Virus genome (UHGV): UHGV-0212970
DNA: 53,962 nucleotides
From: a virus
Reading direction: 5' to 3' (one strand)
The translations under genes were made by a program, and so were the position numbers. The notes beneath the pieces are model-generated. The model did no database searches and had not been told where the DNA came from. It saw only the letters and a list, made by a program, of their open reading frames with translations. This document shows positions 1-53,962 of the stretch, one piece after another; within the stretch, counting starts at the first letter, position 1, and each line of letters begins with the position of its first letter.

Positions 1-645
1 ATCATTCCAGCGATAAACAATATCAGGGTTATTGACGTTGGCGAAAATTATGCGGTTGGCGAGCGTTATTTATCATGCGATGAAATAGGCCATTTCTGGC
101 GAACGGTGGATGATTCGCAGATCTACCGTCAGAACAAGATAGCATTAAAGCTATTATTGCTCACCGGGTGCAGGGTGGGGGAGTTGCAGAAAATGAGAAG
201 GGAGCACCTCGACCTGGATAACGGGGTGTGGACCGTCCCGGCAGCGGTGGCGAAGACAAGAAGTGAAATCAGGCGGGGATTATCAGATTTGTCGATAAAA
301 ATGCTCAGGGAGGTGTTATCCTCCCATGAGTATGATTACGTGTTCCCGCCAGTGATTAACGGCGGTAACAGGCCAGTAAACGCATCGGTGATAAAAGTAG
401 CCGCAATCTTCGTGCGTAAAAGGATGGGCGGTAAATCATGGTCCTGTCACGACCTCCGCAGGACGTGCCGGACACACCTTTCAGCTATAGGTGTTCCGGT
501 ACATATTGCGGAAAAGATCTTAGGCCATTCATTAAGGGGAATACTGGCGGTGTACGATAAATACGATTATCTTGACGAACAAAAGGAGGCGCTAAATAAG
601 TTTGCTGATTATGTATTATCTTTGGCTGACGTTAAACCAATCTGA
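1..645 (+). CDS. int: Tyrosine integrase, C-terminal catalytic part (5' end lies outside the window)
   Basis: Frame of ORF 106..645 is open back to nt 1; HDLRRT box and C-terminal Tyr region (AVYDKYDY) typical of phage integrases. Confidence 0.85.
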   Translation: MIPAINNIRVIDVGENYAVGERYLSCDEIGHFWRTVDDSQIYRQNKIALKLLLLTGCRVGELQKMRREHLDLDNGVWTVPAAVAKTRSEIRRGLSDLSIKMLREVLSSHEYDYVFPPVINGGNRPVNASVIKVAAIFVRKRMGGKSWSCHDLRRTCRTHLSAIGVPVHIAEKILGHSLRGILAVYDKYDYLDEQKEALNKFADYVLSLADVKPI

Positions 646-839
646 TCAAAGAACTGCATTACGTCCTGATAGCGGTACATAACGCCACGACCGTTACCAA
701 GTACATCAACCGGGTCGGGGAACGGAGTTCCGTTCCGTTCCCATTTTTTACGCCATAAATAAAATGTTCCCCTGCTAATTCCACCAAGCATCCGGCAGAT
801 GGCAGGGCGACTAAGAAGGATTGTCCCTGTTTTATCCAT
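609..839 (-). CDS. AlpA/Xis-like excisionase-family DNA-binding protein
   Basis: 76 aa; pattern LLSRPAICRMLGGISRGTFYLWRKK...FPDPVDVLGNGRG..Y resembles AlpA/excisionase HTH; adjacent to int, overlaps its 3' end tail-to-tail. Confidence 0.55.
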   Translation of the reverse strand: MDKTGTILLSRPAICRMLGGISRGTFYLWRKKWERNGTPFPDPVDVLGNGRGVMYRYQDVMQFFDQIGLTSAKDNT

Positions 840-1498
840 TATTTACCTCCCGTGTATTCAACGTGTCCGATACATCCGTCAATAATAGCTTGTGCCATAT
901 TGCGATAATCACGCGAATAATCATTATCACGATTGAAATTTATTTCTCCTGCCGCATCCTCACCAATAACCTTCGTAGCCAGAGCAAACGCAATTTGCGC
1001 CAGTGCTTTTTCTTTCGGATCAACGTATAAATAATAATTATAAAAACCCCATTCAATAGCATTTTCTTTCTGTATACTGCCTTTTTCTGTGTATACCCCG
1101 TATTTATCACCGATAAACTTAAACATTACAATCCCAATGTAATAGCCATCAGGATAATAACAATCAAGCCACACGCCGCACGGCGGCTTTTCTCCTGGCT
1201 TCCATTCTGTTTTTTCTTGTTGTGTTTCGCAATCATGGCGTTCATCTTCGATTAATTCATCAATGATTTCACTTTCTTTATTCATGCCGTCATCATCCTT
1301 ATTCGATAAATTAGCGTATTTATCAAATTTCCAGCTTGCAGCCATAACCGAATAAGTGCCGCCAGTGTCAGCGCGGACACCCAATAAATAGTATGATCCA
1401 AAATTATATTCTGTGCGGCATGTTGTTACCTCAAACGATGGGTAACATTCAGGGTTAGTGCGATGGCTAATCACGCCAATTGCTTTTAGTTTATTCAT
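839..1498 (-). CDS. Hypothetical protein (about 220 aa)
   Basis: ORF track 839..1513; likely start at MNKLKAIG with GAGGA SD upstream; no motif recognised. Confidence 0.5.
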   Translation of the reverse strand: MNKLKAIGVISHRTNPECYPSFEVTTCRTEYNFGSYYLLGVRADTGGTYSVMAASWKFDKYANLSNKDDDGMNKESEIIDELIEDERHDCETQQEKTEWKPGEKPPCGVWLDCYYPDGYYIGIVMFKFIGDKYGVYTEKGSIQKENAIEWGFYNYYLYVDPKEKALAQIAFALATKVIGEDAAGEINFNRDNDYSRDYRNMAQAIIDGCIGHVEYTGGK

Positions 1499-1513
1499 TT
1501 TGCTTATCCTCAA

Positions 1514-1690
1514 TTACGCCACAGTTACGTTGTCAACTTTGATAAAATATTCAGGGTGATTTTCTATTTCGTGCTGAAAGTGAGCGTGACACAATCGCCA
1601 CTCCCGCGCCTGGTTGTGGAAGTAATAAACATATTCGCCATCAACCTTATACAAAATTCCGGTAGGTTTAGCCATGTAATAACGCGCCAT
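1514..1690 (-). CDS. Small hypothetical protein (58 aa)
   Basis: ATG overlaps the NinB stop (TAATG coupling), SD GGGGG upstream; below ORF-track size cut-off. Confidence 0.3.
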   Translation of the reverse strand: MARYYMAKPTGILYKVDGEYVYYFHNQAREWRLCHAHFQHEIENHPEYFIKVDNVTVA

Positions 1691-2121
1691 TATTTCCCCC
1701 AGCGTTTTATAAATTCCTCGTTTAATTTCGTATCACCCGACCATTGAACATCATGTTCCGCGCCGAACGAGTAAATCAATTCGATTAGTTCGCTGAATTC
1801 TGATTTACTCATTCGACTTGTAGACGTTCCCAATACAACGAAGCCTGATTTATCCAGGTTAGGGACTACGCCATATTTCTTAAGTCCGGCAGTGAATACC
1901 GCTTTCCAGTCTTCCGGCGACAGCTTCTTACCGTACCAATTAACCTGATCGCTAATGTCGGTCAACAGCGCCCAAAGCAACGCATTTTGGCTTAGCGAGC
2001 GGGTTTTCTCCTGAATGGTGATTATCAGCGGGCTTTTGCTATCAGGCTGGATCTCTCTTATCTGCCTGATAGCATTTTCTTTCACTGCGTCGTTGACTAT
2101 CTCAAATCTAATTTGCCTCAT
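1690..2121 (-). CDS. ninB: NinB/Orf-family recombination mediator
   Basis: 143 aa; RSLSQNALLWALLTDIS...WKAVF resembles the NinB family signature. Confidence 0.7.
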   Translation of the reverse strand: MRQIRFEIVNDAVKENAIRQIREIQPDSKSPLIITIQEKTRSLSQNALLWALLTDISDQVNWYGKKLSPEDWKAVFTAGLKKYGVVPNLDKSGFVVLGTSTSRMSKSEFSELIELIYSFGAEHDVQWSGDTKLNEEFIKRWGK

Positions 2122-2344
2122 GATACACCGTTACTATTTCGCCATATAGCACGCGCATACATAATCGCCTGCAAAGAAATTAGCCGCGAGCTTGTCATGT
2201 ATTTTCCTTTAATCTTTTCATATCAACCGTGACAGGCTTATCAGGATCATCGCCGCGCATGTATTCCGCGATCGTGCTTAAATCCTCCACGGTCAATTCT
2301 AAATCCTTGTCCATAATTCCCCCTTACACAATCCGCATTGTGTT

Positions 2345-2530
2345 TCACAATTCCCCACGCAGCGCCCGCAATGCATCGTGCATTGGCACAAAAACCCGGT
2401 TAAATTTTACGTGTTTATATTTCCGCATCAGTGGCGGTGTATACACCTTTGCGTCGTATACTTCCCACGGATAATAAACGCGCGTATCGTCGACAAACGT
2501 TTCAACTGAATAAAAGATTACCCGTCTCAT
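2345..2530 (-). CDS. Hypothetical protein
   Basis: 61-aa ORF in leftward operon, tightly packed with neighbours. Confidence 0.4.
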   Translation of the reverse strand: MRRVIFYSVETFVDDTRVYYPWEVYDAKVYTPPLMRKYKHVKFNRVFVPMHDALRALRGEL

Positions 2531-3084
2531 AATTCTAACCCCGTTTCACCGTTAAGTTTTTCGATCTCAAATACTGGTTTATCCGGTAACAGGCCGTTAT
2601 TTTTCCGGTATTCATTCAGGCGGCTGTCAAAATCAAACGCGAGATCATTAGCGTGACCAAAGCGCCCAGGTTTAAACAGTGAGTAAAAGTTAAGGCCGTG
2701 TTTATTGGTGTCTATGCAAAGCGTTTCATCAAGTACCATTAAACGCAGCGTGCGCGACAGGTAATTCCACGGGATACCAGTTTCCGCGCTAATGTCACGC
2801 ATACACTTCTTAACGCTGTAGTCACTAAATAACGCCGCCACACGATCACGACGTTGTGCATACAAATATTTAATTCGATACCCCAATAATCTGCGGCGCG
2901 GTCCGAAATATGTATATACACGCTCGACAATACCAGTATCAATCAAGTGTTTAATTGTCTCAGGCAAACATCCGGCTTCGTCATATTCCGCTGATAATCC
3001 GGTTTTCTGGCGTAGCTGGTGCATTGTTGCGATGCCGTCCAGTTCAAGGATATTGATAACTTTTGTTTCAAGTTCAATGCTCAT
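2527..3084 (-). CDS. Hypothetical protein
   Basis: ORF track 2527..3120; probable start at internal Met (MSIELETK); no motif recognised. Confidence 0.5.
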   Translation of the reverse strand: MSIELETKVINILELDGIATMHQLRQKTGLSAEYDEAGCLPETIKHLIDTGIVERVYTYFGPRRRLLGYRIKYLYAQRRDRVAALFSDYSVKKCMRDISAETGIPWNYLSRTLRLMVLDETLCIDTNKHGLNFYSLFKPGRFGHANDLAFDFDSRLNEYRKNNGLLPDKPVFEIEKLNGETGLEL

Positions 3085-3163
3085 TGTTTTTCGCCTCGTT
3101 TTAAGCGCGAAAACAGCCACCAGAAAGAGATCAACTTTCCGGTAAGCCGTTTGCTCAAGTTAA

Positions 3164-4585
3164 TTAAAAGGATGCGTTATTCTGGTTATTTCGTGGGGAG
3201 AATCGGCTTGCTGCCGGACGTTGTTGCATTGACTGGATGCAGGCGGACGCCGCGCGAGCCTGGTCGCATGGAATGATGTTGCCGTTATCGTCAAACCGCT
3301 GGTAAACAGTCCCCGTTTTCCCGTGACGGTTTTTTGAAACAATGATCTCCATGTATTCGCGGGCAACTGATTGTTCGTTGTAGTAGCCGTCGCGGTAGAC
3401 CATGATGATCCGGTCTGCGTCTTGTTCAAGATTACCGGAATCACGCAGATCGGAATTGTTCGGGCGCTTGTTCGGTCGTTCTTCAACGCGGCGGGATAAT
3501 TGCGCCAGCGCCGCCACTGGCACGCGCAACTCTTTCGCCATCATTTTCAATGACCACGACAATTGCCCTACGGCGAGATCATGACGTTCGGCCTTAGCCA
3601 GCTTCATTAACCCGATGTAGTCAATCATTACCATCCCCAGGTTAGGATGGTCCTGTTTCATCCGTTCGACGGTGGCGCGTATTTCCTCGACCGTTAACTG
3701 TGATGCGTCAACAATCCACACATCGAGATCGGCAAGGGCGCTCATTCCCTGGGCGACGTGCGCCCATCCTTCATCATCAAGTTTTACCGGATTACGTAGG
3801 CAATCCGTTGATAAGTTCCCAGCGCCAGCGATCGCGCGTTCAGTCATCTGATCGAGTGACATTTCAAGCGTGAACAGTAAAACGCCTACCCGCTGACCTT
3901 CTCCGCCAGGGTATGGACGTTCAGCCGCCGCGCGGGCAATTGCCAGCGCCAATGCCGATTTACCAGACCCAGGGCGTCCGGCGATAAGTACCAGATCAGT
4001 AGCGTTAATGCCGCCTAACATTTCGTCGAGTGGGTCAATCCCTGTTTTGATGTTGTCAGAGTTCACGCCACACTCCATGCGTTTACTTAGCACTTCCGTG
4101 TATTCCTGGACCGCATCGCGCAACAGCACCGGGATAATCTTGTCTTTCGTTACTTTTAATTTTGAATACCGGGAATCAAAATATTTCATCGTCTCCCTGA
4201 CAGCTTCAAGTGTCCCGGTTTCCAGGTTGTAGCGTATATCGTCCATCAGTTCCAACATTTGCCGCCGCTGATATTCCTCCTGTAATAGAGCGGCGTACCC
4301 CTTAAGGTTGGCAGCAGATGGACACGATCGCGCCGTTTGCATTAGCGGGACAAAATTTTCGTTACCGATTTCATCACCGACCATCAGAGCGTCAATAAGG
4401 TTTCTGTTTCTTGCTTGCGCCCGGATGATCTCAAACGCTCGTTTATATAGTGGAATGGTGAAGACTTCAGGATCGAGCGTAGCAAGAACATCTTGCGCGT
4501 TAGGAGTAAGCCCGCCCAACAGGAGGCCACCTATCACAGCCGCTTCCCGTTCCTGGCGTAATGAGTTTATTTGCTCGGTCACCAT
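3164..4585 (-). CDS. DnaB-family replicative DNA helicase
   Basis: 473 aa; Walker A GRPGSGKSALALAIA, DnaB-like N-terminal domain and RecA-like core; SD GGAGG upstream. Confidence 0.85.
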   Translation of the reverse strand: MVTEQINSLRQEREAAVIGGLLLGGLTPNAQDVLATLDPEVFTIPLYKRAFEIIRAQARNRNLIDALMVGDEIGNENFVPLMQTARSCPSAANLKGYAALLQEEYQRRQMLELMDDIRYNLETGTLEAVRETMKYFDSRYSKLKVTKDKIIPVLLRDAVQEYTEVLSKRMECGVNSDNIKTGIDPLDEMLGGINATDLVLIAGRPGSGKSALALAIARAAAERPYPGGEGQRVGVLLFTLEMSLDQMTERAIAGAGNLSTDCLRNPVKLDDEGWAHVAQGMSALADLDVWIVDASQLTVEEIRATVERMKQDHPNLGMVMIDYIGLMKLAKAERHDLAVGQLSWSLKMMAKELRVPVAALAQLSRRVEERPNKRPNNSDLRDSGNLEQDADRIIMVYRDGYYNEQSVAREYMEIIVSKNRHGKTGTVYQRFDDNGNIIPCDQARAASACIQSMQQRPAASRFSPRNNQNNASF

Positions 4586-4622
4586 TATGGTATTGCCTCC
4601 GGTTTACAAAATGGAATATTCA

Positions 4623-5126
4623 GGGTAAAGAAATACCGTGATTGCTATGAAAGTTATACATTCTTTCAGCTTCTTTTCTTGCTTTTACGGCATCATCAAA
4701 TGAGTCACCGTAATAAACGTATATTGTTTTCTTTTTCCCATCAGATCACCTTATACCTATTTGCGCACGCCATTTATTGGTTTTCTTGTTCCACGTAACG
4801 CCAACGCATCCGCTAGTATTACTTGATGGCATTGTTTTGTTTCTGTTATTCTCCTTCCTTGTCACCATCCTTAAGTTTTCGATTCTATCGTCACCAGGTA
4901 CATGATTTATGTGATCTATTTCCATTCCATCAGGAATAGGGCCGTTAAACATTTCCCAGATAATGCGGTGACGCCATGTGCAACAAATACCATTAACGCG
5001 TACAGTCCAATATCCGCGATAATGTTTACATCCAGCCACGCTACCTGCTTTTATTTTGTTATTTGCACGGTTACAAGACCAATATAGAACGCCGTCGCTA
5101 TATGTAAATAAATCATCCCACATCAT
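4623..5126 (-). CDS. HNH endonuclease with AP2-like C-terminal domain, reading frame interrupted by a stop codon near 4746-4748
   Basis: ORF track 4746..5228 (likely start at MMWDD, 5126) has HNH motif EIDHINH...NLRMVTRKEN; 41 further codons after the TGA encode the rest of an AP2-like domain (KKKTIYVYYGDSFDDAVKARKEAERMYNFHSNHG) matching the intact paralog at 32592..33083. Confidence 0.6.
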
Positions 5127-6243
5127 GACACCCCACCATTTCAGGCCTATATACAAAGCGACCAATTTCGCCATAATCAGGACTGTAAATGATAACCGCA
5201 GCGCAACGTTGCGATCTCCATCCTCCATTAGTTGAATAAGCGTCTTTGCCCGCTAACGTGCCGTGGTGTTCAACTATGCCTATAGATGATTCTGTTACTG
5301 ATTTATGGTGCAAATGTCCGACATGGACGTAAACATATTTCGACTTTCCGAAATCCTCCCGCCAGTCAGCTACGCAAGCAGCCAACAAATTTTCCGGCTT
5401 TTTGATAGTGTGCCCGTGGTGGTAAGCAAGGAATGTTTTGCCGTACTGTGTGTGGTGGACGATAGCAGGGGACACATCAACCGTCACGCGCGGTTCATCT
5501 TCGTAAAAAGCCGCCAGCGCCGCGCGTAGCCAAATCATGCCTGACTGATCGTGATTGCCTGATAACACCTGGATTTCAACATCCTTATGATTTAGTAACA
5601 TCTTCCCGACCGCACGCCGGACCGACCGGATCGCCACGTAAACCAGTTTTGCGTAGCGTGAATCGCAATCCAGGACGTGATTGCTTGATGGCGTCACTGG
5701 TAACAGGCCGTCAGTATGAAGCACATCACCGCCGAGAAGTAAAACAGCCTTTTCAGACATTGGCGCAGCGCCTACCGAGTAGTCGAAGAAATCATTTAGC
5801 ACACGTTCAGCGATCCCGGTGTCGTAGCTTTCGCCGCATTCAGCTTTATGAGCAAGCGCCCCGATATGTAGATCGAATACCGGATAAAGGGCCAGGCTTT
5901 TTTGGAAATCAATTTCCGGCACTGGCACGGCCTCCGCGCGTGGCATATCTTCCGTGAAAGCATCGCAAGCCGCTTGCATTAGCCTTTCCATTTCATCGCG
6001 ATCACGGGCTGTTTTAATCCAGCGCATAATCACATTGCCATCCTTATCGACGAGCAAAGACTCACCATTGACGCCAAAACCCGGTGCGCGGCGCGTGGAT
6101 ATTAAACCGCGTTTCGCCAACCGTGCGCCCAGGCGTTCGACGTTGCGTTTTGCCATGCCATATTTTTCTGCGATCTGTTTATACGTCAGACCGTTATTAT
6201 GTTCAGCGATTAACTGTTCATCGCTGATCTTTCTTTGTGACAT
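5113..6243 (-). CDS. Calcineurin-like metallophosphoesterase with N-terminal HTH
   Basis: 376 aa; motifs DLHIG, GGDVLH, GNHD, HHGH, GHLH; N-terminal HTH-like segment (GLTYKQIAEKYGMAKRNVERL). Confidence 0.65.
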   Translation of the reverse strand: MSQRKISDEQLIAEHNNGLTYKQIAEKYGMAKRNVERLGARLAKRGLISTRRAPGFGVNGESLLVDKDGNVIMRWIKTARDRDEMERLMQAACDAFTEDMPRAEAVPVPEIDFQKSLALYPVFDLHIGALAHKAECGESYDTGIAERVLNDFFDYSVGAAPMSEKAVLLLGGDVLHTDGLLPVTPSSNHVLDCDSRYAKLVYVAIRSVRRAVGKMLLNHKDVEIQVLSGNHDQSGMIWLRAALAAFYEDEPRVTVDVSPAIVHHTQYGKTFLAYHHGHTIKKPENLLAACVADWREDFGKSKYVYVHVGHLHHKSVTESSIGIVEHHGTLAGKDAYSTNGGWRSQRCAAVIIYSPDYGEIGRFVYRPEMVGCHDVG

Positions 6244-6395
6244 AACGTTAATTCCTCCGGTTTACAGAATGTATATTTATTTTCCGTAAAACGCGCTACA
6301 ACGCAAAATTCCACCGCGTAACCCATTTGTAAGGGTGCAGTGTCTTTTTTGCGCCAGAGGCGCTATCAGGTGGCTAATTTTCGATTTACAGACTG

Positions 6396-6506
6396 GTAGG
6401 TAGGTTATGGATTAACGAGAAGGTACAAACCGCCGAACAAAGCGACGTTAACAGCGATTACCGCAGCGATGGCAAAAGCCAGGGCGAAAACGTGTTTACC
6501 GTCCAT
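6396..6506 (-). CDS. Small hydrophobic peptide (about 36 aa)
   Basis: MDGKHVFALAFAIAAVIAVNVALFGGLYLLVNP; single predicted TM helix; below ORF-track cut-off. Confidence 0.3.
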
Positions 6507-6639
6507 TTTAAAATCCTCTCTGTAACGCTCTATAACGAGCTAAACCGCTAAAGATATGCAATCGTAGCACCATGCGTGTTTTAGCTCGCTGGCGAGGTTG
6601 TTTTGTGGGTAATTTTGGATTTTTGCGGATCGTGGTTGG

Positions 6640-7692
6640 TCAAAGAACGCCAGCGCGTGTATCACGTAGCGTTTTTGGTTTAAGCAGGAAATCAAGTGTC
6701 GCAGTAAAGCCATTGCCGAAGTAAAAATCTGAAGCCGTGTTTTTGAACGTTTCGAAGTAGGCGACAAAGCCGTTAATGCTTTTGTCTTTCAGGTAGTCAG
6801 TGAACGCATAGATCTTGCGTTCAAGATCCCGATCCAGTTCGGCAGGTGGTAACAGGCCGTCAAACGTGCTGTTAAATGCTTCCACCACGTCGGCAGCGTT
6901 TACAGTAGCTGATAGCTTGCGCCATTGTTCAGCATCAGCCAAATACCCATCAAACTTAGTTACCCGGCAAATGTTGATAGGCTTAGGTGTTCCACCACGG
7001 CTACGCCATTGCGTTAAAGCCCACTCAATCACTAATGTGATCTCATCCTCCGTATACGCTTTACGTGTTTTTGTTTCTGTCAGTAGTTCTACGAATGGCT
7101 TAGCATCACGACATTTGCATCCTGCCTTGTCGTTGTAGAAGGCAAGGCAACGCAATGCCGCTTCGTTTACGCCATCCTGATTGACCATTTTTTGTTCATT
7201 TTCGACAATACACGAAGTGTATATATCTTTTTCTCTTTCTTTTTCTACTTCTAATTCTAATTCATGACCCTTTCCTGACCCGGTCATGACCCTATCATGA
7301 CCTTTTGGTGTTGAATTGATTAACTTTTCTAATTTTAATTGCTCCTTCGCTGTGTTTATGGCGGCCCTGTAAGCGCTTTTAGAAGTCATTGATTGGTCCA
7401 GCCTTTTCAATAACTTTAAACAAGTTATGTGGCCTTGAGAACATTCAAACAAACCAATTTCGATGAAGTATTTCATTATTTCTTCTGTACGTTTTTCAGT
7501 AGATCCGACGTTTCGCGCAATTATTCTTGCGTCATGTCGTAGGTTAAAAGTTAGATTGTGCTGATCTACGTCATAAGTTATTAGTTCTAGGCAATACCAA
7601 TAAAGCCCGTACCCTTCCAGGCCATAATCTAATAAAACGTTTTGAAGTTTTTCATCGCGGTTCGCATCGCTATCATGCTTAAACCACTTCAT
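6640..7692 (-). CDS. Phage replisome organizer / replication initiation protein (DUF4373-like N-terminal domain)
   Basis: 350 aa; N-terminus MKWFKHDSDANRDEKLQNVLLDYGLEGYGLYWYCLELI matches the DUF4373 pattern as I recall it; sits upstream of the helicase. Confidence 0.6.
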   Translation of the reverse strand: MKWFKHDSDANRDEKLQNVLLDYGLEGYGLYWYCLELITYDVDQHNLTFNLRHDARIIARNVGSTEKRTEEIMKYFIEIGLFECSQGHITCLKLLKRLDQSMTSKSAYRAAINTAKEQLKLEKLINSTPKGHDRVMTGSGKGHELELEVEKEREKDIYTSCIVENEQKMVNQDGVNEAALRCLAFYNDKAGCKCRDAKPFVELLTETKTRKAYTEDEITLVIEWALTQWRSRGGTPKPINICRVTKFDGYLADAEQWRKLSATVNAADVVEAFNSTFDGLLPPAELDRDLERKIYAFTDYLKDKSINGFVAYFETFKNTASDFYFGNGFTATLDFLLKPKTLRDTRAGVL

Positions 7693-7695
7693 AGA

Positions 7696-7950
7696 TCATT
7701 CCTCCGGCAATGCAATGTCATAAATGTCGCCGTATTCGTCAGCGCGTTTAATGAATCCTTTGCGGATCAATGAATTTAATGCGTCAACAGCAGTATGCAG
7801 TGGCAGTTCGCACACTTTTGCGATCTCTTCGCGTGAAGCATGTGCGCGGCCTTTGTTGTCTGCCTTTTCTGCAAACGCAATTAAGACAAGTTTTTGGATC
7901 GGGCTGTTAAGTTTTACGTTCCATGCTTCATTCATCATGCGCATACTCAT
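7696..7950 (-). CDS. HTH DNA-binding protein, first gene of the leftward operon (Cro-like or replication-associated)
   Basis: 84 aa; winged-helix-like segment SREEIAKVCELPLHTAVDALNSLIRKGFIK; divergent from the repressor gene. Confidence 0.45.
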   Translation of the reverse strand: MSMRMMNEAWNVKLNSPIQKLVLIAFAEKADNKGRAHASREEIAKVCELPLHTAVDALNSLIRKGFIKRADEYGDIYDIALPEE

Positions 7951-8059
7951 CTTGTTTTTCTCCTATGGTTAGAGTGAACGCGCGGGCGGGCATCCCATTA
8001 GCATTAGATAGCAGTGACTGACCGCTCAACAGATCCCGCCGTTGCGTGATATTTGTTTT

Positions 8060-8092
8060 TCGCTTCGCAGCGACACCGGATTTTTAAAGAGC
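8060..8092 (-). promoter_or_regulatory. nutR-like antitermination site (boxA GCTCTTTAAAAA plus GNRA-loop hairpin) on the leftward transcript
   Basis: Minus-strand GCTCTTTAAAAA is 1 mismatch from the rrn/lambda boxA consensus; about 11 nt further along the transcript is hairpin uCGCU-GCGA-AGCGa. Confidence 0.4.
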
Positions 8093-8168
8093 TTAAGGTA
8101 AGTGCCTTTTGTGCCTTCCGTTATCTTTTTCTTTGCGTCTTTGCAAGTATGGCCTTACCTTGTCTGCA

Positions 8169-8196
8169 AGTTTACAAAATGGAATTTTAAGATCAA
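8169..8196 (-). promoter_or_regulatory. Candidate leftward early promoter (PR-like) overlapping motif copy TTTACAAAATGG
   Basis: Minus strand TTGATC-N16-TAAACT; CCATTTTG element lies in the spacer. Confidence 0.35.
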
Positions 8197-8220
8197 GGCT
8201 TAAAATACACGTTTTGTGAC

Positions 8221-8248
8221 TTGCATCAAACCTTTTGAGGTTATAGGG
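8221..8248 (+). promoter_or_regulatory. Candidate repressor-gene promoter (PRM-like)
   Basis: TTGCAT-N16-TATAGG ending about 7 nt before the cI-like ATG; would give a near-leaderless mRNA. Confidence 0.3.
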
Positions 8249-8255
8249 TAGCGAC

Positions 8256-8903
8256 ATGAAAACAAAATGGTATGACTTAGCAAAGCAGCTCATGCGGGCG
8301 CAGGGCATGAGTCAGGATTCACTCGCAGATCTCATGGGGATAACTAAAGGCGGCCTGTCACACTGGCTTAACGGTCGCCGCGAGCCAAATCTTGAAGATA
8401 TTGCGCGGATTATGCGGGCGCTTGGGCGTCGTCAGTTCACTGTTACACATGATGGTATGGTCATTGATGATTCTGTTTCTAATACACTTCAGGCCGCACC
8501 GCCGCGTGATTTAGGTAGTTACCCGGTTATTGACTGGAAGGACACAGTAAACAATATGGATGACACAAGGCGATCAGCATTACCACACGTTACGACTAGC
8601 GTTATTTGTTCAGATGATAGTTACTGGCTGGTTGCCAAAGGTGAATCAATGAACGCGCCGCAGGGGTTAAGCATCCCGGCGGGGACGATGATACTTGTTG
8701 ACCCGCACGCGCCAGCTATTGACGGCAAACTGGTTATAGCCCAGCTTGAGGAAGGGCAGATACCGACGTTTAAACAGTTGATTATTGATGGAGGTCAAAG
8801 GCTTTTACGTTCGCTGAATCCGCTGTATCCGCCAATCCCTATGAATCCAGAATCAAAAATTATAGGCGTGGTGGTTGATGCGAAGATCGTAAACCTGCCA
8901 TAA
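8256..8903 (+). CDS. CI-like prophage repressor (XRE-family HTH plus S24 LexA-like peptidase domain)
   Basis: 215 aa; N-terminal HTH (SQDSLADLMGITKGGLSHWLNGRR), C-terminal S24 motifs (VAKGESM ... TFKQL). Confidence 0.85.
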   Translation: MKTKWYDLAKQLMRAQGMSQDSLADLMGITKGGLSHWLNGRREPNLEDIARIMRALGRRQFTVTHDGMVIDDSVSNTLQAAPPRDLGSYPVIDWKDTVNNMDDTRRSALPHVTTSVICSDDSYWLVAKGESMNAPQGLSIPAGTMILVDPHAPAIDGKLVIAQLEEGQIPTFKQLIIDGGQRLLRSLNPLYPPIPMNPESKIIGVVVDAKIVNLP

Positions 8904-8908
8904 ACATT

Positions 8909-8934
8909 AGCCGCCGAATGGCGGCTTTTCTTTG
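8909..8934 (+). terminator. Rho-independent terminator after the repressor gene
   Basis: Hairpin AGCCGCC-GAAT-GGCGGCT followed by TTTTCTTT. Confidence 0.7.
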
Positions 8935-9012
8935 CCTGGAAAACACCAAAACGTAAACAGAAAACGTTATTTATTATTTAAATATCAATGGTATATAAAT
9001 ATTTTAAAAAAG

Positions 9013-9024
9013 TATACAAAATGG
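9013..9024 (-). promoter_or_regulatory. Copy of the recurrent 12-nt element (TATACAAAATGG) abutting the -35 of the rightward early promoter
   Basis: Exact motif copy; its reverse complement reads CCATTTTGTATACT (TG plus -10-like hexamer) facing the repressor 3' end. Confidence 0.35.
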
Positions 9025-9025
9025 A

Positions 9026-9054
9026 TTGACTCGGTGTTTTACGGGGCGTATATT
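9026..9054 (+). promoter_or_regulatory. Sigma70-type early rightward promoter (PL-like)
   Basis: TTGACT-N17-TATATT with AT-rich upstream region; followed by a roughly 340-nt untranslated leader. Confidence 0.6.
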
Positions 9055-9308
9055 GCGAATCAAAGGAAGGGCGCAGGTAACAAAAGCAACTTCCTGGCAC
9101 TTTAAAAATCAGGCTTAACACCTTGTCAACCGTGGAGTAACTCCCCGATGGGGGACCGAAAGCGGCACTGATAACAAGGCGCATGGGGTGTTTAAAGCGT
9201 TACATCCCCCACGAAACCGCACGCAAGGCGACGAGTCAGCTTGCTTGGAGTGAGCAAGGTCACGCCGGGAACGGCGATGATTGCGGGATTAGTTGAAAGA
9301 TGTTAAGC

Positions 9309-9347
9309 CGCTCATTAACAATCTGGTCAGCCGCTGGAAGTGCGGCA
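9309..9347 (+). promoter_or_regulatory. nutL-like antitermination site (boxA CGCTCATTAACAA plus boxB-like hairpin)
   Basis: GCTCATTAACAA is 1 mismatch from boxA GCTCTTTAACAA; 12 nt downstream hairpin GCCGC-UGGAAGU-GCGGC with purine-rich loop; just upstream of the N-like gene. Confidence 0.45.
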
Positions 9348-9402
9348 ATTAACGAAGATGATTTTTTATTAAGTATCATCAAGGATATACGGAGATCAGA
9401 TT

Positions 9403-9693
9403 ATGAGCGTTACAATTATATATGGTAAATGTGATAGCAAAATGAATGCCAGGGAACGCAGAAGGATAAAAAGAGAAAACGAAAGAAAATCATCACCTGC
9501 AATCAATAAAACAGACAATGTGGATAAAGCTATTCGATTTGCAAACGAGGAAAGATGCAAACCAAATAGCATTAAAGAACGTCGCAAAGGATCAGTAAAA
9601 TGGTATACGGAAAATGAAAGCGGCAGCTACTACCACGCAACGCAACCACGCCATTTAGGGGAAAAACCCCTGGATAAAGTCCGCTATCATTAA
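9403..9693 (+). CDS. N-like transcription antiterminator (arginine-rich motif)
   Basis: 96 aa; MSVTIIYGKCDSKMNARERRRIKRENERK resembles the P22 gene 24/lambda N arginine-rich N-terminus as I recall it; SD GGAG upstream. Confidence 0.65.
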   Translation: MSVTIIYGKCDSKMNARERRRIKRENERKSSPAINKTDNVDKAIRFANEERCKPNSIKERRKGSVKWYTENESGSYYHATQPRHLGEKPLDKVRYH

Positions 9694-9722
9694 TACAAAA
9701 TGTAAACATCCGGAGATGACAT

Positions 9723-9842
9723 TATGGTTATTCAGGCGCTTCAATTCAAACTGGCAGTAGCGGAAATGCTTCACGATGCCGAAATGTGGAGCGCCGCGAA
9801 TAAAGCCTTATACATAGTGTTAACAGCGAAGGAGGCTAGTTA
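9723..9842 (+). CDS. Small hypothetical protein (39 aa)
   Basis: ATG-initiated ORF filling the gap between N-like gene and HNH gene. Confidence 0.3.
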
Positions 9843-10373
9843 ATGTCTTATTCAAAACATGGAATGACGCACACAAAACTTTATGAAGTTTTTAAAGGAA
9901 TGAAAACGAGATGCAGGAAAACCGATAAGAATCCACGAAATAAACACTATAAGGATAAGAATATAACTATATGTGATGAATGGTTGAATGATTCATCAAA
10001 GTTTATTGAGTGGGCTTTCAATAACGGTTATCAGGAAGGGTTAGAGATAGACAGAATTGATAACGACAAAGGTTATTCACCGGATAATTGCCGATGGGTT
10101 ACACATGCTGAAAACATGCGCAATACATGTAGAACTACGATGTTAACAGTGAGCGGGGAAACTAACACAATACATTATTTTTCCGAAAAATACGGTATAT
10201 GTGAACGCACCATATATACAAGATTACGTCGCGGCTGGAGTCATGAGGCCGCTGTACTTCTTCCTTTAAGAAAGGGGAAACGATGTGAAGAAAGATTTAT
10301 ACAAAAAATTGTGGCTAATTCAGCAACAATTAAAAGCGCCAAAATCTCAGCGCAATTCATACGGTGGATATAA
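9843..10373 (+). CDS. HNH homing-type endonuclease
   Basis: 176 aa; N-terminal TKLYEVFKGMKTRC module, HNH motif IDRIDNDKGYSPDNCRWVTHAENMRN, C-terminal RLRRGWS helix. Confidence 0.75.
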   Translation: MSYSKHGMTHTKLYEVFKGMKTRCRKTDKNPRNKHYKDKNITICDEWLNDSSKFIEWAFNNGYQEGLEIDRIDNDKGYSPDNCRWVTHAENMRNTCRTTMLTVSGETNTIHYFSEKYGICERTIYTRLRRGWSHEAAVLLPLRKGKRCEERFIQKIVANSATIKSAKISAQFIRWI

Positions 10374-10926
10374 TTACAGATCGGCGGAGGATATTTTAGA
10401 GGCTGTTAAGCCTTTATTGGAAGGCATTACGTTAACGCTTAATGATGAAGTGGTGTTAATTGGTGATCGTTATTACATTAAAGCAACAGCGATATTGAGC
10501 GATGGTGAAGATGAAATAACGGCTACTGCTTTCGCCCGCGAGGAAAAAGAACAAAAAGGCATGTCGTCTGGTCAGTTAACTGGCGCGACTTCTTCTTATG
10601 CTCGCAAATATTGTTTAAACGGCTTGTTCTGTATCGACGACGCAAAAGATCTGGATAGCGACGCTTACGCGAAGCAGACAGGCCAGCAGCCGCGACAACA
10701 GAAAAACCCACCAAAACAACAACCGCAGCAGAAGAAAGCGCCGCCAAATCCTGATGAAGTATTAGCACGTTTCTGTGATGCAGCAGCGAAAGCGCAGGAC
10801 GCTAACAAGCTGCGTGAAATATTTGGCAAATGCTGGAAATTACTACCGGAAGGATCGGAGCATCGAATCAAGGCAAAAGATGTTTATGACATCCGGGTAG
10901 CAGAGCTTAACGGGGAGATGGGTTAA
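10285..10926 (+). CDS. erf: Erf-family single-strand annealing protein
   Basis: 213 aa; KLWLIQQQLKAPKSQRNSYGGYNYRSAEDILEAVKP matches the ERF N-terminal signature; Gln/Pro-rich linker. Confidence 0.75.
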   Translation: MKKDLYKKLWLIQQQLKAPKSQRNSYGGYNYRSAEDILEAVKPLLEGITLTLNDEVVLIGDRYYIKATAILSDGEDEITATAFAREEKEQKGMSSGQLTGATSSYARKYCLNGLFCIDDAKDLDSDAYAKQTGQQPRQQKNPPKQQPQQKKAPPNPDEVLARFCDAAAKAQDANKLREIFGKCWKLLPEGSEHRIKAKDVYDIRVAELNGEMG

Positions 10927-11330
10927 TGAGTTTAAATTCAATCACGCTGGGCGGGAATATCGGTAATGATATGGAGGTTCGCTACACACAAAACGGGAAA
11001 GCGATTGGTAGTTTTCCGTTAGCTGTAACGAATGGCTACGGCGATAATAAGCGGACAATGTGGGTCACTTGCCTGGTATTTGGTGAGCGTGCGGAAAAAT
11101 TAGCGCCACATATCCGCAAGGGTGGAAAAATAGTGGTAAGCGGTCGCCTGGATGTTCGGCAATATGACCGGAACGACGGCACGAAGGGAACTGCGGTAGA
11201 AGTGGCGGTCAATGAGTTTGAGTTCATGGCTGTTAACCAGCAAGGCCAGCAGCAGAAAGCGCCGCCGCAGCAGCAGAATAATAACGGGAATAATGTTCCT
11301 CCTGACTTCGATGACGACATCCCGTTTTAA
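10926..11330 (+). CDS. ssb: Single-stranded DNA-binding protein
   Basis: 134 aa; OB-fold region, Gln/Asn-rich linker and acidic C-terminal tip DDDIPF. Confidence 0.85.
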   Translation: MSLNSITLGGNIGNDMEVRYTQNGKAIGSFPLAVTNGYGDNKRTMWVTCLVFGERAEKLAPHIRKGGKIVVSGRLDVRQYDRNDGTKGTAVEVAVNEFEFMAVNQQGQQQKAPPQQQNNNGNNVPPDFDDDIPF

Positions 11331-11345
11331 ATCAATAGGTTAGCT

Positions 11346-11624
11346 GTGGGTGATTATTTAAAACCGCCACCGCCACCGCGAACAAAAGAGCAAGTTCTAA
11401 GAGAAGCCCGTGATCAAATCGATCATGGGCTTTTTTTATGCGGAACGGCAGCGGAACGGATGGCAAAAAGATTTAGTGACCTGTACGCAAAACAAATATG
11501 GCTCGACAACTGGCAGGCAAGTTTTTATCCGCTGCAAAGAAAACCGGATATGCACTGGCCTGAATATGTCGATCCACGTATGCGCAAATATCGCGGGCGT
11601 ATGGGCCGGGTTATTAACGATTAA
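11346..11624 (+). CDS. Hypothetical protein
   Basis: 92-aa ORF (GTG start) in early operon; no motif recognised. Confidence 0.4.
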   Translation: MGDYLKPPPPPRTKEQVLREARDQIDHGLFLCGTAAERMAKRFSDLYAKQIWLDNWQASFYPLQRKPDMHWPEYVDPRMRKYRGRMGRVIND

Positions 11625-11638
11625 TGAGGTATTAAATC

Positions 11639-11863
11639 ATGATCGAAGATAAAGAAGTTGACGGAGAAATTCCTGACGGCGCTGATGAGCTTATCACTTT
11701 CGGCGGCAGGCTGTACGAGTTCGAAACGTCTGCGGGGTGGCACGATAAATGGCCTTTCCCTACTCGCCAGGAATTAAGTGACCGCAAAGCATTCGGCGAA
11801 GATGCAGAACGGCTGGCTAATAACAAATGGCTTGATAAGTTCATTGCGGAGGGTGGCAAATGA
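11639..11863 (+). CDS. Hypothetical protein
   Basis: 74-aa ORF with SD; acidic. Confidence 0.45.
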   Translation: MIEDKEVDGEIPDGADELITFGGRLYEFETSAGWHDKWPFPTRQELSDRKAFGEDAERLANNKWLDKFIAEGGK

Positions 11864-11943
11864 ATCTTGCAAAAATTGCCGCATTGCTTGCGGCTTTATC
11901 TATCGCGTGCTGTATCTCAGCGTGTCGCTTTATATCACGGTAG
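11860..11943 (+). CDS. Small hydrophobic peptide (27 aa)
   Basis: MNLAKIAALLAALSIACCISACRFISR; ATGA overlap with upstream stop. Confidence 0.3.
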   Translation: MNLAKIAALLAALSIACCISACRFISR

Positions 11944-11980
11944 CGATCATTAAACTCATTACTAACATGTGAGGCCAATC

Positions 11981-12100
11981 ATGAAAGTCGGTAAGGACAT
12001 TGTGACGGTCGCGTTTTGCATTATTTTCTTCCTTTTTGTTGTTGTGTTTTGTGGCGCATTTGCTGCGCTTGTTAGCTTTATTTTCAGAGGGTTGATGTAA
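11981..12100 (+). CDS. Small membrane peptide (39 aa)
   Basis: MKVGKDIVTVAFCIIFFLFVVVFCGAFAALVSFIFRGLM; SD GAGG upstream; possible kil-like early membrane protein. Confidence 0.3.
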   Translation: MKVGKDIVTVAFCIIFFLFVVVFCGAFAALVSFIFRGLM

Positions 12101-12369
12101 TGAAAACGTGGGATGCAAAGGCTGGTGATCTTGTCGTATTGCCTGAATATCGTGATGACCCTGGCTTGGTTGTGCTGAATAAGGGGAGCTACGATCAGCG
12201 CCCGTTACTGGTTAAATATCTTGACGGAACAATAATAGAGCCGCGTTTCTTTGACAATATTGAACTGAAGGCCCGAAATGTTCGCGTTAAGCCGTTCCGG
12301 GCTTATGCTGAAAACCACTGGCGGAAATTGTTCGCCGGGCTGAATGGGATGTTCGGCGTATGGCTATAA
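12100..12369 (+). CDS. Hypothetical protein
   Basis: 89-aa ORF, translationally coupled. Confidence 0.45.
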   Translation: MKTWDAKAGDLVVLPEYRDDPGLVVLNKGSYDQRPLLVKYLDGTIIEPRFFDNIELKARNVRVKPFRAYAENHWRKLFAGLNGMFGVWL

Positions 12370-12551
12370 AAGAAGTAAAGGTTAAACACCTGAAAGGTGG
12401 GGAGCGCTTAAAGGCGTGGTGGGGCCGTGAATTTACAGCTACTGCTTTCAGATTCAGGCAAGGCGGAGAGGTCATTATATACGACGAAAACATGGATGAA
12501 GTTGGTAAATGGCATCTTGAGCAATACGTCGAGGTGTTAAATGAAAATTAA
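12360..12551 (+). CDS. Hypothetical protein
   Basis: 63-aa ORF. Confidence 0.4.
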   Translation: MAIKEVKVKHLKGGERLKAWWGREFTATAFRFRQGGEVIIYDENMDEVGKWHLEQYVEVLNEN

Positions 12552-12873
12552 ATTCCATAAAGCATATGATAGCGAAACAAACAAGCTATCACTATTTATC
12601 GAATTCGAACGCCGGATCGTGGTTGTGCCCTGGGCGCGGCGCTTCAATGACGCTGGCGGACGCAGACAATTCGCGGTTGATATGCTGTTACGCGGCTGCG
12701 GCCTTATGCGTCCGCTATCTGATTTAAAACGAATGATGCCGGGATCGTTCGGTCAGATTGATGAAATAGAAATAAGCCCGGAAGAACTGAAACGGGAGCG
12801 TGATTTATTCCTTTCAAGCGAAGGAAACCCGTTTAATTCAGAAACTGAAATGAAATGGCATCACCCACTATAA
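12541..12873 (+). CDS. Hypothetical protein
   Basis: 110-aa ORF. Confidence 0.45.
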   Translation: MKIKFHKAYDSETNKLSLFIEFERRIVVVPWARRFNDAGGRRQFAVDMLLRGCGLMRPLSDLKRMMPGSFGQIDEIEISPEELKRERDLFLSSEGNPFNSETEMKWHHPL

Positions 12874-12886
12874 AAGGATAAATATC

Positions 12887-13507
12887 ATGAAAGACATCAA
12901 AACGGCTTATTCACTCGGCAGCGAAGGCATGTTAATCACTCGCTACACTGAAGACGCAAGTTTTCATGAAGTTGAAATTAAAGATTATCACGAAGTATTG
13001 AAAGATATGGAAGCTGGCAAGTATGACGCTGATTTGAATCTGGCGTTACAGATTGTTGATATTGTGATGGATGCGTCGATCCGCGATTATATGTCTTTAA
13101 ATGCTGAAGAAAAAACTGCCGTAGTTCGTTATGTCTTCTGCCTTACTTTCGTAAAACAAATGGAAGAGGAATATGGACGCGTACCAGTGCCGGAAGAGGT
13201 TGATCCGCTCGCGTTCGGAAGTGCTGTTATTTTCCCGTTGAACAAGGATCAGCTTGGTAGTGTTTCACTGCATTCTATGCGCGGCCTGATGAAAAACATC
13301 TTTGAAGTTAAGATGTTGCAGAAATGCATTGAGGAAGGCCACAAAGAAGAAGAAGTAAAAGCGTTTATGCCGCTGTTTTACTGTGAAATGGTTGGCAATG
13401 ATATGCGCGCAAATGATTTCGGTGTACAGGCGGCTATCGCTGTGCTTAATGATGCACGGAAAAACGCACAGCCGATGCCTGAACAGGAAAAACGTGTACT
13501 GCATTAA
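12887..13507 (+). CDS. Hypothetical protein (206 aa)
   Basis: Long ORF with SD; no motif recognised. Confidence 0.5.
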   Translation: MKDIKTAYSLGSEGMLITRYTEDASFHEVEIKDYHEVLKDMEAGKYDADLNLALQIVDIVMDASIRDYMSLNAEEKTAVVRYVFCLTFVKQMEEEYGRVPVPEEVDPLAFGSAVIFPLNKDQLGSVSLHSMRGLMKNIFEVKMLQKCIEEGHKEEEVKAFMPLFYCEMVGNDMRANDFGVQAAIAVLNDARKNAQPMPEQEKRVLH

Positions 13508-13605
13508 CCGAGTGATTCCGATTACATAAATATACATTATGTATTGTGATCGCATATCCGTTTTGTAAGCCAAAATCAAAAGGTTTACGGTGCGGAGGAA
13601 GCGAA

Positions 13606-13824
13606 ATGGAACGCGAATTGATGCTTTATTGCGTAGAAGGTGGCGTAGGTCACGATGCCTACGTCGCTGGGAAAGGCTATCCAGCCGATGAAGTGCTTTC
13701 TAATATGCACTTCAGAGAAAATGAAAGCCAGGTGTCTGTGTGGAAACGGTGCATTGATGGTATTGAGGTTGTAAGTATAGAACGGTATTTAGGGACGTTT
13801 GATTACGGTGTTATTGAGGCTTAA
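13606..13824 (+). CDS. Hypothetical protein
   Basis: ORF track 13546..13824; probable ATG at 13606 after SD GGAGG. Confidence 0.4.
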   Translation: MERELMLYCVEGGVGHDAYVAGKGYPADEVLSNMHFRENESQVSVWKRCIDGIEVVSIERYLGTFDYGVIEA

Positions 13825-13922
13825 TTATGGACGATACATTGTTTTATATGTGCTGTTGCTGGGGTTTTATTGCCTTATGCCTGTTTATCAGGTGGTTTAT
13901 TGAATACCATATGAGGTGATCT

Positions 13923-14114
13923 ATGAAAAAGGTTGGCGAATACATGATACCGGATAACGCTAAATTAGCCGGAATCGGTCAATTTGGTTGTTATTACTAT
14001 AACTGCGTTGGTGATATTTATCAGGTCAGTATTGTTGGTGGTGTACAGCATTTTTGTCTTATGCACTTTGAATTGAGCGCACTTAAAAAGGCGGTGTTAA
14101 TGTATGAAGTTTAA
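13923..14114 (+). CDS. Hypothetical protein
   Basis: 63-aa ORF. Confidence 0.4.
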   Translation: MKKVGEYMIPDNAKLAGIGQFGCYYYNCVGDIYQVSIVGGVQHFCLMHFELSALKKAVLMYEV

Positions 14115-14307
14115 ACACTATAGGGAATGGAAGATTCCAGAATCAGCAACAAAGGCAGCGCCCGGAAATGTTTTCGGCGTTTATTTTTATATGGAAGGTA
14201 AATGGTATTTCGGCAGCAGGCCGGATCACCATTATCAGGAAATGTGTGATTATCATGTACTTGATATAAAACTTCGCGTGCCAGACGGTGTGATTGAGGA
14301 CGTTTAG
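14104..14307 (+). CDS. Hypothetical protein
   Basis: 67-aa ORF. Confidence 0.4.
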   Translation: MKFKHYREWKIPESATKAAPGNVFGVYFYMEGKWYFGSRPDHHYQEMCDYHVLDIKLRVPDGVIEDV

Positions 14308-14308
14308 A

Positions 14309-14536
14309 ATGATGCGTGCACTTATTGACTTCATTATGGGCTGGCTATTTTGTTCTTTTTTTGTATTCTCATGCATAGCTACGGTTCTTATTGGAATTTT
14401 ATGCGGTGTGTCTTTTGTTACATGGGAACTACCAGAAATGCCATCACCTGATGATGCGCTTTATATGTTAAGGATCATTATTGCTGTTAGTGTATTTGTT
14501 GGGTTCTTTTTCGCTGATTCTACTGATTATTTATGA
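14309..14536 (+). CDS. Small membrane protein (two predicted TM helices)
   Basis: ORF track 14294..14536; hydrophobic segments FIMGWLFCSFFVFSCIATVLIGILCGV and IIIAVSVFVGFFF. Confidence 0.45.
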   Translation: MMRALIDFIMGWLFCSFFVFSCIATVLIGILCGVSFVTWELPEMPSPDDALYMLRIIIAVSVFVGFFFADSTDYL

Positions 14537-14537
14537 A

Positions 14538-14771
14538 ATGGCTTTATTTAACCTGTCAGAGCCGCAATTTAACGCCGTAAAAGCTGCCGCCCGCGCAGCG
14601 CTTTCTGCCTGCAAAGCGGAGGTGGAGAAAAACGGCTACAGCGATAAAGCTACGCGGCTGATATTAGAAAAGCATTATCGCAAGGTCGCCCCGCTAATCA
14701 GTATCGAACGTTTTGTCTGGCTGGTGGGGTATTTAAACAACCGATGGGGAACTGATCAGGATTATTTCTAA
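14538..14771 (+). CDS. Hypothetical protein
   Basis: ORF track 14481..14771; in-frame ATG at 14538 right after upstream stop. Confidence 0.4.
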   Translation: MALFNLSEPQFNAVKAAARAALSACKAEVEKNGYSDKATRLILEKHYRKVAPLISIERFVWLVGYLNNRWGTDQDYF

Positions 14772-14780
14772 GGGGGCGTA

Positions 14781-15320
14781 ATGAAAAATGATTACGGCGG
14801 CAGCCACACGCCGAAAGAAATAAAAGACCTATGGCAGACGCCGAAACCTGTTTTTAGAGGTATGGATCGTGAATTCGAATTCGTCGCGGATGTGGCTGCA
14901 AACAAGGAAAACGCATTAGTTCCGCGATATATAACAGAAGAAATGGACACGCTACATTATCCGTGGGGAGCGGTGGCGATGCCTGGTGAGTATGTCTGGA
15001 TGAATCCACCATATTCAAATCCTGGACCATTCGTCGATAAGGCGGCGCTTGAACACCATAGAAACCATATCGGATGCGTAATGTTATTGCCAGCTGACAT
15101 TTCTGTTAGCTGGTTTATGAACGGCGTGGAGACGGCAAACGAATGCCGATTAATAACGCGCGGGAGGCTGGCATTTATTAATGCCGCTACTGGTAAGCCA
15201 GCAAGCGGAAACAATAAAGGGAGCTTGTTCTTGATCTGGCATCCACGGTGCAGACATGAATGTATTTTCACGCAGATAACACGTAAAGAGCTATACGCGA
15301 GAGGCGAAAATAATGACTAA
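14781..15320 (+). CDS. Phage Dam-like DNA N6-adenine methyltransferase
   Basis: 179 aa; N-terminal WQTPKPVF and catalytic NPPYS (motif IV) typical of the phage N6A-MTase family. Confidence 0.7.
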   Translation: MKNDYGGSHTPKEIKDLWQTPKPVFRGMDREFEFVADVAANKENALVPRYITEEMDTLHYPWGAVAMPGEYVWMNPPYSNPGPFVDKAALEHHRNHIGCVMLLPADISVSWFMNGVETANECRLITRGRLAFINAATGKPASGNNKGSLFLIWHPRCRHECIFTQITRKELYARGENND

Positions 15321-15825
15321 GGCAGCAGATTTATTAAGACTTGCAGCAGAAACCATAGAGCAAAGAGGTAAGCAAAACGGATACGACAAAAAAGAGGAAA
15401 AATCAGCGCCAAAAATAGCAACTATTTACAACGCTAAGAAGGGAGCAAATTTAACACCGCTTGATGTATGGGATCTGCTAATTTGTCTCAAGGAGGCGCG
15501 TTTAGAAGCCATTTTGAGCAATAACAGCGATCCGACAGACACACTAATTGATTTAATTAGCTATAACGCGCTAAAAGCTGAGCAAATATTAACGGAACGT
15601 GAGGAAGAACAAAGAAAGAAACAGGCTGTTTTTGATCTCCCTATCAGCGGAGGGATAAAACTTTACTCTGATATTTCAGTGCCTGACCAGTCGATTATTC
15701 CTGGGAAAATAATTCCTACTGTGAAGTTTAACGGTGAGGTCGCTAATTGGCTTGATTTGAAGTTTGACAGATCGGAATGTATTCATGATAAGAGGTACGA
15801 TCCAAATGGAAAGGGTGACAATTGA
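15313..15825 (+). CDS. Hypothetical protein resembling dATP/dGTP pyrophosphohydrolase-type (MazG-like) phage domain
   Basis: 170 aa; pattern RGKQNGYD...IATIYNAKKGANLTPLDVWDLLICLKEARL recalled as similar to the phage dNTP pyrophosphohydrolase N-terminal domain; not verified. Confidence 0.35.
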   Translation: MTKAADLLRLAAETIEQRGKQNGYDKKEEKSAPKIATIYNAKKGANLTPLDVWDLLICLKEARLEAILSNNSDPTDTLIDLISYNALKAEQILTEREEEQRKKQAVFDLPISGGIKLYSDISVPDQSIIPGKIIPTVKFNGEVANWLDLKFDRSECIHDKRYDPNGKGDN

Positions 15826-16309
15826 CAGGTTATTAGCCTGCGTTTATGTCGCCGTTTTCGTGATTATCAATCTTATTGTTAACCATTGCGGCCCGTGGGT
15901 GATTCCGATCACCACGGTAGCCGCAGTGTGTGTCAATATGATGATCCGTGACCTTCTGTTATATGACGGCGGCCTGAAATGGTCGGCTACAACATGCGCC
16001 GCCGCTGGCGCAATCACGGTGCTGATAAATTACGACGCCGGAATGGTGGCGATCGCGTCATTCGTCGCGGTTGTTTCCGGTGCGCTTATTTCTGGCGGCG
16101 TTTACCGGGTTCTACCTGGTGATTTCGATTCCAAACGCTGGCCTGCAAATATAGCGTCCGCCATTGGCGATGCGTTAATTTTTCCCACGCTATCGTTTAT
16201 GGCATTTATGCCGGAAATATCAGCTATTCAATTCATCTCAAAAATGGCAGCGGTAACGGTGATTACTATCATCATGCGCCGCTATTTCACGTTTGAGGGT
16301 AGAAAATGA
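15806..16309 (+). CDS. Multi-pass inner-membrane protein (possible YhhQ/VUT-like precursor transporter)
   Basis: ORF track 15764..16309; 4-5 hydrophobic helices; family assignment tentative. Confidence 0.4.
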   Translation: MERVTIDRLLACVYVAVFVIINLIVNHCGPWVIPITTVAAVCVNMMIRDLLLYDGGLKWSATTCAAAGAITVLINYDAGMVAIASFVAVVSGALISGGVYRVLPGDFDSKRWPANIASAIGDALIFPTLSFMAFMPEISAIQFISKMAAVTVITIIMRRYFTFEGRK

Positions 16310-17069
16310 GCGGGCTTAGAAATTGGGTTATCTGGTCGCTGTACGACGGAAGCGGGTACGCCGTTAAAGATTGGGCGGAAGCTGGTATAAATGCTATTGC
16401 TTCAACTATGACGGCGCTAATCACGGGGATTATGACGGGGTAAAAATAATTCATCCAAATATTGAATATGTTAACGTATGGATTGACAGCCATTTCCTGG
16501 TAATGTTCTCCCCTGAATTGTCTGTTTATCCAGATCCTGACATTATCTTGGGCTTTCCTCCGTGTGATGATCTTGCCGTATCAGGCGCTCGTTGGTTCGC
16601 TGATAAACGGAAAAAAGATCCTGGCTTCCAGGTAAAGGCGGCGTATAACGCAAAAATTGTAGAAAAACTGGCGAATATGTATAACGTGCCGTGGATGGTG
16701 GAAAATCCAGTTGGCGCACTGTCAACGTTATGGCGTAAACCGGATTTTATCTTCAATCCTTGCGTTTACGGTGGCTACCTGCCTGAAGATGACAAACATC
16801 CTGCTTTCCCGGAATACATTGCCGACCGCGATGCCTACACGAAGAAAACTTGTATTTGGTGCGGGAATGGATTTAAGCAGCCGCTATTCCGTCCTGTGCC
16901 GATGCCAGATGAATGGGAAGACAGTAAGCAGCACGCGAAGTTAGGCGGAAAATCAAAGCGAACAAAGATGATCCGCTCACTAACGCCGCGTGGCTTCGCC
17001 CGTGCTGTATTCCTAGCTAACGACCGGGCCATCAATCGTACTACGCTCAACCGCGTTTTGCCGGACTGA
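16306..17069 (+). pseudogene. DNA (cytosine-5)-methyltransferase split between two reading frames (16306..16443 and 16371..17069)
   Basis: Upstream short frame encodes motif-I-like WVIWSLYDGSGYAVKDWAEAG then stops; ORF-track frame 16371..17069 carries motif IV GFPPC and motif VI ENPVG; junction within 16371..16443. Confidence 0.5.
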
Positions 17070-17091
17070 AGTTTACAAAATGGCGTCATTG

Positions 17092-17107
17092 TGTGATGAA
17101 TGTCACA
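17092..17107. promoter_or_regulatory. Perfect CRP-consensus palindrome TGTGA-N6-TCACA
   Basis: TGTGATGAATGTCACA lies between an inverted pair of the 12-nt element, centred about 60 nt upstream of the TG-TATACT element at 17139-17152. Confidence 0.35.
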
Positions 17108-17138
17108 TAATGGCGCTTTACACTTTGTTAGCACGTAT

Positions 17139-17152
17139 CCATTTTGTATACT
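17139..17152 (+). promoter_or_regulatory. Promoter-like element CCATTTTGTATACT (extended -10 type)
   Basis: Member of the recurrent element family; precedes the 17229 small gene and NinG. Confidence 0.35.
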
Positions 17153-17228
17153 TCAAGCAAACAAAATGCTCTTTAAAAATCCGGCAGCGCTGAAATGCGT
17201 AGAAATCACCTGAAAAGGAGAGAGCATT

Positions 17229-17405
17229 ATGCCTTTTGATAATTACCAATGGCATGACGACTATGAACGAGAAAGCGTTATGCGTGCAATGTGCAATGTA
17301 TGCAGCACGAAGAAAGGAGGCTGTAACGAGTGCAACGAATGCTTAGAACATTGGCTAAGGGCCGGACACGCCGAAAGGCTGAACGAAACAGAGAATCAAA
17401 AATAA
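17229..17405 (+). CDS. Small Cys-rich protein (about 58 aa, putative zinc ribbon)
   Basis: MPFDNYQWHDDYERESVMRAMCNVCSTKKGGCNECNECLEHW...; SD GGAGAG upstream; 3' end coordinate uncertain. Confidence 0.3.
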   Translation: MPFDNYQWHDDYERESVMRAMCNVCSTKKGGCNECNECLEHWLRAGHAERLNETENQK

Positions 17406-17418
17406 TCGGGGTGGTTTT

Positions 17419-18024
17419 ATGCAAAACCCTAAAAAACCCATAAGACGCCGTTGCAAGTGCTGCGGCGTTTTTTTTGAGCCTAAATATCATAATCAAACGT
17501 GGTGCAGCGATGAATGTCTGGAAGAACTGAAGTTTGACCAGCTATGCCGCGACCGTGAAAAGGCTATGAAGGCGATGGAACGGAAGAAACGCCGCAACAG
17601 CCAGCGGGAAGAACGCAACCGGAAGCGTAAGCAGTTAAATCCGCGTAGCTACTGGCTGAAACAGGCGCAAGCGGTATTTAATGCCTATATCCGCGAACGT
17701 GATGCGCGTTTGCCGTGTATATCCTGCGGGACTTATTACGGTGAGCAATGCGGATACGATGCGGGCCATTATAGGACTGTAGCCGCCGCCGGACACCTTC
17801 GCTTCAATGAAGATAACGTTCATAAACAATGCAGGCACTGCAACCAGACATTAGATGGCAACATCGGAGGGTATCGCCCGGCGCTGATTCGAAAAATTGG
17901 CCTCGCCAGGGTGGTGGCGCTGGAGAACAACAACGAAACTCACAAATGGACGATAGAAGAATGTAAGGAAATCATAAAAGTCTATCAGTCTAAATTAGAC
18001 GCCTTAAGGAGAAAGGCAGCATGA
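17419..18024 (+). CDS. ninG: NinG/Rap-family recombination-promoting nuclease
   Basis: 201 aa; Cys clusters and basic region consistent with NinG; precedes RusA as in lambdoid nin regions. Confidence 0.7.
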   Translation: MQNPKKPIRRRCKCCGVFFEPKYHNQTWCSDECLEELKFDQLCRDREKAMKAMERKKRRNSQREERNRKRKQLNPRSYWLKQAQAVFNAYIRERDARLPCISCGTYYGEQCGYDAGHYRTVAAAGHLRFNEDNVHKQCRHCNQTLDGNIGGYRPALIRKIGLARVVALENNNETHKWTIEECKEIIKVYQSKLDALRRKAA

Positions 18025-18449
18025 ACGAATATACATTTATCCTGCCTTACCCGCCATCATGTAACAGATATTACCGCCACGCAAGAGGGGTTAACTATAT
18101 AAGCAAGGAGGGGAAGAAATACAGGGAATGGGTGAGGGAGGTTATAAGGCGTTTTAATCTTGATATAAATCTAAAGTGCAGGTTATCGATAACGGTTTAT
18201 ATTGCGCCGCCAGACAACAGAAGACGCGATATAGATAATATAGGGAAAGCGTTATTTGACGCTATAACCTATTCCGGCTTTTGGGCCGATGACAGCCAGG
18301 TTGCCGCAATGAAGTTTGTTCGTTGCCGGAAGGTAAAAGGCGGACTCTTATTTATCAAGGTACGAGAACGCAACGACATGTTGCCGGATATTAATGAATA
18401 CTTAACTGATATGTGGGGCGACAATGGAGCTAATAAACATTGTTGTTAA
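18021..18449 (+). CDS. rusA: RusA Holliday-junction resolvase
   Basis: 142 aa; ILPYPPSCNRYYRH ... DIDNIGKALFDAI ... WADDSQV matches RusA signature residues. Confidence 0.8.
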   Translation: MNEYTFILPYPPSCNRYYRHARGVNYISKEGKKYREWVREVIRRFNLDINLKCRLSITVYIAPPDNRRRDIDNIGKALFDAITYSGFWADDSQVAAMKFVRCRKVKGGLLFIKVRERNDMLPDINEYLTDMWGDNGANKHCC

Positions 18450-18660
18450 ATGTACTCAATCAAGCGTCGATTTTTTCACTGAAGGTAAAAAATATTCAGG
18501 TTTTATAAAGCATGGATGCTTTGCCTTCATTTTACAAGATGATCTTGTATCTGATTTCGACGAAGCAGACGCATGGCGATTAGTCCAGTATTTCCCATCA
18601 AAAAACGAGTATTTCTTGCAGGGTAATTTTAAAACTAGGTTTAAGGTGGTAGAACAATGA
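18424..18660 (+). CDS. Hypothetical protein
   Basis: 78-aa ORF. Confidence 0.4.
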   Translation: MELINIVVKCTQSSVDFFTEGKKYSGFIKHGCFAFILQDDLVSDFDEADAWRLVQYFPSKNEYFLQGNFKTRFKVVEQ

Positions 18661-18839
18661 AAAACGAAATTAAAGATCTGCAAATAGATATTCAGCGCGA
18701 TGAGCATGATTTAGAAACCGTGCGACAAATACAGGCTTTCCACATGCGAGAATTGCTTGCGCTTAAAGAGCTTGAACGAAAGTTGGTGCAGGCAATATCT
18801 GATCGCAAAAGACTGGTTGCGCGTTACGGGGGCAAATAA
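18657..18839 (+). CDS. Hypothetical protein (coiled-coil)
   Basis: 60-aa ORF, helical heptad-like sequence. Confidence 0.4.
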   Translation: MKNEIKDLQIDIQRDEHDLETVRQIQAFHMRELLALKELERKLVQAISDRKRLVARYGGK

Positions 18840-19561
18840 TGAATCTGGAATCAATTCTTAAATTCCACTTCCCAAAATCACCTCGTTTGTCAGATGAAAG
18901 CCGGGGCACGTCCCCTGATGCGCTTAATACTACGGATGCACTAACTGCCGCAGGTATGGCGCAATCGCGCGTAGAGCTTGGTTACAGCGCTTTTTTAGGG
19001 AAGATGGAACTATCACAAGCCGAAAAACATAAGGCCGTAGTTTTGCTTATAGAACGTTTAAGGGCTATGGCAAAAGACTATGAATACGTTATGGAACTGG
19101 ACGAGGCCAAACGCAATGATCTCATTATTCTTATTGCCGTTTTCGCGTTTCGGGATTATTGCCAGAGCGCCGCGACGGAAAAAACTTGCATGGAGTGCGG
19201 CGGATATAAATTTACGTTTGACGAATACGGTGAAAAACACCTTTGCAAAAAATGCAAGGGGCATGGGACAGTTCGCAATCATTGTAAACAATGCAAGGGC
19301 CGTGGCGAAGTACCGGATAAAGCAGCCAGTGAAGCGGCGGAAATGCCAGTGTTCAAAACGTGCCAGCATTGCGGCGGGCGCGGGTACTCGCGTTTCCCTG
19401 TAGATCTTGTCCGGCAGGCGGTTAATCAGCTTGTTTTCCCGGTAAGCCGATCAACATGGTGGAAGAAATACCGGGCTTTCTATGAAGACGCCATTGCTGA
19501 ATTGTTCAAAGAAGAGGTGCGGGCTGACAACGAAATTAAGCGAGTGACGCGGGGTGAATAA
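18839..19561 (+). CDS. DnaJ-type zinc-finger protein (4 x CxxCxGxG), candidate late-gene regulator
   Basis: 240 aa; repeats CMECGG, CKKCKGHG, CKQCKGRG, CQHCGGRG; position after NinG/RusA is where Q-type antiterminators sit, but identity unproven. Confidence 0.4.
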   Translation: MNLESILKFHFPKSPRLSDESRGTSPDALNTTDALTAAGMAQSRVELGYSAFLGKMELSQAEKHKAVVLLIERLRAMAKDYEYVMELDEAKRNDLIILIAVFAFRDYCQSAATEKTCMECGGYKFTFDEYGEKHLCKKCKGHGTVRNHCKQCKGRGEVPDKAASEAAEMPVFKTCQHCGGRGYSRFPVDLVRQAVNQLVFPVSRSTWWKKYRAFYEDAIAELFKEEVRADNEIKRVTRGE

Positions 19562-19761
19562 TGGATAAGCTGGAAATAAACGATCAGTTTGCCGTTATCT
19601 TATTTGAAGATAAAACAGGCGGCGCATGGTGTAAGAAAGTCACTGGCGCGGAAGCGCGTTTAATATTGGGTATGGCAAGCGCGTTAAATGAAGGCGAATT
19701 GCCAGCCATCCCTATTAATCCTGTAAAAATTTACAAGCGTGGTGACGATGATGAAGCCTAA
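19561..19761 (+). CDS. Hypothetical protein
   Basis: 66-aa ORF. Confidence 0.4.
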   Translation: MDKLEINDQFAVILFEDKTGGAWCKKVTGAEARLILGMASALNEGELPAIPINPVKIYKRGDDDEA

Positions 19762-20020
19762 ATTAAAAGAACATCTATTTGCAAAGCTGGTTAATGACCT
19801 GACATTATCTGCGCGGTTGTGTCGTGATACGCAACAATTAAGGGCGTGGATAGCAAGGGATTTAAGAAAATATATTGAACCAGGCAGGCCAGGCGGAGAA
19901 ATCACGATGGACGAAGCCATCAAGCGCCGTTCGGCTGAATGGTCAGTAAGTAATACAGGATTAACCGGATACATCGAAGGCTATAACGACTGTTTACAGG
20001 ATCATGGTGATGGCAAGTAA
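19739..20020 (+). CDS. Hypothetical protein
   Basis: 93-aa ORF. Confidence 0.4.
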   Translation: MVTMMKPKLKEHLFAKLVNDLTLSARLCRDTQQLRAWIARDLRKYIEPGRPGGEITMDEAIKRRSAEWSVSNTGLTGYIEGYNDCLQDHGDGK

Positions 20021-20315
20021 AGATCTACATTTAAACCTGAAAGGAGAATACTTTTACGCCATCCGGGCGGGAAAGAAGGTGGAAGAATACAGGATTTACA
20101 ATGACTATTGGTGTCAACGCCTGGAAGGGCGGGAATATGAACGCCTGATCATTAAGCTGGGGTATCCAGCCAGCCACGAAGCGCACCGGATTATAAACCT
20201 GCCTTATTTCGGGTACGAAGTAAAAACTATCACGCATCCATTATTCGGCCCTGATCCTGTTAAGGTATTCGCAATTAAGTGTGATGTGAATTGGATGTTA
20301 AGGTGGGGTGAGTAA
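20004..20315 (+). CDS. ASCH/DUF3850-like domain protein
   Basis: 103 aa; LHLNLKGEYFYAIRAGKKVEEYR resembles the ASCH-like N-terminal pattern. Confidence 0.45.
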   Translation: MVMASKDLHLNLKGEYFYAIRAGKKVEEYRIYNDYWCQRLEGREYERLIIKLGYPASHEAHRIINLPYFGYEVKTITHPLFGPDPVKVFAIKCDVNWMLRWGE

Positions 20316-20524
20316 TGAAAAAAGCTGGCCTGTAAATTAGCCGTGTATTGTGCGGCGACGAAAACGAGATCCGCATAGAAATTAAATTTAGCATTGGTAA
20401 AGAGATAATTCTTTACACGACACCTGAAAACATGACGCTGGCGCTTACTGGTAAATCTGAAACGCCGTGCGACGTCCGGTTACGCAATATTGAAATTAAG
20501 GAATTAAGGAAGGGTGAAAAATGA
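20315..20524 (+). CDS. Hypothetical ORF with an in-frame TAA after codon 6, or a 58-aa TTG-start gene
   Basis: Strong SD plus ATG at 20315 (TAATG coupling), TAA at about 20333-20335, then 62 open codons to 20524. Confidence 0.3.
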
Positions 20525-20736
20525 AAAGTAACCGTAAACGCCTGGTAAGGGCGTATGATAAAGCATTAAAGGCTTTTGACGACCTGCGACACAATAAGCG
20601 CCAGCGCCGCAAATGGGCGCGTATGCTTGTTTATGAGTGGCATTATTCTGATGCTTTTATGGAAAGTGCGCCGCTATTAACACAAGAACAAGCCGACGAA
20701 GTAGCTAACGATAACGTTTATTATATGATGTGGTGA
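20521..20736 (+). CDS. Hypothetical protein
   Basis: 71-aa ORF, ATGA-coupled. Confidence 0.45.
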   Translation: MKSNRKRLVRAYDKALKAFDDLRHNKRQRRKWARMLVYEWHYSDAFMESAPLLTQEQADEVANDNVYYMMW

Positions 20737-20740
20737 TAAT

Positions 20741-21106
20741 ATGCAAATAATCATTGATTACCTTTGCTACGCTGCAAATACGCTTTTCGGTTTTTATCAG
20801 AAACCATTCCTGAAAGAATGGGACGAAATGCTTAATGACATCCTCGACAAAGGATTAATAATGGAATTCGGGGAGCTAACAATCAAATTTAATTACGAAG
20901 GCAAAGAATATGACATATGGGTAGGCAACAGATGGTATTCATACGGGCATATTTATTCAATTGGCGGTAAATACATTAAACGAAGTCAGGAATTTAGACC
21001 GCGCTTACGCACAATGCGACGACTGCATGACCTGCATATGAAGATATTTGGAGATCAGGAAGCACGGGAATTATTCAAAATTTACGGGGATAAATCATGG
21101 AGCTAA
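20741..21106 (+). CDS. Hypothetical protein
   Basis: 121-aa ORF. Confidence 0.45.
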   Translation: MQIIIDYLCYAANTLFGFYQKPFLKEWDEMLNDILDKGLIMEFGELTIKFNYEGKEYDIWVGNRWYSYGHIYSIGGKYIKRSQEFRPRLRTMRRLHDLHMKIFGDQEARELFKIYGDKSWS

Positions 21107-21327
21107 AAATCTGGCAGGCTATCGACGTAGTTGATAATGAATTAACAATGTTTGCCACTGACGGAAAACGCGTGGTGATCGCCACATGGACGCACAACCA
21201 TGATGATATTGTTTTTCGTCGCAAAGCTGCGGAATTGCTTTTCTCTGATGAAGGCTACACGATGAACATTGCACAGCTTGCAAGAATGAAGGATGAAAAG
21301 CTGGTAGACAGCTACACAACTGCATAA
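21097..21327 (+). CDS. Hypothetical protein
   Basis: 76-aa ORF. Confidence 0.4.
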   Translation: MELKIWQAIDVVDNELTMFATDGKRVVIATWTHNHDDIVFRRKAAELLFSDEGYTMNIAQLARMKDEKLVDSYTTA

Positions 21328-21337
21328 CGGGGTAAAT

Positions 21338-21571
21338 ATGCGTATTTATGAACACAAGCGGGATAAAACCCGCTTTTTTGTTCGTGCTGGCGTGGCGTAC
21401 CAGTATCACGACTGCGGATATATTGAGGCGCTTGCTTACGACATGGATTTCGAACAAGAAAAAGAATGGTTTGACTTTAAGATTTACCGTAAGCGCAAGC
21501 CAACGCGTGACGAACGACACGCTATCCGGGACTTTTTAATCAGCATAGACCGCTGGGAGGCAGACGAATGA
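21338..21571 (+). CDS. Hypothetical protein
   Basis: 77-aa ORF. Confidence 0.4.
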   Translation: MRIYEHKRDKTRFFVRAGVAYQYHDCGYIEALAYDMDFEQEKEWFDFKIYRKRKPTRDERHAIRDFLISIDRWEADE

Positions 21572-21795
21572 AAGTTAAATTCTTGCACGATCACGGATAC
21601 CCGTCATTGAAACAGGTTGTTGGTAAGGTCGTTAATGTCGTTCATAGCGATGATATTACTTGCATGATTAATGGTGCTGATCTCATTGCTGCTGGTGCTG
21701 ATGACCATTACATCAATCCGGCGTGGTCGTATACGTTCAGCATGGGCGATTTCGTCGGGGACAAGGGGCGCGGGCTTGAGATTGTAGAGGATTAA
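21568..21795 (+). CDS. Hypothetical protein
   Basis: 75-aa ORF. Confidence 0.4.
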   Translation: MKVKFLHDHGYPSLKQVVGKVVNVVHSDDITCMINGADLIAAGADDHYINPAWSYTFSMGDFVGDKGRGLEIVED

Positions 21796-21799
21796 CGGT

Positions 21800-22015
21800 A
21801 TGGACGTTTACGAAGATCTCTACCTACAGACCAATAGTCGCACTTTTTATTTTCTGAAAAGCGGCGTCGTATATCGCAGCGACGACGGGGTAATAATGAA
21901 AGAGTGGTTATTTAAGCGTAAAGACCTACTCGAAGATCTGGTTTTTGCCGGGATATTTCGTAAACGTCCGGCTAACCTGGAAGAAGAAATGTTGATCGAC
22001 GAGGTGTTAAAATGA
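21800..22015 (+). CDS. Hypothetical protein
   Basis: 71-aa ORF. Confidence 0.4.
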   Translation: MDVYEDLYLQTNSRTFYFLKSGVVYRSDDGVIMKEWLFKRKDLLEDLVFAGIFRKRPANLEEEMLIDEVLK

Positions 22016-22257
22016 AAGTGAATTATTTCAGGGCAAAAGACAAGGCAACAGGAAAGCGGGTGGCTATCCTGGTTAATGAAGCAAATTATATGTTTGTTCT
22101 CCAGCCGTGGTGCATGGCTGACTATAACGATGATTATCGTCGTCACGCTGCGCGGCGGGCGGTCGGGATGAAAGGCTGGCAACCGCGCGACATGCTTAAT
22201 TATTGCGACTGGAATCTGATAGCAAAATACACGGTAGATTATAAAGGGGTTTTCTGA
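22012..22257 (+). CDS. Hypothetical protein
   Basis: 81-aa ORF. Confidence 0.4.
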   Translation: MKVNYFRAKDKATGKRVAILVNEANYMFVLQPWCMADYNDDYRRHAARRAVGMKGWQPRDMLNYCDWNLIAKYTVDYKGVF

Positions 22258-22259
22258 TT

Positions 22260-22475
22260 ATGTTTGCAAGATGCGTTTATTCTGACACTACATGCTTTAC
22301 TACTGGCGAACTATATAGCGTTGATCTTCTTAATGGGTGCAAGCGCGGCGCGGGCGGTATTCATTATGTAAAAGATAATGATGGCGATGCGTGGCAATTT
22401 TACGGCGATTACGCAAAAGGGTTTGTTAAGGGTAGTTTTGATAATCGTGTGATGGCGCGTTTTGTTAAGTGGTGA
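22260..22475 (+). CDS. Hypothetical protein
   Basis: 71-aa ORF. Confidence 0.4.
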   Translation: MFARCVYSDTTCFTTGELYSVDLLNGCKRGAGGIHYVKDNDGDAWQFYGDYAKGFVKGSFDNRVMARFVKW

Positions 22476-22484
22476 GGTGGTGTT

Positions 22485-22724
22485 ATGAGACGGAACCATA
22501 GATACCAGTGCACATACTCACGATGCAGCGCGTTTTTTAAGAATGGCAAGATCTACGAGGTTGGCGCGGCATTGGTTGACGCAAAGGATCAGGAATATAT
22601 TCATGCCATTACTGACGACCAGGGGCAGTTATGGCGATTTTATAAGATGGGTTGTGGCACGGCGCTTGTTTATGCGCGTGCTGGTGGTGGTGCTTTTGCT
22701 GCGTTTTCGTATGTAGGGGTATGA
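22485..22724 (+). CDS. Hypothetical protein
   Basis: 79-aa ORF. Confidence 0.4.
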   Translation: MRRNHRYQCTYSRCSAFFKNGKIYEVGAALVDAKDQEYIHAITDDQGQLWRFYKMGCGTALVYARAGGGAFAAFSYVGV

Positions 22725-22911
22725 AAATGATTGGCTGAAAAACCGATGGGATTGTCGCCTAAATTGCCGTTTATCGTCGTGACTGATACTTACGGTCACT
22801 TATGGTATGCGGAGCCGCGCCTGGGAGTTGGTCGCTACGTTGTCCGTAGTTCGGACGGGATGATGATGGTTACTTTCACAGAAGAAACATAATGTAATCT
22901 ACATCACGATG

Positions 22912-22955
22912 TATACAAAATGGCATTGTTTCGGCGGTGCCATTTTGTTATAAAG
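22912..22955. promoter_or_regulatory. Inverted pair of the 12-nt element (TATACAAAATGG - 16 nt - CCATTTTGTTATAAA)
   Basis: Right arm gives TG-n-TATAAA extended -10 about 35 nt upstream of the 22990 gene. Confidence 0.35.
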
Positions 22956-22989
22956 AAGCTGAAGAGAGAACGATGCGGAGGGTAGAAAA

Positions 22990-23262
22990 ATGAAACGCTG
23001 GATTAACGAAGAAACAGAAGCCCGCTTCAATGCAATTTGGGATCTGATTGAAAAAGAGGACGGCGTTTCTAGTCCCTACCTGAACAATCTTGAGTTCCAC
23101 TATGTAGAAGCGATGAACGCAGAGCATGACCACGAAGGCGGTGCTGATGAATTCGCCAAAATATACGGCTTCGATGATGCAAACCATATGATTAACAACG
23201 TGGTGATGCAGGCAGAGGAAGACTACGAATGCAAATCACTTGAATTCGCACGCATGGCATAA
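22990..23262 (+). CDS. Hypothetical protein
   Basis: 90-aa acidic ORF with SD GGAGGG. Confidence 0.45.
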   Translation: MKRWINEETEARFNAIWDLIEKEDGVSSPYLNNLEFHYVEAMNAEHDHEGGADEFAKIYGFDDANHMINNVVMQAEEDYECKSLEFARMA

Positions 23263-23426
23263 GGGGGAAACCATGAACGCTAACGCTAAATATCCGGCCT
23301 GGGTTTTCGAACTGTACGCAAGATACTTTGAATTACTGGCACCAGGTGAAGAAGCATTAAGCATTGACGAATACGCGGAGTGTTTAGGATTTAAAGGAGA
23401 CGAAGAAGAATAAAACACGGGGCTGG

Positions 23427-23756
23427 ATGGCCCCATCAAACCAGAAGGGTGTAATTATGAAAAGCGACAAATTCATTGCTTGCTGTTTTGTTGAAGTGCC
23501 TAAAGGTGATGTTTTCTGCAATTATGAATTTAAAGACAGCTTAGGCAGATCGCATGTTGTTGTTGGTAAGCGCGGCGATTGGTTATATATAACCGATGAC
23601 GATATGATTTTTACCAGAAATCAACTATTTCACATCAACTCAGTAAATAATTATTCGCCAGTTGCCGCTATATCCACAATGGATATGCATTCTAATATGT
23701 GGCTTGAAAAGGACACTGTGCATAAAGCGCGTAGCTTACCTGGTGCGGAGTTTTAA
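23427..23756 (+). CDS. Hypothetical protein
   Basis: 109-aa ORF; alternative ATG at 23457 with better SD. Confidence 0.45.
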   Translation: MAPSNQKGVIMKSDKFIACCFVEVPKGDVFCNYEFKDSLGRSHVVVGKRGDWLYITDDDMIFTRNQLFHINSVNNYSPVAAISTMDMHSNMWLEKDTVHKARSLPGAEF

Positions 23757-23758
23757 TT

Positions 23759-24016
23759 ATGGTTGTGATCAGACTATGGCGCGGCGTTAGTATGCTCGAT
23801 GGCGAGTACAGCCGCGTGATTGAAGATGTTAATCGTGGTCGTTTTTATGAACTGGCATACAGCGAGAAAAGGGAGAACAAATATCTGAATGAATCAACTC
23901 CTATGTGGCGGAAGCTGCGTGGAGAAATAGCTTTCGCAATGCGCCACGGGTTTTATACAGATCACAACACGTTAGTAGATGCCGAACTGGTGACGACTCT
24001 TTACGAAGTAGAATGA
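23759..24016 (+). CDS. Hypothetical protein, tandem paralog A
   Basis: 85 aa; shares LWRG-S--DGE--RV---VN-GRFYEL-Y with the next gene. Confidence 0.45.
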   Translation: MVVIRLWRGVSMLDGEYSRVIEDVNRGRFYELAYSEKRENKYLNESTPMWRKLRGEIAFAMRHGFYTDHNTLVDAELVTTLYEVE

Positions 24017-24034
24017 GTAATTAATAGGTGTGAT

Positions 24035-24289
24035 ATGGAAATAATAAAACTGTGGCGCGGCAATAGCAAGGCTGATGGTGAGTTTTGCCGCGTAGTTCAA
24101 TTTGTCAATTATGGTAGGTTTTATGAGCTACCTTATGACAAAAGGAAGGATGATTTCTATTTAAGCGAATCAATCCCGATGCACAGAAAAATGAAAGCGC
24201 TTAGAGGATTATTGCGAAGCGGTTTTTATTCTTGCCCTAACCCATTAAACAATCCTGAATTGGTGGCTGTTTTTTACGAAGGAGAATGA
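24035..24289 (+). CDS. Hypothetical protein, tandem paralog B
   Basis: 84 aa; paralog of 23759..24016. Confidence 0.45.
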   Translation: MEIIKLWRGNSKADGEFCRVVQFVNYGRFYELPYDKRKDDFYLSESIPMHRKMKALRGLLRSGFYSCPNPLNNPELVAVFYEGE

Positions 24290-24291
24290 AA

Positions 24292-24615
24292 ATGACTAAA
24301 TTTATCAGCGTTAAAGTTTTCCGTGGCACTTTTCCAGAAGATAAAGAAATTGGACAATTCGCAGGTGAACGTTGAGTATGTTTCCGTGTAGCTACTGAAG
24401 ACGATGCGCACGTTAAATGCTTTCACGTATCTGAACCGCCTTTTAATGCAGAACATCTTGAAGACCTGAATAGAATTAAAAGCCTTATTTTTGCCTATCT
24501 GGCGTTCCCTGGCATAGCTAATGCTGATGTGGGATTGGTTGGCGCTGAACTGGTTGCGGAATACAAAATGACTGAAGGTGTAACAGGGGGAACTGACATT
24601 GAGCGCATCAAGTAA
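24292..24615 (+). CDS. Hypothetical ORF interrupted by an in-frame TGA near 24373-24375
   Basis: ATG at 24292, 27 codons, TGA, then 80 open codons with no internal start, ending at TAA 24613-24615. Confidence 0.35.
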
Positions 24616-24850
24616 GCTATACAAGATCAGGTGTAAAGGCGAATACCCTGGCTTTACGATTGGTTGCGAATACCTGGGCCACATTGGGTACGGCCCTTTC
24701 GGTGAGTTGGGGATGAGCACGCTGGACGATGACGGCGACAGCCGGACGCTTGATCTTGATTCTGATGATTTCGAATACATCCCGCCAGTCACTTACCGTG
24801 ACGTCGATGATTTCCTGGCTGAACAAGAAGACGATGAAGAGGATGATTAA
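24599..24850 (+). CDS. Hypothetical acidic protein
   Basis: 83 aa, TTG start after SD GGGGGA; Asp/Glu-rich C-terminus. Confidence 0.4.
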   Translation: MSASSKLYKIRCKGEYPGFTIGCEYLGHIGYGPFGELGMSTLDDDGDSRTLDLDSDDFEYIPPVTYRDVDDFLAEQEDDEEDD

Positions 24851-24985
24851 CTATGGATGACGAATACGTTAATAATTTTATTGTTATGTTTCTTAGTGAA
24901 AACTGGCGCATGTTTGAACATTATTGTTTTGAGCGCGGGGAAAATGCTGAAGAAATATATCAATATTTAGGCGGGGAGAAAGAGG

Positions 24986-25180
24986 ATGATTGAATGTCTT
25001 ATCATTGCTGTGTTTCTCCTTTATATTGCTGGCGCTATCCTGATGTCTTGTTTTATCAAATCTAATGATCTCGATCGTGGTGGTCTTGAGATTCCTTTCT
25101 GGCCTGTAGCGGTGTTTATTGCTCTCGTAGATGCCACGCGCGCGCAGATCAAAAGGGTTATTAAGGAGCGCAAGAAATGA
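24986..25180 (+). CDS. Small membrane protein
   Basis: 64 aa; two hydrophobic segments. Confidence 0.4.
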   Translation: MIECLIIAVFLLYIAGAILMSCFIKSNDLDRGGLEIPFWPVAVFIALVDATRAQIKRVIKERKK

Positions 25181-25359
25181 TTGAAGATGGTATATACGCC
25201 GTAACACTAATCGACAAGATGTTTTATCGCGTAGAGGGTGGTGATATTCGCGTTTGCGTTAGCGATGGTGAGTGGGTAGCGCCAATCATCAAGACGACGC
25301 GAGAAACAATTAAAATCTGGCTTGATAATGGCGATTTGGTGAAAGTTAGTGATTTGTAG
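25177..25359 (+). CDS. Hypothetical protein
   Basis: 60-aa ORF. Confidence 0.4.
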   Translation: MIEDGIYAVTLIDKMFYRVEGGDIRVCVSDGEWVAPIIKTTRETIKIWLDNGDLVKVSDL

Positions 25360-25464
25360 CCATAATCGCGCATAAAAAACAAATAGATTAAAATATTTCC
25401 TAACAATGCGAAATTGTAATTACCCAGCCACGCGCCGGGTTTTTGCTTTGTTGGAGGAAAATCT

Positions 25465-25665
25465 ATGTTCGACAGAATACGGGAGGCGTGTGCGTATGTG
25501 ACTGGGGCCGTAACTGCTTTTTTCGGCGCGATAACCATCAATGACATTGCCGTCTTTGTGGGTATCTTATCAACCGTAGGCACATTTGCCGTTAATTATT
25601 ACTTCAAATTACAGGAGAACAAGCGAGCGCAAGAGGAACACGACGCGCGAATGGGGAATAAGTAA
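25465..25665 (+). CDS. Class II holin (pinholin-like, phage 21 S type)
   Basis: 66 aa; two TM segments and charged C-terminus, architecture like S21 as I recall it; directly upstream of SAR endolysin. Confidence 0.75.
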
Positions 25666-25666
25666 C

Positions 25667-26158
25667 ATGATTAGCCAATCGCTGAAAAATAAGATTATTG
25701 CGGCGGCGGCTGGTGGGGCGATCGCTATTGCGGGGATGATGATAAAAGATCTTGAAGGCGTTGAGTATAAGCCGTACAGAGATGTCATCGGTGTTTACAC
25801 GATATGTTATGGACACGTCGGAAAAGACATCATGCTTGGGAAGACTTACACGCAATCAGAATGCGATGCTTTGTTAAATAAAGATCTACACAAGACCGCG
25901 AAAGCGATTGACCCATATATCAAAGTCGAAATATCAGATTTTACCCGCGCTGCACTTTATTCCTTCGCCTATAACGTAGGCGCTACCAACTTCAAAACAT
26001 CAACCTTATTAAAGCTACTCAATGACGGCAAGAAATCAGAAGCGTGCGCACAGCTTAAACGCTGGATTTATGCTGGCGGTAAGCAGTGGCAAGGGTTAAT
26101 TAACCGCCGTGATGTTGAATATGCCGTTTGCGAATGGGGTGAGACATGGACAAGGTGA
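25667..26158 (+). CDS. SAR endolysin (GH24 phage lysozyme)
   Basis: About 163 aa; Gly/Ala-rich SAR segment [14 protein letters not shown] then [24 protein letters not shown], closely resembling phage 21 R as I recall it. Confidence 0.9.
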
Positions 26159-26616
26159 AGACGCTAATTATCGCCGTTGTTGTTTGCATTATTGCCGGGC
26201 TGACCGCCGTAACGTGTTATTACCAGAGTGAGGCGGCAAGGTTACAGGAAGAAGTCACGGTGACGCAAGGTGCACTAAAGACAGCAAGTAACACTATTCA
26301 GCAGATGAAGGATCGGAACGCCGAACTGTCAAAACTTGATAAGAGGTATCACGATGAGATTAAAGCTATCAGATCTGACATTGCCGATCTGCGTGCTGGC
26401 ATTGATAGCGGTGCTATCCGGTTGCATGTCAACGCCGAGCCAGTGCGATTGCTCGACAATACCGGAACCGCCAGCCGCATTGATGGAGCCACCTGTAGAC
26501 TCACTCCAGACGCTGAATCGGCTTATCTATCCCTCAGAGAACAACTAAAAGAGAAAGATGCGAAGATCGCCGGACTTCAGAGCTATATCAAAACGCAGTG
26601 CTTACGCAAAAAATAA
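26146..26616 (+). CDS. Rz: Rz-like i-spanin
   Basis: 156 aa; N-terminal TM anchor, coiled-coil periplasmic domain, overlaps endolysin stop. Confidence 0.8.
26354..26548 (+). CDS. Rz1: Rz1-like o-spanin (lipoprotein embedded in +1 frame of Rz)
   Basis: Signal peptide with lipobox LSGC, Pro-rich mature part; SD AAGAGG 7 nt upstream of ATG 26354. Confidence 0.75.
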   Translation: MRLKLSDLTLPICVLALIAVLSGCMSTPSQCDCSTIPEPPAALMEPPVDSLQTLNRLIYPSENN

Positions 26617-26894
26617 CAGCGCGTGGACGTGTCGCCGTTTCCGCCAGCCAGCCATAACCGGGTCAATCCTTCCCGCGAGCGACGGCGGAATAGTCAAAAA
26701 CACGTAATACCGGATCATCCATCCCATTAACAGGTCAGGCGCTACCTGGGTAGAAGAAAGCGCCATTTACCAATTTTATAAAATTCTGGAAACGGTACTG
26801 ATGAAGCGCCGTTTTCAGTGTTTTATAGCTGTTTTCACTCCCTGCGGTGTCGAGTTTTGCGGGGGTTATATTTTCAGGATAGAGGAATATTCTG

Positions 26895-27437
26895 ATGGCT
26901 AAGGCTAAAGGCATTAAGTTGCCTCAATTCAAGATCCCGCTCTTTGAGCATACAACCGTTTTCTTTTGCCCGACCCGCGAGATGTTTTATGAATTTTGCG
27001 AAAAGGCAGGAATTCCAATCGAACCTGATTTCGAACTGGCAGGCGGCCTGACATTAACCTGCACAGGTGAGAAAGGCGGTAACTTCTACGTGATTGCAGT
27101 GTTCGACAATGAGCTTGGAACGCTGGTCCATGAAGCGGCGCACACGACATTTCACGTTTTAAGTGATGTAGGTGTCGTGGCAACCACTGGTCCAACTCAT
27201 CCGGCGAACGAGACTTACGCTTACATGGTAGGCCGCATCTTTGATGCATTTTTCCCTATCCTGGCCGAATCAAACGAAGCACAGGTTGCAGCAATGCAGG
27301 CTGCTGAAGTAGTAGAGCGGGCATTAGAACAGGCAGAACAGCCGAAGGAAGAAGAAAAACCCGCTAAGAAAGGCAAACGTAAGCCGAAATCAAAAGAAGC
27401 GTATGTACCGCGCGTAATGAGCTTTAAACGAGGTTGA
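26895..27437 (+). CDS. Hypothetical protein with HExxH zinc-metallopeptidase-like motif and lysine-rich C-terminal tail
   Basis: 180 aa; TLVHEAAHTTFH; C-terminus KPAKKGKRKPKSK. Confidence 0.5.
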   Translation: MAKAKGIKLPQFKIPLFEHTTVFFCPTREMFYEFCEKAGIPIEPDFELAGGLTLTCTGEKGGNFYVIAVFDNELGTLVHEAAHTTFHVLSDVGVVATTGPTHPANETYAYMVGRIFDAFFPILAESNEAQVAAMQAAEVVERALEQAEQPKEEEKPAKKGKRKPKSKEAYVPRVMSFKRG

Positions 27438-27439
27438 TT

Positions 27440-27529
27440 ATGATTGCGTCAATATTAACGTTTATGGGTGGCGTGGCATTCGGATTCATTATTTGCCTGT
27501 TTATGGTGATTATGTCTATGCGAGGCTGA
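27440..27529 (+). CDS. Tiny TM peptide 1 of 9 (29 aa)
   Basis: MIASILTFMGGVAFGFIICLFMVIMSMRG; SD GAGG 7 nt upstream. Confidence 0.4.
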   Translation: MIASILTFMGGVAFGFIICLFMVIMSMRG

Positions 27530-27531
27530 TT

Positions 27532-27627
27532 ATGGACGCTTACATCATCTCCGGATTAATCGGTGTTTCTGTATTTATGGTGGGATTTGTTATTGCCGTG
27601 CTGATAACCGTAAAGAGTAAATTATGA
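27532..27627 (+). CDS. Tiny TM peptide 2 of 9 (31 aa)
   Basis: MDAYIISGLIGVSVFMVGFVIAVLITVKSKL; SD GAGG. Confidence 0.4.
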   Translation: MDAYIISGLIGVSVFMVGFVIAVLITVKSKL

Positions 27628-27698
27628 ACTCCTACGATTTCATCTGGTTATTGGTGCTCATTGTAGGTATTGGCGTGAACATTTGCAGGCTATGGTGA
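27624..27698 (+). CDS. Tiny TM peptide 3 of 9 (24 aa)
   Basis: MNSYDFIWLLVLIVGIGVNICRLW; ATGA overlap. Confidence 0.4.
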   Translation: MNSYDFIWLLVLIVGIGVNICRLW

Positions 27699-27702
27699 AA
27701 AT

Positions 27703-27777
27703 ATGATTGACCCGCTAATTATCCTTTCTGCCTGCGTCGCTGTATGGCTGGCGATCATGATATTCATTGAAAGCTGA
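27703..27777 (+). CDS. Tiny TM peptide 4 of 9 (24 aa)
   Basis: MIDPLIILSACVAVWLAIMIFIES; SD GGTGA. Confidence 0.4.
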   Translation: MIDPLIILSACVAVWLAIMIFIES

Positions 27778-27788
27778 AGGTATTCACC

Positions 27789-27863
27789 ATGAATATTTAC
27801 GATCTCATCTGGTGGTCGTTGGTCGCCGTCATTATCTATTTCTGGTGGAAGAATGTTGTATAG
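27789..27863 (+). CDS. Tiny TM peptide 5 of 9 (24 aa)
   Basis: MNIYDLIWWSLVAVIIYFWWKNVV; SD GAAGG. Confidence 0.4.
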   Translation: MNIYDLIWWSLVAVIIYFWWKNVV

Positions 27864-27871
27864 GTGAAAGC

Positions 27872-27952
27872 ATGAACGCATACGATATGCTATTGCTGGT
27901 GGCTGTTATTACAGTCATTGCCGTTGATGTGTATCGGGAGTTTAAAAAATGA
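27872..27952 (+). CDS. Tiny TM peptide 6 of 9 (26 aa)
   Basis: MNAYDMLLLVAVITVIAVDVYREFKK; SD AGGTGA; same frame and end as ORF-track 27767..27952. Confidence 0.4.
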   Translation: MNAYDMLLLVAVITVIAVDVYREFKK

Positions 27953-28017
27953 AATGGCTTGATTTCTTTTTCCTGATTGTTGCGATTGTTCTTACCATGA
28001 CAGCACTGACTCAATAG
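27949..28017 (+). CDS. Tiny TM peptide 7 of 9 (22 aa)
   Basis: MKWLDFFFLIVAIVLTMTALTQ; ATGA overlap. Confidence 0.4.
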   Translation: MKWLDFFFLIVAIVLTMTALTQ

Positions 28018-28025
28018 GTGAGCTA

Positions 28026-28181
28026 ATGGATGTTATCGAAGCCGTATTATTCGTATGTATCGCCGCGTTAATTATCGTAGGGGTATTATCAATGTCTGAC
28101 AGTGATTTCTTAATCATGGCTATAAGTTCGCTGTTGGTTTTGGTTATCGTCCTTATTACCTGGGCGCTTTCTATTATGTGA
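28026..28181 (+). CDS. Small membrane protein 8 of 9 (51 aa, two TM segments)
   Basis: MDVIEAVLFVCIAALIIVGVLSMSDSDFLIMAISSLLVLVIVLITWALSIM; SD AGGTGAG. Confidence 0.4.
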   Translation: MDVIEAVLFVCIAALIIVGVLSMSDSDFLIMAISSLLVLVIVLITWALSIM

Positions 28182-28191
28182 AGGGTAAACA

Positions 28192-28275
28192 ATGAAAGAG
28201 CTATTCGACTGGTTGGAAGTATTAACATACTGCGCAAGTTTTGTTGCTTGCGTATATATCATCAATAAATATTGA
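28192..28275 (+). CDS. Tiny TM peptide 9 of 9 (27 aa)
   Basis: MKELFDWLEVLTYCASFVACVYIINKY; SD AAGGG. Confidence 0.4.
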   Translation: MKELFDWLEVLTYCASFVACVYIINKY

Positions 28276-28285
28276 GAGGTGAAAT

Positions 28286-28771
28286 ATGGCCCGCACTAAA
28301 AAGGCAAATGCTGACGATAAAAAGCCAGCCGCTAAAAAGGTGGGCCGTCCGCATAGCTATACCGAAGAAAAGGCATTAGAAATATGTGAGCTGGTGGCGG
28401 ACGGTCAGAGCGTTAATAAAATATCGAAGATGCCTGGTATGCCTACCCGTTCAACAATCCTGAAGTGGTTTAGGGATGTGCCGGAATTTTCGGACATGTA
28501 TATGCGCGCGAAAGAAATCGGCTTCGAGGTATTAGCTGATGAGATCCTCGATATAGCTGATGATGCTAAGAACGTTGATAAAGACCAACTACGCCGCCAC
28601 CAACTAATGATTGAAACGCGTAAATGGTTACTGGCAAAACTGCAACCGCGTAAATATGGTGAACGCGTCACACAGGAGATCGTCGGCAACAGGGAGGAAG
28701 CGCCCGTACAGGTTGAAGTCACGAAAGAAGAGATCGCCCGCATCGTCCAGGAAGTAGAAGACGAGGTGTGA
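28286..28771 (+). CDS. Terminase small subunit
   Basis: 161 aa; GRPHSYTEEKALEICELVADGQSVNKISKMPGMPTRSTILKWF ... LMIETRKWLLAKLQPRKYGERV matches the TerS pattern. Confidence 0.8.
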   Translation: MARTKKANADDKKPAAKKVGRPHSYTEEKALEICELVADGQSVNKISKMPGMPTRSTILKWFRDVPEFSDMYMRAKEIGFEVLADEILDIADDAKNVDKDQLRRHQLMIETRKWLLAKLQPRKYGERVTQEIVGNREEAPVQVEVTKEEIARIVQEVEDEV

Positions 28772-30252
28772 TTATGTTGTCCATCAAAGAAAGGGTTATT
28801 CAGTCAAAATGTGAAAACGATGGCCTGTTTTTCAACCGCTATTTCTACAAGCAAGCAAACGGTACGAAGATGTTTGTCTCAGGTCATCACATAGCTATCC
28901 GCGATGCACTGCAACGCGTTATCAATGGTGAGATTACCCGACTCATCATTAACATCCCCCCAGGGTACGGTAAAACCATGATTGCGACCATTAACATGAT
29001 GGCACGCTCCCTCGCAATAAACCCACGCACACGCTTTCTTCACGTTTCCTATTCAGACAACCTTGCATTACTCAATTCCTCGACGGTCAGAAACATGATT
29101 TGCTCGCAGGAATACCAGAAGTTATGGCCCATGAAGATCCGCAATGACGCCAACAGCAAATCAATGTGGTGGACAGAACAGGGTGGCGGGATATATGCCG
29201 CATCGTCACATGGTCAGATTACGGGTTTTCGTGCTGGGTACATGGAGCCAGGCTTTAACGGCGCGATGATTATCGACGACCCATTAAAGCCAGCTGACGC
29301 TTACTCTGATGTAATGCGGGATAAGGTAAAGACCAACTATAACGACACGCTGGCTTCACGTCTGGCAGTGCAAACCACGCCCGTGATCGTCATTATGCAA
29401 CGCATCCACTACGATGATTTGTCCGGCTACCTGTTACGCGGTGGCAGTGGTGAGAAATGGTATCACCTTAACCTGCCAGTGAAGATCGACAATAGCATCG
29501 ACTATTGGGATCTGTACCCTGAAAACGAATTCGCTATTCCTATTGCTCATAACCTGCCAGACGGCTGGCTATGGCCTAAAAAGCACAATGATAGCCATGA
29601 GGCCGGACTGAAAGCGCACCGTAGGTCATTCGAGGCACAGTACATGCAGCGCCCGCGTAAATTCGACGAGGAAGGCGCGTTATGGACTGAAGCCATGATA
29701 ACCGCCGCGCACCGGATGCAGATAACGCAGGACAAGATCCGCACTGTGATAGCCATCGACCCTGCAACAACATCATCTGATGAATCTGACGAAACCGGGA
29801 TCGTGGCATGTTCCGCCTATGGTGGCGGCAAGTACGCACAGTATTCTGTAGACGGTGACTACTCAGGCCGCATGTCTCCTAACGATTGGGCGCAAGCATC
29901 AATTAACGCTTACAACATCCATGAAGCTGACGCGATAGTTATCGAAACCAACCAGGGCGGGGAAATGGCAGAGGCCACGCTACGCAATGCCGGATTTAAA
30001 GGCCGCATTGTTAAGGTGCACGCAAGTAAGGGTAAATTCGCCCGCGCCGAGCCAATATCGGCACTGTATGCTCAGGGAAGGGTAGCCCACACTGGCAGCC
30101 TGTACACGCTGGAAAATCAAATGATGGAATACGTGCCAACTACCGCTAAAAAATCACCTGACCGCCTCGACGCAATGGTATGGGGTGTCACTGAATTAAG
30201 CCAGCCACAGGCAATGGGTCTTATGTTACCGAAGCGCATGCGCGGATTTTAA
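28768..30252 (+). CDS. Terminase large subunit
   Basis: 494 aa; ATPase P-loop-like PPGYGKT, nuclease domain acidic residues; follows TerS. Confidence 0.9.
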   Translation: MIMLSIKERVIQSKCENDGLFFNRYFYKQANGTKMFVSGHHIAIRDALQRVINGEITRLIINIPPGYGKTMIATINMMARSLAINPRTRFLHVSYSDNLALLNSSTVRNMICSQEYQKLWPMKIRNDANSKSMWWTEQGGGIYAASSHGQITGFRAGYMEPGFNGAMIIDDPLKPADAYSDVMRDKVKTNYNDTLASRLAVQTTPVIVIMQRIHYDDLSGYLLRGGSGEKWYHLNLPVKIDNSIDYWDLYPENEFAIPIAHNLPDGWLWPKKHNDSHEAGLKAHRRSFEAQYMQRPRKFDEEGALWTEAMITAAHRMQITQDKIRTVIAIDPATTSSDESDETGIVACSAYGGGKYAQYSVDGDYSGRMSPNDWAQASINAYNIHEADAIVIETNQGGEMAEATLRNAGFKGRIVKVHASKGKFARAEPISALYAQGRVAHTGSLYTLENQMMEYVPTTAKKSPDRLDAMVWGVTELSQPQAMGLMLPKRMRGF

Positions 30253-30330
30253 AAACCATCTCACAATACCCCACAAATTTTTCTATTTTTCGCGTAGCAA
30301 CGCGTAAACATGTATTCAGGAGTAAACATT

Positions 30331-31701
30331 ATGCCATCCAATTTAGAATTGGCGGTTAATGCTGCCTTGTCTCAACGCCAGGCGGCCTTTGCCCGCTATG
30401 CAGCCGCTAACCCATTCTCGATGGGTATTGATGCAAAACGTGATGCTGCGTGGAGTGAATACGGATTCAAAGAAGAAATCACCTATGCCGATTTATACAA
30501 ACTGTATCGTCGCGGTGGTATCGCTCACGGTGCTATTGAGAAGATCATTACTACGTGCTGGCGCACCAGGCCAACGCTGATTGAAGGTACGGAAGACGAG
30601 AAAGCGGAAAAGGAAACTTCGTGGGAAAGAGAAATCAAAAAACAATTTGATAATCGTTTCTGGCGCGTCATAGCTGAATGCGATCGCCGCCGCCTCATCG
30701 GTCGTTATGCTGGACTGTTAATTCACGTCAGGGATAACAAGCCGTGGGATCAGCCAGTAACAAAAGGCGTAGGCATTGCCAAATTCACCCCCGTATGGGC
30801 TGGTGCTCTTACACCGAAGGACTTCGAAGAAAACCAGGATAAAGAAAACTATGGCCTGCCTACATGGTGGGAATACAAGGAGCGCATTAACAGTAAGACC
30901 ATAGCAAGAAAGATACATCCGGATCGCATATTTATCTTCGGTGATTATTCTGATGATGCCATCGCTTTCCTTGAGCCGTCCTATAACGCATTCGTTTCGC
31001 TGGAGAAAGTGGAAGGCGGCAGCGGTGAATCATTCCTGAAAAACGCAGCACGTCAACTGGCTATCTCGTTCGATAAAGAAATTGATTTCCGTTCTCTGGC
31101 TGCAACATACGGTTGCGACGTTACAGAGCTACGCGAAAAATTCAATGAAGCGGCAGAGGATATAAATAAAGGTAATGATGTGATGATGGCATTACAGGGG
31201 GCTACCGTTAGCCCGCTGGTTACTGCCGTAGCAGATCCTTCCGCTACCTATGACGTCAACCTGCAAACCGCAGCCGCTGGTATCGATATTCCAACGCGTA
31301 TTCTTGTTGGGAATCAGCAGGGCGAACGCGCATCAACCGAAGACCTCCGCTACTTCAATAACCGCTGCATGACCCGCCGTGAGGAAATAGGAAGCGAGCT
31401 TGAAGAACTATTCCGCAAGATGGCAGATCTCCGCCTTATCGGTATGCCAGTAGACGTATCTGTACTGTGGGACGACCTTAACGCCATGACAAAAGCAGAG
31501 CTACTCGACGCGGCATACAAAATGGCACAAATCAATCAGGCATGTCTCGCTACTGGTGAGGAAATATTCAGCGGTGACGAGATCCGCGAAGCTGCCGGAT
31601 ACGATGGCCCGGCTAGTGAGGTAGAACTGGAAGAGGAAAACGATGATGAAAGTGAAGAAGATAATCAGGCGAATACCTCCAGCCGCGATAATGCCATCTA
31701 A
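30331..31701 (+). CDS. Portal protein
   Basis: ORF track 30310..31701, likely ATG 30331 after SD AGGAG; about 456 aa with acidic C-terminus; positioned between TerL and MuF-like gene. Confidence 0.75.
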   Translation: MPSNLELAVNAALSQRQAAFARYAAANPFSMGIDAKRDAAWSEYGFKEEITYADLYKLYRRGGIAHGAIEKIITTCWRTRPTLIEGTEDEKAEKETSWEREIKKQFDNRFWRVIAECDRRRLIGRYAGLLIHVRDNKPWDQPVTKGVGIAKFTPVWAGALTPKDFEENQDKENYGLPTWWEYKERINSKTIARKIHPDRIFIFGDYSDDAIAFLEPSYNAFVSLEKVEGGSGESFLKNAARQLAISFDKEIDFRSLAATYGCDVTELREKFNEAAEDINKGNDVMMALQGATVSPLVTAVADPSATYDVNLQTAAAGIDIPTRILVGNQQGERASTEDLRYFNNRCMTRREEIGSELEELFRKMADLRLIGMPVDVSVLWDDLNAMTKAELLDAAYKMAQINQACLATGEEIFSGDEIREAAGYDGPASEVELEEENDDESEEDNQANTSSRDNAI

Positions 31702-32587
31702 CACCGAAGACCCGACCATGACAGGTAAGTTGCGGTCGGGCGCTATTAAGCGTTTTAAATCCTGCCTGAAGAAAATAGCCGATCCATATATCGCCATACT
31801 GGACAGAATACAATATAGCCTGGCTGTTAATAAGAAATACACCTTCCAGATTTACATGGATGAATTGCACGACATGCTGGAGGACGCCAGCAACATGATT
31901 GATGAGATATTCGAACTAACCGACCCGGAAAGTTTTTGGTTCTGGCAGGAATACGTGAAGGTGGCCTATCAGCGCGGCACGGCACAGGAATACGCCAACA
32001 TCGCTAACCAGTCTGTCACGTACTCAAGCGCATACCCTGATGTATCTGCCGTGTTATCAAGCACAACTTACCGCACCCGCCTTGCCCTGGTGCGTACCCG
32101 TGTATTTGAGGAAATGCGCGGGCTGACCGCACAGATCAAAAAGGATATGGCCCGGCGATTAACTGAAGGCATGGCCCGTGGTTTAAATCCACTGGAAATA
32201 GCGCGCACATTGAATCAGGAAACGCAATTGCCACTGTACAGGTGCAAACGTATTGCCCGAACTGAAATATGCACAGCGTTACGCACAGCACGTATGGATG
32301 AGGCCGAAGCGGCGACAGAAGAATTTAATCTGCGCACTATGCAAATGCACATTTCGGCATTATCACCGACTACCAGGCTATCGCACGCGCAGCGGCACGG
32401 GAAAACATACACCATAGATGAGCAGCGCGAATGGTGGAGCAGATCCCCAAATTCTATTAACTGCAAATGTAGCACGATTACCGTATTAGTTGACGAAGAC
32501 GGTAACATATTAAACGAAAGAATATTAGATCGGGCGCAAGAAAACTATAAGGTTGCGCACGCTAAATATGGCGAAGATTGGGAGTAA
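31691..32587 (+). CDS. Head morphogenesis protein (Mu F / SPP1 gp7 family)
   Basis: ORF track 31643..32587; C-terminal region RIARTEICTALRTARMDEAEA ... HAQRHGKTY resembles the MuF-like domain. Confidence 0.7.
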   Translation: MPSNTEDPTMTGKLRSGAIKRFKSCLKKIADPYIAILDRIQYSLAVNKKYTFQIYMDELHDMLEDASNMIDEIFELTDPESFWFWQEYVKVAYQRGTAQEYANIANQSVTYSSAYPDVSAVLSSTTYRTRLALVRTRVFEEMRGLTAQIKKDMARRLTEGMARGLNPLEIARTLNQETQLPLYRCKRIARTEICTALRTARMDEAEAATEEFNLRTMQMHISALSPTTRLSHAQRHGKTYTIDEQREWWSRSPNSINCKCSTITVLVDEDGNILNERILDRAQENYKVAHAKYGEDWE

Positions 32588-32591
32588 AACC

Positions 32592-33083
32592 GTGAGTAAA
32601 ATGATTAACTGGCATGATTATTTCACGTATGAATCAGGTCATATTTATTGGAAAATATCACCAACTAACGGCGTACATATTGGCGATCATGCAGGCAATG
32701 ACAGCGGGTTAGGATATTTGCGTGTCCGTGTCAACTATAGGTTATATCTTGTTAGTAGAATCATATGGGAAATGCACAACGGACCGATACCTGAAGGTTA
32801 CGAGATAGATCATATTGACCATAACACGCTAAATAACGATATAACGAATCTAAGGATGGTAAGTCATTACGAAAATACACTAAATGCGCCAATGAGAAAA
32901 GATAATAAAAGCGGTTACATCGGTGTTATTTGGCATAAGGCGTCACGTAAATGGATGGCGTATGTACAAGTGAATAAGAAGCGCAAACATTTAGGTTTAT
33001 TTGACAGCATAGATGAGGCTGTAGCCGCACGCCGACAAGCTGAAAAAGAGAACAATTATCATCCAAATCACGGGAGTGTTTAA
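32592..33083 (+). CDS. HNH endonuclease with AP2-like C-terminal domain (intact paralog)
   Basis: ORF track 32553..33083; HNH motif EIDHIDHNTLNNDITNLRMVSHYEN; AP2-like YIGVIWHKASRKWMAYVQVNKKRKHLGLFDSIDEAVAARR. Confidence 0.8.
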   Translation: MSKMINWHDYFTYESGHIYWKISPTNGVHIGDHAGNDSGLGYLRVRVNYRLYLVSRIIWEMHNGPIPEGYEIDHIDHNTLNNDITNLRMVSHYENTLNAPMRKDNKSGYIGVIWHKASRKWMAYVQVNKKRKHLGLFDSIDEAVAARRQAEKENNYHPNHGSV

Positions 33084-33084
33084 G

Positions 33085-34350
33085 ATGTCAGGTTTAATTC
33101 AAGTAAACGCAAAAATTTCATGTAATAAAATACGCAGGGAGATATACAACGGTAGGGAACACATCGTAGTCCCTTCGTATACACTCCCTTTCGGTATCGT
33201 TATGAATCGTGAATATTACCCGGAAGCTGAAATTATCGCTAATTACCAGTCACTGGAGGGTACACTTGCCCCGCTGGGCCATCCTACCGTTGACGGTAAA
33301 TTTGTTTCCGCATTTAGCCCGGAAGGATTAAACACGGGTTTTTGTGGAGCGTGGAACAGAAACGTTGAATTACGCGGCAATCGTGTTTATGTGGAAAAGT
33401 GGGTGGATATTGAAACAGCCAGCCACTCAGAACAAGGCCGGGAATTGTTGAGCAGGCTGGAAGCACTGGAGAAAGGAGAAAGCAAGGATCCCATCTGGTC
33501 GTCCGTCGCTGTATATCGTCAACGTATGCCAGCTACTGAAGAGATGAAAGCCCAGGGCGCTGACAGCGTTGTTAAAATTATGTCGATCGACCATGACGCT
33601 ATTTTACTGCATGAGCCGCCAGCCGCCTCACCTGAACAGGGTGTAGGGTTGATGGTTAATACTGACCAGGCGAAACCGTTAATGGCGGTGGCAATGAAAG
33701 AAAACAGCTACCGCACGCTTGAGAAACAATTAACCGACGCGGCGCGGGAATTATTCCCTGATGCCGATTATGTGTACGTGGTGGACTTCACTGATAAAGA
33801 GGTGACGATCGCCACTAATACTGAAAGTGCTCAAGTTTGCGCATATGAAAAACAGGCTGATAAAATTATTCTCAATAATGGCGAGCTTGCAACCAACGAG
33901 GAAAGTAAATCCTGGTTTGCTCAGTTCGCTAAACACCTTTCTAATCTTTTCTCCCTGAATGAAAAAATTAAGGCCAATAAATCGGAGGACGATCCCATGC
34001 CTTTGACCAAAGAAGAACGCGCCGAACTGGTAAAAGAAATTAACGAAGGCTTAGCCGCCAATATCGCTAATGCAGTAGCAGAGGCATTAAAACCAGTACA
34101 GGCAAGCGTGGAAGAATTACAGACCAACCAGAAAGCAATTAAAGAAGAAATTGCAGCAAATGCAAATAAAGAAGTAGCAGAAAAACGCGCCGCAGTAGCA
34201 AAAGTACACGGCGAAATTGTTGCTAACGCATTAAATGGTGAAGCGTTAGAAGCAATGTTTAAATCCCTGGGTAAAGCAGCGCCGATGGCAACCAACGCAG
34301 CAAGCGAAGGTAAAAAAGGCGAAGTACCAGACTTTAACACTTATTTCTAA
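33085..34350 (+). CDS. Putative head scaffolding / prohead-associated protein
   Basis: ORF track 33076..34350; globular N-terminal domain plus Ala/Glu/Lys-rich coiled-coil C-terminus; between MuF-like and capsid genes. Confidence 0.45.
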   Translation: MSGLIQVNAKISCNKIRREIYNGREHIVVPSYTLPFGIVMNREYYPEAEIIANYQSLEGTLAPLGHPTVDGKFVSAFSPEGLNTGFCGAWNRNVELRGNRVYVEKWVDIETASHSEQGRELLSRLEALEKGESKDPIWSSVAVYRQRMPATEEMKAQGADSVVKIMSIDHDAILLHEPPAASPEQGVGLMVNTDQAKPLMAVAMKENSYRTLEKQLTDAARELFPDADYVYVVDFTDKEVTIATNTESAQVCAYEKQADKIILNNGELATNEESKSWFAQFAKHLSNLFSLNEKIKANKSEDDPMPLTKEERAELVKEINEGLAANIANAVAEALKPVQASVEELQTNQKAIKEEIAANANKEVAEKRAAVAKVHGEIVANALNGEALEAMFKSLGKAAPMATNAASEGKKGEVPDFNTYF

Positions 34351-34366
34351 TTAAAAGGGGATCACA

Positions 34367-34795
34367 ATGTTTCGTTTTCGTCGTGTAAATATTGATGGCA
34401 AGTCAATTACCGAAACCTATGCAGCCAATGAGGCGGTGAAGCCCGGTGAACTGGTTAAACTGGCTGAAGGTAAATTCGCTAAAGCAGCCCTTGCAGATGT
34501 TGGCAAGGCCCAACTTTTCATCGTTAACCCAGCATTCCATGAAGGCAAAACCATTGCTGATGAAATTGCTAAAGGTGCAACCGTTGTTGCTGATTATGTG
34601 GAGCAGGGCCGTGAGTTTGCTCTTCGTGTCCCTGCCGCAGCATACAAAAAGGGGGCAGCTATCGCTTTCACGGCTACTGGCGTCAAGCTGTTTCCCGAGC
34701 CACTTGAATCAGCACCCGCAGATCCGATTGTCGCATACTGCCAGGAAGACGTAACCCTGGAAGCGGAAGACTTTATCCGCGTTCGCGTCGCTTAA
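34367..34795 (+). CDS. Putative head-associated protein (decoration or assembly)
   Basis: 142 aa ORF directly upstream of major capsid gene. Confidence 0.4.
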   Translation: MFRFRRVNIDGKSITETYAANEAVKPGELVKLAEGKFAKAALADVGKAQLFIVNPAFHEGKTIADEIAKGATVVADYVEQGREFALRVPAAAYKKGAAIAFTATGVKLFPEPLESAPADPIVAYCQEDVTLEAEDFIRVRVA

Positions 34796-34812
34796 TTTAA
34801 AAGGGGGAAAAC

Positions 34813-35880
34813 ATGTACTTTACTAAAGAAAACCTTGCTACCAACGCCCGTATGCAGGGCCATTGGAAAGAACTGTGGGCGCAACGCAATATCTTCAACG
34901 AGCAGCACAACGCCATGATTGCAGCAAATCAGGCAAATATGACCGCTGAAATGTTGACCTGTAACGCCGTCGGCGGCTTCGCAAAAGAATTCTGGAAAGA
35001 AATCGATAACCAGATTATCGAACTGAACACCGAAGAAATCGGTATTGAAATCGTCAACGACCTGATGGGTGTGCAAACCGTACTGCCTATCGGTAAAACG
35101 CTGAAAATGTACAGCGTATCCGGCGACATCAACGATGAAGTCGTGATGTCTATGGATGGTCAAGCGCCGCACGGCTTTGATCACACCGAATACGGCAGCG
35201 ATGGCGACCCGATCCCGATGTTCGCGGCTGGTTATGGTGTCAACTGGCGTCTTGCTCAAGGTCTGAATACTGTAGGTATCGATCTCGCCCTGGATAGCCA
35301 ACGCCTGAAACTGAAAAAATTCAATAAAGCCCGCGTACAGTTCTATCTGAACGGTAACGACAATATCGTGGTAGATGGTCATAAAGCAATGGGTATTAAA
35401 AACCACAAAAACACCCAGCAACTTAAACTGAAATCTGTCGCTAAAATCAACCTGACCACCGCGACTTTCGATAAGATTATTGAATTCTTTACCACTGGTG
35501 AGTTCGGGAAACTGGCCCGCGCCAACTTCGTAGCTAAATACGATGTAATGTGGGTATCGCCAGAAATCATGGCTAACCTGGCACGCCCACACATCGTTAA
35601 TGGCGCAATTGTTGGTAGTGTACTGGATGTTATCAAGCCGTTTGTCCCGGTTGATGATATTCGCCAGACCTATGCGCTGACTGGCAACGAATTTATCGCT
35701 TATCAGCGTAGTCGCAGCGTCATCACCCCGCTGATTGGCATGACCACTGGCGTAGTTCCGTTACCGCGCATGATGCCGACCGATAACTACAACTTCCGCA
35801 TTATGTCTGCTGAGGGTCTTCAGATCACCTGTGATATGAAAGGTCGTTCAGGTGTGGTCTACGGCAGCAATACTGATTGA
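34813..35880 (+). CDS. Major capsid protein
   Basis: 355 aa, SD GGGGGA; followed by a strong terminator, as expected for a highly expressed coat gene. Confidence 0.75.
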   Translation: MYFTKENLATNARMQGHWKELWAQRNIFNEQHNAMIAANQANMTAEMLTCNAVGGFAKEFWKEIDNQIIELNTEEIGIEIVNDLMGVQTVLPIGKTLKMYSVSGDINDEVVMSMDGQAPHGFDHTEYGSDGDPIPMFAAGYGVNWRLAQGLNTVGIDLALDSQRLKLKKFNKARVQFYLNGNDNIVVDGHKAMGIKNHKNTQQLKLKSVAKINLTTATFDKIIEFFTTGEFGKLARANFVAKYDVMWVSPEIMANLARPHIVNGAIVGSVLDVIKPFVPVDDIRQTYALTGNEFIAYQRSRSVITPLIGMTTGVVPLPRMMPTDNYNFRIMSAEGLQITCDMKGRSGVVYGSNTD

Positions 35881-35895
35881 TGTGTTTCTGTAACT

Positions 35896-35923
35896 CCCCG
35901 GCGCGATGCCGGGGATTTTTTTT
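35896..35923 (+). terminator. Rho-independent terminator after the major capsid gene
   Basis: Hairpin CCCCGGC-GCGAT-GCCGGGG followed by ATTTTTTTT. Confidence 0.8.
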
Positions 35924-35940
35924 GTATGTGGAGAAAACAA

Positions 35941-36328
35941 AATGGTCACTACAGAACAGGCGCGGGAATATCTTGAAAGCCAGGGTATTGACCTGCCAGA
36001 CATTATCTTATCTTTGCTGGTGGAGCAGGCAAATAGCGTTAATGAATGCCTTGATGCCAACTATCCGGCCTCCACTGCAACATTGATTCAGCTTTATCTG
36101 ATTGGACTGTTAGGACTCAGCCAGGCTGATAAATACGTCTCATCGCAGACGGGTCCGAACGGTGCAAGCCAGTCATACCGCTATGTCGATTTCAACAAAC
36201 GATGGAAGGCGGCCTATTCGTTGCTTTACTCACTTGATAAACATCACTGTACAGCCGAACTAATTCCAGCAGATCCAGAAAACACCGCGCACGCCGGACT
36301 GTGGATAGGTAAAAGCGGGAGGATGTAA
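35941..36328 (+). CDS. Putative head-tail connector / head completion protein
   Basis: ORF track 35906..36328; ATG at 35941; position after capsid. Confidence 0.4.
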
Positions 36329-36330
36329 CA

Positions 36331-36516
36331 ATGTGGAACGACCTGACATTACCGGATCCGCTATTGCCGAAACTGTTTACCCGCGTGTGGGTGAAGACAG
36401 ACACCGGGCGACAGGTGGCAGCCTACCTCAATGATGCTGGTGAATGGGTAATTCTTTGCCCGCACGTAGCTAAAACCCATCCGAAAATCGTTAAATGGAG
36501 CTATGGCTATGAGTAA
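36331..36516 (+). CDS. Hypothetical structural protein
   Basis: 61-aa ORF in head-tail joining region. Confidence 0.4.
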   Translation: MWNDLTLPDPLLPKLFTRVWVKTDTGRQVAAYLNDAGEWVILCPHVAKTHPKIVKWSYGYE

Positions 36517-36877
36517 GATCGCGAGATTCAGCTATAAGGCATTAGTCACCATTTACCCCGTAACGCGTGACGACTGGACAAACTCCGATGTATACGGCGC
36601 ACCATACCTGGTTGATTGCGCATGGGAACGCACGGACGGCACTGCAACAGACGCAAACGGGAATGAGGTTAGCAACACAATAACCGTATATACCGAACTG
36701 CTTCATAATTTGCAGCCAGTACAGCGCCCGGAAATTGGCTGGATGGTCGCAACTGGTGACACCACTGATATTTCCGACCCGCTGGCGGCAGGCGCGAACG
36801 TTATAACTGGGATCGTTAAATGGGATATGGGTCTATTTTACGATACGCCGGATTATAAGATCGTGACAGGGGGTTAA
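36503..36877 (+). CDS. Putative head-tail adaptor
   Basis: 124-aa ORF, synteny. Confidence 0.4.
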   Translation: MAMSKIARFSYKALVTIYPVTRDDWTNSDVYGAPYLVDCAWERTDGTATDANGNEVSNTITVYTELLHNLQPVQRPEIGWMVATGDTTDISDPLAAGANVITGIVKWDMGLFYDTPDYKIVTGG

Positions 36878-36879
36878 TT

Positions 36880-37344
36880 ATGCCTATTAAGGGTGTTAAA
36901 CGCGTAAGGGAGCGATTAAGGCAGGAGTTAAAGGAAATCACAGATAAAAAGACGCACGAAGTTTTATGGCGCGTTGGTATGCTGGCTGGTGGCTTCGCTG
37001 CAAACATGACCCCGGTTGATACGGGCTTTTTAATTAACAGCCAGTTTCAGTATATAGGGAACACTGCTGACGGTATGCAATTACGCCTGGGATATACGGC
37101 ACGCTACGCTGAATGGGTGCACAACATGCCAGGTACATTAAAAGGACAGCCGCGCGAGCATTTCGGAAAAACAAATAACCTTTCAGATTTCGGACCCAAA
37201 CAGGTAATAGAATTCGGCGGCGGTACTGGTAAGGGTAAATACTGGGATCCAAACGCGGAGCCGGAATTCTTGCGCAAGGCATTCGAAGACCCTAACCACG
37301 CTGATGATATTTACAAAGAAATTGTAGAAGGTTACAAGGTATGA
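36880..37344 (+). CDS. Putative tail component
   Basis: 154-aa ORF, synteny. Confidence 0.4.
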   Translation: MPIKGVKRVRERLRQELKEITDKKTHEVLWRVGMLAGGFAANMTPVDTGFLINSQFQYIGNTADGMQLRLGYTARYAEWVHNMPGTLKGQPREHFGKTNNLSDFGPKQVIEFGGGTGKGKYWDPNAEPEFLRKAFEDPNHADDIYKEIVEGYKV

Positions 37345-37727
37345 AACGCAGCGAAGTGTACGACAATATAAGGGATTGGATTAAATCCCACGGATACGAT
37401 GAAGGCTATATTTTGCAGGCCCGTTTCTGGAATGAAAAATCCAATTCGAATAACGACCGATATATTGTTATCCAGCAAAACGGCGGCGCGGCTGGCGAGG
37501 AAGCAATAACCCGCGACTATTTCCGCATCCTGGTTATTTCTGCGCGTAATGATGCAAATATCAGTGAAGTGGAAGATCTGGCTGACGCCATCCGTCAAAG
37601 TATGTTAACAGAATATAAAACTGATAAAATTACACACATGAAGCCAGTTGGCGCTATTCCTGCGATGCAGACAAGAGAAGGGCGCTTTATTTTTACCGTA
37701 GCTTTTCAAACCATCATATCCAGATAA
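37341..37727 (+). CDS. Putative tail completion protein
   Basis: 128-aa ORF, synteny. Confidence 0.4.
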   Translation: MKRSEVYDNIRDWIKSHGYDEGYILQARFWNEKSNSNNDRYIVIQQNGGAAGEEAITRDYFRILVISARNDANISEVEDLADAIRQSMLTEYKTDKITHMKPVGAIPAMQTREGRFIFTVAFQTIISR

Positions 37728-37740
37728 GAGGTAATTAAAC

Positions 37741-38217
37741 ATGTCTCAGACTTGCGAAAAAGGCTCGTTTTTAGGCCGCGACGTTGCTGTATTCTACGCT
37801 ATCGCTTGTCCTAACGTGAAACCTGAAGACGGCTCTTATAAAGCGTTAGGCATGATGCGCGGCAAAACGCTTTCCGTAGAATGGGAAACCGCAGACGCCA
37901 CCGCTGATAAATCAGCAGACTACACCAAAGAATCACTTGTCACTTACAAATCTGTTTCTTTCTCAGGTGACGGCGTATCCCGTACTGAAGAAATTCATAA
38001 TCAGAAGGCACTTAAACGCCACGTTATTAACCCAGGCGAAACAACCGGATCGCAACCATATGTTTGGCTTAAAATTGTTTCCCCGGCTGATGTGATTGAA
38101 GGTCCGTTTCTTTGCACTTCCTTTAAAGAAGAAGACCCTTACGACGACGTTTCCACCTGGTCCATTGAGTGTTCAAGTGCTGGCAAGGTGACGGTTGGCG
38201 ACATCTCAGTAGCATAA
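37741..38217 (+). CDS. Putative major tail (tube) protein
   Basis: 158-aa ORF two genes upstream of tape measure; SD-preceded. Confidence 0.5.
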   Translation: MSQTCEKGSFLGRDVAVFYAIACPNVKPEDGSYKALGMMRGKTLSVEWETADATADKSADYTKESLVTYKSVSFSGDGVSRTEEIHNQKALKRHVINPGETTGSQPYVWLKIVSPADVIEGPFLCTSFKEEDPYDDVSTWSIECSSAGKVTVGDISVA

Positions 38218-38271
38218 TAATCAATATTAACAATCGGGGCCATCTGGCCCCTTTCTTTTAAGGTGACAGCT

Positions 38272-38949
38272 ATGATCCATGTTCGAACGGGACAATTTGC
38301 GGCGGTGGTAGACGGCAGGCGGTACGTGTTTAATCCCTGCTTCGCTGCAATGGCTAAAATCGGCAGTGACAGCGAACTGGTCGAATACTTCGCAACCATA
38401 CACGGTGGCAAATATCCATCACGATTGCCAGCGGATCCAGACCTTCGCAATCGCATTATGGCGCGGTGTTATGGTGAAATGGTGCAAACGTCCATGCACA
38501 TCCTGAAATGTTGCTCAGACGACGAAATAGGCACGCTATTAGGCGAATGTAGGTTTACTCCTTCCGGCAAGTTACGACTAAGACCAGGACTGATGCCTAC
38601 CAGTGACGTTATCACGCTGGCGCAGCATTGCATGTACCACGGCTTAATCGGTGACGGGCCGGAAGAAGACGCCGGAGAGATCCGGGAAGGGGAATATAAG
38701 CCTACTTTTAACGTGCTGGAATTCGTTTATTCTGCCGTTGCTCACCTGGGCTTGTCAGAATCGGAAGCATGGAATATGACAATGACCGGATATAGGGCCG
38801 CTGTACGCGCTAAAACGCCGCCAGACGAAAGAAACGAGAGAAGCAAGCCAAACATTCACATAAATAAACGTGCTTATGACGAGCAAATGGAGGCCGCTAA
38901 AAAGGCACTAGAAAGAATGAAAAATCGTGAGCAAGAAAAAGCCCGGTAG
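38272..38949 (+). CDS. Putative tail assembly chaperone
   Basis: ORF track 38263..38949; between major tail and tape measure, the position of lambda G/GT; acidic/basic C-terminus. Confidence 0.4.
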   Translation: MIHVRTGQFAAVVDGRRYVFNPCFAAMAKIGSDSELVEYFATIHGGKYPSRLPADPDLRNRIMARCYGEMVQTSMHILKCCSDDEIGTLLGECRFTPSGKLRLRPGLMPTSDVITLAQHCMYHGLIGDGPEEDAGEIREGEYKPTFNVLEFVYSAVAHLGLSESEAWNMTMTGYRAAVRAKTPPDERNERSKPNIHINKRAYDEQMEAAKKALERMKNREQEKAR

Positions 38950-38963
38950 ATCCGGGCGTTTTG
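38941..38963 (+). terminator. Terminator-like hairpin after tail chaperone gene
   Basis: GCCCGG-TAGA-TCCGGGC followed by GTTTT. Confidence 0.5.
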
Positions 38964-39338
38964 CTAATTGAAATCTTTAATTGCTGTACCTGGTGAACTG
39001 TGTGTGATTGTATTGTATACAGACTTTGCCTTACTGCGATCTTTCCATTCTTTTAGGATGCAGTTATCAAACTTTGCGATAACCCTTGAAGGGGATAATT
39101 CTTCAACATCCATGTAAGTAAATCCTATCGTGCTGGTTACTGAATACCATACGTGATAACTATAATTACCGTCATGCTCGATTCTTTGTGGTTCCCCCAT
39201 TATTTTATTCACTTGCTCACAAGTCATTCCAACTTGCAATTTTTTATCAGCTAACTTAACGAAATCAGTTGATCTTGCGCACCCTGTAAGAGCTAAAGCC
39301 ATAACACCAATGAGAGCCGCTTTGATTATGTTTTTCAT
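38964..39338 (-). CDS. Lipoprotein (moron, 124 aa)
   Basis: Signal peptide with lipobox LTGC; opposite strand inside tail cluster; AT-rich. Confidence 0.6.
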   Translation of the reverse strand: MKNIIKAALIGVMALALTGCARSTDFVKLADKKLQVGMTCEQVNKIMGEPQRIEHDGNYSYHVWYSVTSTIGFTYMDVEELSPSRVIAKFDNCILKEWKDRSKAKSVYNTITHSSPGTAIKDFN

Positions 39339-39348
39339 GATTTACCCC

Positions 39349-40008
39349 TTAATTCCAGTTGCAAGCGTTTTTCACTTTGTCGATGTGGTTATAAAGACCA
39401 TCAATGTTAAACACTGCTTTCTCAATGTCGCCAGCTTCCGGCACTACTTCAATGATGAATTGTTTTTCGTTAACCATTTTTTTAATCATTGGGATGGCTT
39501 TTTTGCCATCCCATAATCCAAGAGCTTTATAATTAGTTGACCGCCCCCACTCAGTAGCTACAGCTTTGTGAACGCCGATCCGGTAGTTAATATAAGTAGT
39601 GTCCCCGGCGTCAGTTACATGGTGTGACCATGCTACGAACATTTTTGTTTTATTACCCTGGCAAGCGATTGTTAATACCGGTTTATTCTTATCCTGTGCC
39701 TTCAGTGTCGGGAAAGCATCAAGACTTCCGCTGAATTGTTCTGCTTTCACAAAAAGGAATACGTTTTTTGCGTCCTGCATATCATCTTTTCTTTCAACTA
39801 CAAGCCACTGTTTACCAGCATTTTCTTTTTCTAACTGTGCATCGTATGCGGCTTGTTTTGCTTGTTGTTCTGCAAGCCATTTAGCATTTTTCTCTGCTAA
39901 TGCTTGTTGTTCTTGATTGGTCACTATAGGCGCTTTTTCATTATCCTCATTGCAACCAACCAGACCCAATACCGCCGCAATCATTGCCACTTTTGCTAAC
40001 CGTTTCAT
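39349..40008 (-). CDS. Lipoprotein (moron, 219 aa)
   Basis: Signal peptide with lipobox LVGC; Gln/Ala-rich coiled segment then globular domain. Confidence 0.6.
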   Translation of the reverse strand: MKRLAKVAMIAAVLGLVGCNEDNEKAPIVTNQEQQALAEKNAKWLAEQQAKQAAYDAQLEKENAGKQWLVVERKDDMQDAKNVFLFVKAEQFSGSLDAFPTLKAQDKNKPVLTIACQGNKTKMFVAWSHHVTDAGDTTYINYRIGVHKAVATEWGRSTNYKALGLWDGKKAIPMIKKMVNEKQFIIEVVPEAGDIEKAVFNIDGLYNHIDKVKNACNWN

Positions 40009-40055
40009 AACCCACCACGCTAACTTGATTTACTGACCTTTCCCTTTGGCTTACT

Positions 40056-40099
40056 TATACAAAATGGAGTCGTTGAAGTAAAGCCATTTTGTATAAAAT
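40056..40099. promoter_or_regulatory. Divergent promoter-like pair built from inverted copies of the 12-nt element
   Basis: TATACAAAATGG - 16 nt - CCATTTTGTATAAAAT; each arm gives TG plus TATAA(G/A) -10-like box, facing the lipoprotein genes leftward and tape measure rightward. Confidence 0.4.
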
Positions 40100-40135
40100 A
40101 GATACACAGATCACATTTTTGCATGAGGTTAAATC

Positions 40136-42481
40136 ATGGCTACCAGTGTAGGTACAATTTATTACGAAGTTGATGCAAAAACTGGTCAACTTCTCGTTGC
40201 ACAACGACAGGCAGACCAGGCCTTTGACCGTATAGAGCGCGGCGCAAAACAGGCTGACCGCCAGGTAAACACCCTGAAAACATCCATCAAAGCACTGACC
40301 AGGGTTATCCATTTGCTAATTGCTGCCGAGGCTGTGCGCCAATTTATGGATATGGCGGAGCAAGCAAAAATGCTTCGCGTAAAAATCAAAATGCTTACGG
40401 GCGATGCGGAGTCCGCCGGACGGGTTTTCGACGGCCTGAAAGCAATATCCAGGGAAACGGGGCAAAGCCTGAAGGATACTGGCGAGCTATGGCAAGGTCT
40501 TGCCATCTCACTGAAGAACACGTCAGCTACGGAAGGGCAATTACTTAACCTGGTTGGCACTATTCAGAAAATGGGGGCGTTAGGCGGCGCATCAGCGGAA
40601 CAGATGTCTAACTCTATGCGCCAGTTCCGCCAGTCTATAGACGGCGGCGTGCTGCGTGCTGAAGAATTTAACAGCCTACTTGAAAACACCCCGACCATCG
40701 TACAGACAATGGCCCGTCAGATGGGGTTATCTATGGGCCAGTTCCGCGCCGAAATGCTGGACGGCAAGATCACGGCAGAAAGGATGGTTAACGCAATCCA
40801 GGCGGCTACGCAGGAAACAAACGAGCAGTTTGCTCAGTTGCCGCGCACATCCGGCATGGCTATCAATGAGCTTAAAGTCGAAATCATGGGTCTTGTTGAA
40901 CAGCTTGATGATCTTTTCGGCGTATCAGATGGCGTAGTCTCAGCTATCGACTTAATCACAAAAGGCGTTAAGGGGTTAGGTGAGGGCGCTAAATTCGCTA
41001 AAACCTGCTTCGATACACTCAAAACGGCTGGTGGCGAATTCATCGACATGTTTGATGATGTGGCTGTGAAGGCTGGCGAGGTGGCAGAGAAGATCATCGC
41101 AATGGTGACGCCAATCAAGGCACTTATGGACGCCTACAAATGGATGAAGGAGGTTGTAGATAAGCGCAAGGAAGAACTAAATAGCAACAATGAGAAGAAA
41201 TTCGGCCCTACAGTCGGTAAAGTCATGACTTTTGCAAACGACATTAAAAACGCGACTGCCGCTTATGATGAGTTTATGCAGAAACAGGCAGAAGCCAACG
41301 ACGGCAAGATCACCGGATTCGACAAGCCAGTTGATAAGCCTAAAAAGGGTAAGAAGACTGGCAGCAAGAAAAGCAAAGAGGATACGCTTGGTGACAAGGG
41401 TATAAGCGTTTCTGACCAGTACAATAAAGACGCCGCCGCCATGCGCAAAGCGTTAGAGAACGGCAAGGCCATTGATGCTGCATTCGCCCAGGGTAAAATC
41501 ACCCTCCTTGAGTACCGCGCCGCGCAAAAAGGGATAGGTAAGGAACTGAAGGAAGAATTAGCCCAAATTCCGGTAGATGAATTGCGTGATAAATGGGCGC
41601 AAATAGTAAGCCCGATGAATCAGCTTAAAGGCGAGGTTGACCCTATTCAGCAGGTACAAAATGAATGGGCCGTCCGTAAGCAAATGCTTATCGACCTGGG
41701 CGCTACCGAAGCGCAACAGAAACAGGCATTGTTAGCCTATGAGCAACAGATCCGCGATCTGAAATGGGAGCAATGGCAGGCGCAAAGCCAGACAAACGGC
41801 CTGATCGGTGATTGCGTTAATGGCCTTAAAGGTGGCATGAGCAATGCGCTTGTCGGCCTGCTTAACGGTACTCAATCATTGAGCGATGTTTTTGCTAACT
41901 TAGGGAGCAATATACTAGGGAATATTGGCAACAGACTTTCTGATATAGCAGCCGACTGGATAGCAGATCAGATCATGATGGAAACACAAAGCAAGGCAAC
42001 TCAAGCAAGTACAACGGCAAGCGCGGTTGCCGCTCAGGAAAGCATCGCGGCGGCGGCGGCCCCGGCGGCGGCGGCAACGGCTGCATCAACTGGCGGTAGC
42101 TGGGCGGCGGCTGGTTCGGCTGCGCTCACTGCGATCATGTCGCTGGCTACGTCAATTTTCGGCGGCGGTCGCTTTAATGGTGGTAGCGTCATTGGTGGCA
42201 ATATGTACCGCGTAGGGGAACACAACAGGCCGGAGCTATTCCAGACGTCTAACGGCAACCAATATATGATCCCAGGCGAGAACGGCAGGGTTATTCCTGG
42301 TCGTGATATTGGCGGCGGTGGCGGTTTTAGTATGCCTGTCAGTATCAGTATTCAAACCACAAACGGATTTAGCGAAGAAGACAGCCGCAGACTTGAATCA
42401 ACAATGGAACGTGTAGCAATGAAGATGATAACAAGGGAATCGCAAAGACCTGGCGGGATGTTGCAACCGCGCCGCAAATAA
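40136..42481 (+). CDS. Tail tape measure protein
   Basis: 781 aa; long helical protein with Ala/Gly-rich TM-like region near C-terminus; lambda H-like position. Confidence 0.85.
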   Translation: MATSVGTIYYEVDAKTGQLLVAQRQADQAFDRIERGAKQADRQVNTLKTSIKALTRVIHLLIAAEAVRQFMDMAEQAKMLRVKIKMLTGDAESAGRVFDGLKAISRETGQSLKDTGELWQGLAISLKNTSATEGQLLNLVGTIQKMGALGGASAEQMSNSMRQFRQSIDGGVLRAEEFNSLLENTPTIVQTMARQMGLSMGQFRAEMLDGKITAERMVNAIQAATQETNEQFAQLPRTSGMAINELKVEIMGLVEQLDDLFGVSDGVVSAIDLITKGVKGLGEGAKFAKTCFDTLKTAGGEFIDMFDDVAVKAGEVAEKIIAMVTPIKALMDAYKWMKEVVDKRKEELNSNNEKKFGPTVGKVMTFANDIKNATAAYDEFMQKQAEANDGKITGFDKPVDKPKKGKKTGSKKSKEDTLGDKGISVSDQYNKDAAAMRKALENGKAIDAAFAQGKITLLEYRAAQKGIGKELKEELAQIPVDELRDKWAQIVSPMNQLKGEVDPIQQVQNEWAVRKQMLIDLGATEAQQKQALLAYEQQIRDLKWEQWQAQSQTNGLIGDCVNGLKGGMSNALVGLLNGTQSLSDVFANLGSNILGNIGNRLSDIAADWIADQIMMETQSKATQASTTASAVAAQESIAAAAAPAAAATAASTGGSWAAAGSAALTAIMSLATSIFGGGRFNGGSVIGGNMYRVGEHNRPELFQTSNGNQYMIPGENGRVIPGRDIGGGGGFSMPVSISIQTTNGFSEEDSRRLESTMERVAMKMITRESQRPGGMLQPRRK

Positions 42482-42486
42482 CACTA

Positions 42487-42512
42487 AGGCCGCTATAAGC
42501 GGCCTTTATTTT
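42487..42512 (+). terminator. Rho-independent terminator after tape measure gene
   Basis: AGGCCGC-TATA-AGCGGCCT followed by TTATTTT. Confidence 0.65.
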
Positions 42513-42798
42513 ACATGGTGAGAATATAAATCAAACAGCACAGGAATACAGGTGCGGCGAAGTCGCAAACGCTAGCCATATTCCATGCTTTAGGTAATAA
42601 TCCGCCATACCACGGCATTCTTTCCCGTTTTCCACCGCAAAATTCCGCTATGTAACGATATTCAGCCTGCGTGTGTTCGCGTGCAAAAAAGAATGTACAT
42701 CCAATCAGGCCGCCAGTGAGATAATCACCAGTAAGCAGGCCGATAACAACCTGCATAGCCGCCGCAGCCAGTGCGTGACCAATGACGGTTAAATCCAT
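42511..42798 (-). CDS. Small membrane protein (moron)
   Basis: 95 aa with 3 hydrophobic segments; opposite strand. Confidence 0.45.
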   Translation of the reverse strand: MDLTVIGHALAAAAMQVVIGLLTGDYLTGGLIGCTFFFAREHTQAEYRYIAEFCGGKRERMPWYGGLLPKAWNMASVCDFAAPVFLCCLIYILTM

Positions 42799-42800
42799 TG

Positions 42801-42986
42801 TTAATCCTCCTGATCGTTCTCAAATGTGCCATCTATAAATTTTTGAAGCCCGGCGATAAGTTGCGTCGCCTGCGATTTGTCAATTACGAGGATGTCAGTC
42901 CCCATGAGTTCGGTTATCCATAGCCGACCATCCTCATCAAGATCTAACCTAACTCCGTAACATAACTCTGTTTCGTCAATAATCAT
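42801..42986 (-). CDS. Hypothetical acidic protein (moron)
   Basis: 61 aa; SD GGAGG. Confidence 0.4.
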   Translation of the reverse strand: MIIDETELCYGVRLDLDEDGRLWITELMGTDILVIDKSQATQLIAGLQKFIDGTFENDQED

Positions 42987-43095
42987 TTTTCCTCCTATAA
43001 TCTTCCGTTACGTGCGACGTAACCACTGCCGAACATCACCAACCAAATATTCCAGATCTCCCGCCAGGTGAATTTATCGTCCTCCATGTCCCACC

Positions 43096-43350
43096 TCACT
43101 TATGCACCCCTTTGACTCCACAGTGCCTGTTATATTCCAGATGATCGATAATTAACCAGACTTTTAGGTCTTCGCTAAACAGCCTCCAGTCAGGGTTGAT
43201 GTCGAATTTAAAGCCATAACCATCACGTAACTTTTTGGGGCGCGCCTCTTTCTTCAAAAATGCTTTAAGCAGTTCCTTCCCTTTCTTGATAGTCCTGTCT
43301 TGTGCGTTTTTCTGTACTTTCAGGTTTTTATCAATCGCTACCAGTTTCAT
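43096..43350 (-). CDS. Hypothetical basic protein (moron; possible toxin-like partner of upstream small gene)
   Basis: 84 aa, Lys-rich; SD GGGGTGAG. Confidence 0.45.
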   Translation of the reverse strand: MKLVAIDKNLKVQKNAQDRTIKKGKELLKAFLKKEARPKKLRDGYGFKFDINPDWRLFSEDLKVWLIIDHLEYNRHCGVKGVHK

Positions 43351-43367
43351 AACTCACCCCATCATCC

Positions 43368-43523
43368 TTAGTTGAGTGCCTTCAGGAAGAAATCACGGTA
43401 TTCATCTTCTTTTGCATTCATCATGAATTGAGCGTATTTGAATGCGTCGTCGAACCCCTTAACGATTGCTATTTCCACTTGTTCGAATGCGTTGTTCAGC
43501 ATTACCACTACATAGCGTTTCAT
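43368..43523 (-). CDS. Small protein (moron, about 51 aa)
   Basis: ORF track 43368..43598; internal ATG at 43523 has strong SD GGAGGCC. Confidence 0.4.
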   Translation of the reverse strand: MKRYVVVMLNNAFEQVEIAIVKGFDDAFKYAQFMMNAKEDEYRDFFLKALN

Positions 43524-43594
43524 TTTTGGCCTCCTTCGTTGGTACTGCTTTTCTTCTTGCTTTCTATATACATCTTGTTGCGTACTATGTGAAG

Positions 43595-43675
43595 CCATTT
43601 TGTAAACTAGCTATAATCATTGTGATTAAGATCTCATTTTTCGCGTAGAGGCGCGTAAAGATATATACAAAATGT
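43595..43675. promoter_or_regulatory. Divergent promoter-like pair of the 12-nt element (CCATTTTGTAAA ... about 56 nt ... ATATACAAAATG)
   Basis: Left copy faces rightward with downstream TATAAT; right copy on minus strand reads CCATTTTGTATATAT facing the moron genes. Confidence 0.4.
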
Positions 43676-43691
43676 AACTTATGGGGGTTTT

Positions 43692-44045
43692 ATGCCGGAA
43701 GTGTTCAGATGGACGCCGCAACGAAGCTACAGCGTGACCAGGGAGCCGGACGTATCAGTTGTTAAGCTGGGCGATGGTTATGAGCAAAGACAGGTTAAAG
43801 GTATCAACCCGTTACTTGATAGCTACACCATGGTGTTTAAGGGCAGTAGCGCCGGATGTGGTGATGGTGAAAACGTAGCAATCCAGGCGGAAGCATTCTT
43901 GAGGGCGCGCGGCGCGGTCGAGGCTTTTTACTGGTCGCCGTCAATGGATAACGTGCAAAGGCTTTTTGTTTGCCGTAGCTGGAGCATGACTAAAGACGGA
44001 CCGCTATACACGCTAAACGCAACATTTGAGCAAGTTATTAATTAG
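43692..44045 (+). CDS. M: Minor tail protein M
   Basis: 117 aa; FRW ... GDGYEQR ... FEQVIN resembles lambda gpM as I recall it. Confidence 0.75.
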   Translation: MPEVFRWTPQRSYSVTREPDVSVVKLGDGYEQRQVKGINPLLDSYTMVFKGSSAGCGDGENVAIQAEAFLRARGAVEAFYWSPSMDNVQRLFVCRSWSMTKDGPLYTLNATFEQVIN

Positions 44046-44055
44046 GGGAGGGGAT

Positions 44056-44238
44056 ATGCCTTATTTTTGTGTAGTGGAGCGCACTGGCGCTTTTACATTG
44101 TTTGCCGACTATGAAATTAATGATCTAACTGTACAAGCTGATAACGGCGAGACGTGGTATCTTCATGATATGGGTGATGGATATATCGGCTGTACGACTT
44201 GGGATGGCAAAGAAGTAGCATTTCTATCCTACGATTAA
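44056..44238 (+). CDS. Hypothetical protein
   Basis: 60-aa ORF after SD GGGGAGGGG. Confidence 0.4.
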   Translation: MPYFCVVERTGAFTLFADYEINDLTVQADNGETWYLHDMGDGYIGCTTWDGKEVAFLSYD

Positions 44239-44244
44239 AAAACA

Positions 44245-44264
44245 CCCCGCCACGGCGGGGTTTA
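44245..44264. terminator. Bidirectional terminator between convergent genes
   Basis: AAAAAACA-CCCCGC-CACG-GCGGGG-TTTA; same hairpin as at 51627. Confidence 0.6.
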
Positions 44265-44337
44265 TAGTGTCGATAGCAGAATGCATAACAATCCAATAAT
44301 GATAATGATCATTTCCAGAACGTAATGTTCGCACATC

Positions 44338-44586
44338 TCATAACGCCCCCTTCAAATATGTCAATCCCTTATCAGTGACGAATGAATGATTAACCTGGTT
44401 TTCATCCGTCATGATGATGAATAACTTTTCCTGTAGGTATTTCGCTTTCGGGTACAGCGTTAAACAGACCTGGTACAGTATCCCGCGCTCAATCAGCAAA
44501 TCAATAAATTCGTGCTCATGATAACCGATGAGGCGGGCGGCCTGTTTCAGCGTGTACACATAATCGCCGTGATTGCGCCGCCCCAT
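44338..44586 (-). CDS. Hypothetical protein (moron)
   Basis: 82-aa ORF. Confidence 0.45.
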   Translation of the reverse strand: MGRRNHGDYVYTLKQAARLIGYHEHEFIDLLIERGILYQVCLTLYPKAKYLQEKLFIIMTDENQVNHSFVTDKGLTYLKGAL

Positions 44587-44595
44587 GTTGCCGCC

Positions 44596-44943
44596 TTATT
44601 TATCGAATGCGGCCAGGTTATCTATGCAGAAGTCTTTCGCAGCTTTTTCGTATTCGCGTTTTGCTTCTGGATTGTCAGCCGGGAAGCCTTTTGCGTGTAT
44701 TTCACCAGGGCAAGCCTGATCCATAGAATCAGCAAATTCAACATTGACGTTAAAGTTAATATCTTTCGGATTCATGTTTTCCACCTCATCAATTATCTGC
44801 ACCGGATTAGCAGCATATTTCACTGGATGGCCTAAACTACATTCAAGAATCCTTCCTTCTTCCAAAGCTGCCTCTTCGCTATCAAATAATCCGAAACACT
44901 CCTTGCAACCACTTAACCACACATCAAGACTATATTTTTGCAT
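44596..44943 (-). CDS. Hypothetical protein (moron)
   Basis: 115-aa ORF. Confidence 0.5.
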   Translation of the reverse strand: MQKYSLDVWLSGCKECFGLFDSEEAALEEGRILECSLGHPVKYAANPVQIIDEVENMNPKDINFNVNVEFADSMDQACPGEIHAKGFPADNPEAKREYEKAAKDFCIDNLAAFDK

Positions 44944-44955
44944 TTCGTTAACCTC

Positions 44956-45111
44956 TCATTTGACAAGTTCGATCCTGTACCCCAAAACGCGTTCGTCTTC
45001 AGCAAGTAAAAGCGCGTCAGTAAGTGCCTCGCCTTCATCCTTATACAGAGCTACAGTCATTTTTCTGCCATCAGTCAGGAATACCGTCAACCTCCACACC
45101 TTATCAGCCAT
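44956..45111 (-). CDS. Small protein (moron, about 51 aa)
   Basis: ORF track 44956..45186; internal ATG at 45111 with SD GGAGGTG. Confidence 0.35.
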   Translation of the reverse strand: MADKVWRLTVFLTDGRKMTVALYKDEGEALTDALLLAEDERVLGYRIELVK

Positions 45112-45125
45112 CTCACACCTCCGCG

Positions 45126-45202
45126 CCATTTTGTTAACTGCGCTTCCGTTTGAGTAAAATATACATATTGTATAAACCGCGATCAATCCATTTTGGTATG
45201 AT
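45126..45202 (+). promoter_or_regulatory. Two direct copies of the 12-nt element with -10-like boxes upstream of gene L
   Basis: CCATTTTGTTAA at 45126; TTGAGT-N15-TATAAA at 45150-45176; CCATTTTGGTATGAT at 45188. Confidence 0.3.
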
Positions 45203-45240
45203 TTAGCGTGACGCAGATCACAAAATCAGAAGGTGAGAAA

Positions 45241-45945
45241 ATGCGCAATATACCTACAGAGATGATTATTGATTCCGTGGACGCTGGTGTGGGCGCGGTG
45301 ATTGACTTGTTCGAACTGGACTTGTCGCCCATGGGTGGCGAGGTTATCCGCTTCCATTCCGGCGCGAATGGCTATTACGGCCCGGTTATCTGGAAGGGAT
45401 TAACTTACAACAGCTACCCGATCGAGGCTACTGGCTTCGAAATGAAAAACGAGGGCGTTTATTCGCGGCCTCAAATGGTTGTAGCCAATATCGGCGGGCT
45501 AATCACAGGGATGAATAACGACTTCAACGACCTAAGAGGCATGAAGGTTACGCGCCGCCAGGTGGAAGTAAAATACCTGGACGCCGTTAACTTCCCAAAC
45601 GGCAATCCAGATGCAGATCCATCTATTGAGGCTGTATCTTTTTACGTCGTGGAGGCCATGAGCGAGGAAACAGCGGATCAGGTGCAATATGAGCTGTCAA
45701 CGCCAATTGATGCTGATAAGGCCGTTATCCCTGGGCGCACCATCCTTGCTGACGTTTGCCAGTGGCAATACAGAGGCGACGGGTGTATGTACGCTGGCGG
45801 ACCAGTAGCAAACGATAAAGACGAGCCGACAAGCGATCCTAAAGCCGACAGATGCAGCCACCGTCTAAGCGGTTGTCGTTTGCGTTTCCCGCGTCCGAAT
45901 CCGTTACCGATTTCCTGTTTCCCTGGTTCCAGCAAGGTAGGTTAA
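45241..45945 (+). CDS. L: Minor tail protein L
   Basis: ORF track 45208..45945, ATG 45241; extended similarity to lambda gpL as I recall it (VANIGGLITGM, YLDAVNFPNGN, C-rich C-terminus). Confidence 0.8.
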   Translation: MRNIPTEMIIDSVDAGVGAVIDLFELDLSPMGGEVIRFHSGANGYYGPVIWKGLTYNSYPIEATGFEMKNEGVYSRPQMVVANIGGLITGMNNDFNDLRGMKVTRRQVEVKYLDAVNFPNGNPDADPSIEAVSFYVVEAMSEETADQVQYELSTPIDADKAVIPGRTILADVCQWQYRGDGCMYAGGPVANDKDEPTSDPKADRCSHRLSGCRLRFPRPNPLPISCFPGSSKVG

Positions 45946-45947
45946 TC

Positions 45948-46679
45948 ATGGTAATGGAAGACAAAATGTTGCGTTATGCCGCCGCGCATCCGTTTGAAGA
46001 AGTTTGCGGACTGGTAATAGATAACGAATATTTTTACCCGTGCGCTAACGTGTCTGAAACGCCCTACAACAGCTTCAAAATCTCGCCTGACGATTATATC
46101 AAAGCTGACGAATTAGGCGTTATAACCGCCGTTTTCCACTCCCACGTTGATGACATTCCGGTATTGTCAGCGCGGGATCGACAACAGCAGGTTATTTCCG
46201 GGCTACCGTGGCTTTTGTATTCAGGCGGCAGGATCAGGAAATTCCGTCCGGTGGCGCACCTGTTAGGACGTAAATTCGTACACGGAACGACAGACTGCTA
46301 CGCGCTTTTTCGCGACGCTTATCACCTTTGTGGTGTAGACCTGCCGGACTTCGAGCGCCTTGATGGCTGGTGGCTGCGCGGTGAAAACCTGTATTTGAAA
46401 AACCTGCCATTGAACGGGTTTTATCAGGTTGATGCGCAAAGCATACAGCCTGGTGATGTGATCATTCGCCAGCCATTCAAAGGCGCTGACCCGTGTCACG
46501 CAATGATTTACCTGGGTGATAACACGGTTTTGCATCATGACCATGCCGGATTATTAAGCCGCCGCGAGCAAATGCGGCCTGCTTATGTTCGACAAACGCA
46601 TTCAATATGGAGATCGGATAAATGCTCAAATTTAGATTTACGGGCAATCTTCGAAGATATTACGGCAAAGTGTGTTTGA
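45948..46679 (+). CDS. K: Tail assembly protein K (MPN/JAB plus NlpC/P60 domains)
   Basis: ORF track 45852..46679; FHSHVDD metal motif and Cys/His peptidase residues. Confidence 0.75.
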   Translation: MVMEDKMLRYAAAHPFEEVCGLVIDNEYFYPCANVSETPYNSFKISPDDYIKADELGVITAVFHSHVDDIPVLSARDRQQQVISGLPWLLYSGGRIRKFRPVAHLLGRKFVHGTTDCYALFRDAYHLCGVDLPDFERLDGWWLRGENLYLKNLPLNGFYQVDAQSIQPGDVIIRQPFKGADPCHAMIYLGDNTVLHHDHAGLLSRREQMRPAYVRQTHSIWRSDKCSNLDLRAIFEDITAKCV

Positions 46680-47152
46680 ACGTTGATACGCCAGCGCAAG
46701 GTCTTAGCTTATTGGTTGCGCAGAATCATGAGTTCAAAAAGGCGTTTTTAAGCACCCCATTGCGCTTGCGAATTGCCGGAAAAGATTATGACGAAAAGAC
46801 CGCTCCCGCAGCGGTTAACAGTAAATACCCGGAAGGGACTACCGTCATTGTTGCGCCAGTGGTGGAAGGCGGTATTGCAGGGATTGGCGTTGTAGGCTGG
46901 ATTTTGATCGGTGTTTCGGTTGTTAGCGTTGTGTTCTCGATCTTCATGTCTCGCAACATGAAGATAAAAACATCAGCAGAAAGCGCACAAGATAACACCA
47001 TATCTAACAACACATACACCAGCGTTGAAAACAAGGTTGGCCAGGGTAGACCAGTGCCGATCCTGTTGGGTGAAATGAAAATAGGTTCAAACGTCGGATC
47101 GTTAGGCATAGATACAAGTAACAACAGAGACGCCCTAGACGTTGTAAGTTAA
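46622..47152 (+). CDS. I: Tail assembly protein I
   Basis: 176 aa; hydrophobic central segment and synteny between K and J. Confidence 0.7.
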   Translation: MLKFRFTGNLRRYYGKVCLNVDTPAQGLSLLVAQNHEFKKAFLSTPLRLRIAGKDYDEKTAPAAVNSKYPEGTTVIVAPVVEGGIAGIGVVGWILIGVSVVSVVFSIFMSRNMKIKTSAESAQDNTISNNTYTSVENKVGQGRPVPILLGEMKIGSNVGSLGIDTSNNRDALDVVS

Positions 47153-47165
47153 CAGGAGAAAAGCC

Positions 47166-50100
47166 ATGAGTAGCGGCGGCGGCAAAACCAAAACACCAGT
47201 ATTATTAAACGATAACCTGTATCATAAACAGTTTTATCGTGTTTTAGATATTCTCAGCGAAGGGCCGATATACGGTCCGGTAAACCAGAAAGCGCCACTG
47301 AATGATGTGATGCTTAATGACACGCCTGTTACTGACGCAAACGGGAATACATCAATACCGGGGGTTAGTATAGCCTGGCGCAACGGCACGGCTGACCAAT
47401 CGCCGATTAATGGTTTTAATGCCATTGAGTCAACCGTTATTGTCAACGCAAAGGTAACTCACGACACGCCAATAATCAGGACTGTTTCAGATCCAAACGT
47501 TAACCGCGTAAGGCTGAATCTTGGCGTTGATTCTCTGGTTCAGTCAGATAATAAGGGTAACCAATATAACACATCCGTTATGTTGATGGTTGATGTTAAA
47601 CCATCATTATCTTCTACGTGGTCGCAAATTAAAATCATTACCATCGGTCCAGGCAAACAGAGTGGTGAGTATCTTGAATCTCATATCATAGATGCGCCTA
47701 ATGAAAAACCGTTTGATATTCGCGTGCGCCGCATAACAGCAGACAGCAACAGCGATCTATTGCAGAATGATACGCGGTGGAGTAGCTACAGCGAAATCAT
47801 AGACGACAATCTGTCTTATCCTCATACCGCTGTAGCTGGCGCGGTGATTGACCATGACCAGTACACTGATACGCCTACCCGCACCTATCATCTTCGCGGC
47901 TTGATTGTTGACGTGCCTGATAACTACAACACAGAAACGCGCACATATTCGGGATTATGGCTTGGTGGATTCAAAAAAGCGTACACCAACAACCCTGCGT
48001 GGATTTTCCGGTATCTGGTTAAAAACGAGCGCTTCGGGCTTGCTAAACATGCTGGTTACATTGATGTTGATGATGGCGCTTTGTATGTGCTTTCTCAATA
48101 CTGCGATCAGTTGGTTGATGATGGCTATGGTGGCCTTGAACCTCGCATGACGCTCAACGCCTACATTACGGAGCAAATGAGCGCACGCGACTTGCTGGAT
48201 AACATTGCAGGTATGTTCCGTGGTATCGCGTTATGGGACGGGCAGCGCCTTACGGTGATGATTGATGCACCGCAAGATCCAATTGCCACCATTACAAATG
48301 CAAACGTCGTTGATGGCGCGTTTACTCGTTCAAGTCTTCCGCTTGCAGAGTGTTACAATGCCGTGATCGTATCATGGACTGACCCGGAAAACGGCTGGGA
48401 GCAATCAAAAGAATACGTAGCAGATGATGAACTAATCGCCCGCGATGGTTATAACGAAACCACGTTGGAGGCGTTCGGGTGCACGTCACGCGGGCAAGCC
48501 CACCGCGCTGGGAAGTGGCTGATAGAAACAGCAAAACGCGAGCCGTCAAAATTCACATTTAAAATGGCCCGTGACGCGATTCACTTTACGCCAGGGGATA
48601 TTATCGAGATCCTCGACAATAACCGCGCAGGTGCGCGTTTAGGCGGTCGTATCGTGGCGAATAATGGGAACGTGATAACAGTTGATAAGGTTGACAGCGA
48701 GTACATCACGGCAGGCGACACTATCAGCCTGCTTGATAGCGATGGCAAATTTAAAAAACATCAGATCACTGGTATCAACGGGAACAAAATCACACTGGCT
48801 GCGGCCCCTGCATGGATTAGAAACGGTACTGTTTTTGCTGTATCAACCGAAGCAGCAAAACCCGTTTTATGCAGAATCACCAGTGTAGCCGAAACCGAAA
48901 ATAATAGCGTGTATACCATCGAAGCCGCGCAACATGACCCTAACAAACAAGCAGTAGTCGATGAAGGCGCGGTATTTGAAATCAACAACGACACGCTTAA
49001 TCACTTCCGTGTACCGAATATTGAAAATCTGAAAGTGGTAAACATCGGATCTGAAACGGTTCAATGCCGCGCAACATGGGAAACGCAGACAACTACGCAT
49101 CGCATGACATTTGAGATCCGCATATATAACACGGATGGTGCGGTGGTAAAAAGCTACGAAACCAATAAATATAGTTATGATTTTTACGGTATTGATGCCG
49201 GATCGTACTCGTTAGGAGTTCGAGGAAGAAATGATACTGGCATGAAGGGTGCCGAAAGTATCGTTGACCTTGTTATCGGTGCGCCAGCAGCACCGATCGG
49301 CGTTAATTGGGTTCCCGGTGTATTCCAGGCGACAGTTTACCCTATTAGCAAAACCACACTTACTACCGATACGTCATACGAATTCTACTATGCAGGGGAA
49401 AACCAGATCACAGATCCGGCAAAAATAACCACGTCGGCACAGTTTACCGGGCGCGGGTATCAGTGGACGTTCGGCGGCATGAATACGGGCCATACTTATT
49501 ACGTTTATGTGCGCACTCGTAATGCTTTTGGTGTGTCTGATTTCGTCGAGGTATCAGGTAAGCCAACAGAGGATTTTGACGAAATCACTGATTACGTTAC
49601 AAAGGATGTAATGAAATCAGAGCAATTCAAGGAGATGATTAGCGACATTAAAGATCTTGGTGATCGCACTGATATTGTAGAAGGAGCTACCGAAGACCTT
49701 AAAATAGCTACAAGGGATCTTAAAGCTGACACAGATACACTTAAAAAAGACACCGAAGACCTTTATAAAAAAGTCGAAGAAAACGCCGATGAAATAGGCA
49801 AACATGAGGTAAGAATAGACTCATTAGAGGTATCAAACGAAAACGTTAACAATGAACTGGCACAGACAAAAGCAAGTTTACAAAACGCCTCGCTTGCTCT
49901 AATCAATAACTCGCTTGCTCAAACTAACACGCGGGTTACTCTTACCGCTCAATATAAGAAAGGTCGCAACGAAACAAAAGCGCAGATTGACCGCATTGAC
50001 AACGTTATCGCAGAGGAGAAAAAAGCGACAGCGGAATCACTGGAAACCATCACAGCCGAAATAAGCACGATGGACTCAAACATCAAAGGAGAAATAGCAC

Positions 50101-51620
50101 GCGTAGACAAAGCAATAGCAACCGAAACGCAGGCGAGAACGGAGGCTATAAGCAACGTTAACGCCAGTATCAGCAGCCTGGAAAATAAAACTGATGCTAG
50201 CGTTTCTCGTCTCGATCAAGCTATCGCTGATGAGTCAAGCGCCCGCGCTCAGGCAATATCAGGAATTAGTGCGGAGCTTGGTCTTGTTGAAAATGAGGTT
50301 GATAAAAACAGCGACGAAATAGATCAGGCGAAAGCAAGTCTGCAAAACGCCTCGATTGCACTTATCAACAACTCAATAGCGCAAAGCAAGATGAGCACCG
50401 TTATTGAGGCGAAGTACAGGAAAGGCCAGACAAAAACAAAAGCGGAAATAGCAAGGATCGACACAGCAATAGCAGACGAAACCCAGGCCCGCGCGGAGGC
50501 TATAGCATCGCTTGAGGCAAATATTAATGAAAACATTTCAGCAAAAATAACGGATGTTTCAACGGCACTCGCAACTCACGAGGCATCAAGCGCTGAAAAA
50601 TTTGTCCAGATCTCGGCGTCTTTCGATGATGTAAACTCAAGCATCACGGAATGGTCACAGTCTATGGCAACGGCAGACGAGGCATTATCAACCAGAATCG
50701 ACCAGTTGAAAGTAACTATTGACGGAAACACAACAGCCATAGAGACAACATCGAAAGCGTTAACGGACTTTAAGGGGGATGTCGATGCATCATACTCTAT
50801 TAAGATCGCGACAGACAGCCGGGGCGTAAAATACGCTACTGGTATGTCACTTGGCCTTACTGGTAGCGGAACTAACGTGCAATCGCAGTGTATTTTCCTC
50901 GTTGACCGCTTCGTGTTAATGACTGCGGCAAACGGTTCATATCAGACCCCGTTCTATGTTACTAACGGCGCTTGCTACATTCGTGAAGCGTGGATCAAAG
51001 ACGCATCCATCACTACCGCGAAGATCGCGCAGCAAATCCAGTCAACCAACTATGCATCTGGTTCGGCTGGCTGGATGCTAAACAAAAACGGTAACGCGGA
51101 GTTCAATAACGTCACTGTTCGGGGTACGGTATACGCCACAAACGGTAAATTTACTGGTGAGATTCAGGCCACAAGCGGGACGTTTAAAGGGACTGTACAG
51201 GCTAACAAATTTGTCGGTGATATTGTGGCTATTCACACTTTCCCTGATTCCAGCACTGTCTATAACTCAAACCAGCGTGTAGCGCGTTTCTGTTATCGCT
51301 ATGTGGACTCAACATCCGATGGGACTTATAAAAACGTTATGTTCCAGGCAAGGTTATCAGGGGCTACCGGCAACTCACAGATCAATACCTGGATAGCAGG
51401 TACTCAGGTATTGGTCGGTAAGAAATACGGTAACGAAAACTCAAACGGCATGTTCTGTTTCGGTAGGGATGGTGTAACAAATCAGACGGTCGATGTTATT
51501 ATCGAGATCCACACTCCGTGGTCAACAGGTAACATCACCGGGATTACGTTAAGTTGCCCGACTATGTTTATCGGTCGCAGTAACGGCACATGGTCGAAAT
51601 GGGAAGAATCACACGACTAA
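47166..51620 (+). CDS. J: Host specificity protein J (central tail fibre / tip attachment)
   Basis: 1484 aa; N-terminal region and C-terminal region similar to lambda gpJ as I recall it. Confidence 0.9.
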   Translation: MSSGGGKTKTPVLLNDNLYHKQFYRVLDILSEGPIYGPVNQKAPLNDVMLNDTPVTDANGNTSIPGVSIAWRNGTADQSPINGFNAIESTVIVNAKVTHDTPIIRTVSDPNVNRVRLNLGVDSLVQSDNKGNQYNTSVMLMVDVKPSLSSTWSQIKIITIGPGKQSGEYLESHIIDAPNEKPFDIRVRRITADSNSDLLQNDTRWSSYSEIIDDNLSYPHTAVAGAVIDHDQYTDTPTRTYHLRGLIVDVPDNYNTETRTYSGLWLGGFKKAYTNNPAWIFRYLVKNERFGLAKHAGYIDVDDGALYVLSQYCDQLVDDGYGGLEPRMTLNAYITEQMSARDLLDNIAGMFRGIALWDGQRLTVMIDAPQDPIATITNANVVDGAFTRSSLPLAECYNAVIVSWTDPENGWEQSKEYVADDELIARDGYNETTLEAFGCTSRGQAHRAGKWLIETAKREPSKFTFKMARDAIHFTPGDIIEILDNNRAGARLGGRIVANNGNVITVDKVDSEYITAGDTISLLDSDGKFKKHQITGINGNKITLAAAPAWIRNGTVFAVSTEAAKPVLCRITSVAETENNSVYTIEAAQHDPNKQAVVDEGAVFEINNDTLNHFRVPNIENLKVVNIGSETVQCRATWETQTTTHRMTFEIRIYNTDGAVVKSYETNKYSYDFYGIDAGSYSLGVRGRNDTGMKGAESIVDLVIGAPAAPIGVNWVPGVFQATVYPISKTTLTTDTSYEFYYAGENQITDPAKITTSAQFTGRGYQWTFGGMNTGHTYYVYVRTRNAFGVSDFVEVSGKPTEDFDEITDYVTKDVMKSEQFKEMISDIKDLGDRTDIVEGATEDLKIATRDLKADTDTLKKDTEDLYKKVEENADEIGKHEVRIDSLEVSNENVNNELAQTKASLQNASLALINNSLAQTNTRVTLTAQYKKGRNETKAQIDRIDNVIAEEKKATAESLETITAEISTMDSNIKGEIARVDKAIATETQARTEAISNVNASISSLENKTDASVSRLDQAIADESSARAQAISGISAELGLVENEVDKNSDEIDQAKASLQNASIALINNSIAQSKMSTVIEAKYRKGQTKTKAEIARIDTAIADETQARAEAIASLEANINENISAKITDVSTALATHEASSAEKFVQISASFDDVNSSITEWSQSMATADEALSTRIDQLKVTIDGNTTAIETTSKALTDFKGDVDASYSIKIATDSRGVKYATGMSLGLTGSGTNVQSQCIFLVDRFVLMTAANGSYQTPFYVTNGACYIREAWIKDASITTAKIAQQIQSTNYASGSAGWMLNKNGNAEFNNVTVRGTVYATNGKFTGEIQATSGTFKGTVQANKFVGDIVAIHTFPDSSTVYNSNQRVARFCYRYVDSTSDGTYKNVMFQARLSGATGNSQINTWIAGTQVLVGKKYGNENSNGMFCFGRDGVTNQTVDVIIEIHTPWSTGNITGITLSCPTMFIGRSNGTWSKWEESHD
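49872..50520 (+). repeat. Diverged tandem duplication inside gene J (coiled-coil segment)
   Basis: Units at about 49872-50075 and 50333-50520 encode KASLQNAS(L/I)ALINNS(L/I)AQ ... (Y/K)KKG ... TKA(Q/E)I(D/A)RID. Confidence 0.6.
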
Positions 51621-51626
51621 CACCAA

Positions 51627-51648
51627 CCCCGCTACGGCGGGGTTTTTA
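51627..51648 (+). terminator. Rho-independent terminator after gene J
   Basis: CCCCGC-TACG-GCGGGG followed by TTTTT. Confidence 0.8.
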
Positions 51649-51731
51649 ATACATATCGTAAACACAAGTTCGTCCGCGCAATGACAAGACGTTAAAATAG
51701 TATGGTTAATTAACATAATGGAGTCATTGCG

Positions 51732-53528
51732 ATGATTTACACAACAGGCACGATAGCCGTTAGCGGAAAAACAGTTACCGGAACGGGGACTGAATTCAAC
51801 GCCGCATTATCTCTGATCAGAGTGGGTTGCACTCTTATTGCTATTAGCGATCCTGTGCAGATTTTTTCAATCACAGAGGTAAAAAGCGCAACAAGTTTGT
51901 CGGTAACTCCGGCGGCAAGTCCGGCTATTCCGGCTGGAACTAAATTTAGCATCCTGCTTTCAGATTCGATCTCTGTGGATGGTCTTGCTCAGGATGTTGC
52001 CGAAACACTGCGTTACTATCAGGGCAAGGAATCAGAAATAGCTGACGCCGTCGAATTTTTCAGCGACAACAAAGATGTGATTTCAGCCTCAAAATTAGCG
52101 TCACAATCAGCTACCACTGCAACTAACGCAGCAAAAACAGCGACAACCGCAGCTGATTCAGCAAAGAAATACAGAGATGAGGCACACGAATACGCCAATC
52201 AGACTGCGCAGCCTTACGCATATGTTTTGCAGCCACTGCCGGACGTATGGATACCGTTTAATGATTCACTTGATATGATCACTGGATACGGCCCTGGCAC
52301 TAAAAAAGTAACCATTGATGAGGAAGAAAAAACAATACCATCAGATAAGGTTGTTTCTTTCTCACGCGCAAGCACGGCTACTTACATTAATAAATCAGGT
52401 GTTTTAACTGTGGCTGGTATTAATGAGCCACGTTTTGAACGCGAAGGATTGCTGATTGAGGGGACGCGTACAAACCTGTTAATAAACAGTATAGACCCTT
52501 CAAAGTGGAACAAATCATCAAATATGATTTTAAATACATCAGGAGTGGATAATTTTGGCTTCACTTACGGAAAATTCACATTAAAAGAAACAATGGTAGG
52601 GCAAACTTCAGCGATTAACATAGTAACCGTTAGTGGCAATAAAGGTTTTGATGTAACAGGCGGTGAAAAGTATGTAACAGCATCATGCAGGGTACAAAGT
52701 GGCACTCCAAACATAAGATGCTGCTTGAGATTTGAGGAATATGGTGAATCTGGCTACACTTTTCTTGGTGACGCATACGTGAATTTGACAGATTTATCTA
52801 TTAGTAAGACAGGCGTTGCATCAGATCGTATTACTGCAAAAGCTGTTAAAGATGAAGCAAGTGAATGGATCTTCTTTGAAGCAACAATTAAGGCACTTGA
52901 TACAGAAAATATGATCGGTGCAATGGTGCAATATGCTCCACCTGTGGGTGGAAGCACTGGTGTTGACGATTATATATATGTTTCAACCCCTCAAGTAGAA
53001 GGTGGCGCGTGTGCTTCTTCGTTTATTATCACTGCGGAAACAGCAACAACGCGCGCAAGTGACATGGTATCGGTCACGATGAAAAATAACCTTTATGGTG
53101 CACCATTTACTATTCTTTGCGAGGCGCATAAAAATTGGTATAAAACGCCAAATGCAGCAACGCGTGTTTTTGACACAGGAGGTCATCAGAGTGGCGCGGC
53201 TATGATCCTTGCTTTTGGGTCGTCGAAAGAATACGACGGATTTCCTTATTGCGATATTGGTGAGTCAAACAGGCGCGTTAACGAAAACGCATCACTACAA
53301 AAAATGATTATCGGTATGAGGGTTAAAAGCACCTATGATACATGTTGTGTCAGTAATGGACGCATATCAAGCGAAGCAAAAACAACATGGAGATATATAT
53401 CTAACGCAGCAATATTCCGTTTCGGCGGTCAAACAACAGCAGGGGAGCGACATCTTTTTGGACATATTAGAAATTTCAGGGTATGGCACAAAGCATTAAC
53501 CGATGCGCAAATGAGCGAGATTGTTTAA
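51732..53528 (+). CDS. Tail fibre protein
   Basis: 598 aa; N-terminus typical of side tail fibres; AT-rich C-terminal half. Confidence 0.7.
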   Translation: MIYTTGTIAVSGKTVTGTGTEFNAALSLIRVGCTLIAISDPVQIFSITEVKSATSLSVTPAASPAIPAGTKFSILLSDSISVDGLAQDVAETLRYYQGKESEIADAVEFFSDNKDVISASKLASQSATTATNAAKTATTAADSAKKYRDEAHEYANQTAQPYAYVLQPLPDVWIPFNDSLDMITGYGPGTKKVTIDEEEKTIPSDKVVSFSRASTATYINKSGVLTVAGINEPRFEREGLLIEGTRTNLLINSIDPSKWNKSSNMILNTSGVDNFGFTYGKFTLKETMVGQTSAINIVTVSGNKGFDVTGGEKYVTASCRVQSGTPNIRCCLRFEEYGESGYTFLGDAYVNLTDLSISKTGVASDRITAKAVKDEASEWIFFEATIKALDTENMIGAMVQYAPPVGGSTGVDDYIYVSTPQVEGGACASSFIITAETATTRASDMVSVTMKNNLYGAPFTILCEAHKNWYKTPNAATRVFDTGGHQSGAAMILAFGSSKEYDGFPYCDIGESNRRVNENASLQKMIIGMRVKSTYDTCCVSNGRISSEAKTTWRYISNAAIFRFGGQTTAGERHLFGHIRNFRVWHKALTDAQMSEIV

Positions 53529-53538
53529 GGTGGTGAAT

Positions 53539-53805
53539 ATGAAAGATGTTAGCTTGCAATTTACTGATAAACAGCAATACAACGACATTGTGATTAATAG
53601 CGGATGGCTGGATGCCAACTGGTCTACCGTATTTGTCGATGATATAGGTTTTGTTCTTGTATTCGATGATCCAGAAAGCGAGACGCCTGTACTGATTGAG
53701 AAAAAATGCTATTATGTCAACATGCGCATAACTGGTGACGATGTTGATTTGTCGCCGCTGGAAAAATTCATCGTTCCAGATCCAGGCGTCCGCGTGTGGG
53801 CTTGA
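53539..53805 (+). CDS. Hypothetical protein (possible tail fibre assembly/accessory)
   Basis: ORF track 53521..53805; ATG 53539 after SD AAGGTGGTG; last gene before terminator. Confidence 0.35.
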   Translation: MKDVSLQFTDKQQYNDIVINSGWLDANWSTVFVDDIGFVLVFDDPESETPVLIEKKCYYVNMRITGDDVDLSPLEKFIVPDPGVRVWA

Positions 53806-53849
53806 TGGTGCGATAGTAACAGCATGGTGATGTTGAAGACATCGCCGCG

Positions 53850-53878
53850 AAACGAGGCTAACGCCTCGTTTCTTTTTG
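53850..53878 (+). terminator. Rho-independent terminator at end of late operon
   Basis: AAACGAGGC-TAAC-GCCTCGTTT followed by CTTTTTG. Confidence 0.75.
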
Positions 53879-53962
53879 TGTACCAAATTGTGACCAAATA
53901 TCAAAAATCAAAAACAAAAATAATGTAATGTGCTGTTTTATAAATGATTATTCGTTGCGCTA

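Follow-up and report, generated by a model that had tools for sequence, protein, structure and literature searches.

The question raised by this locus is what a short element, present in about 15 copies between the genes of a temperate E. coli phage, is doing there. The window, by which we mean the whole 53,962-nt stretch of virus genome UHGV-0212970, belongs to the mEpimmI (mEp021-like) group of coliphages. The element has not been described before.

Occurrence and conservation of the element

A first-pass annotation had pointed to a recurrent 12-nt element at gene junctions, and counting confirmed that its enrichment over shuffled sequence is real. Over both strands of the whole window, CCATTTTGTAWA is matched exactly nine times where 0.03 would be expected (4603-, 8171-, 9013-, 17072-, 17139+, 22912-, 40056-, 40084+ and 43595+), and no other 9- to 12-mer is as over-represented. 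Allowing up to one mismatch gave 12 matches against 1.19 expected and added 43664-, 45126+ and 31514-. At two mismatches we found 37 matches against 15 expected, and such copies were accepted only with supporting context (6261-, 13558+, 22940+ and 45163+); a variant with a one-base insertion, CCATTTTGgTATGAT, lies at 45188 on the plus strand. The one-mismatch copy CCATTTTGTATG (31514-31525, minus) falls within the portal gene. It probably reflects chance or coding constraint rather than membership of the system, a single copy of this kind being about the chance level for one-mismatch matches. Among the degenerate copies suggested earlier, that at about 13559 is the two-mismatch copy at 13558, and that at about 8262 is present at 8259, where it overlaps the start codon of the repressor; none was found near 1538, and a match at 1648 sits in a small coding ORF.

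The repeat is longer than the 12 nt first proposed: the conserved block spans 14 nt, K-CCATTTTGTAWA-C. It shows neither dyad symmetry within itself nor a conserved symmetric partner. Copies are almost exclusively intergenic in the window, and in the annotated relative mEp021, 11 of 13 copies fall in the intergenic 12.6% of the genome (P = 8e-9). The element occupies the same junctions in every close relative and is absent from relatives with 65-68% tail-protein identity. Its carriers all belong to a single clade, which is at the same time a single immunity group.

Promoter signals around the element

Judged from the sequence, it is rather probable that the element represents the -10 region and proximal spacer of a clade-specific sigma-70-type promoter family with at least ten members, which would be read by host RNA polymerase. 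The -10 hexamer would be TAWAC(T) with a TG abutting it, CCATTTT would form the promoter-proximal spacer, and a weak TTGnnn -35 would lie 16 nt upstream of the -10. When 13 copies were aligned as paralogues, positions -13 to -9 read TTGAC. Matches to TTGACA peak at a single offset, 16 nt before T9A10W11A12C13, where 36 of 78 were counted and the null gave 20 +/- 3.9. A generic sigma-70 matrix placed 8 of 14 copies in the top 0.65% of all window positions, and two of them, at PL (the leftward early promoter) and at 17139, in the top 0.03%; TTGTTA-16-TATACT at 17125-17152 was also called independently by a simple promoter scan. A promoter, as already proposed in the first-pass annotation, is therefore the best supported reading, given the -35 offset, the matrix scores, the nut sites and the minus-strand tail blocks. 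The label "extended -10" applies loosely, with a true TGn in the 22940 and 45188 variants and a TG that directly abuts TAWA elsewhere.

Several features count against the promoter reading. T at -7 occurs in only about 5 of 11 copies, TG lies one base nearer the hexamer than in canonical TGn promoters, and the near-invariant CCATTTT at -20 to -14 is unaccounted for by sigma-70 contacts; conservation covers CCATTTT while the last two -10 positions are free among copies. In addition, the copies at 9013, 17072 and 22912, plus one in relatives, are antisense to gene 3' ends.

The early region and the nut sites

The exact copy at 8171-8182 (minus) would be the core of the early promoter PL, upstream of nutL. 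Its sigma-70 score is in the top 0.02%, with a -35 TTGATC (complement of 8191-8196), a 16-nt spacer, a -10 TAAACT (8174-8169) and a predicted start at about 8162. The nutL boxA (8081-8092, minus) follows about 80 nt downstream of the copy. On the other side lies a CRP-consensus-like palindrome, TGTGACTTGCATCAAA (8215-8230), centred 40.5 nt upstream of the copy and about -60.5 from the predicted start, whose half-sites are conserved and whose centre is variable among relatives.

At the immunity switch, the canonical rightward promoter PR (TTGACT 9026-9031, 17 nt, TATATT 9049-9054) has the best sigma-70 score in the window and precedes the nutR1 boxA at 9097-9108. An exact copy reading leftward (9013-9024, minus) stands 1 nt from its -35, at -48 to -37 of PR. 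A reversed copy lies exactly 1 nt away from the -35 in both of the two best canonical promoters of the window, PR and 45186-45158 (minus).

Two copies had been placed directly before the Shine-Dalgarno sequences of the helicase and phosphoesterase genes, and the distance is indeed 2 nt in both cases: an exact copy at 4603-4614 (minus) before the helicase gene (3164-4585, minus), and a degenerate one, ACATTCTGTAAA (6261-6272, minus), before the exonuclease/phosphoesterase gene (5113-6243, minus). They share TGTAAACCGGAGG-N10-ATG and score poorly in the sigma-70 matrix, and the 4603 copy has no good -35 and no palindrome. Since a start 7-9 nt downstream would remove the Shine-Dalgarno sequence, these two copies speak against the promoter reading. 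HNH genes are inserted beside the 4603 copy in some genomes only; in relatives without the insertion, the TAA of this copy is the stop codon of the exonuclease gene.

Further rightward, the degenerate copy CCGTTTTGTAAG (13558-13569, plus), which reads CCGTTTTGTAAAC in mEp021 and mEp515, is preceded by a TTGTGA -35; the centre of a CRP-like site at 13511-13526 lies 39.5 nt upstream of the copy. At the next junction, an exact copy (17072-17083, minus) begins 3 nt past the methyltransferase stop codon and points antisense into that gene, and a palindrome with the perfect CRP core consensus, TGTGATGAATGTCACA (17092-17107), overlaps its -35 region. The exact copy at 17139-17150 (plus) would form a rightward promoter core (TTGTTA 17125-17130, 16 nt, TATACT 17147-17152; top 0.03%), with the palindrome at about -59.5 to -61.5, and the nutR2 boxA (17168-17179) begins 17 nt past the copy. 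Three nut sites at these positions are given in the published description (PMC11893012), and two of the three, nutL and nutR2, follow shortly after the forward copies at 8171 and 17139, respectively. The 17139 copy may act as an internal rightward promoter directly before nutR2, feeding the Q operon; if this promoter is real, the need for a third nut site would be explained. Counting against a role of the 17092 palindrome in promoter regulation, it doubles as a 13-bp hairpin and predicted terminator; the annotation of mEp021 lists this hairpin, with the palindrome as its stem, as predicted terminator t4/TERM_4.

Two-way modules and CRP-like palindromes

Four junctions have back-to-back modules with predicted starts 57-58 bp apart. 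The module at 22893-22951 comprises a CRP-like site (22893-22908), a copy at 22912-22923 (minus), a 16-nt spacer and the forward variant CCATTTTGTTAT at 22940-22951 (plus), whose TGtTATAAA is a true extended -10. The spacers of 16 nt at 22912/22940 and 40056/40084 and of 55 nt at 17072/17139 measured as previously claimed. The back-to-back promoters would be too close for two polymerases to bind simultaneously, so that a module would be expected to transcribe only one way at any moment. With this arrangement the A4 tract of the reversed copy falls at -43 to -40 of its partner, the position of a UP-element proximal subsite.

Matches to TGTGA-N6-TCACA with at most one mismatch number four in the window against 1.67 expected, and all four adjoin copies; at up to two mismatches there is no window-wide enrichment (24 against 22.5 expected). 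At 8171, 13558, 17139 and 22940 the palindrome centre lies 39.5-40.5 nt upstream of copy position 1, where about 0.014 would be expected by chance, and a spacing of about 40 nt also occurs at 40056 (minus) in most relatives. Because the intervening sequences are unrelated, the spacing appears constrained rather than inherited; among relatives, the half-sites of the palindromes are conserved and their centres variable. Given that the -35 elements are weak, several members may carry an activator-type palindrome at the class I position, with its centre some 60 bp ahead of the predicted start. In inverted pairs one palindrome would also cover the start of the opposing promoter, and a palindrome-binding protein would thereby bias the firing direction. 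Putative CRP-consensus palindromes about 40 nt upstream of four copies, at the class I position and over opposing predicted starts, are a new observation. Their true ligand could be a phage-encoded dimer, for example a MarR-like early protein. Compact two-way promoter modules with a CRP-type regulator site are most likely a frequent build of the element.

Tail cluster and accessory blocks

Upstream of the tape-measure gene (start 40136), the module at 40056-40116 has copies at 40056-40067 (minus) and 40084-40095 (plus) with a 16-nt spacer, the plus copy preceding the gene, and a TGTGAT half-palindrome (complement of 40101-40116). The minus copy most likely drives the minus-strand block 38964-40008. 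A 40-bp core of this junction is invariant in 56 loci, and similarity on the accessory-gene side is lost some 25 nt past the copy, the pattern expected if cargo is exchanged while the promoter stays in place.

The pair at 43595-43675 was described as inverted with a spacer of about 55 nt; it measures 57 nt and is face-to-face rather than back-to-back. It consists of a plus copy (43595-43606), TATAAT (43612-43617), a CRP-like site (43621-43636) and a minus copy (43664-43675) that reads ACATTTTGTATA and most likely drives the minus block 42511-43598. The TATAAT is invariant and lies 5 nt downstream of the 43595 copy; it could be the real -10 there, putting the element in the spacer, against the promoter reading. 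Before tail gene L (45126-45222) stand CCATTTTGTTAA (45126-45137, plus), ACATATTGTATA (45163-45174, plus), the canonical minus promoter TTGATC-17-TATATT (45186-45158) with the second-best sigma-70 score in the window, the one-base-insertion variant (45188-45202, plus; TGgTATGAT), 1 nt from the -35 of that promoter, and a CRP-like site (45207-45222).

Terminators in the tail cluster (bidirectional at 38941-57 and 42486-506, minus-strand at 44244-61) close the minus blocks, whose opposite ends carry element copies. The idea that copies flank every opposite-strand accessory (moron) block is thus correct for the promoter-proximal end, the other ends carrying terminators. A promoter scan found no canonical promoter in 40009-40135 or 43599-43691, and the minus-strand tail blocks, which end at bidirectional terminators, have no other promoter candidate. 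Further copies would start each opposite-strand accessory block and then restart the tail genes after it.

Alternative explanations

The 14-mer might instead be the site of a dedicated asymmetric DNA-binding factor of phage or host, or a private promoter class read by a sigma-like or sigma-appropriating factor, which we regard as possible and rather doubtful. By analogy with the C1 operators of phage P1, such a factor overlapping many -10s could give one protein genome-wide control, an equally tentative idea. It would account for the conservation of CCATTTT, which sigma-70 does not read base-specifically, and for the freedom of the last two -10 positions. Since copies run both with and against local transcription, the element would act at the DNA level, and its position relative to -10s varies (in the spacer at 43595, at -48 to -37 of PR and the 45186 promoter). 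Its limitation to one clade and immunity group fits as well, as do several early proteins of 180-224 aa without a recognisable family, one with a weak MarR-like match, and the TGTA shared with the phiEco32 consensus (PMC12276001). However, neither a sigma-like nor a P1 C1-like protein turned up in three independent annotations or among the proteins that were scanned. At the onset of infection PL has to work with host polymerase that is still unmodified, and a plain promoter would already be expected to show both the matrix scores and a correctly spaced -35 signal.

It had also been suggested that the element is an operator of the lambda-CI-like immunity repressor (Rep021 homologue, 8256-8903), which we consider unlikely; silencing of PL, PR, the antirepressor-block promoter and internal tail promoters in the lysogen by this route seems similarly improbable. 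The 16-mer AAGTWTACAAAATGGA is the longest sequence common to the PL and PR regions, the element covers the PL -10 and adjoins the -35 both in PR and in the promoter of the block encoding a KilAC antirepressor-like protein, and the third, degenerate copy overlaps the repressor start codon. All element carriers have the same repressor (91-100% identity), as this reading expects, and for that reason covariation cannot decide it. Lambda CI binds as a dimer to 17-bp pseudo-symmetric sites. The repressor here aligns full-length with it (3bdn, E = 1e-19) and would need such a site, so the 14-mer, lacking dyad symmetry and a symmetric partner, is a poor candidate. Tandem operator arrays are absent, PL offers better dyads (ATTTTAAG-N7-CTTAAAAT at 8184-8206 over the -35, and ACTTGCA repeats), and sites 2 nt before a Shine-Dalgarno sequence or at accessory-gene promoters are hard to rationalise. 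T4-type phages have promoter-stem-loop cassettes that serve as homology cassettes, and we think it very unlikely that the copies here are likewise short cassettes for accessory-gene exchange at module boundaries, with promoter activity secondary. The homology break at the tape-measure junction, the differing cargo genes of relatives and the sporadic HNH genes beside the 4603 copy agree with exchange, but 12-14 nt would be a very short stretch for homologous recombination to use, the PL, PR and nutR2 copies are not at variable boundaries, and the fixed distances to the -35 signal and palindrome suggest polymerase geometry.

Comparison with known systems

As a host-polymerase promoter family, the element resembles the T4 and T5 early promoters, which are phage-wide conserved families of this kind, in its many near-identical cores per genome, conservation beyond the two hexamers and a T-rich spacer ending in TG beside the -10. 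It differs in its weak -35, a conserved block at -21 to -8 and a free downstream half of the -10, and in serving a temperate phage, including PL and accessory-gene blocks. With extended -10 (TGn) sigma-70 promoters it shares the invariant G before a TA-initial hexamer and the poor -35, and the 22940 and 45188 variants are textbook examples, whereas in other copies TG joins the hexamer with no base in between, and many lack T at -7. P1 C1 operators are likewise asymmetric, of similar length, genome-wide, promoter-overlapping and sometimes in inverted pairs, yet no C1-like protein was found here and the immunity repressor is lambda-CI-like. The phiEco32 gp36 promoters have AATGTA centred at -11.5 (PMC12276001). 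They resemble the present family in having a single conserved element near -11 with TGTA and no -35, but they require a phage sigma factor, none being detected here, and the upstream part differs.

In class I CRP-dependent promoters of the lac P1 type, CRP is centred at -61.5. The putative sites here, TGTGA-N6-TCACA (perfect at 17092) at -59.5 to -61.5 before a weak -35, are similar, except that they double as start-overlapping sites for the opposing promoter. The lambda PR/PRM pair, with starts 82 bp apart, is a comparable divergent switch in which a single bound protein can activate one promoter while blocking the other; in the present phage the predicted starts are 57-58 bp apart, the symmetric arms would be the -10 regions themselves, and the module recurs four times.

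Identification and conservation of the element

We found that the recurrent 12-mer CCATTTTGTAWA, which the first-pass annotation had picked out at operon and moron junctions, has nine exact matches over both strands, compared with 0.03 expected from dinucleotide-preserving shuffles. The element and its sub-words are also the most over-represented 9- to 12-mers of the window. The motif enrichment against shuffled sequence that had been proposed as a check was run and bears the repeat out, with 12 matches in the window at one mismatch or fewer versus 1.19 expected. At two mismatches or fewer there were 37 matches versus 15 expected, so copies with two mismatches were trusted only with supporting context. 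Alignment of 13 copies, each in its own orientation, gave a conserved block of 14 nt, K-CCATTTTGTAWA-C, in which C2, A3, T4, T5, T7, G8 and T9 are invariant among the copies of the window. In the annotated relative mEp021, 11 of the 13 copies lie in the intergenic 12.6% of the genome (P = 8e-9). The positions first listed for the copies were generally right, but nothing was found at 1538, where a degenerate copy had been noted, 43595 and 43664 form a face-to-face pair with a 57-nt spacer, 31514 is a copy within coding DNA, of the kind predicted by chance, and 45188 is a variant with a one-base insertion. By every statistical and comparative criterion that sequence makes available, the element is real and functional. 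It is also previously undescribed, and a full-text literature search for the sequence matched only unrelated primers. Another repeat, (C/T)GGCCTGTTACC, occurs four times (364, 2585, 5699 and 6848, minus strand) and encodes (D/N)GLLP in three minus-strand genes that are unrelated to one another; as chance alone should give, by a rough estimate, about one 12-mer present three times, this repeat is probably not meaningful.

The window shares 86-89% identity with the temperate E. coli siphophages mEp021, mEp515, mEp010, mEp013, mEp044, mEp554 and MagusPhagus, which were described in 2025 as the 'mEpimmI' group and are reportedly as common as lambdoid phages in human gut samples (PMC11893012). That paper, the only one on the group, covers the repressor Rep021, the N-like antiterminator Gp17, three nut sites and the terminators t1-t5, and mentions neither promoters nor the element; start sites are reported in no paper on this phage group. 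Copies occur at the same positions in mEp021, mEp515 and MagusPhagus, and the element is present at the tail junctions of the IMG/VR relatives with a tail-tube protein identity of at least 81%, a set made up of those whose fetched DNA reaches these junctions. A diverged version was sought in 33 relatives or loci with 65-68% tail-tube identity, which had no comparable repeat and, in 20 kb, no copy apart from a single one-mismatch match in two of them. A search for relatives based on the helicase was uninformative, because this gene is a mosaic module common to lambdoid phages. Of 5426 complete E. coli genomes, 29 contain such a prophage, and these include no standard model strain. All 42 fetched immunity regions encode the same repressor, with 91-100% identity, and the element and the repressor are therefore inseparable by covariation.

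Promoter-like features of the element

On balance, we think it rather likely that a clade-specific family of promoters has the element as its core and is combined with CRP-type sites in one-way and two-way modules. Over the 13 copies, the consensus at positions -13 to -9, counted from the element, is TTGAC, and matches to TTGACA peak at that one offset (36 of 78 summed over the 13 copies, versus a null of 20 +/- 3.9), a second peak being the reversed partner in inverted pairs. A weak but position-specific -35 lies 16 nt upstream of T9A10W11A12C13N14, within the 16-18 nt between -35 and -10 of sigma-70 promoters. With a generic sigma-70 matrix, eight of 14 copies fell in the top 0.65% of all positions, and the leftward early copy PL (8171, minus) and the 17139 copy fell in the top 0.03%; a separate promoter scan called TTGTTA-16-TATACT at 17125-17152. 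The proposal that every copy is an extended -10 promoter was borne out only in part: TGn is present only in 22940 and 45188, and in 11 of 13 copies the TG directly abuts T9A10 instead of standing at -15/-14. A shifted register (hexamer AWACNN) restores TGn and costs the A at -11 in the TATA copies. In the unshifted register, 11 of 13 copies have the A at -11, and about 5 of 11 have the T at -7.

The positions of the early copies are consistent with such a role. Copy 8171 reads TTGATC-16-TAAACT, with nutL (boxA 8081-8092, minus strand) about 80 nt downstream, and the canonical rightward promoter PR, TTGACT-17-TATATT at 9026-9054, precedes nutR1 (boxA 9097-9108, plus strand). The boxA of nutR2, GCTCTTTAAAAA at 17168-17179 on the plus strand, starts 17 nt after the promoter-type copy 17139. 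All three match the published nut positions (PMC11893012). With as many promoters as nut sites, three of each, the 'extra' site would belong to a promoter of its own, which suggests that nutR2 serves an internal promoter rather than read-through from PR, and the element promoters would thus explain this unusual third site. We infer that transcripts from this promoter would need Gp17 to pass the downstream terminators toward Q.

In the tail cluster, every minus-strand block starts at a copy and stops at a terminator, namely the bidirectional terminators at 38941-57 and 42486-506 and the minus-strand terminator at 44244-61. No canonical promoter was found in the junctions 40009-40135 and 43599-43691. 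At the tape-measure junction, formed by copies 40056(-) and 40084(+), a 40-bp core is invariant over 56 loci (31 distinct sequences), and on the accessory-gene side the sequences are unrelated from about 25 nt past the copy; one fixed start region precedes varying cargo. The accessory blocks at 38964-40008 and 44338-44586 (minus strand) encode VasI/TagO-like (type VI secretion-associated), small BamE-like and KilAC antirepressor-like proteins, and this cargo varies among relatives with the promoter module constant. Copy 43595 has a consensus TATAAT 5 nt downstream (43612-43617), invariant across 52 loci, which may serve as the actual -10 of this copy or belong to the second promoter of a tandem pair.

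Back-to-back modules and CRP-type palindromes

Several copies are placed back to back with a second promoter. The reversed copy 9013-9024 stops 1 nt short of the PR -35, and the variant 45188 likewise stops 1 nt short of the -35 of the minus-strand promoter 45186-45158; these two partner promoters have the two best sigma-70 scores of the entire window. The 16-nt spacer of the inverted copies equals 1 + 6 + 9 nt, so that this arrangement recurs there with element-type promoters in both directions. Four modules (9013/PR, 22912/22940, 40056/40084 and 45186(-)/45188(+)) have predicted starts separated by 57-58 bp, and, judged from known polymerase footprints, two polymerases presumably could not occupy both promoters of a module at once. 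The reversed copy also places an A4 tract at -43 to -40 of the partner promoter. The proximal subsite of the UP element is AAAAAARNR at -46 to -38, where PR carries TACAAAATG from the reversed copy, matching this consensus at 7 of 9 positions with N counted; the promoter 45186-45158 has the same UP-like geometry with a one-base variant. Such an A tract could add a mutual upstream effect between the partners.

Palindromes resembling the CRP site, TGTGA-N6-TCACA, were found beside the copies. At one mismatch or fewer there were four matches versus 1.67 expected, and all four adjoin copies: 17092-17107 has a perfect 10/10 core, and 8215-8230, 43621-43636 and 45207-45222 have 9/10. Cores of 8/10 lie at 13511-13526 and 22893-22908, and a half-site lies on the complement of 40101-40116. 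These sites carry the CRP core consensus, and the extended form GTGAT-N4-ATCAC is also present; at two mismatches or fewer the pattern has no window-wide enrichment. At 8171(-), 13558(+), 17139(+) and 22940(+), element position 1 follows the palindrome centre by 39.5-40.5 nt, for which the chance expectation from the window-wide match density is about 0.014 copies, and across the clade the minus copy at the tape-measure junction has the same offset. Of 1067 element copies scanned, 75 (34 distinct contexts) had a palindrome at -40.5 and 20 (11 contexts) at -39.5, a few of the latter contexts being two-mismatch matches and not promoter copies. Between palindrome and element, these promoters are unrelated in sequence, and orthologues conserve the half-sites with variable central bases, which argues for a constrained protein site and not a recent duplication. 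The palindrome at 17092 is also the stem of a hairpin annotated as the predicted terminator t4.

If the -10 is taken as positions 9-14 and the start as 7-9 nt later, the palindrome centre falls at -59.5 to -61.5. Class I CRP sites are positioned near -61.5 or helical turns further upstream. For 22912(-), 40084(+) and 45188(+), and likewise for 43595(+) if the TATAAT at 43612-17 is its -10, one of these palindromes or an equivalent one lies at about +2.5 to +6.5; palindrome 45207 lies at -63.5 of the canonical minus promoter 45186-45158. Because a palindrome stands upstream of one promoter and over the start of the opposing one, one bound dimer would activate the former and block the latter. 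Host CRP would be the simplest candidate for the ligand, and a phage dimer such as a MarR-like early protein is a possible alternative. GATC occurs in several palindromes, which could be modulated by methylation, given that the phage has a gene for a Dam-like methyltransferase. The literature search brought up no study of CRP sites in early promoters of temperate phages.

As a promoter core, a single conserved sequence would locate most mEpimmI transcription units at once. The palindromes suggest that the host catabolite state (CRP-cAMP) may be wired into early, Q-operon and accessory-gene promoters. In addition, the compact 40-bp palindromic two-way modules could be a natural test bed for promoter competition and could provide small bidirectional parts for synthetic biology.

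Alternative explanations and comparison with known systems

Some features misfit a plain promoter, among them the TG that abuts the hexamer in all but the 22940 and 45188 variants and the T at -7 that fewer than half of the copies have. The main unexplained one is the near-invariant CCATTTT, for which sigma-70 contacts do not account. Copies 9013, 17072 and 22912, and one in relatives, point antisense into gene 3' ends; 9013 (TATACT) and 17072 (TAAACT) have the best -10 hexamers, and each is followed on the minus strand, after about 100 nt, by a terminator-like hairpin. Copy 9013(-) faces the bidirectional terminator 8909-8926, away from PR, and would yield a non-coding RNA of about 100 nt (8905-9004, minus strand) just past the repressor stop codon. 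This RNA is predicted to fold only modestly better than shuffled sequence (z = -2.4), largely owing to the terminator hairpin. Copy 17072 is arranged similarly, with a hairpin at 16981-16957. Copies 4603 and 6261, 2 nt before a strong Shine-Dalgarno, score poorly and have neither a -35 nor a palindrome, and a transcription start there would remove the ribosome-binding site. These two copies have TGTAAACCGGAGG-N10-ATG in common. An inserted HNH endonuclease gene separates the exonuclease gene from the helicase gene here (region 4586-4745) and in mEp021; the insertion is absent from MagusPhagus and many metagenome relatives, and in relatives that lack it the TAA of the 4603-type copy (L110 7493-7504) is the exonuclease stop codon. 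Taken together, the misfits leave room for a dedicated binding factor.

The immunity repressor, which the first-pass annotation had put forward as a ligand, is very improbable in this role. A 16-mer is common to the PL and PR regions and the element overlies the PL -10, as an operator might. However, the repressor (8256-8903) is a full-length homologue of lambda CI, and K-CCATTTTGTAWA-C has neither the dyad nor the conserved flank of a pseudo-symmetric site of about 17 bp. Nor are there tandem arrays: PL has one copy, at its -10, and PR has one, upstream of its -35. PL offers better dyads, a perfect palindrome ATTTTAAG-N7-CTTAAAAT at 8184-8206, centred on the PL -35, and three ACTTGCA repeats (8143-8149, 8165-8171 and 8219-8225), and these are better candidates for the operator than the 12-mer. 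The first gene of the PL operon (7696-7950, minus strand) encodes the HTH_36 N-terminal part of a replication-initiator-like protein, not Cro, and beside the repressor gene there was no recognisable Cro-like gene. That the element serves chiefly as a recombination cassette where modules meet is unlikely at a length of 12-14 nt. An RNA-level element (translational operator, processing site or sRNA target) was rejected, as copies precede Shine-Dalgarno sequences in both orientations, forward copies would sit upstream of their own transcripts, and Rfam gave no match. An intrinsic terminator was likewise rejected, with a hairpin only in the 22912/22940 and 17072 contexts and none at single copies. 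Reading the element as a -35 (TTGTAA/TTGTAT) was rejected too, as it has no -10 at 16-18 nt, except at 45126 (TTGTTA-18-TAAAAT) and possibly 9013. The look-alikes LexA box, IHF, Tus/Ter core, TyrR box, sigma-32 -10 and 434-type ACAA-N6-TTGT were dropped because most copies lack their defining bases or symmetry.

Among known systems, the dispersed operators of P1 C1 differ in their cognate repressor: the one here is an HTH_3 plus Peptidase_S24 protein of the lambda-CI type, and none of the three annotations contains a C1-like product. We consider it unlikely, if less so than the repressor operator, that the 14-mer is the site of a dedicated factor (a private promoter class or operator network) which together with the palindromes forms 40-bp exclusive two-way switches. 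Candidates for such a factor would be a monomeric global repressor or an as yet unrecognised phage protein that works as a sigma-like or appropriating subunit, and the switches would choose between accessory-gene and tail-gene (or antisense) transcription by host cAMP state. A factor reading CCATTTT would represent a new regulator class for temperate coliphages. Neither a phage sigma factor nor a phage RNA polymerase was found in the three annotations or the 20 proteins scanned, and no sigma-like domain appeared in either set. An asymmetric factor or a private sigma-like specificity may still read the element, and the closest precedent found is gp36 of phiEco32, whose promoters have AATGTA centred at -11.5 (PMC12276001).

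Follow-up and report, generated by a model that had tools for sequence, protein, structure and literature searches.

Can an endonuclease gene whose reading frame closes in the middle of its DNA-binding domain still deliver a working enzyme, or has it been inactivated? This question is raised by a locus on the minus strand of the virus genome UHGV-0212970, a stretch of 53,962 nucleotides that we analyzed as a whole and refer to as the window. A first-pass annotation had called an HNH-AP2 endonuclease gene there disrupted, or else in need of stop-codon read-through, and had proposed low-level read-through as a way to limit a nuclease that is toxic when overexpressed. The disruption was borne out by comparison with relatives; the proposed role for read-through was not. 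We consider it highly probable that an HNH-AP2 homing endonuclease gene homed to this site recently and that a nonsense mutation has since turned it into a very young pseudogene.

The interrupted frame and its intact orthologs

To describe the break, we translated the minus strand from 5126 to 4560. A single frame yields a 126-aa product (MMWDD...AQIGIR), a stop, a further 41 aa (SDGKKKTIYVYYGDSFDDAVKARKEAERMYNFHSNHGISLP), and a second stop. The truncated ORF opens with an ATG at 5126 and runs for 126 codons (4749..5126, minus strand); the premature TGA at 4746..4748 is codon 127, is followed by a T, and replaces a glycine codon of the orthologs (GGG or GGA). Written as RNA, the surroundings of the stop are AUAAGG-UGA-UCUGAUGGG. 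Beyond it lies an orphaned in-frame segment of 41 codons (4623..4745, minus strand) that encodes the third β strand, the α-helix, and the FHxNHG tail of the AP2-like domain. It ends at a TGA (4620..4622, minus strand) that translation and the ortholog alignment identify as the ancestral stop of a full-length, 168-aa gene. The end of the ORF and the coordinates, frame, and count of the 41 codons had all been annotated correctly. Forty-one open codons in a row would arise by chance with a probability of ~0.14 and are not rare in themselves; it is homology, not open length, that decides.

That homology is seen in domain matches, in ortholog alignments, and in conservation across the family. Upstream of the stop, HNH_3 (PF13392) matches aa 51-95 (window 4842-4976) with an E value of 1.4e-21; whether the translation is truncated or read through, the match scores 76-77 bits, above the cutoff of 24.8. 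The window protein retains each of the family-invariant residues D71, H72, N84, and N96 (…EIDHINH…ENLRMVTRKENNRNK…). Pfam AP2 (PF00847; E 2.2e-5, residues 107-155, 25.1 bits against a cutoff of 33.3) is found only when the stop is read through. A profile of the family matches I-HmuI (1U3E; E 3.3e-7, residues 1-108, hmmsearch) and the AP2 domain of WRI1 (7WQ5; E 3e-4, residues 100-150). An AlphaFold2 model of the homolog P0001 (92% identical) has a pLDDT of 86.5 overall and of 91-96 in the C-terminal 41-residue region, with strands at 110-113 (β1), 118-126 (β2), and 132-140 (β3) and a helix at 143-156. A Foldseek search with this model returned I-HmuI as the top match (probability 0.99) and 1GCC (AtERF1) and 7WQ5 (WRI1) with probabilities of 0.97-1.00. 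The 308 homologs at E<=1e-5 come mostly from Escherichia, Salmonella, and Klebsiella phages or prophages. The architecture is that of an HNH-AP2 homing endonuclease with predicted nuclease activity, here encoded by a free-standing gene.

In the P0001 model, the turn between β2 and β3 begins with the residue of codon 127. The uninterrupted ORF of the window falls short of an AP2 fold, since the TGA removes β3 and the helix. The truncated product keeps the I-HmuI-like N-terminal region, HNH_3, β1, and β2, and it loses β3, the helix, and the FHxNHG tail. Because its AP2 DNA-binding domain would lack β3, the helix, and the conserved tail, the 126-aa protein has most likely lost site-specific cleavage.

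The window genome belongs to the mEp021-like (mEpimmI) group (~88% identity genome-wide), which comprises temperate, Nus-dependent E. coli phages; the terms "HNH," "homing endonuclease," and "pseudogene" are absent from the text of the group description (PMC11893012). Orthologs of the gene occupy the same site in mEp021 (AXN54129.1, "putative HNH endonuclease"), mEp515 (WWQ70398.1), and mEp010 (WWQ70174.1, "homing endonuclease"), with 90.8-97.6% DNA identity, and in two IMG/VR contigs. At codon 127, mEp021, mEp515, and the two IMG/VR contigs have GGG and mEp010 has GGA, i.e., glycine in 5/5 alleles, and the ortholog proteins align with the window at 92-99% identity straight through the stop position. 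When the six alleles are aligned, a single base of the gene proves private to the window, the T at 4748, and no such change lies downstream of the stop. The nearest allele, on IMG/VR contig L006, differs from the window at 3 positions in 507 nt (4901, 4748, and 4746). A scan of IMG/VR with a 26-mer pattern that allowed any base at the two variable positions gave 2 matches, both GGG; the same pattern had 0 matches in GTDB genomes and JGI metagenomes, which is uninformative. The full-length protein with G127 restored occurs, as an exact sequence, in E. coli genomes, and in the 90% protein cluster (90 members) the 14 other members among those listed are 167-182 aa long. Hence, the premature stop is private to the window genome and reflects a mutation there.

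The codons beyond the stop are conserved in homologs. A family alignment of 61 sequences shows A146, R150, H160, N162, H163, and G164 to be conserved at >=90%, and codons 128-168 have a pN/pS of 0.03-0.07 between intact alleles, a value that indicates strong purifying selection. Column 127 is less constrained in kind: it holds glycine in 39/61 sequences, and homologs also have K, D, S, or N. Given the conserved residues and the low pN/pS among intact alleles, relatives, as judged from these comparisons, use the downstream segment as functional coding sequence, and in the window a nonsense substitution of its own has struck a gene whose intact orthologs are under purifying selection. The first-pass reading of the 41 codons as the rest of the AP2-like domain is thus upheld by the Pfam match and by orthologs that align across the break. 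Its comparison with a paralog elsewhere in the window stood in part: the two segments are homologous, sharing 14/27 residues, but the two peptides had been quoted in swapped order (the broken gene encodes YYGDSFDD..., the intact paralog GLFDSIDE...).

The 3′ end of the gene varies among relatives. mEp010 (L003 1608-2147) and the proteins P0001, P0005, and P0012 are without the equivalent of the TGA at 4620-4622 and continue for ~14 extra codons (…GISLPIENTFCKPE…) that overlap the start of dnaB. In P0012, the N-terminal and HNH part is only 55% identical, yet the last ~45 residues are nearly identical, a pattern that suggests recombination between different endonuclease genes occupying the same site.

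Might the 126-aa protein have acquired a function of its own, with the AP2 tail dispensable, for example as a non-specific nickase or as a packaging or replication helper? The intact HNH_3 domain with all four invariant residues would agree with such an HNH-only protein, as would the existence of shorter homologs (P0018, 121 aa; P0087, 112 aa; P0106, 116 aa). However, P0018 was broken at a different point, has a frameshifted tail, and looks like a case of independent decay, whereas P0087 and P0106 keep the C-terminal domain in the alignment and are short at the N terminus instead. In addition, the tail is strongly selected in every intact allele, and the truncation splits a β-sheet of the P0001 model and does not fall at a domain boundary. 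We regard a functional short form as scarcely credible.

The stop allele and other lesions in the genome

A sequencing or assembly error is a second way to account for the stop; the true codon would then be glycine and the gene intact. The genome is a metagenome-assembled contig ("MAG TPA"; a MEGAHIT k119 contig), the T that creates the stop is the lone private base in the gene, and several other small lesions in the same genome could mean a noisy consensus. Against this, the exact 126-aa product is present on three ~54-kb contigs from three sources: NCBI TPA (DAH35050.1, "MAG TPA: homing endonuclease"), an ENA assembly, and Logan. It is unlikely that chance misassembly would yield the same truncated protein on all three. 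The ENA contig (ERZ27289114:k119_115368; 54,081 nt = 53,962 + 119-nt k-mer overlap) is the window in circularly permuted form and carries the identical TGA. Over the ~11 kb compared, the two differ by one SNP at position 5778 (A versus C), and the ENA contig is therefore a separate consensus. The SNP suggests either a within-sample polymorphism or two closely related samples; the three contigs may share one biological sample, so that independent recurrence of the TGA allele is not implied. Furthermore, a single-base miscall would not be expected to change two positions of the codon, as is the case here relative to the nearest alleles. The distribution of the other lesions, described below, likewise argues for real mutations. 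Taken together, we consider an artefact unlikely.

To place the stop among these lesions, we screened the window for broken genes against the annotated CDSs of phage MagusPhagus and also against mEp010. The large structural and replication genes, which take up most of the genome, are all intact, and private lesions occur only in small accessory genes. First, a private TGA at 2345-2347 (minus strand; gene 2327-2530) costs a widespread hypothetical protein of 68 aa its last 7 residues and leaves 61 aa (DAH35133.1); four relatives have arginine there (AGA or CGA), and TTA AGA became TTG TGA. Second, a private TGA at 24373-24375 (plus strand; gene 24292-24612) falls at codon 27 of a 107-aa hypothetical protein, where MagusPhagus and mEp010 have glycine (GGC), in a short patch that differs from relatives at 8/15 nt. 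Third, a 1-bp deletion at ~16386 (gene 16306-17066, plus strand), seen against GCTGGTTATAAA in MagusPhagus and GCTGGATATAAG in mEp010, throws a DNA methyltransferase gene (254 aa) out of frame beyond codon 27. Fourth, an indel at ~2208 (minus strand; region 2151-2314) splits a hypothetical gene of 65-75 aa, for which the ENA gene call is 39 aa. We set aside what looked like stops in codon 3 of the Rz-like spanin and at the N terminus of NinG/Rap as differences of start site or annotation.

The integrase gene is 5′-truncated, with ~210 C-terminal codons left (53948..53962 + 1..645, across the circular junction). Compared with the related Logan contig L019, ~743 nt are missing, comprising the integrase N terminus and the attP region; in the ENA contig, the circular junction is contiguous. 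From its sequence, the genome is probably unable to integrate. Lesions confined to small accessory genes are better explained by real mutations, with selection for lytic growth acting as the filter, than by random errors, and the stop in the endonuclease gene fits, as far as the comparison goes, one of several losses of dispensable functions.

Possible read-through at the UGA

Could the full-length enzyme nonetheless be made across the stop? As an attenuation device, background read-through of the UGA would give a trickle of full-length protein with tryptophan at position 127 (G127W), enough for occasional homing while avoiding toxicity. In E. coli, UGA read-through does arise where Trp-tRNA competes with RF2 (PMC10570021). 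Codon 127 lies in a variable hairpin turn, and the codons downstream of the stop have taken no secondary mutation. All three in-frame nonsense codons seen in the genome are TGA; this has a chance probability of ~0.04, but it was noticed post hoc and is not significant.

Several observations weigh against attenuation. The stop is absent from every ortholog and from the 14 other listed cluster members, and the missing downstream decay is equally expected of a very young pseudogene. The base that follows the UGA is U (AUAAGG-UGA-UCUGAU), and UGA-U is reportedly the strongest UGA termination context in E. coli, as Poole, Brown and Tate are said to have found in 1995. ARAGORN detected no tRNA, and hence no suppressor tRNA, in the window. 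No Rfam match was obtained in 4300-5500 at E<=1, and folding of the sequence 3′ of the UGA gave no convincing hairpin: the fold is only marginally above shuffles (z -1.87; 6/200 shuffles equally good). Moreover, the sequence 3′ of the stop likewise follows a sense codon in the intact alleles. The genome has, besides this stop, further private lesions in accessory genes. Thus, neither a conserved stop nor a leaky context or stimulatory RNA structure, the marks of programmed read-through, is found here, and we regard read-through as a means of restraining a toxic nuclease as quite unlikely.

Four further routes to the full-length protein were considered and rejected. A genome-wide reassignment of TGA conflicts with its use as terminator in 19/53 genes whose C termini are conserved versus MagusPhagus. 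A selenocysteine or other recoding element lacks both an Rfam match and a convincing downstream hairpin, and a suppressor tRNA is missing from the window by ARAGORN. Frameshift bypass or re-initiation does not apply: the domain continues in the zero frame, the only ATG close by (in GATGGG) sits in another frame, and no in-frame methionine comes before codon 156. The locus resembles programmed read-through (Qβ A1, MuLV gag-pol) and selenocysteine recoding in having an in-frame UGA with conserved same-frame coding sequence downstream. It differs from them in that the stop is unconserved and in a strong context, and in that neither a stimulatory RNA, nor a SECIS, nor an encoded suppressor tRNA was detected.

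A host with leaky UGA termination (a weak RF2 or a UGA suppressor) would offer another setting for low-level activity. In such a host, the three private TGAs (codon 127, 2345-2347, and 24373-24375) would have almost no effect on fitness or would serve to damp expression, and low-level work by the endonuclease would continue in its G127W form; we find this very doubtful. Some background UGA leakage that inserts tryptophan must, by the general behavior of this codon, occur at a low level, and it would not be programmed. The G127W protein could be active, the turn at 127 in the model being tolerant, and nothing indicates that selection acts on a trace of it. With downstream decay absent, the sequence alone cannot show whether the gene is dead or merely attenuated. 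On the preferred reading, a young nonsense pseudogene, termination at the UGA would yield a 126-aa protein that keeps the nuclease motif and has an incomplete DNA-binding domain, and any full-length product would come only from unselected leakage with tryptophan inserted.

Homing footprint and proposed history of the locus

How did the gene reach this site? It lies on an insertion of 521 bp (4619..5139, minus strand), which corresponds to a precise, clean gap in the prophage of E. coli strain E21845 and in phage MagusPhagus. A 6-bp CCTGAA repeat bounds it at 5140-5145 and 4619-4624, and the insertion-less junction in contig L021 and in MagusPhagus reads CCTGAA followed by TATTCCATTTTGTAAACCGGAGG (CCTGAA-TATTCC). 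The GC content is 0.385-0.415 over the gene and 0.50-0.55 in the flanks. Upstream is a metallophosphoesterase-like gene (5113..6243, minus strand; 376 aa) whose 3′ end overlaps the endonuclease start by 14 nt. The insertion replaces its last codons and so rewrites its C terminus; the protein has 372 aa in insertion-less genomes, and its relatives are annotated as "DNA repair exonuclease" or "metallophosphoesterase family protein." On the other side, the gene of the replicative DnaB-type helicase (3164..4585, minus strand; Pfam DnaB and DnaB_C) starts 35 nt past the ancestral stop.

The distribution of the insertion is patchy. We did not find the endonuclease gene in mEp013, mEp044, mEp554, or MagusPhagus, nor in any of the 5,426 complete E. 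coli genomes searched. The exact DnaB protein of the window is encoded on at least 23 contigs, and in 9/10 of the listed places the insertion is absent.

Comparison with insertion-less and insertion-carrying relatives delimits what was transferred. Over 7100-5401 and 4600-2700, the window shares 99-100% identity with three contigs that lack the insertion (L021, L027, and L030). Over ~5400-4620, its match is L006, which carries the insertion: identity there is 96-100%, and the two agree at all but 4 of ~570 informative sites. These sites place the crossovers between 5449 and 5370 and between 4629 and 4590, and they define a donor-like patch of ~800 bp (4610..5410, minus strand) made up of the insertion and a co-converted upstream flank. 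The flank amounts to ~250-320 nt upstream of the gene (46 informative sites); at the 3′ end of the gene, the sequence returns to backbone-like within 40 nt. Presence/absence polymorphism at one site is thus combined with co-conversion of donor flank, and such a footprint is expected of homing with one-sided co-conversion.

We propose the following history. The copying of the segment into an insertion-less, mEp021-like backbone is documented by the informative sites; its source was a donor like the IMG/VR contig L006, and the copy landed between the metallophosphoesterase gene and dnaB, bringing ~250-320 nt of upstream flank along. Its entry into the backbone is so recent that the flanks have not yet diverged. 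A substitution would later have turned glycine codon 127 into TGA; we place this after the transfer, since homing requires that the enzyme of the donor be active. From GGA, the codon of mEp010, a single G-to-T change would suffice. Relative to the nearest alleles, which have GGG, two positions differ, and the sequences would thus call for either a GGA intermediate or a double change. The locus would then represent the first step in the ordinary cycle of invasion, fixation, and decay of selfish homing genes.

A second endonuclease gene of this kind is intact. The paralog (32601..33083, plus strand; ATG at 32601 within an ORF of 32553..33083) shares 45% protein identity with the broken gene and sits between a head-morphogenesis gene and the next head gene. 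Among seven related phages, only mEp515 has the same gene, and the paralog is hence an independent mobile insertion. Mis-assembly by cross-talk between the two copies was rejected: the paralog is only 45% identical, and the broken gene is 99-100% identical to L006 throughout. Other nuclease genes are found in the replication module of relatives. ENA contig k141_5135 (L029 419-1330) has a 303-aa T5orf172/DUF4379-like ORF just upstream of the metallophosphoesterase gene, and IMG/VR contig L007 (9866-10321) has a further HNH paralog; both look mobile.

Among the closest known systems is I-HmuI of Bacillus phage SPO1 (1U3E). The likeness covers the N-terminal ~108 residues, with the β-sheet DNA-contact region and the HNH ββα-metal motif, and both are small, monomeric, phage-encoded mobile nucleases. 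I-HmuI is encoded by a group I intron and has a C-terminal helix-turn-helix, whereas the window gene is free-standing and has an AP2-like C terminus, here interrupted. Phage and bacterial HNH-AP2 endonucleases share the HNH_3 plus AP2 architecture and the size (157-182 aa); the window copy differs in that its AP2 is cut after β2, and even the restored protein scores 25.1 bits for Pfam AP2, under the gathering threshold of 33.3. Plant AP2/ERF domains were reportedly proposed by Magnani et al. in 2004 to derive from the HNH-AP2 endonuclease group. Also close are the orthologs of mEp021, mEp515, and mEp010, at the same site between the metallophosphoesterase gene and dnaB, but these are intact, with glycine at codon 127. 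Goddard and Burt are said to have described, in 1999, a life cycle of homing endonucleases that runs through invasion, fixation, degeneration, and loss. The locus resembles it in its patchy distribution, its co-conversion footprint, and an inactivating point mutation without further decay. The model comes from intron- and intein-borne yeast genes, and its extension to a free-standing phage gene is an inference.

The HNH-AP2 homing endonuclease family is already known and annotated; what is new is a young pseudogene allele. For annotators, the public 126-aa "homing endonuclease" entry is a truncated product. For the biology of these genes, the locus provides a clean natural snapshot, in which the backbone is available with and without the insertion, with flanks 99-100% identical. 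The co-conversion tract can be delimited to tens of bases, and the inactivating mutation is the lone private change in the gene. The mEp021-like group is thus a convenient system for the homing of free-standing HNH-AP2 genes and for questions of their target site, of the direction of co-conversion, and of the speed of decay after invasion.

Follow-up and report, generated by a model that had tools for sequence, protein, structure and literature searches.

The window, the whole 53,962-nucleotide stretch of viral DNA analysed here, very probably contains the immunity and early-control centre of its phage, in which the lambda-N-type antitermination system of the group is combined with an accessory RNA insert in the leader of the antiterminator gene. 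The antitermination module is a member of the published Gp17/nut system and is not new; this main finding is ordinary, because a lambda-N-like switch is already on record for E. coli phages of the mEp021 group. The leader insert, in contrast, adds details beyond the accessible text of the published description.

Phage identity and layout of the locus

Judging by sequence, the phage is a temperate coliphage of the mEpimmI group (mEp021-like), positions 7900-9800 of the window being 92-94% identical to mEp515, mEp010, and mEp021. The mEpimmI group is common in the human gut. The genes and nut sites of the locus are as follows.

8256-8903, plus strand: cI-like repressor gene with HTH_3 and Peptidase_S24 domains, the immunity gene between the divergent early transcripts
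9403-9693, plus strand: gene for the Gp17-type N-like antiterminator (96 aa), with the Shine-Dalgarno sequence GGAG at 9391-9394
9310-9346, plus strand: nutR1, composed of boxA GCTCATTAACAA (9310-9321), spacer TCTGGTCA, and boxB GCCGCUGGAAGUGCGGC (9330-9346)
8060-8092, minus strand: nutL, composed of boxA GCTCTTTAAAAA (8092-8081), spacer TCCGGTG, and boxB UCGCU-GCGA-AGCGA (8073-8060)
17168-17200, plus strand: nutR2, composed of boxA GCTCTTTAAAAA (17168-17179) and boxB GCGCUGAAAUGCGU (17187-17200)

The cI-like protein matches the Pfam families HTH_3 (E = 5e-13) and Peptidase_S24 (E = 4e-19) and PHROG 4 (transcriptional repressor), and the same gene carries a cI repressor annotation in mEp010/044/515/554. 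In the proposed layout, this gene would be flanked by two early promoters: (i) the rightward promoter (9026-9054) would start a transcript with a ~340-nt untranslated leader that contains nutR1 and precedes the gene for the 96-aa Gp17, and (ii) the leftward promoter (~8195-8168, minus strand) would start a transcript with nutL ahead of the replication genes. A third, repressor-type promoter at ~17125 would produce a transcript with nutR2. The initial annotation of the sequence did not include nutR2 at 17168-17200, boxA#1 at 9097-9113, the presence/absence insert, or the genome-wide spread of the repeated element, all described below.

The nut sites and the N-like antiterminator Gp17

BoxA-like sequences at 9309-9347 and 8060-8092, each followed by a purine-loop hairpin, had been proposed in the initial annotation; both were confirmed, and the boxA pattern is far above chance. 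The variants GCTCATTAACAA and GCTCTTTAAAAA are each one mismatch off GCTCTTTAACAA. With at most one mismatch, the pattern has four matches in the window against 0.82 expected, a number reached in 0 of 100 shuffles, and with the shared TCYGG extension the four matches compare with 0.07 expected. Among relatives, boxA at the nut sites is invariant or nearly so, nutL is nearly invariant across ~30 related loci, and nutR1 is found alike in the long-form and short-form leaders described below.

The nutR1 hairpin has the form GCCGCU-GGAAG-UGCGGC (9330-9346, plus strand). The boxB stem occurs in the variants GCCGC/GCGGC, GCUAC/GUAGC, GCAC/GUGC, and UCGC/GCGA, both sides being changed in three of five pairs among relatives (a small sample of 8 sequences), while the loop CU-GNRA-(U/A)G is conserved. 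The covariation score for these 8 sequences is 0.30, compared with 0.145 in shuffles, and was reached by 3 of 500 shuffles. The covarying stems and the conserved GNRA-like purine loop suggest that the boxB hairpin is kept by selection; covariance across related phages, named at the outset as a check, backs both proposed nut sites in this way. The three sites correspond, by position and description rather than by published sequences, to nutR1, nutL, and nutR2 of mEp021 as they appear in the accessible text of PMC11893012.

According to that text (section 3.5, citing Valencia-Toxqui et al. 2023, Arch Virol 168:92), Gp17 of mEp021 is the early antiterminator, shown by experiment to be N-like, and acts at nutR1, nutL, and nutR2; nutR1 lies upstream of gp17 and nutL upstream of the repressor gene (gp15). 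In the window, the Gp17 gene, directly downstream of the cI-like gene, is the first ORF to follow the promoter at 9026-9054. The 96-aa basic protein at 9403 was noted earlier for its arginine-rich N-terminus, which we could place at residues 15-24 (N15-A-R-E-R-R-R-I-K-R24, with R17, R19, R20, R21, and R24). Arginines 17, 19, 20, and 24 are described as conserved in the accessible part of PMC11893012, and all four are found in this protein.

Gp17 of the window shares 100% of its residues with the MagusPhagus "anti-termination protein N-like", 93% with mEp021 Gp17, and 92-98% with the proteins of the six mEp phages, and its PHROG match is to PHROG 271, which bears the same name, 'anti-termination protein N-like' (E = 1.3e-13). 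The family is narrow: its 31 clusters are all at least 60% identical and confined to this phage group, and a search of one genome per species gave no relatives. The sequence of Gp17 appears N-like only remotely and falls outside the Pfam N family, since PF25694 N_peptide scores 15.9 bits (E = 0.019), below the 27.9 cut-off. No lambda N chain was retrieved by phmmer against PDB at E <= 10, and the NCBIfam search gave no match.

The earlier proposal of an N-type antitermination module is nevertheless upheld by the PHROG 271 match, the identity to mEp021 Gp17, the comparative nut data, and the mEp021 work as far as its accessible text describes it. Lambda N and the mEp021 experiments suggest, by analogy, how the module would work: Gp17 would bind the GNRA-type loop of boxB through its arginine-rich motif, while NusB/NusE would bind boxA; together with NusA/NusG, the resulting complex would let RNA polymerase read through downstream terminators such as those at 11878-11894 and 17449-17467. 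The mEp phages are reported to be Nus-factor dependent in the available text of PMC11893012.

Promoters, terminators and a repeated operator-like element

The transcription signals and operator-like elements considered here are listed below.

9026-9054, plus strand: rightward early promoter TTGACT-N17-TATATT (promoter scan), with an inferred start at ~9061
8168-8195, minus strand: putative leftward early promoter TTGATC-N16-TAAACT, read from the sequence and below the scan threshold
17069-17200, plus strand: third early control region with operator-like elements, a promoter, and nutR2
9010-9024, plus strand: operator-like element AAGTATACAAAATGG, which abuts the -35 hexamer and corresponds to the '12-nt element' of the initial annotation
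8909-8926, plus strand: intrinsic terminator 3' of the repressor gene, AGCCGCCGAATGGCGGCT then TTTTCTTT (terminator scan)
11878-11894, plus strand: first strong intrinsic terminator downstream of nutR1 (terminator scan)
17449-17467, plus strand: intrinsic terminator 250 nt downstream of nutR2, CGTTGCAAGTGCTGCGGCG then TTTTTTTT (terminator scan)

The rightward promoter that had been read from the sequence was recovered as the best sigma-70 match in the region (10/12); both hexamers are conserved in all relatives, and the spacer varies. The -10 hexamer of the leftward promoter overlaps the operator-like AAGTTTACAAAATGG (8168-8182, plus strand), the same layout as at the third early promoter, and a second leftward candidate, TTGATG-N16-TATTTT, is located at 8230-8203. 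In the third control region, the promoter TTGTTA-N16-TATACT (17125-17152) is accompanied by operator-like elements at 17069-17083 (plus strand) and 17139-17153 (minus strand). The terminator at 8909-8926 is annotated likewise in mEp021 and relatives. The site at 11878-11894 is by position TERM_2 of mEp021 and the expected target of antitermination; this site and the one at 17449-17467 are consensus matches only. Terminators t1, t2, and t5 of mEp021 are reported as experimentally shown in the accessible text of PMC11893012.

The repeated element noticed earlier around 9013 proved to be genome-wide. Its exact 15-mer occurs at 8168, 9010, 17069, and 17139 (minus strand), its 10-mer core TACAAAATGG has 10 occurrences in the window against 0.13 expected, and the copy at 9010-9024 is invariant in all relatives. 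Because these 10 copies are mostly intergenic and some of them form inverted pairs (TACAAAATGG-N16-CCATTTTGTA), a protein-binding site fits. The element looks like an operator half-site rather than an antisense promoter, and AAGTWTACAAAATGG is the probable repressor operator at all three early promoters and at about six other mostly intergenic sites. The earlier idea that the element near 9013 could drive a transcript antisense to cI did not hold up. The reverse strand of the element, CCATTTTGTATACTT, does include a good -10 hexamer (TATACT), and the copies of the element at 8168 and 17139 each overlap the -10 hexamer of a probable promoter reading in that direction. However, a leftward promoter at 9010-9024 that produces RNA antisense to the repressor 3' end is quite improbable: no minus-strand -35 hexamer above 3/6 is present 16-18 nt upstream, no minus-strand promoter near 9013 passes the promoter scan, copies of the element recur across the genome in the pattern of a protein-binding site, and the transcript would reach the terminator hairpin 8926-8909 within ~90 nt.

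A structured insert in the Gp17 leader

The leader of the Gp17 gene extends over ~342 nt from the inferred start (~9061) to the ATG at 9403. The whole leader folds better than shuffled sequence (z = -3.8), and the terminator scan found no plus-strand intrinsic terminator within it. The following features were distinguished.

9097-9113, plus strand: boxA#1, a second boxA-like sequence GCACTTTAAAAATCAGG with no boxB after it
9112-9309, plus strand: structured core of the insert (consensus fold, folding z = -3.7)
9240-9258, plus strand: the sole covarying hairpin of the insert, CUUGCU/AGCAAG changed to AUCACU/AGUGGU in the RM9245 lineage
9183-9296, plus strand: ORF of 37 aa annotated as gp16 in mEp021, probably not a gene

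Comparison of relatives revealed that the leader is not uniform. Most relatives share a 213-nt insert, at positions 9097-9309 of the window, which is absent from mEp044, mEp554, the E. coli 190 and PAR prophages, and the related loci L064 and L065. In one laboratory collection, mEp021/010/515 have the long form of the leader and mEp013/044/554 the short form. This presence/absence polymorphism has a precise boundary at boxA. BoxA#1 is invariant in all long-form leaders and has one mismatch to the gamma-proteobacterial boxA consensus GYTCTTTAANA (PMC5725501). The other copy, boxA#2, is perfect in all five short-form leaders and departs from this consensus in 30 of the 31 unique long-form leaders, via three different changes; both copies are thus imperfect in the long-form leaders. 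This contrast between the two forms hints that boxA#1 may be functional.

The predicted fold of the insert starts with a closing helix of 17 bp, in which 9112-9130 pairs with 9292-9309, enclosing two domains (9131-9213 and 9217-9286) with several hairpins each. Folding of the sense strand gives a well-defined ensemble, and both the G-U pairs and a U-to-C change turning G-U into G-C fit the plus strand only. The mean pairwise identity of the insert is 98% (minimum 93%) compared with 93% for cI and 92% for gp17, and 2-12 differences per 213 nt of insert stand against 44-66 per 216 third-codon positions of cI (Fisher p ~1e-8 to 7e-13). By these comparisons the insert is under strong constraint, although its conservation could partly reflect recent recombinational spread rather than selection. 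In the hairpin at 9240-9258, three pairs are changed on both sides and one U-A pair became U-G, all of this covariation coming from one lineage. The other nine of the ten predicted helices never vary and hence are neither supported nor refuted.

The insert was found at this locus only by blastn in 5,426 E. coli genomes and phages, and nhmmer detected no second copy, either in the window itself or across ~560 kb of related loci. An exact-pattern scan of IMG/VR yielded 55 loci, ~35 of them true, and a metagenome scan yielded 46, of which 11 were true. All true matches are near-identical mEpimmI phages, the rest being chance matches such as L026, located within a coding region; neither scan yielded divergent homologues that would strengthen the covariation test. 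Rfam 15, whose scope included introns, ribozymes, riboswitches, and 6S, gave no match at gathering thresholds in the whole window and nothing relevant at E <= 10 over 7900-9800 or 9056-9402, and ARAGORN found no tRNA or tmRNA in the leader.

Several other candidates were rejected. A group I intron or ribozyme gave no Rfam signal. A retron RNA was considered as well and dropped; no reverse-transcriptase gene was noticed beside the insert. An antisense small RNA from the minus strand of the insert disagrees with the G-U pairs, and transcription from the promoter-like site on that strand (9306-9277) would begin within the closing helix. Pairing of the boxA 3' end with the region before the start codon was predicted and is not conserved in RM9245, L064, or L065.

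The idea that the leader carries extra RNA structure stands insofar as the insert is strongly constrained and contains a covarying hairpin; however, the insert is dispensable for antitermination or growth, because it is absent from plaque-forming phages.

Possible roles of the insert

Of the possible readings, an accessory RNA domain of the Gp17 leader, non-coding and acting on the sense strand, suits the insert best; we do not regard it as a gene, and we prefer a cis-acting role for it. It may tune how strongly Gp17 is expressed or how stable the leader is, for instance if RNase III cuts the closing helix as in the lambda N leader. Alternatively, boxA#1 may recruit Nus factors early, protecting the long untranslated leader and helping it to fold, as boxA does before the 16S rRNA stem. 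A more specific possibility, which we put forward tentatively, is that the insert is a structured RNA module, specific to this lineage and not described before, with the build of an rRNA leader in miniature, where boxA would tether Nus factors to RNA polymerase and promote co-transcriptional closure of the helix, leading either to a stable RNA excised by RNase III or to control of N-like antiterminator synthesis and of lysis-lysogeny timing. If true, RNA folding aided by boxA would have a natural case outside rRNA, and the N-type switch would receive a second input at the RNA level.

A coding role for the same segment has little to recommend it. The 37-aa product of gp16 (9183-9296) is annotated in three GenBank records (mEp021, mEp010, and mEp515), and its ORF is open in nearly all variants, but substitutions are spread evenly over codon positions 1/2/3 (7/4/6), six residues are radically changed in the RM9245 lineage while the RNA pairing is retained, the stop codon is lost in L040, and the ORF is missing from the short-form phages. 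It has no credible Shine-Dalgarno sequence and no PHROG or Pfam family match, and all small ORFs within the leader or near it, on either strand, likewise gave no match in PHROG. That the leader encodes this small protein is therefore highly improbable; the GenBank gp16 annotations probably mark no real gene, in agreement with the initial description of a ~340-nt leader with hairpins and no convincing ORF.

Two further explanations take the insert as something other than a leader domain. It could be the source of a trans-acting RNA: RNase III or another nuclease would cut the closing helix and release a stable, structured RNA of ~190 nt that acts elsewhere, for instance as a sponge or decoy of a host factor or a defence system, with the leader as its vehicle. 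Near-total nucleotide conservation would be less usual in a simple leader than in an RNA with tertiary structure, the long-range closing helix right after boxA repeats the layout of the rrn leader boxA and 16S processing stem (PMC4807359), and the presence of the insert is uncoupled from the gp17 allele, mEp021 and mEp044 having identical Gp17 and different leaders. On the other hand, the insert has neither a terminator nor an independent promoter, matches no known RNA family, and showed no co-occurring partner gene when gene content was compared with that of mEp044 and mEp554, two short-form phages, so that we regard this possibility as unlikely. Less probable still is a selfish or relic MITE-like element lodged in boxA, functionless for the phage and conserved by recent spread. 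Such an origin would explain the 13-nt terminal inverted repeats (GGCTTAACACCTT and AAGATGTTAAGCC), the two boxA-like direct repeats flanking the insert, and its presence/absence polymorphism, and mobile DNA is evidently active in the group, because the window has three free-standing HNH endonuclease ORFs that are lacking in mEp044 and mEp554. Yet each phage genome has a single copy, with none elsewhere in the E. coli genomes, other phages, or the viral and metagenome scans; the flanking repeats are identical at 13/17 positions and fixed in all carriers, so the insertion event would be old; the leader 5' of the insert also differs between the long and short forms, and thus this was not a clean insertion; and the insert, whose changes are compensatory, is far less diverged than the synonymous sites linked to it. 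With inverted repeats present, the target duplication imperfect, and a single copy, the insert does not qualify as a mobile element on sequence features.

The leader-domain reading can be addressed directly, because natural long- and short-form phages exist in one laboratory collection. The long-form Gp17 leader contains one of the most conserved non-coding segments in these genomes, a segment that follows its own boxA. The two-form leader, the doubtful gp16, and the genome-wide probable operator go beyond the published description as represented in its accessible text.

Comparison with known systems

The closest system is that of Gp17 in mEp021 and other mEpimmI phages: the phage group, gene order, repressor and promoter context, and positions of the three nut sites are the same, and nothing essential differs. 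The searched text of PMC11893012 (Negrete-Mendez et al. 2025) contains no mention of the leader dimorphism or boxA#1, of the hairpin that covaries, of doubts about gp16, or of TACAAAATGG as a genome-wide motif. The same text describes a phage of the mEp021 type as not lambdoid by a recombination test.

The module also resembles lambda N/nutL/nutR, P22 gp24, and phi21 N, which likewise have a small basic protein with an N-terminal arginine-rich motif encoded by the first early gene next to the immunity region. The nut sites share with the lambda type a boxA, a spacer, a 5-bp boxB hairpin with a GNRA-like purine loop, and terminators downstream. In contrast to lambda, direct sequence similarity to N is not significant, three nut sites and three early promoters are present instead of two, the interval between the promoter and nutL contains no cro-like gene, and the boxB loops are either of the GAAA or GCGA tetraloop type closed by U.U or U-A, or GGAAG, whereas the lambda type is a GAAAA pentaloop. 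The distance from the transcription start to boxA is ~37 nt in the short-form leader and ~34 nt at lambda nutL.

The leader of lambda N, reportedly processed by RNase III, is also long, structured, and untranslated between the early promoter and the antiterminator gene, with scope for post-transcriptional control; by analogy, the long helix described here is a possible RNase III substrate. The structured segment of lambda is located between nutL and the N start codon, whereas here it lies upstream of nutR1, follows its own boxA, and is optional within the phage group. In the rrn operon leader, only a few nucleotides separate boxA from the 5' arm of the 16S RNase III stem that follows it, which is the same layout as predicted here (PMC4807359; PMC5725501), although the closing helix of the insert encloses ~160 nt and that of rrn 1.5 kb. 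By blastn, the insert has no sequence similarity to E. coli DNA outside prophages.

The put RNA of HK022 is a cis-acting, protein-independent antitermination RNA of ~70 nt with two stem-loops that replaces N altogether. Likened by description rather than by direct comparison, put and the insert are both structured RNAs in the early leader of a temperate coliphage, just downstream of the early promoter, and no similarity between the two was detected; in the phage described here, however, a full N-like protein and nut system are present, and the extra RNA is dispensable.

Early gene order and phage identity

Over positions 7900-9800, the window is 92-94% identical to the Escherichia phages mEp515, mEp010 and mEp021, and MagusPhagus reaches 99.5% identity across the part of this interval that aligns. 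PMC11893012 places these phages in the mEpimmI group, whose members are temperate, Nus-dependent coliphages of human faeces and are not lambdoid. The gene order follows the same overall plan as that of lambda, but the names of the arms are swapped.

Features of the early region

6640-7692, minus: replication protein
7696-7950, minus: 84-aa HTH_36 protein, similar to the N-terminal part of replication initiators
8073-8060, minus: nutL boxB, UCGCU-GCGA-AGCGA, hairpin 3' of boxA 8092-8081
8256-8903, plus: cI-like repressor (HTH_3 and Peptidase_S24)
8909-8926, plus: terminator after the repressor gene
9026-9054, plus: rightward promoter TTGACT-N17-TATATT
Between promoter and 96-aa protein gene, plus: 342-nt gap
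9330-9346, plus: nutR1 boxB, GCCGCU-GGAAG-UGCGGC, hairpin 3' of boxA 9310-9321
9403-9693, plus: 96-aa basic protein
Downstream of the 96-aa protein gene, plus, in order: 39-aa Kil-like ORF, HNH endonuclease, Erf, SSB
11878-11894, plus: terminator-like hairpin after nutR1
17187-17200, plus: nutR2 boxB, GCGCU-GAAA-UGCGU, hairpin 3' of boxA 17168-17179
17449-17467, plus: strong terminator-like hairpin after nutR2, only 250 nt downstream of it

All sequence features listed in the initial annotation were confirmed. The rightward promoter proposed there was recovered by the promoter scan as the top sigma-70 match in the region, with a predicted transcription start near 9061. On the other arm, the leftward leader of about 210 nt contains nutL followed by a GC-rich stem, GGCGGG...CCCGCC (approximately 8039-7983, minus strand), and no cro-like ORF was found between the inferred leftward promoter and the 84-aa HTH_36 gene (7951-8167, minus strand). 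The repressor ATG at 8256 lacks a clear Shine-Dalgarno sequence (8243-8258), and a -10-like TATAGG ends 7 nt upstream of it, with TTGCAT some 15-16 nt further upstream; this arrangement suggests that the repressor maintenance transcript may be leaderless, as is lambda cI transcribed from PRM. The mEp021 record places the start of the repressor gene 17 codons later.

The 39-aa ORF directly 3' of the antiterminator gene (9724-9843) matches PHROG 34942 (E = 3e-28) and has a weak likeness to lambda Kil (Pfam Lambda_Kil, E = 1.8e-4, under the cut-off); its relative place is that of kil in the lambda PL operon. Three free-standing ORFs, 4746-5228 (minus), 9843-10373 (plus) and 32553-33083 (plus), are present in the window and missing from mEp044 and mEp554, and look like mobile endonuclease genes. 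The second matches HNH endonuclease families; it has the Kil-like ORF on one side and erf on the other, runs into the start of erf, and is lacking in mEp021 too. The other two are HNH-like by eye only.

N-type antitermination module

The initial annotation proposed an N-type antitermination module built on the 96-aa protein and nut-like sites. In a profile search, this protein matches PHROG 271, 'anti-termination protein N-like' (E = 1.3e-13); it did not reach the Pfam N_peptide threshold, and a search of the PDB gave no similarity to lambda N. Its family is narrow, comprising 31 clusters, each at least 60% identical, all from E. coli phages. The protein has the same sequence as a MagusPhagus protein that carries an N-like annotation, and it shares 93% identity with Gp17 of mEp021, which mediates early antitermination in that phage and whose residues R17, R19, R20 and R24 are conserved throughout (PMC11893012, section 3.5, citing Valencia-Toxqui et al. 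2023). The same paper places the action of Gp17 at nutR1 and nutL, which lie upstream of gp17 and of the repressor gene respectively, and at nutR2, which lies downstream of gp32. These sites are reported in all 48 genomes of the mEpimmI group. The nut sites of the window were equated with the published ones by position and description, the 2023 sites being taken from the citing paper PMC11893012.

BoxA-like dodecamers lie where they had been placed initially, at 9310-9321 (plus) and 8092-8081 (minus), with a purine-loop hairpin after each. With one mismatch allowed, the boxA pattern occurs four times in the window versus 0.82 expected; all four copies share a further TCYGG, and the extended pattern is expected only 0.07 times. 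Of the two additional copies, one is a third site (17168-17179) and the other a further copy in the leader (9097-9108); three of the four copies are followed by a short purine-loop hairpin. Since the published nut sites are reported in all 48 genomes and the copy at 9097 is missing from some phages, we infer that the published nutR1 is the site at 9310-9346. The third site belongs to an early control region (17069-17467) absent from the initial annotation, which comprises two operator-like elements, a promoter (TTGTTA-N16-TATACT), nutR2 and a terminator.

Covariance analysis across related phages, as had been suggested, showed that the boxB stems covary and the loop is kept. The nutR1 boxB stem varies yet stays paired among relatives with differing Gp17 alleles (GCCGC/GCGGC, GCUAC/GUAGC, GCAC/GUGC and UCGC/GCGA), with the loop form CU-GNRA-(U/A)G retained. 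In an alignment of eight nut sites, both sides changed in three of five stem pairs, and the observed covariation score was reached by only 3 of 500 shuffles. The arginine-rich motif occurs as NARERRRIKR, NARKRRRMKR, NARERRRLKR or NARTIRRMKRR, and the boxB type changes along with it, as a specific peptide-RNA pair would predict; the RM9245 type combines NARKRRRMKR with a GAAA loop, whereas the loop of the window type is GGAAG. Given the boxB covariation, the joint change of the motif and the downstream terminators, the N-type reading is well supported. The decisive evidence is the published work on mEp021, and the module itself is already known and not new.

Mosaic joints fall precisely at the nutR1 boxA in five related loci (the RM9245-type prophages L006, L066 and L067, together with L064 and L065). 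Upstream of this boxA, the insert included, these loci are 87-94% identical to the window, whereas downstream the boxB, the remaining leader and the 5' half of gp17 drop to 47-75%. BoxA seems to serve as a joint at which an immunity module and a module for antiterminator specificity recombine.

Repeated operator-like element

The core TACAAAATGG occurs 10 times in the window (4605, 8173, 9015, 17074, 17139 minus, 22914, 31516, 40058, 40084 minus and 43595 minus) versus 0.13 expected, and nine of the copies are apparently intergenic. Its full form AAGTWTACAAAATGG is found at all three early promoters (8168; 9010; 17069 with 17139), and the copy at 9010-9024 abuts the -35 hexamer of the rightward promoter. 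An inverted pair, TACAAAATGG-N16-CCATTTTGTA, is formed at 40058/40084, and a degenerate one at 22914, with CCATTTTGTT as the second arm. Repeat number, promoter placement and inverted pairs fit a DNA-binding site; the simplest reading, and a probable one, is an operator half-site of the repressor, a Rep021 homologue. The many dispersed sites recall the 'stoperators' of mycobacteriophage L5. The searched text of PMC11893012 gives no operator sequence.

The reverse strand of the element holds a -10-like TATACT that probably serves promoters reading in that direction at 8168 and 17139, which makes reasonable the earlier idea that the copy near 9013 could drive a transcript antisense to the repressor 3' end. 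However, this copy has no usable -35, and the scan reported no minus-strand promoter at 9010, which speaks against the proposal.

Long and short forms of the rightward leader

Of the features described here, only one merits experiment: a leader RNA that is optional and highly conserved and that carries a boxA itself. The spacer between the repressor gene and gp17 exists in two forms among the aligned relatives. The long form carries a 213-nt insert (9097-9309) and is found in the window, mEp021, mEp010, mEp515, MagusPhagus and RM9245-type prophages; the short form, without it, is found in mEp044, mEp554, the E. coli 190 and PAR prophages and two metagenomic relatives. mEp013 also appears to be short-form, because it gives the same two-piece, 84% match pattern. 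Among prophages of complete E. coli genomes, 31 are long-form and 4 short-form. Because short-form phages form plaques and were used for infection assays (PMC11893012), the insert must be dispensable.

In short-form leaders, about 37 nt separate the inferred transcription start from the beginning of the single boxA. The long form has GCACTTTAAAAATCAGG at this position, the boxA-like sequence that opens the insert, and the 3' end of the insert falls exactly at the nutR1 boxA. Compared with the consensus GYTCTTTAANA (PMC5725501), the nutR1 boxA is perfect in all five short-form leaders and departs in 30 of 31 distinct long-form leaders (T5A in 24, G1A in 2, G1T in 4). This fits a functional boxA at the start of the insert and suggests that the upstream copy alters selective pressure on the nutR1 boxA.

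Conservation and structure of the insert

Among the 31 distinct long-form sequences, mean pairwise identity of the insert is 98.0% (minimum 93.4%); the values for cI (93.0%), gp17 (91.8%) and the leader segment 5' of the insert (90.8%) are lower. Against individual relatives, the insert shows 2-12 differences per 213 nt, versus 44-66 per 216 at linked cI third-codon positions (Fisher p from about 1e-8 to 7e-13).

The leader folds more stably than its shuffles (z = -3.8), and the terminator scan found no plus-strand terminator within it. In the predicted fold of the insert, a 17-bp closing helix, which pairs 9112-9130 with 9292-9309, surrounds two multi-hairpin domains. Only the hairpin at 9240-9258 varies, with three compensatory double changes and a U-A to U-G change; the other nine predicted helices are invariant, which speaks neither for nor against them. 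Several G-U pairs and one U-to-C change turning G-U into G-C fit the plus strand alone. Judged by these sequence comparisons, the insert is under constraint and acts as RNA on the plus strand. The initial suggestion that the leader may carry extra RNA structure is upheld in part, by the constraint on the insert and its one covarying hairpin, but the insert is dispensable.

A 37-aa ORF, gp16 (9183-9296), is annotated inside the insert, with counterparts mEp021_16, mEp515_22 and mEp010_21 recorded in GenBank as 'hypothetical protein'. Its substitutions are spread over codon positions 1/2/3 as 7/4/6, with no third-position bias; the residue replacements at the covarying RNA stem are radical, one variant lacks the stop codon, and no protein family matches. 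On these grounds, the annotation is probably an artefact and not a gene.

Origin and possible functions of the insert

No Rfam family matches the insert even at E <= 10, and it is neither a tRNA nor a tmRNA. It is single-copy, and was not found elsewhere in E. coli genomes or in other phages; in viral and metagenome collections, every true match came from this same phage group and was a near-identical copy. The insert has 13-nt terminal inverted repeats and boxA-like direct repeats on both flanks. However, all carriers have the direct repeats fixed, with 4 of 17 positions mismatched between them, and the two forms also differ in the leader 5' of the insert, which rules out a recent clean transposition.

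The boxA that opens the insert has one mismatch to the consensus, and 3 nt separate it from the 5' arm of the closing helix, a layout shared with the rrn leader, where boxA lies ahead of the 16S processing stem. The lambda N leader is likewise structured and is cut by RNase III, and this cleavage modulates N synthesis. By analogy with these two systems, we favour a role in cis. The main alternative is that the insert is the source of a released, trans-acting RNA, but no partner gene for it emerged when gene content was compared with that of mEp044 and mEp554. A cis-acting insert could work in two ways: processing of the closing helix would control Gp17 synthesis or leader stability, or early Nus recruitment would protect and fold the long untranslated leader before any Gp17 exists; in the rrn leader, Nus factors tethered at boxA have been proposed to aid co-transcriptional folding (PMC4807359).

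Follow-up and report, generated by a model that had tools for sequence, protein, structure and literature searches.

The window, by which we mean the whole 53,962-nt stretch of DNA that was analysed, comes from a temperate phage of E. coli that belongs to the mEp021/mEpimmI group (MH706966, PP180001-5, and MagusPhagus PP925836; PMC11893012), a set of Nus-dependent temperate coliphages whose genomes, at ~54 kb, are similar in size to the window. Positions 14781-17069, located between the early genes and ninG-rusA-Q, hold four overlapping genes on the plus strand that encode, in order, a Dam-type adenine methyltransferase, a DUF6378 protein, a small YhhQ/VUT-like membrane protein, and a minimal C5-cytosine methyltransferase (MTase) (Table 1). 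The open reading frames match the four consecutive genes that an earlier note on this DNA had described, and the overlap of gene ends within the block suggests translational coupling. The mEp021 group carries the same order, annotated as Dam, hypothetical protein, ‘putative membrane protein’, and ‘putative DNA cytosine methyltransferase’, with 86-94% DNA identity to the block in the window, and the downstream order of terminator/nutR2, ninF, ninG, rusA, and Q is likewise that of the window. The block, also carried by about 35 complete E. coli genomes, consists of accessory genes in an already known phage group, one that has already been described from the human gut. All genes of the block other than the C5-methyltransferase are intact in the window.

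Table 1 Features of the four-gene accessory block and its downstream flank, in window positions
Feature	Position	Strand	Size	Basis and remarks
Orphan phage Dam-type N6-adenine DNA methyltransferase	14781..15320	+	179 aa	NPPYS (NPPY motif); PF05869, TIGR01712, phrog_111
DUF6378 protein	15313..15825	+	170 aa	PF19905, phrog_9871; 8-nt overlap with Dam
Small multi-pass membrane protein, divergent VUT/YhhQ (COG1738) superfamily	15806..16309	+	167 aa	phrog_4899; profile and hhalign
C5-methyltransferase pseudogene, 5′ fragment	16306..16443	+	45 codons	LYDGSG; ATG overlaps the upstream stop (ATGA)
C5-methyltransferase pseudogene, 3′ fragment	16371..17069	+		FPPC, ENP, C-terminal IRSLTPRG block; phrog_757, E 4.6e-77
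Lesion: one T of ancestral TT missing, codon 27	16386	+		Alignment to intact homologues
Strong hairpin just 3′ of the methylase stop	17085..17114	+		Same position as the predicted mEp021 terminator t4
boxA-like TGCTCTTTAAAAA and boxB-like hairpin (GCGC-TGAAAT-GCGT)	17167..17200	+		Sequence reading and fold

The first gene product is a typical member of the orphan Dams found in lambdoid nin regions, with no notable difference from them. It matches PF05869 (E 4.5e-52; 176.6 bits, cutoff 28.1) and TIGR01712 (142 bits, cutoff 97.05) over its full length and above the curated cutoffs, bears out the earlier identification of a Dam-like N6-adenine methyltransferase from its NPPYS motif, and, like other members of this class, has the NPPY catalytic motif and lacks a partner restriction gene. 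PADLOC labels it ‘orphan methyltransferase’, and a PADLOC defence-system scan returned nothing beyond this label. Across 35 unique copies, dN/dS for Dam is 0.047. The second gene product, likened in the earlier note to phage dNTP-pyrophosphohydrolase domains, matches PF19905 at residues 7-90 (31.7 bits, gathering cutoff 27.1), with no other Pfam match at E<=10 and no match among PDB sequences. A conserved N-terminal domain of ~100 aa is followed by a mosaic C-terminal half, which is variable or frameshifted in many relatives, and in some relatives the short version of ~100 aa occurs alone. Literature retrieved for DUF6378 function mentions the name only.

At the downstream end of the block, the RNA fold of 17065-17230 reaches −55.1 kcal/mol (z −6.0), and both mEp021 and mEp010 have an annotated terminator at this position. 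From its sequence and fold, the boxA-like/boxB-like element that follows is probably nutR2, closing the block; in mEp021, nutR2 lies downstream of the methyltransferase gene (PMC11893012).

The third gene is the most conserved and constrained of the block. Its dN/dS is 0.033, and it is intact in all full-length loci other than a single deletion lineage (L012/L077). The mechanically called open reading frame begins at TTG 15764; relatives use the ATG, and the start is accordingly set as in Table 1. On its own, the protein matches Pfam Vut_1 (PF02592) below the gathering cutoff of 27.2 (12.3-12.5 bits, E 0.2), and this sub-threshold match runs end to end, from model position 6 to 149 of 152. A profile search with the family recovers 258 homologues, and among 45 sampled distant homologues, all with E<=1.6e-9 to the family profile, 41 match Vut_1 (best E 2.5e-15). 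Similarly, hhalign aligns the family with E. coli YhhQ over 142 columns (probability 92%, E 6.4e-7). The AF2 model is all-helical with a pLDDT of 92.4, in common with the all-helical membrane proteins of the YhhQ/VUT family, and the top matches of a BFVD fold search include ‘Putative vitamin uptake transporter’, with weak E-values. Sequence comparison thus supports assignment of the protein as a divergent member of the VUT/YhhQ superfamily, in line with the resemblance suggested in the earlier note. E. coli YhhQ (COG1738, PF02592) is a queuosine-precursor (preQ0/preQ1) transporter. The two proteins are homologous over almost the full length and have the D-L-t-x-R, A-S-F-x-A, and D-x-x-V-Y/F blocks in common, whereas the phage protein is shorter (167 aa versus 221 aa) and, unlike YhhQ, is encoded in a phage early operon without DpdA or Que genes. 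The protein that mEp021-like phages all list as ‘putative membrane protein’ or as hypothetical can be relabelled as a divergent VUT/YhhQ-superfamily protein.

The fourth gene belongs to phrog_757 and would, in intact form, encode a minimal enzyme of ~254 aa; its intact homologues have 254 aa in MagusPhagus, 252 aa in mEp021, and 260 aa in mEp010. Family invariants are FDGSG, FPPC, and ENP, arranged in the order I (F/YDGSG), IV (PPC, whose Cys is catalytic), and VI (ENx) that is common to the C5-MTases (PF00145; M.HaeIII, DNMT3A/3B). Motif I reads LYDGSG in the 5′ fragment of the window, with G23, S24, and G25 conserved without exception in 48 homologues. Motif IV (FPPCDD) and motif VI (ENPVG) have P93, P94, and C95 and E141, N142, and P143, respectively, invariant in the family alignment, with Pro in motif VI where C5-MTases have Val. 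In the profile search, motif IV aligns to PPCQ of M.HaeIII and SPCN of DNMT3B, and the phrog_757 version resembles that of DNMT3 (PCTDLA versus PCNDLS). The family departs from known C5-MTases in being much shorter (227-262 aa), with the target-recognition domain almost absent, in having ENP rather than ENV, and in lacking a Gln after the PC dipeptide.

Single-sequence searches with the MTase against Pfam, NCBIfam, and PDB sequences returned nothing, intact homologues have no Pfam match to PF00145 even at E<=10, and among the 120 homologues listed a precomputed PF00145 match appears in two; the link came from profile and fold comparison only. Profile matches to PDB sequences are weak (E 0.5-0.9), yet all of them are C5-MTases (M.HaeIII, DNMT3B). 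The AF2 model of one homologue (P0001; pLDDT 87.8) retrieves only DNMT3A/3B catalytic domains among its top 50 Foldseek PDB matches (best E 2.3e-6, probability 1.0, TM 0.45-0.50). The invariant motifs, the DNMT3-like predicted fold, and the weak profile matches together point to membership of the C5-methyltransferase class. This agrees with the identity proposed in the earlier note, including its PC of motif IV; its ENV of motif VI does not hold, as that motif reads ENP. A literature search for a characterised phrog_757 member, its activity, or its target site turned up nothing but unrelated enzymes, M.BatI among them. The phrog_757 ‘DNA cytosine methyltransferase’ family, with lengths of 230-260 aa and >2,300 cluster representatives, would constitute a minimal C5-MTase group that escapes PF00145, and the specificity of these putative MTases is worth determining.

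In the window, the MTase coding sequence is not intact. As the earlier note had observed, the frame with motif I ends at about 16443 and motifs IV and VI lie in the overlapping frame 16371..17069. Alignment to intact homologues, proposed there as the means of locating the shift, places it at a single missing T, with GCTGG-TATAAA in the window where MagusPhagus, mEp021, and mEp010 have GCTGGTTATAAA or GCTGGATATAAA. The change of GGTTAT to GGTAT puts everything downstream in the −1 frame, so that motif I and motifs IV and VI stand in different frames. The 5′ fragment consists of 27 native codons, including motif I, followed by 18 out-of-frame codons and a stop; the 3′ fragment is homologous from 16386 onward, with 97% identity to MagusPhagus residues 28-254 and no secondary lesions. 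Unlike the window, all seven full-length phage records of the mEp021 group have a single continuous, intact MTase frame, as do 11/11 metagenome contigs and most IMG/VR loci. These 11 contigs were retrieved in a metagenome scan with a pattern accepting both alleles, and none has the deletion allele. Database entries for the 45-aa product come from three sources, and the same deletion is present in an independently produced ENA contig (ERZ27289114 k119_115368) that is 100% identical over 6.5 kb. A sister prophage in SRR8533728, 99.6% identical, retains the T and instead carries a nonsense mutation, TGG to TAG at window position 16373, 13 nt upstream of the missing-T site.

We put at roughly 0.8 the probability that the split arose by a real and recent mutation inactivating an orphan methylase that the phage can do without, and that this is ordinary gene decay. 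Loss of the T in codon 27 ends the native frame directly after the SAM-binding motif I and shifts motifs IV and VI, the catalytic ones, into another frame, so that an active enzyme is not expected. The lesion would then be real in the phage population, with the activity abolished, and loss of the MTase would be tolerated, perhaps even advantageous in hosts that restrict methylated cytosine, for example through McrBC.

It is unlikely that the frameshift is instead an artefact of sequencing or assembly and that the MTase is intact in the real phage. A single-base lesion with the downstream frame perfectly kept, 97% identical to intact homologues, is what such an error would leave; the absence of secondary decay in the 3′ fragment fits a very recent mutation and fits an error equally. 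The frameshifts of two other relatives fall in A5 and A6 runs and could be errors themselves, and the three deletion records may share one sample, in which case a consensus error peculiar to that sample, or a variant present there as a minority, could account for all of them. Against this, the lost T belonged to a TT pair, outside any homopolymer run, and the ENA contig, with its k119_ name style, has the identical base sequence. Over 6.5 kb, just two 1-nt indels separate the window from its sister prophage, which argues that the assembly is not indel-prone, and the unrelated nonsense mutation of the sister in the same gene indicates that genuine inactivation occurs in this lineage.

The membrane gene admits two broader readings. 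It is doubtful that the YhhQ-like protein imports queuosine or another nucleobase precursor without DpdA, either boosting host tRNA queuosine for phage translation or, with the DUF6378 protein, feeding an unrecognised nucleotide or DNA modification, while the methylases are interchangeable passengers. More doubtful still is a single nucleobase-salvage and DNA-modification pathway formed by all four genes, in which the VUT-like protein would import a precursor, the DUF6378 protein would process nucleotides, the methylases would act on DNA, and loss of the C5 enzyme would rewire the pathway. The homology of the membrane protein to the preQ0/preQ1 transporter is compatible with such a pathway, the overlapping order of Dam, DUF6378, membrane, and MTase genes is kept in a locus whose membrane protein is ~52-54% identical (L067), and a more distant VUT-like homologue sits two genes from an N6/N4 methylase. 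However, no TGT/DpdA, QueC/D/E, or FolE homologue appears in the scanned early open reading frames, and the closest phage has none annotated either: TGT/DpdA and Que domains are absent from a Pfam scan of ten frames of at least 150 aa at 106-13507, and the annotation of MagusPhagus (54.4 kb) shows no TGT/DpdA/Que gene in its first 50 kb or in the partly covered remainder. The preQ0/dpdA-type genes that the earlier note had proposed to look for beside the membrane gene in related phages are thus missing from this annotation. Moreover, phage YhhQ homologues do not correlate with any deazaguanine group (Hutinet et al. 2019, PMC6884629). The pairing itself also dissolves outside the phage group, where no VUT-like gene lies within 3.5 kb in any of 15 loci with MTase homologues (45-61% identity), and four loci with a VUT-like homologue (P0189) have no such MTase; in one relative, the STEC308 prophage, the methylase slot is occupied by an HNH endonuclease. 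With the VUT-like gene and the MTase found separately in other phages, a joint base-modification pathway, at which the position of a transporter-like gene between two methyltransferases had seemed to hint, is unsupported.

Least credible of all is a functional split, through programmed −1 ribosomal frameshifting or a phase-variable ON/OFF switch: phase-variable methylases are known from other bacteria, and a −1 shift within the 76 nt over which the frames overlap (16368-16443) could in principle restore the protein, but a scan of this overlap finds no X_XXY_YYZ slippery heptamer, homopolymer and short-repeat scans and TRF find nothing at 16386 (the nearest run of at least five bases is at 16442, and TRF reports only a weak 12-nt repeat at 16407-16440), the deletion hits a conserved codon and leaves repeat length unchanged, every related phage has the MTase in a single frame, and the sister lineage was inactivated by a stop codon instead. 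With neither a slippery heptamer nor a repeat tract, programmed frameshifting and phase variation are both unsupported. Among the options that had been listed for the split, the pseudogene is favoured by the independent lesions and the intact relatives, a sequencing error is improbable, and the slippery site and the phase switch fall away.

Ordinary decay of an accessory methylase, the reading we prefer, has parallels across the relatives. The MTase carries an additional A in an A5 run at codon 46 in one locus (L042), lacks an A from an A6 run at codon 103 in another (L045), has a ~108-codon deletion plus a C-terminal shift in three (L059/60/64), and is also disrupted in the homologues P0109, P0096, and P0004. 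Dam is frameshifted in two loci (L011 and L025), a deletion from Dam to the membrane gene has joined these two genes in L012, and several loci have a frameshift in DUF6378. In the mEp021 group, the C5-MTase is dispensable; like Dam and DUF6378, it has been repeatedly lost, broken, or swapped. The disrupted MTase is itself of little consequence, a textbook accessory phage gene shortly after inactivation, and the two open reading frames of 16306-17069 are best annotated together as one pseudogene. A selective pressure aimed at loss of the C5-MTase itself was considered and set aside as a firm claim, since the number of independent lesions per kb is similar in Dam and DUF6378 and gives no indication of selection directed at the C5 enzyme in particular. 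Intact copies of the MTase, with a dN/dS of 0.056, are under strong purifying selection.

The four consecutive genes that the earlier note placed at window 14781-17069, the last of them a split C5-methyltransferase (MTase) gene, are borne out by the ORFs and by alignment with intact homologues. All lie on the + strand with overlapping ends (8 nt, 20 nt and an ATGA stop/start), and the Dam-like N6A assignment of the first gene stands, as do most of the note's other gene identities. The block is 86–94% identical to, and in the same gene order as, that of mEp021, mEp010, mEp013, mEp044, mEp515, mEp554 and MagusPhagus, the mEp021/mEpimmI coliphage group being described in PMC11893012; the window's proteins also have exact matches in a TPA ‘Caudoviricetes sp.’ record. 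No restriction partner lies near either methylase of the block, and both are therefore orphans. The 166-nt spacer 3′ of the methylase gives z = -6 when folded whole, and its hairpin and boxA/boxB-like element are probably the terminator t4 and nutR2 site described for mEp021, in which nutR2 is placed directly downstream of the methyltransferase gene (PMC11893012). ninF-like, ninG, rusA and Q-type genes follow.

Table. Features of the four-gene block and the spacer 3′ of it (window positions).
Feature	Position	Strand	Basis or content
Gene 1, phage Dam-type N6-adenine methyltransferase	14781-15320	+	PF05869 E 4.5e-52; TIGR01712 142 bits vs cutoff 97; NPPY motif
Gene 2, DUF6378 protein	15313-15825	+	slightly over Pfam threshold, first 90 residues
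Gene 3, helical membrane protein, 167 aa	ATG 15806, end 16309	+	phrog_4899
Gene 4, 5′ ORF	16306-16443	+	encodes MSGLRNWVIWSLYDGSGYAVKDWAEAG, then 18 unrelated residues
Gene 4, 3′ ORF	16371-17069	+	remainder of phrog_757 ‘DNA methyltransferase’; FPPCDD, ENPVG
Strong hairpin, 13-bp stem	17085-17114		directly 3′ of methylase stop; fold
boxA/boxB-like element	17167-17200		boxA-like TGCTCTTTAAAAA; boxB-like hairpin GCGC-TGAAAT-GCGT

Intact homologues of gene 4 are single ORFs of 252–262 aa, and alignment with them reveals that exactly one base is absent at window 16386 (codon 27), a T of an ancestral TT (GCTGG-TATAAA in the window versus GCTGGTTATAAA or GCTGGATATAAA in relatives). The 3′ part of the gene is free of secondary damage and 97% identical to intact proteins, so the lesion is recent. 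The deletion allele is private: a scan pattern accepting both alleles found it in 0 of 11 metagenome contigs, all of them intact. Among the explanations that the earlier note had listed, we favour the pseudogene, and read the split as a genuine loss-of-function mutation, recent and private, that hit a dispensable orphan C5-MTase of a known phage group (probability roughly 0.8). The disruption is an ordinary finding.

A sequencing error that dropped the base is improbable. The absent T lies outside any long run, and a separately assembled ENA contig (ERZ27289114 k119_115368, 54,081 bp), which matches the window's proteins and is 100% identical over 6.5 kb, has the same sequence at the lesion. 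Nor is the assembly indel-prone: a comparison across 6.5 kb with a sister prophage of 99.6% identity (on a 163-kb contig of SRR8533728) shows just 24 substitutions and two 1-nt indels. Recoding and phase variation can in effect be dismissed, since there is neither an X_XXY_YYZ heptamer in the two-frame overlap 16368-16443 nor, by repeat scan, a homopolymer or short repeat at the lesion site.

The sister prophage retains the T and instead carries TGG>TAG at window 16373 in the same gene, so that two near-identical lineages bear different knock-outs. The nonsense change and the 1-nt deletion lie 13 nt apart, both right after motif I, a closeness that may be chance, there being only two events. 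The other window/sister indel is a 1-nt T difference at 17414, in the spacer that immediately precedes ninG (start 17419), and may alter ninG ribosome-binding spacing.

Decay recurs among relatives, surveyed in 59 IMG/VR loci and 11 metagenome contigs, with some contigs common to both sets. In the C5-MTase gene, L042 has one A added to an A5 run (codon 46), L045 has one A removed from an A6 run (codon 103), and L059, L060 and L064 lack ~108 codons and also have a C-terminal shift; three protein-database entries looked at separately (P0004, P0096, P0109) are truncated, internally deleted or frameshifted. Dam is frameshifted in L011 and L025 and fused in-frame to the membrane gene in L012, and at least three distinct frameshifts affect the C-terminal half of DUF6378; the C5-MTase is thus not alone in decaying. 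The membrane gene is intact in all full-length loci but L012 and its metagenome copy L077, and ninG in all of them. For intact copies dN/dS is 0.047 (Dam), 0.033 (membrane protein), 0.056 (MTase) and 0.056 (NinG). The genes are thus functional in the loci that have them, yet each is dispensable.

In L012 (3148-3501 of IMGVR_UViG_3300045988_049781, the same contig as L077) the in-frame deletion removes all of DUF6378 and joins the first ~40 Dam codons to the last ~80 membrane-protein codons, leaving the downstream C5-MTase intact. In the E. coli STEC308 prophage (L084 3207-3734, NZ_CP091020.1) a 175-aa HNH endonuclease occupies the methylase slot behind the Dam, DUF6378 and membrane genes, with the same overlapping stop/start junction, and a second HNH gene lies between ninG and rusA. 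The DUF6378 protein, in the window as in loci L009, L018, L019, L038, L043 and L067, is conserved over its first ~100 residues only; its C-terminal half is mosaic (35–98% identity), missing in ~100-aa versions or frameshifted in several lineages, and its dN/dS is 0.22 versus about 0.05 in neighbouring genes.

The C5-MTase identity of gene 4 holds up. Its family comprises 2,371 cluster representatives, most of them 227–262 aa long; they come from phages and prophages of enterobacteria, and some are labelled ‘DNA cytosine methyltransferase’. Invariant residues make up F/YDGSG, FPPC, ENP and IRSLTPRG blocks. Pfam PF00145 does not detect it. The top 50 PDB matches of an AlphaFold model of one homologue (P0001, pLDDT 87.8) are all DNMT3A/3B catalytic domains (best E 2.3e-6), and a profile search of PDB sequences matched, weakly, only M.HaeIII and DNMT3B, over motifs I–IV. 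The family is a putative minimal C5-MTase-like enzyme with an almost absent target-recognition domain, a small annotation gain.

A second such gain is the YhhQ-like assignment of the membrane protein; the earlier suggestion that it is possibly YhhQ/VUT-like is supported. The protein itself matches Pfam Vut_1 end to end at only E 0.2; 41 of 45 sampled homologues match it (best E 2.5e-15), from 258 found by profile search of 1.84 billion representatives. By hhalign the family is homologous to E. coli YhhQ, a queuosine-precursor transporter (92% probability, E 6.4e-7, 142 columns). An all-helical structure is predicted with confidence by AF2, and among its closest viral structural matches is a ‘Putative vitamin uptake transporter’. 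Across ~50 loci the gene shows 96–99% protein identity and dS 0.26, versus 0.43–0.66 in its flanks, suggestive of either tighter constraint on the segment or a sweep in recent times.

The base-modification pathway hinted at by a transporter-like gene between two MTases is unsupported. TGT/DpdA and Que genes were found neither in the scanned early-region ORFs nor in the closest phage's annotation. The two genes are apart elsewhere: none of 15 other viral loci with MTase homologues at 45–61% identity has a VUT-like neighbour, and the loci whose VUT-like homologue is 44% identical lack such an MTase. Phage YhhQ homologues show no correlation with any deazaguanine group (Hutinet et al. 2019, PMC6884629). 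The four-gene order is retained in one more divergent relative (L067), which shows linkage in the lineage, not functional dependence. In an unrelated phage-like contig (L068 5001-7258, ERZ28573663 scaffold_1021), a VUT-like homologue of 44% identity precedes a PF01555 N6/N4 DNA methylase gene by two genes, which loosely repeats the association of transporter-like gene and methylase.

The ORF at 106-645, which begins close to the edge of the window, codes for the catalytic part alone of a phage integrase (positions 20-166 of the 172 in the Pfam model). Probably the genome is cut or permuted inside this gene, or else the protein is truncated.

Follow-up and report, generated by a model that had tools for sequence, protein, structure and literature searches.

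The locus lies in the 160 bp intergenic gap between a DNA cytosine methyltransferase gene and the gene for a small, NinF-like Cys-rich protein, a gap that contains a CRP-type palindrome, a promoter-like element and the antitermination site nutR2 (Table 1). The whole stretch of DNA analyzed, here called the window, is 53,962 bp long and was assigned by Megablast to the mEpimmI group of Nus-dependent, non-lambdoid temperate coliphages. Over positions 16300–18100 it is 94% identical to MagusPhagus and 85–89% identical to mEp554, mEp013, mEp010, mEp044, mEp515 and mEp021. Among human faecal isolates, mEpimmI phages are reportedly as frequent as lambdoid ones, and they depend on N as well as on Nus. 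The locus is carried by 35 of 5,426 complete E. coli genomes (about 0.6%), among them strain 09-00049 (NZ_CP015228), and 54 related copies, 41 of them distinct, were assembled from GenBank phages, IMG/VR contigs and E. coli prophages. The NinF-like gene is the first gene 3' of the candidate promoter and nut site and is followed by genes for NinG, RusA, two small ORFs and a Q-family antiterminator. NinG and RusA had been named among the downstream genes in a first-pass annotation of the sequence; Pfam matches confirmed both and added the Q-family antiterminator. A terminator-like hairpin with a T8 run is present just inside ninG, ARNold terminators are annotated at the matching ninG position in five mEp genomes, and this hairpin is the likely target of antitermination loaded at nutR2. 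Several HTH proteins are also encoded by the phage. A small ORF at 17080–17193, present as a Phanotate CDS in MagusPhagus, mEp554 and mEp010, was rejected as a gene on the grounds that it has no Shine-Dalgarno sequence and carries 1-nt indels in two relatives (L013 and L019).

The nut site consists of a boxA and, 3' of it, a boxB hairpin whose loop is rich in purines, and its position fits that of the published nutR2, the third site of the N-like antiterminator Gp17, located downstream of the C-methyltransferase gene (PMC11893012). Its boxA and the first five bases of its linker are identical to those of nutL (minus strand, 8093..8077), the boxB of which is TCGCU-GCGA-AGCGA. The G.U closing pair of the nutR2 boxB is replaced by A-U in one relative (L043) and by C-G in the E21845 prophage. 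Gp17 and the nut sites are reportedly also dealt with by Valencia-Toxqui et al. in a 2023 article in Arch Virol. No explanation of why there are three nut sites instead of two was found in the accessible literature on mEpimmI phages. In the window each of the three lies downstream of a promoter with which the 12-nt element described below is associated, PR being represented by TTGACT-N17-TATATT at 9026–9054.

Table 1. Features of the methyltransferase–ninF region, the downstream operon and the related promoter modules (positions in the window).
Feature	Position	Strand	Description
DNA cytosine methyltransferase gene	16371..17069	+	ORF list; phrog_757, E=4.6e-77; mEp021 homologue gp33, putative DNA cytosine methyltransferase
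Left copy of 12-nt element, extended to 16 nt	17068..17083	-	GAAGTTTACAAAATGG; nearly invariant in relatives
Hairpin, 35 nt	17082..17116	+	GGCGTCATTGTGTGAT-GAAT-GTCACATAATGGCGC; palindrome at apex; 15-bp stem; corresponds to predicted terminator t4/TERM_4 of mEp021
CRP core consensus TGTGA-N6-TCACA	17092..17107		TGTGATGAATGTCACA; centre 17099.5; 10/10 core positions
T-rich tail	17117..17129	+	TTTACACTTTGTT; 3' of hairpin; overlaps -35 hexamer
-35 hexamer of proposed promoter P_R2	17125..17130	+	TTGTTA; scan tool
Right copy of 12-nt element	17139..17154	+	CCATTTTGTATACTTC; supplies last 8 nt of spacer and -10
-10 hexamer of proposed promoter P_R2	17147..17152	+	TATACT; scan tool; predicted start about 17159
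nutR2	17167..17200	+	boxA TGCTCTTTAAAAA 17167-17179, linker TCCGGCA, boxB GCGC-UGAAAU-GCGU 17187-17200
NinF-like small Cys-rich protein gene	17229..17405	+	ORF; mEp021 'putative NinF'; phrog_30170
Downstream operon	17419..19561	+	NinG, RusA, two small ORFs, Q-family antiterminator
NinG	17419-18024	+	Pfam NinG 8e-67
Terminator-like hairpin with T8 run, just inside ninG	17446..17475	+	scan tool; dG -11.5, tail score 4.25
RusA	18021-18449	+	Pfam RusA 1e-15
Q-family antiterminator	18839-19561	+	Pfam Antiterm PF03589 1e-29, plus DnaJ CXXCXGXG
PL module	8169..8230	-	CRP-like TTTGATGCAAGTCACA (8230..8215), gap 18, -35 TTGATC, N16, -10 TAAACT; element copy 8182
P13558 module	13511..13571	+	AGTGATTCCGATTACA, gap 17, TTGTGA, N16, TAAGCC
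P22940 module	22893..22953	+	TGTAATCTACATCACG, gap 17, TTGTTT, N16, TTATAA
P40067 module	40054..40115	-	TGTGATCTGTGTATCT (3 mismatches), gap 18, TTACTT, N16, TATAAG

A CRP-type palindrome upstream of a candidate promoter

An exact match to TGTGA-N6-TCACA had been reported in the first-pass annotation, and TGTGATGAATGTCACA was found at precisely that position. It is the sole perfect occurrence in the window, where 0.05 are expected and where at least one arose in 5 of 100 shuffles; taken by itself, the palindrome is only moderately unlikely by chance. Its flanks fit the 22-mer consensus poorly (TTG/TAA as against AAA/TTT). The pattern xGTGA-N6-TCACA is kept in 40 of the 41 distinct related sequences, and relatives match the core at 9–10 of its 10 positions. 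The left half-site begins with T in 15 of the 41 and with C in the other 26, such that about two thirds read CGTGA, and more than ten forms of the central 4 nt are found among them.

Downstream of the palindrome, the scan tool identified TTGTTA-N16-TATACT, which matches the consensus at 9 of 12 positions with a spacer of 16 nt. By consensus this candidate, P_R2, would be a weak sigma-70 promoter with a predicted start near 17159; its counterpart in mEp554 scores below the threshold of the same tool. The TTGT of the -35 hexamer is kept in 40 of the 41 distinct relatives and is followed by a variable spacer, and TATACT is invariant in 54 of 54 related copies, a set that was chosen by requiring the motif TGTATACT. 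The most variable columns are those between the hairpin and the -35 hexamer and in the first part of the promoter spacer, with TTGT, the 12-nt core and TATACT essentially invariant. Conserved hexamers around a variable spacer are the pattern that would be expected of a real promoter.

The 16-mer and the -35 hexamer are separated by 17 nt, and with +1 at 17159–17161, as predicted, the palindrome would be centred at -59.5 to -61.5. The earlier placement of a CRP site at roughly -60, in class I geometry, is consistent with this predicted position and with a 17-nt gap equal to that of lac P1. The lac P1 promoter is the archetypal class I CRP-dependent promoter, with CRP centred at -61.5, and CRP bound upstream of the -35 in promoters of this class can recruit alpha-CTD. 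The distance from the palindrome centre to the 12-nt core is 39.5 bp in 40 of the 41 distinct relatives.

As also noted in the first pass, the palindrome is bracketed by an inverted pair of a 12-nt element, with TTTACAAAATGG at 17072–17083 and its inverted copy (CCATTTTGTATA on the plus strand) at 17139–17150. The repeat is in fact longer, at least 16 nt, with GAAGTTTACAAAATGG facing CCATTTTGTATACTTC and arms that the repeat tool extends to 31 nt at 77% complementarity. The sequence CCATTTTGTATACT is present in 35 of the 41 distinct relatives, and the remainder differ from it by 1 nt. The element TG-TATACT had been placed correctly at 17145–17152, but it is not a canonical extended -10, since the TG at 17145–17146 (-14/-13) directly abuts the hexamer. 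The canonical form is TGnTATAAT, with TG at -15/-14, and the register here is off by one. A lac-like TTTACA at 17117–17122 was rejected as the -35 hexamer, having no -10 at 17–18 nt and no conservation outside this lineage. The window contains about a dozen copies of the 12-nt element, nearly all of them between genes. In most copies, when the element is read as CCATTTTGTAWA, a -10-like hexamer (TAWACT) facing the adjacent gene overlaps it. Proposals that the element is a fixed -35 or a site recognized by DnaA, IHF, sigma-54 or TyrR were rejected, inspection by eye revealing no consistent match.

CRP-like sites at other promoters of the phage

CRP-like 16-mers were scored by their mismatches to TGTGA-N6-TCACA, and distances were measured from the first C of each copy of the 12-nt element. 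Four 16-mers with at most 2 mismatches (at PL, 13558, 22940 and the index site, 17139) are centred 39.5 or 40.5 bp upstream of a CCATTTTGTA core, an offset noticed in the data and not predicted beforehand, against 0.019 expected by random placement; none of 20,000 permutations reached four. With the index site left out there are three hits against about 0.02 expected. The index palindrome together with the same geometry at other promoters is far beyond chance.

In these modules, and in a further one at 40067, a TTGnnn hexamer (TTACTT at P40067) lies 17–18 nt past the 16-mer and is followed by 16 nt and then the -10 hexamer. The PL module leads to nutL (boxA 8093..8081), and among 32 relatives its 16-mer forms a conserved island between variable flanks. 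P13558 is degenerate in the window, and relatives carry [C/T]GTGATTGCGATCACA and TAAACT. P22940 has in some relatives a perfect aaATGTGATCTGTATCACA with a consensus flank, and P40067 has in mEp021 the sequence TGTGATACTGATCTCT, with 2 mismatches. The latter promoter faces leftward genes, one of which encodes a VasI-domain protein. Outside the motifs the identity between modules is 0.25–0.45, and the modules are therefore not recent duplicates. The other four palindromes fold at -3.9 kcal/mol or weaker, versus -22.8 kcal/mol at the index site, indicating that the common feature is a DNA motif and not an RNA structure. Judged from the sequences, what the modules have in common is a DNA site of CRP-type specificity, placed at a constant distance upstream.

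The five putative promoters with a CRP-type site are distributed over the phage. PL precedes a leftward operon that includes replication protein and helicase genes, P13558 would be an early internal promoter and the index promoter precedes nutR2 and the Q operon. P22940, some 3.4 kb past Q, precedes genes without a known function, and P40067 is inside the tail-gene region.

The t4 hairpin and alternative readings of the palindrome

In RNA the palindrome forms the apex of a stable hairpin onto which TERM_4 of mEp021 maps (GenBank MH706966, 20087–20120, 34 nt, TransTermHP score 79). The alternative that survives best, though an unlikely one, is that the palindrome is simply the stem apex of a t4 terminator ending the methyltransferase transcript, with the CRP match incidental and nutR2 reinforcing antitermination from PR. 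The hairpin lies on the transcribed strand with a G+C-rich base (GGCG/CGCC) and begins 13 nt past the methyltransferase stop codon (17067–17069). Its predicted dG is -21.2 kcal/mol on the plus strand versus -11.8 kcal/mol on the minus strand, the sense-strand form being the more stable because three imperfect positions are G.U pairs on that strand, and this bias of wobble pairs to the sense strand is a further point in favour of a terminator. Over 33 variants the mean dG is -18.3 kcal/mol sense versus -12.1 kcal/mol antisense, and 32 of them retain a stable hairpin on the sense strand. The T-tail score is 2.74 in the window, among the weaker values, and averages 3.4 in relatives, similar to the 3.57 of t1, which like t2 and t5 has been demonstrated experimentally, t3 and t4 being predicted (PMC11893012). 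In the E21845 prophage a C-to-T change produces TTACA in the right half-site, breaking a critical position of the CRP core and keeping the RNA pairing as G.U. Conservation is high throughout the intergenic region (mean column identity 95%) and extends to hairpin positions beyond the 22-bp CRP site; that the core is conserved is therefore nothing peculiar to CRP, and conservation alone cannot tell a CRP site from a hairpin. No hit to nutR2 was obtained among GTDB genomes, and IMG/VR scans found only relatives of similar divergence, with no distant genera, so that distant comparison does not separate the two constraints either. In a covariation analysis of 31 sequences, neither the inner nor the outer stem showed compensatory pairs; with no double changes present, this neither supports nor refutes RNA structure.

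A terminator on its own, however, leaves unexplained the CRP-like sites at equal distance from the same core at four hairpin-free promoters, as well as the conserved TTGT and TATACT around a variable spacer. Moreover, ARNold predicts no terminator at the hairpin in five annotated relatives, nor did the scan tool call one there, either in the window or in mEp554. Most relatives have a tail of TTTTC or TTTTT; that of the window, TTTACACTTTGTT, is weak (TTTACAC) and fails the T-run rule of the scan tool. The 15-bp stem is also unusually long for an intrinsic terminator.

Less probable again is a site that is bound by another protein, or at which CRP represses. The recurrent geometry proves a shared upstream site and not the identity of its binder, which might be a dimeric phage or host regulator of the CRP/FNR family acting on GTGAT-N4-ATCAC at about -60; the PL site is half FNR-like (TTTGAT), and the HTH proteins encoded by the phage are in keeping with such a factor. 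A repressing CRP could act by blocking the element copy at 17083, which faces left and has a -35 position overlapping the left half-site, and the only documented CRP control of coliphage promoters found, that of phage T1, is repressive (PMC6737242). Set against this, the CRP consensus is matched beyond the core, as by AAATGTGATCT in relatives of P22940 and by TGTGAT...ATCACA, and classically CRP activates from a position of about -60 with a gap like that of lac. An immunity operator was rejected, as there is no such site at PR.

Finally, an RNase III site or stabilizer, formed by the inverted repeat and inner hairpin which would fold read-through mRNA into a long duplex and separate the upstream mRNA from the ninF–Q message, with the DNA motifs as by-products, is improbable: the 156-nt region does fold at -54.3 kcal/mol (z = -6.3 versus shuffles) and the arms of the repeat (I1) are long, but the outer stem is without covariation and 13 of 31 sequences are mismatched at one outer pair, the outer arms are an element found singly and at other spacings elsewhere in promoter-typical DNA contexts, and an Rfam E-value scan of 16800–17600 gave chance-level matches only.

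Proposed regulation and comparison with known systems

The reading preferred here, with a probability of about one half, is that the locus is a junction of a terminator, a CRP-dependent promoter and a nut site. Most likely, the host cAMP sensor would switch on an internal promoter placed ahead of an antitermination site and the late-gene regulator Q. Rightward early transcripts from PR would fold the t4 hairpin, which with its T-rich tail is probably a partial intrinsic terminator that ends or attenuates transcription. Host CRP-cAMP would bind the palindrome, at the class I position of about -60, and act on the weak sigma-70 promoter P_R2. Transcripts from P_R2 are predicted to start 8 nt before the nutR2 boxA, on polymerases that would be modifiable by Gp17, and polymerases so modified would read through the T8 terminator in ninG into rusA and Q. 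As polymerases from P_R2 have not passed nutR1, they would need Gp17 at nutR2 to cross the ninG-proximal terminator; in a lysogen, without Gp17, P_R2 transcripts would stop after ninF. The proposed P_R2–nutR2 arrangement mirrors PL–nutL and PR–nutR1. If true, a CRP-dependent promoter before nutR2 would explain the third nut site of mEpimmI phages and would link host carbon status directly, at the molecular level, to Q and, via the sister sites, to the leftward replication-gene operon.

A more general model is put forward tentatively, as something that may well prove wrong. In it, mEpimmI phages would have at least 10 dispersed CCATTTTGTAWA promoters, five of them with a CRP site at about -60, lytic development would be gated by cAMP-CRP, the third nut site would serve a CRP-dependent third early promoter and a second factor, encoded by the phage, would use the 12-nt core as its operator or loading site. 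Such a factor, a repressor or Q, would make these two-input promoters.

The geometry, conservation, recurrence and downstream genes uphold part of the first-pass interpretation, which had overlooked the hairpin/TERM_4 and nutR2 and which cited a perfect half-site where about two thirds of relatives have CGTGA. The CRP site, terminator and nut site are each of a known kind; what is new is their fusion at this locus and the phage-wide set of CRP-type promoters. In the 2025 mEpimmI paper the word CRP is absent, 'promoter' is used only for the Ptac vector and no promoter is given at the locus (PMC11893012). The locus of mEp021 is orthologous, its TERM_4 corresponding base for base to the hairpin and its nutR2 likewise lying 3' of the C-methyltransferase gene; it differs in having CGTGA where the window has the perfect TGTGA half-site.

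The elements of lac P1 are TGTGAGTTAGCTCACT, 17 nt and TTTACA, and the lac P1 sequence used for comparison matched K-12 genomes at 100%. In both lac P1 and the phage a TGTGA-N6-TCAC(A/T) 16-mer is followed, after exactly 17 nt, by the -35 hexamer of a core promoter that is weak and, in the phage, putative. The spacer is 18 bp in lac P1 and 16 bp in the phage, which brings the phage site 2 bp closer to the -10. Unlike that of lac P1, the phage site is embedded in a 35-nt hairpin and the promoter core includes a phage-specific 12-nt motif.

With the lambda pR-nutR-tR1 and pL-nutL-tL1 arrangements, and the terminators that lambda has in its nin region before Q, the locus shares the order of promoter, nut site (boxA and boxB), small gene and terminator, an N-like ARM protein with Nus dependence, and ninG-rusA-Q downstream. 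Lambda, however, has two nut sites and no promoter inside its nin region, whereas this phage has a third nut site 8 nt after a putative third promoter for which the proposed input is host CRP.

The influence of cAMP on phage lysis–lysogeny decisions is an old question with few promoter-level answers, phage T1 being one. In T1, cAMP-CRP represses the pir, dam and recE promoters (Laganenka et al. 2019, PMC6737242). As in T1, host CRP would here act directly on several promoters of a temperate coliphage and link the lysis decision to sugar status; T1, however, belongs to another family, and its CRP effect is repression and experimentally proven, whereas the geometry in the present phage predicts activation.

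The dispersed 12-nt element

The 12-nt element T[AT]TACAAAATGG is matched 27 times at no more than two mismatches in the window, against 9 expected, and nearly all copies are intergenic, with their positions conserved in the related phage mEp021. A perfect TATAAT comes after the copy at 43595, and the offset between the element and the best -10 varies from site to site; this variable register suggests that the element could serve for operator function or loading (of the repressor or Q, perhaps) and be more than a mere -10. In the inverted pairs at 22912-22951 and 40056-40095 the two copies are separated by exactly 16 nt, the spacer sequences being unrelated, and in both a -35 hexamer follows the reverse copy after 1-2 nt, the copy itself occupying about positions -48 to -37. 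The lone copy at the early rightward promoter PR (9013-9031), TATACAAAATGG-a-TTGACT, is placed in the same manner as these reverse copies. The position next to the -35 in both pairs and at PR is that of the UP-element proximal subsite. Downstream of the P40067 module, within the tail-gene region, a leftward gene encodes a product with a VasI domain (type VI secretion).

Features of the window (positions in nucleotides)
Feature	Position	Strand	Sequence or annotation
12-nt element copies	4603, 8171, 9013, 17072, 17139, 22912, 22940, 40056, 40084, 43595, 43664, 45126		
Further 12-nt element copies	13558, 31514		
nutL	8050-8093	-	boxA AGCTCTTTAAAAA + boxB TCGCU-GCGA-AGCGA
nutR1, candidate	9096-9113		GGCACTTTAAAAATCAGG; 36 nt past predicted PR start
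nutR1, candidate	9309-9346		CGCTCATTAACAA + GCCGC-UGGAAGU-GCGGC; just upstream of N-like gene
N-like gene	9403-9693		phrog_271
CRP-like site	43621-43636		TGTGATTAAGATCTCA
CRP-like site	45207-45222		CGTGACGCAGATCACA
VasI-domain gene	39349-40008	-	PF11319, E=1.4e-15
PL CRP-like site with overlapping possible repressor-gene promoter	8215-8255		promoter TTGCAT-N16-TATAGG
Terminator t1	8909-8933		AGCCGCCGAATGGCGGCT

Further CRP-like and nut sites

Two more CRP-like sites with one mismatch each were found close to element copies and outside the -60 geometry, in which the site is centred 39.5 or 40.5 bp upstream of the element. The first adjoins a TATAAT and is flanked by two promoters that face each other, and the second is a short distance upstream of the ribosome-binding site (RBS) of the tail-protein L gene. 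The equivalent of the latter is conserved in mEp021 as CGTGACGTAGATCACA, 7 nt from the tail-protein L RBS and about 18 nt from the start codon. For nutR1, an antitermination site, two candidates were identified. The boxA and linker AGCTCTTTAAAAATCCGG of the window recur unchanged in an unrelated-looking group of phages (L067, L068, L069, L093 and L095; IMG/VR). In that group another hairpin and a TTGACT-N16-TAATAT promoter stand ahead of them, and a CRP-like site is absent.

Surroundings of the palindrome

The right half-site of the TGTGA-N6-TCACA palindrome (17100-17107) is GGATCACA in most relatives, placing a Dam GATC within the CRP-like site, and ATGTCACA in the window, where GATC is absent. 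Close upstream lie the phage's own genes for N6-adenine and cytosine methyltransferases. A 37-codon ORF across the palindrome (17080-17193), annotated as a Phanotate CDS in MagusPhagus, mEp554 and mEp010, is probably spurious, lacking a Shine-Dalgarno sequence and being disrupted by 1-nt indels in two relatives. A second inverted repeat (17140-17168; 14-nt arms, 86%) encloses the -10 and predicted start site, opposing CATTTTG of the right element copy to CAAAATG (17162-17168), which abuts boxA, and a similar pair, CGTTTTG...CAAAATG, occurs at 17054-17083. The right element in read-through RNA could pair with either partner.

PL and the repressor gene

The -35 of PL (TTGATC, 8191-8196) also includes GATC, and a possible rightward promoter of the repressor gene shares sequence with the CRP-like site of PL. 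Speculatively, a protein bound at this CRP-like site could have contrary effects on PL and on synthesis of the repressor. Terminator t1, which follows the repressor gene, has terminator-like scores on either strand, its T-rich tails running both ways. The possible repressor-gene promoter would start transcription at or beside the ATG at 8256, and the mRNA would therefore be leaderless, as is that of lambda cI.
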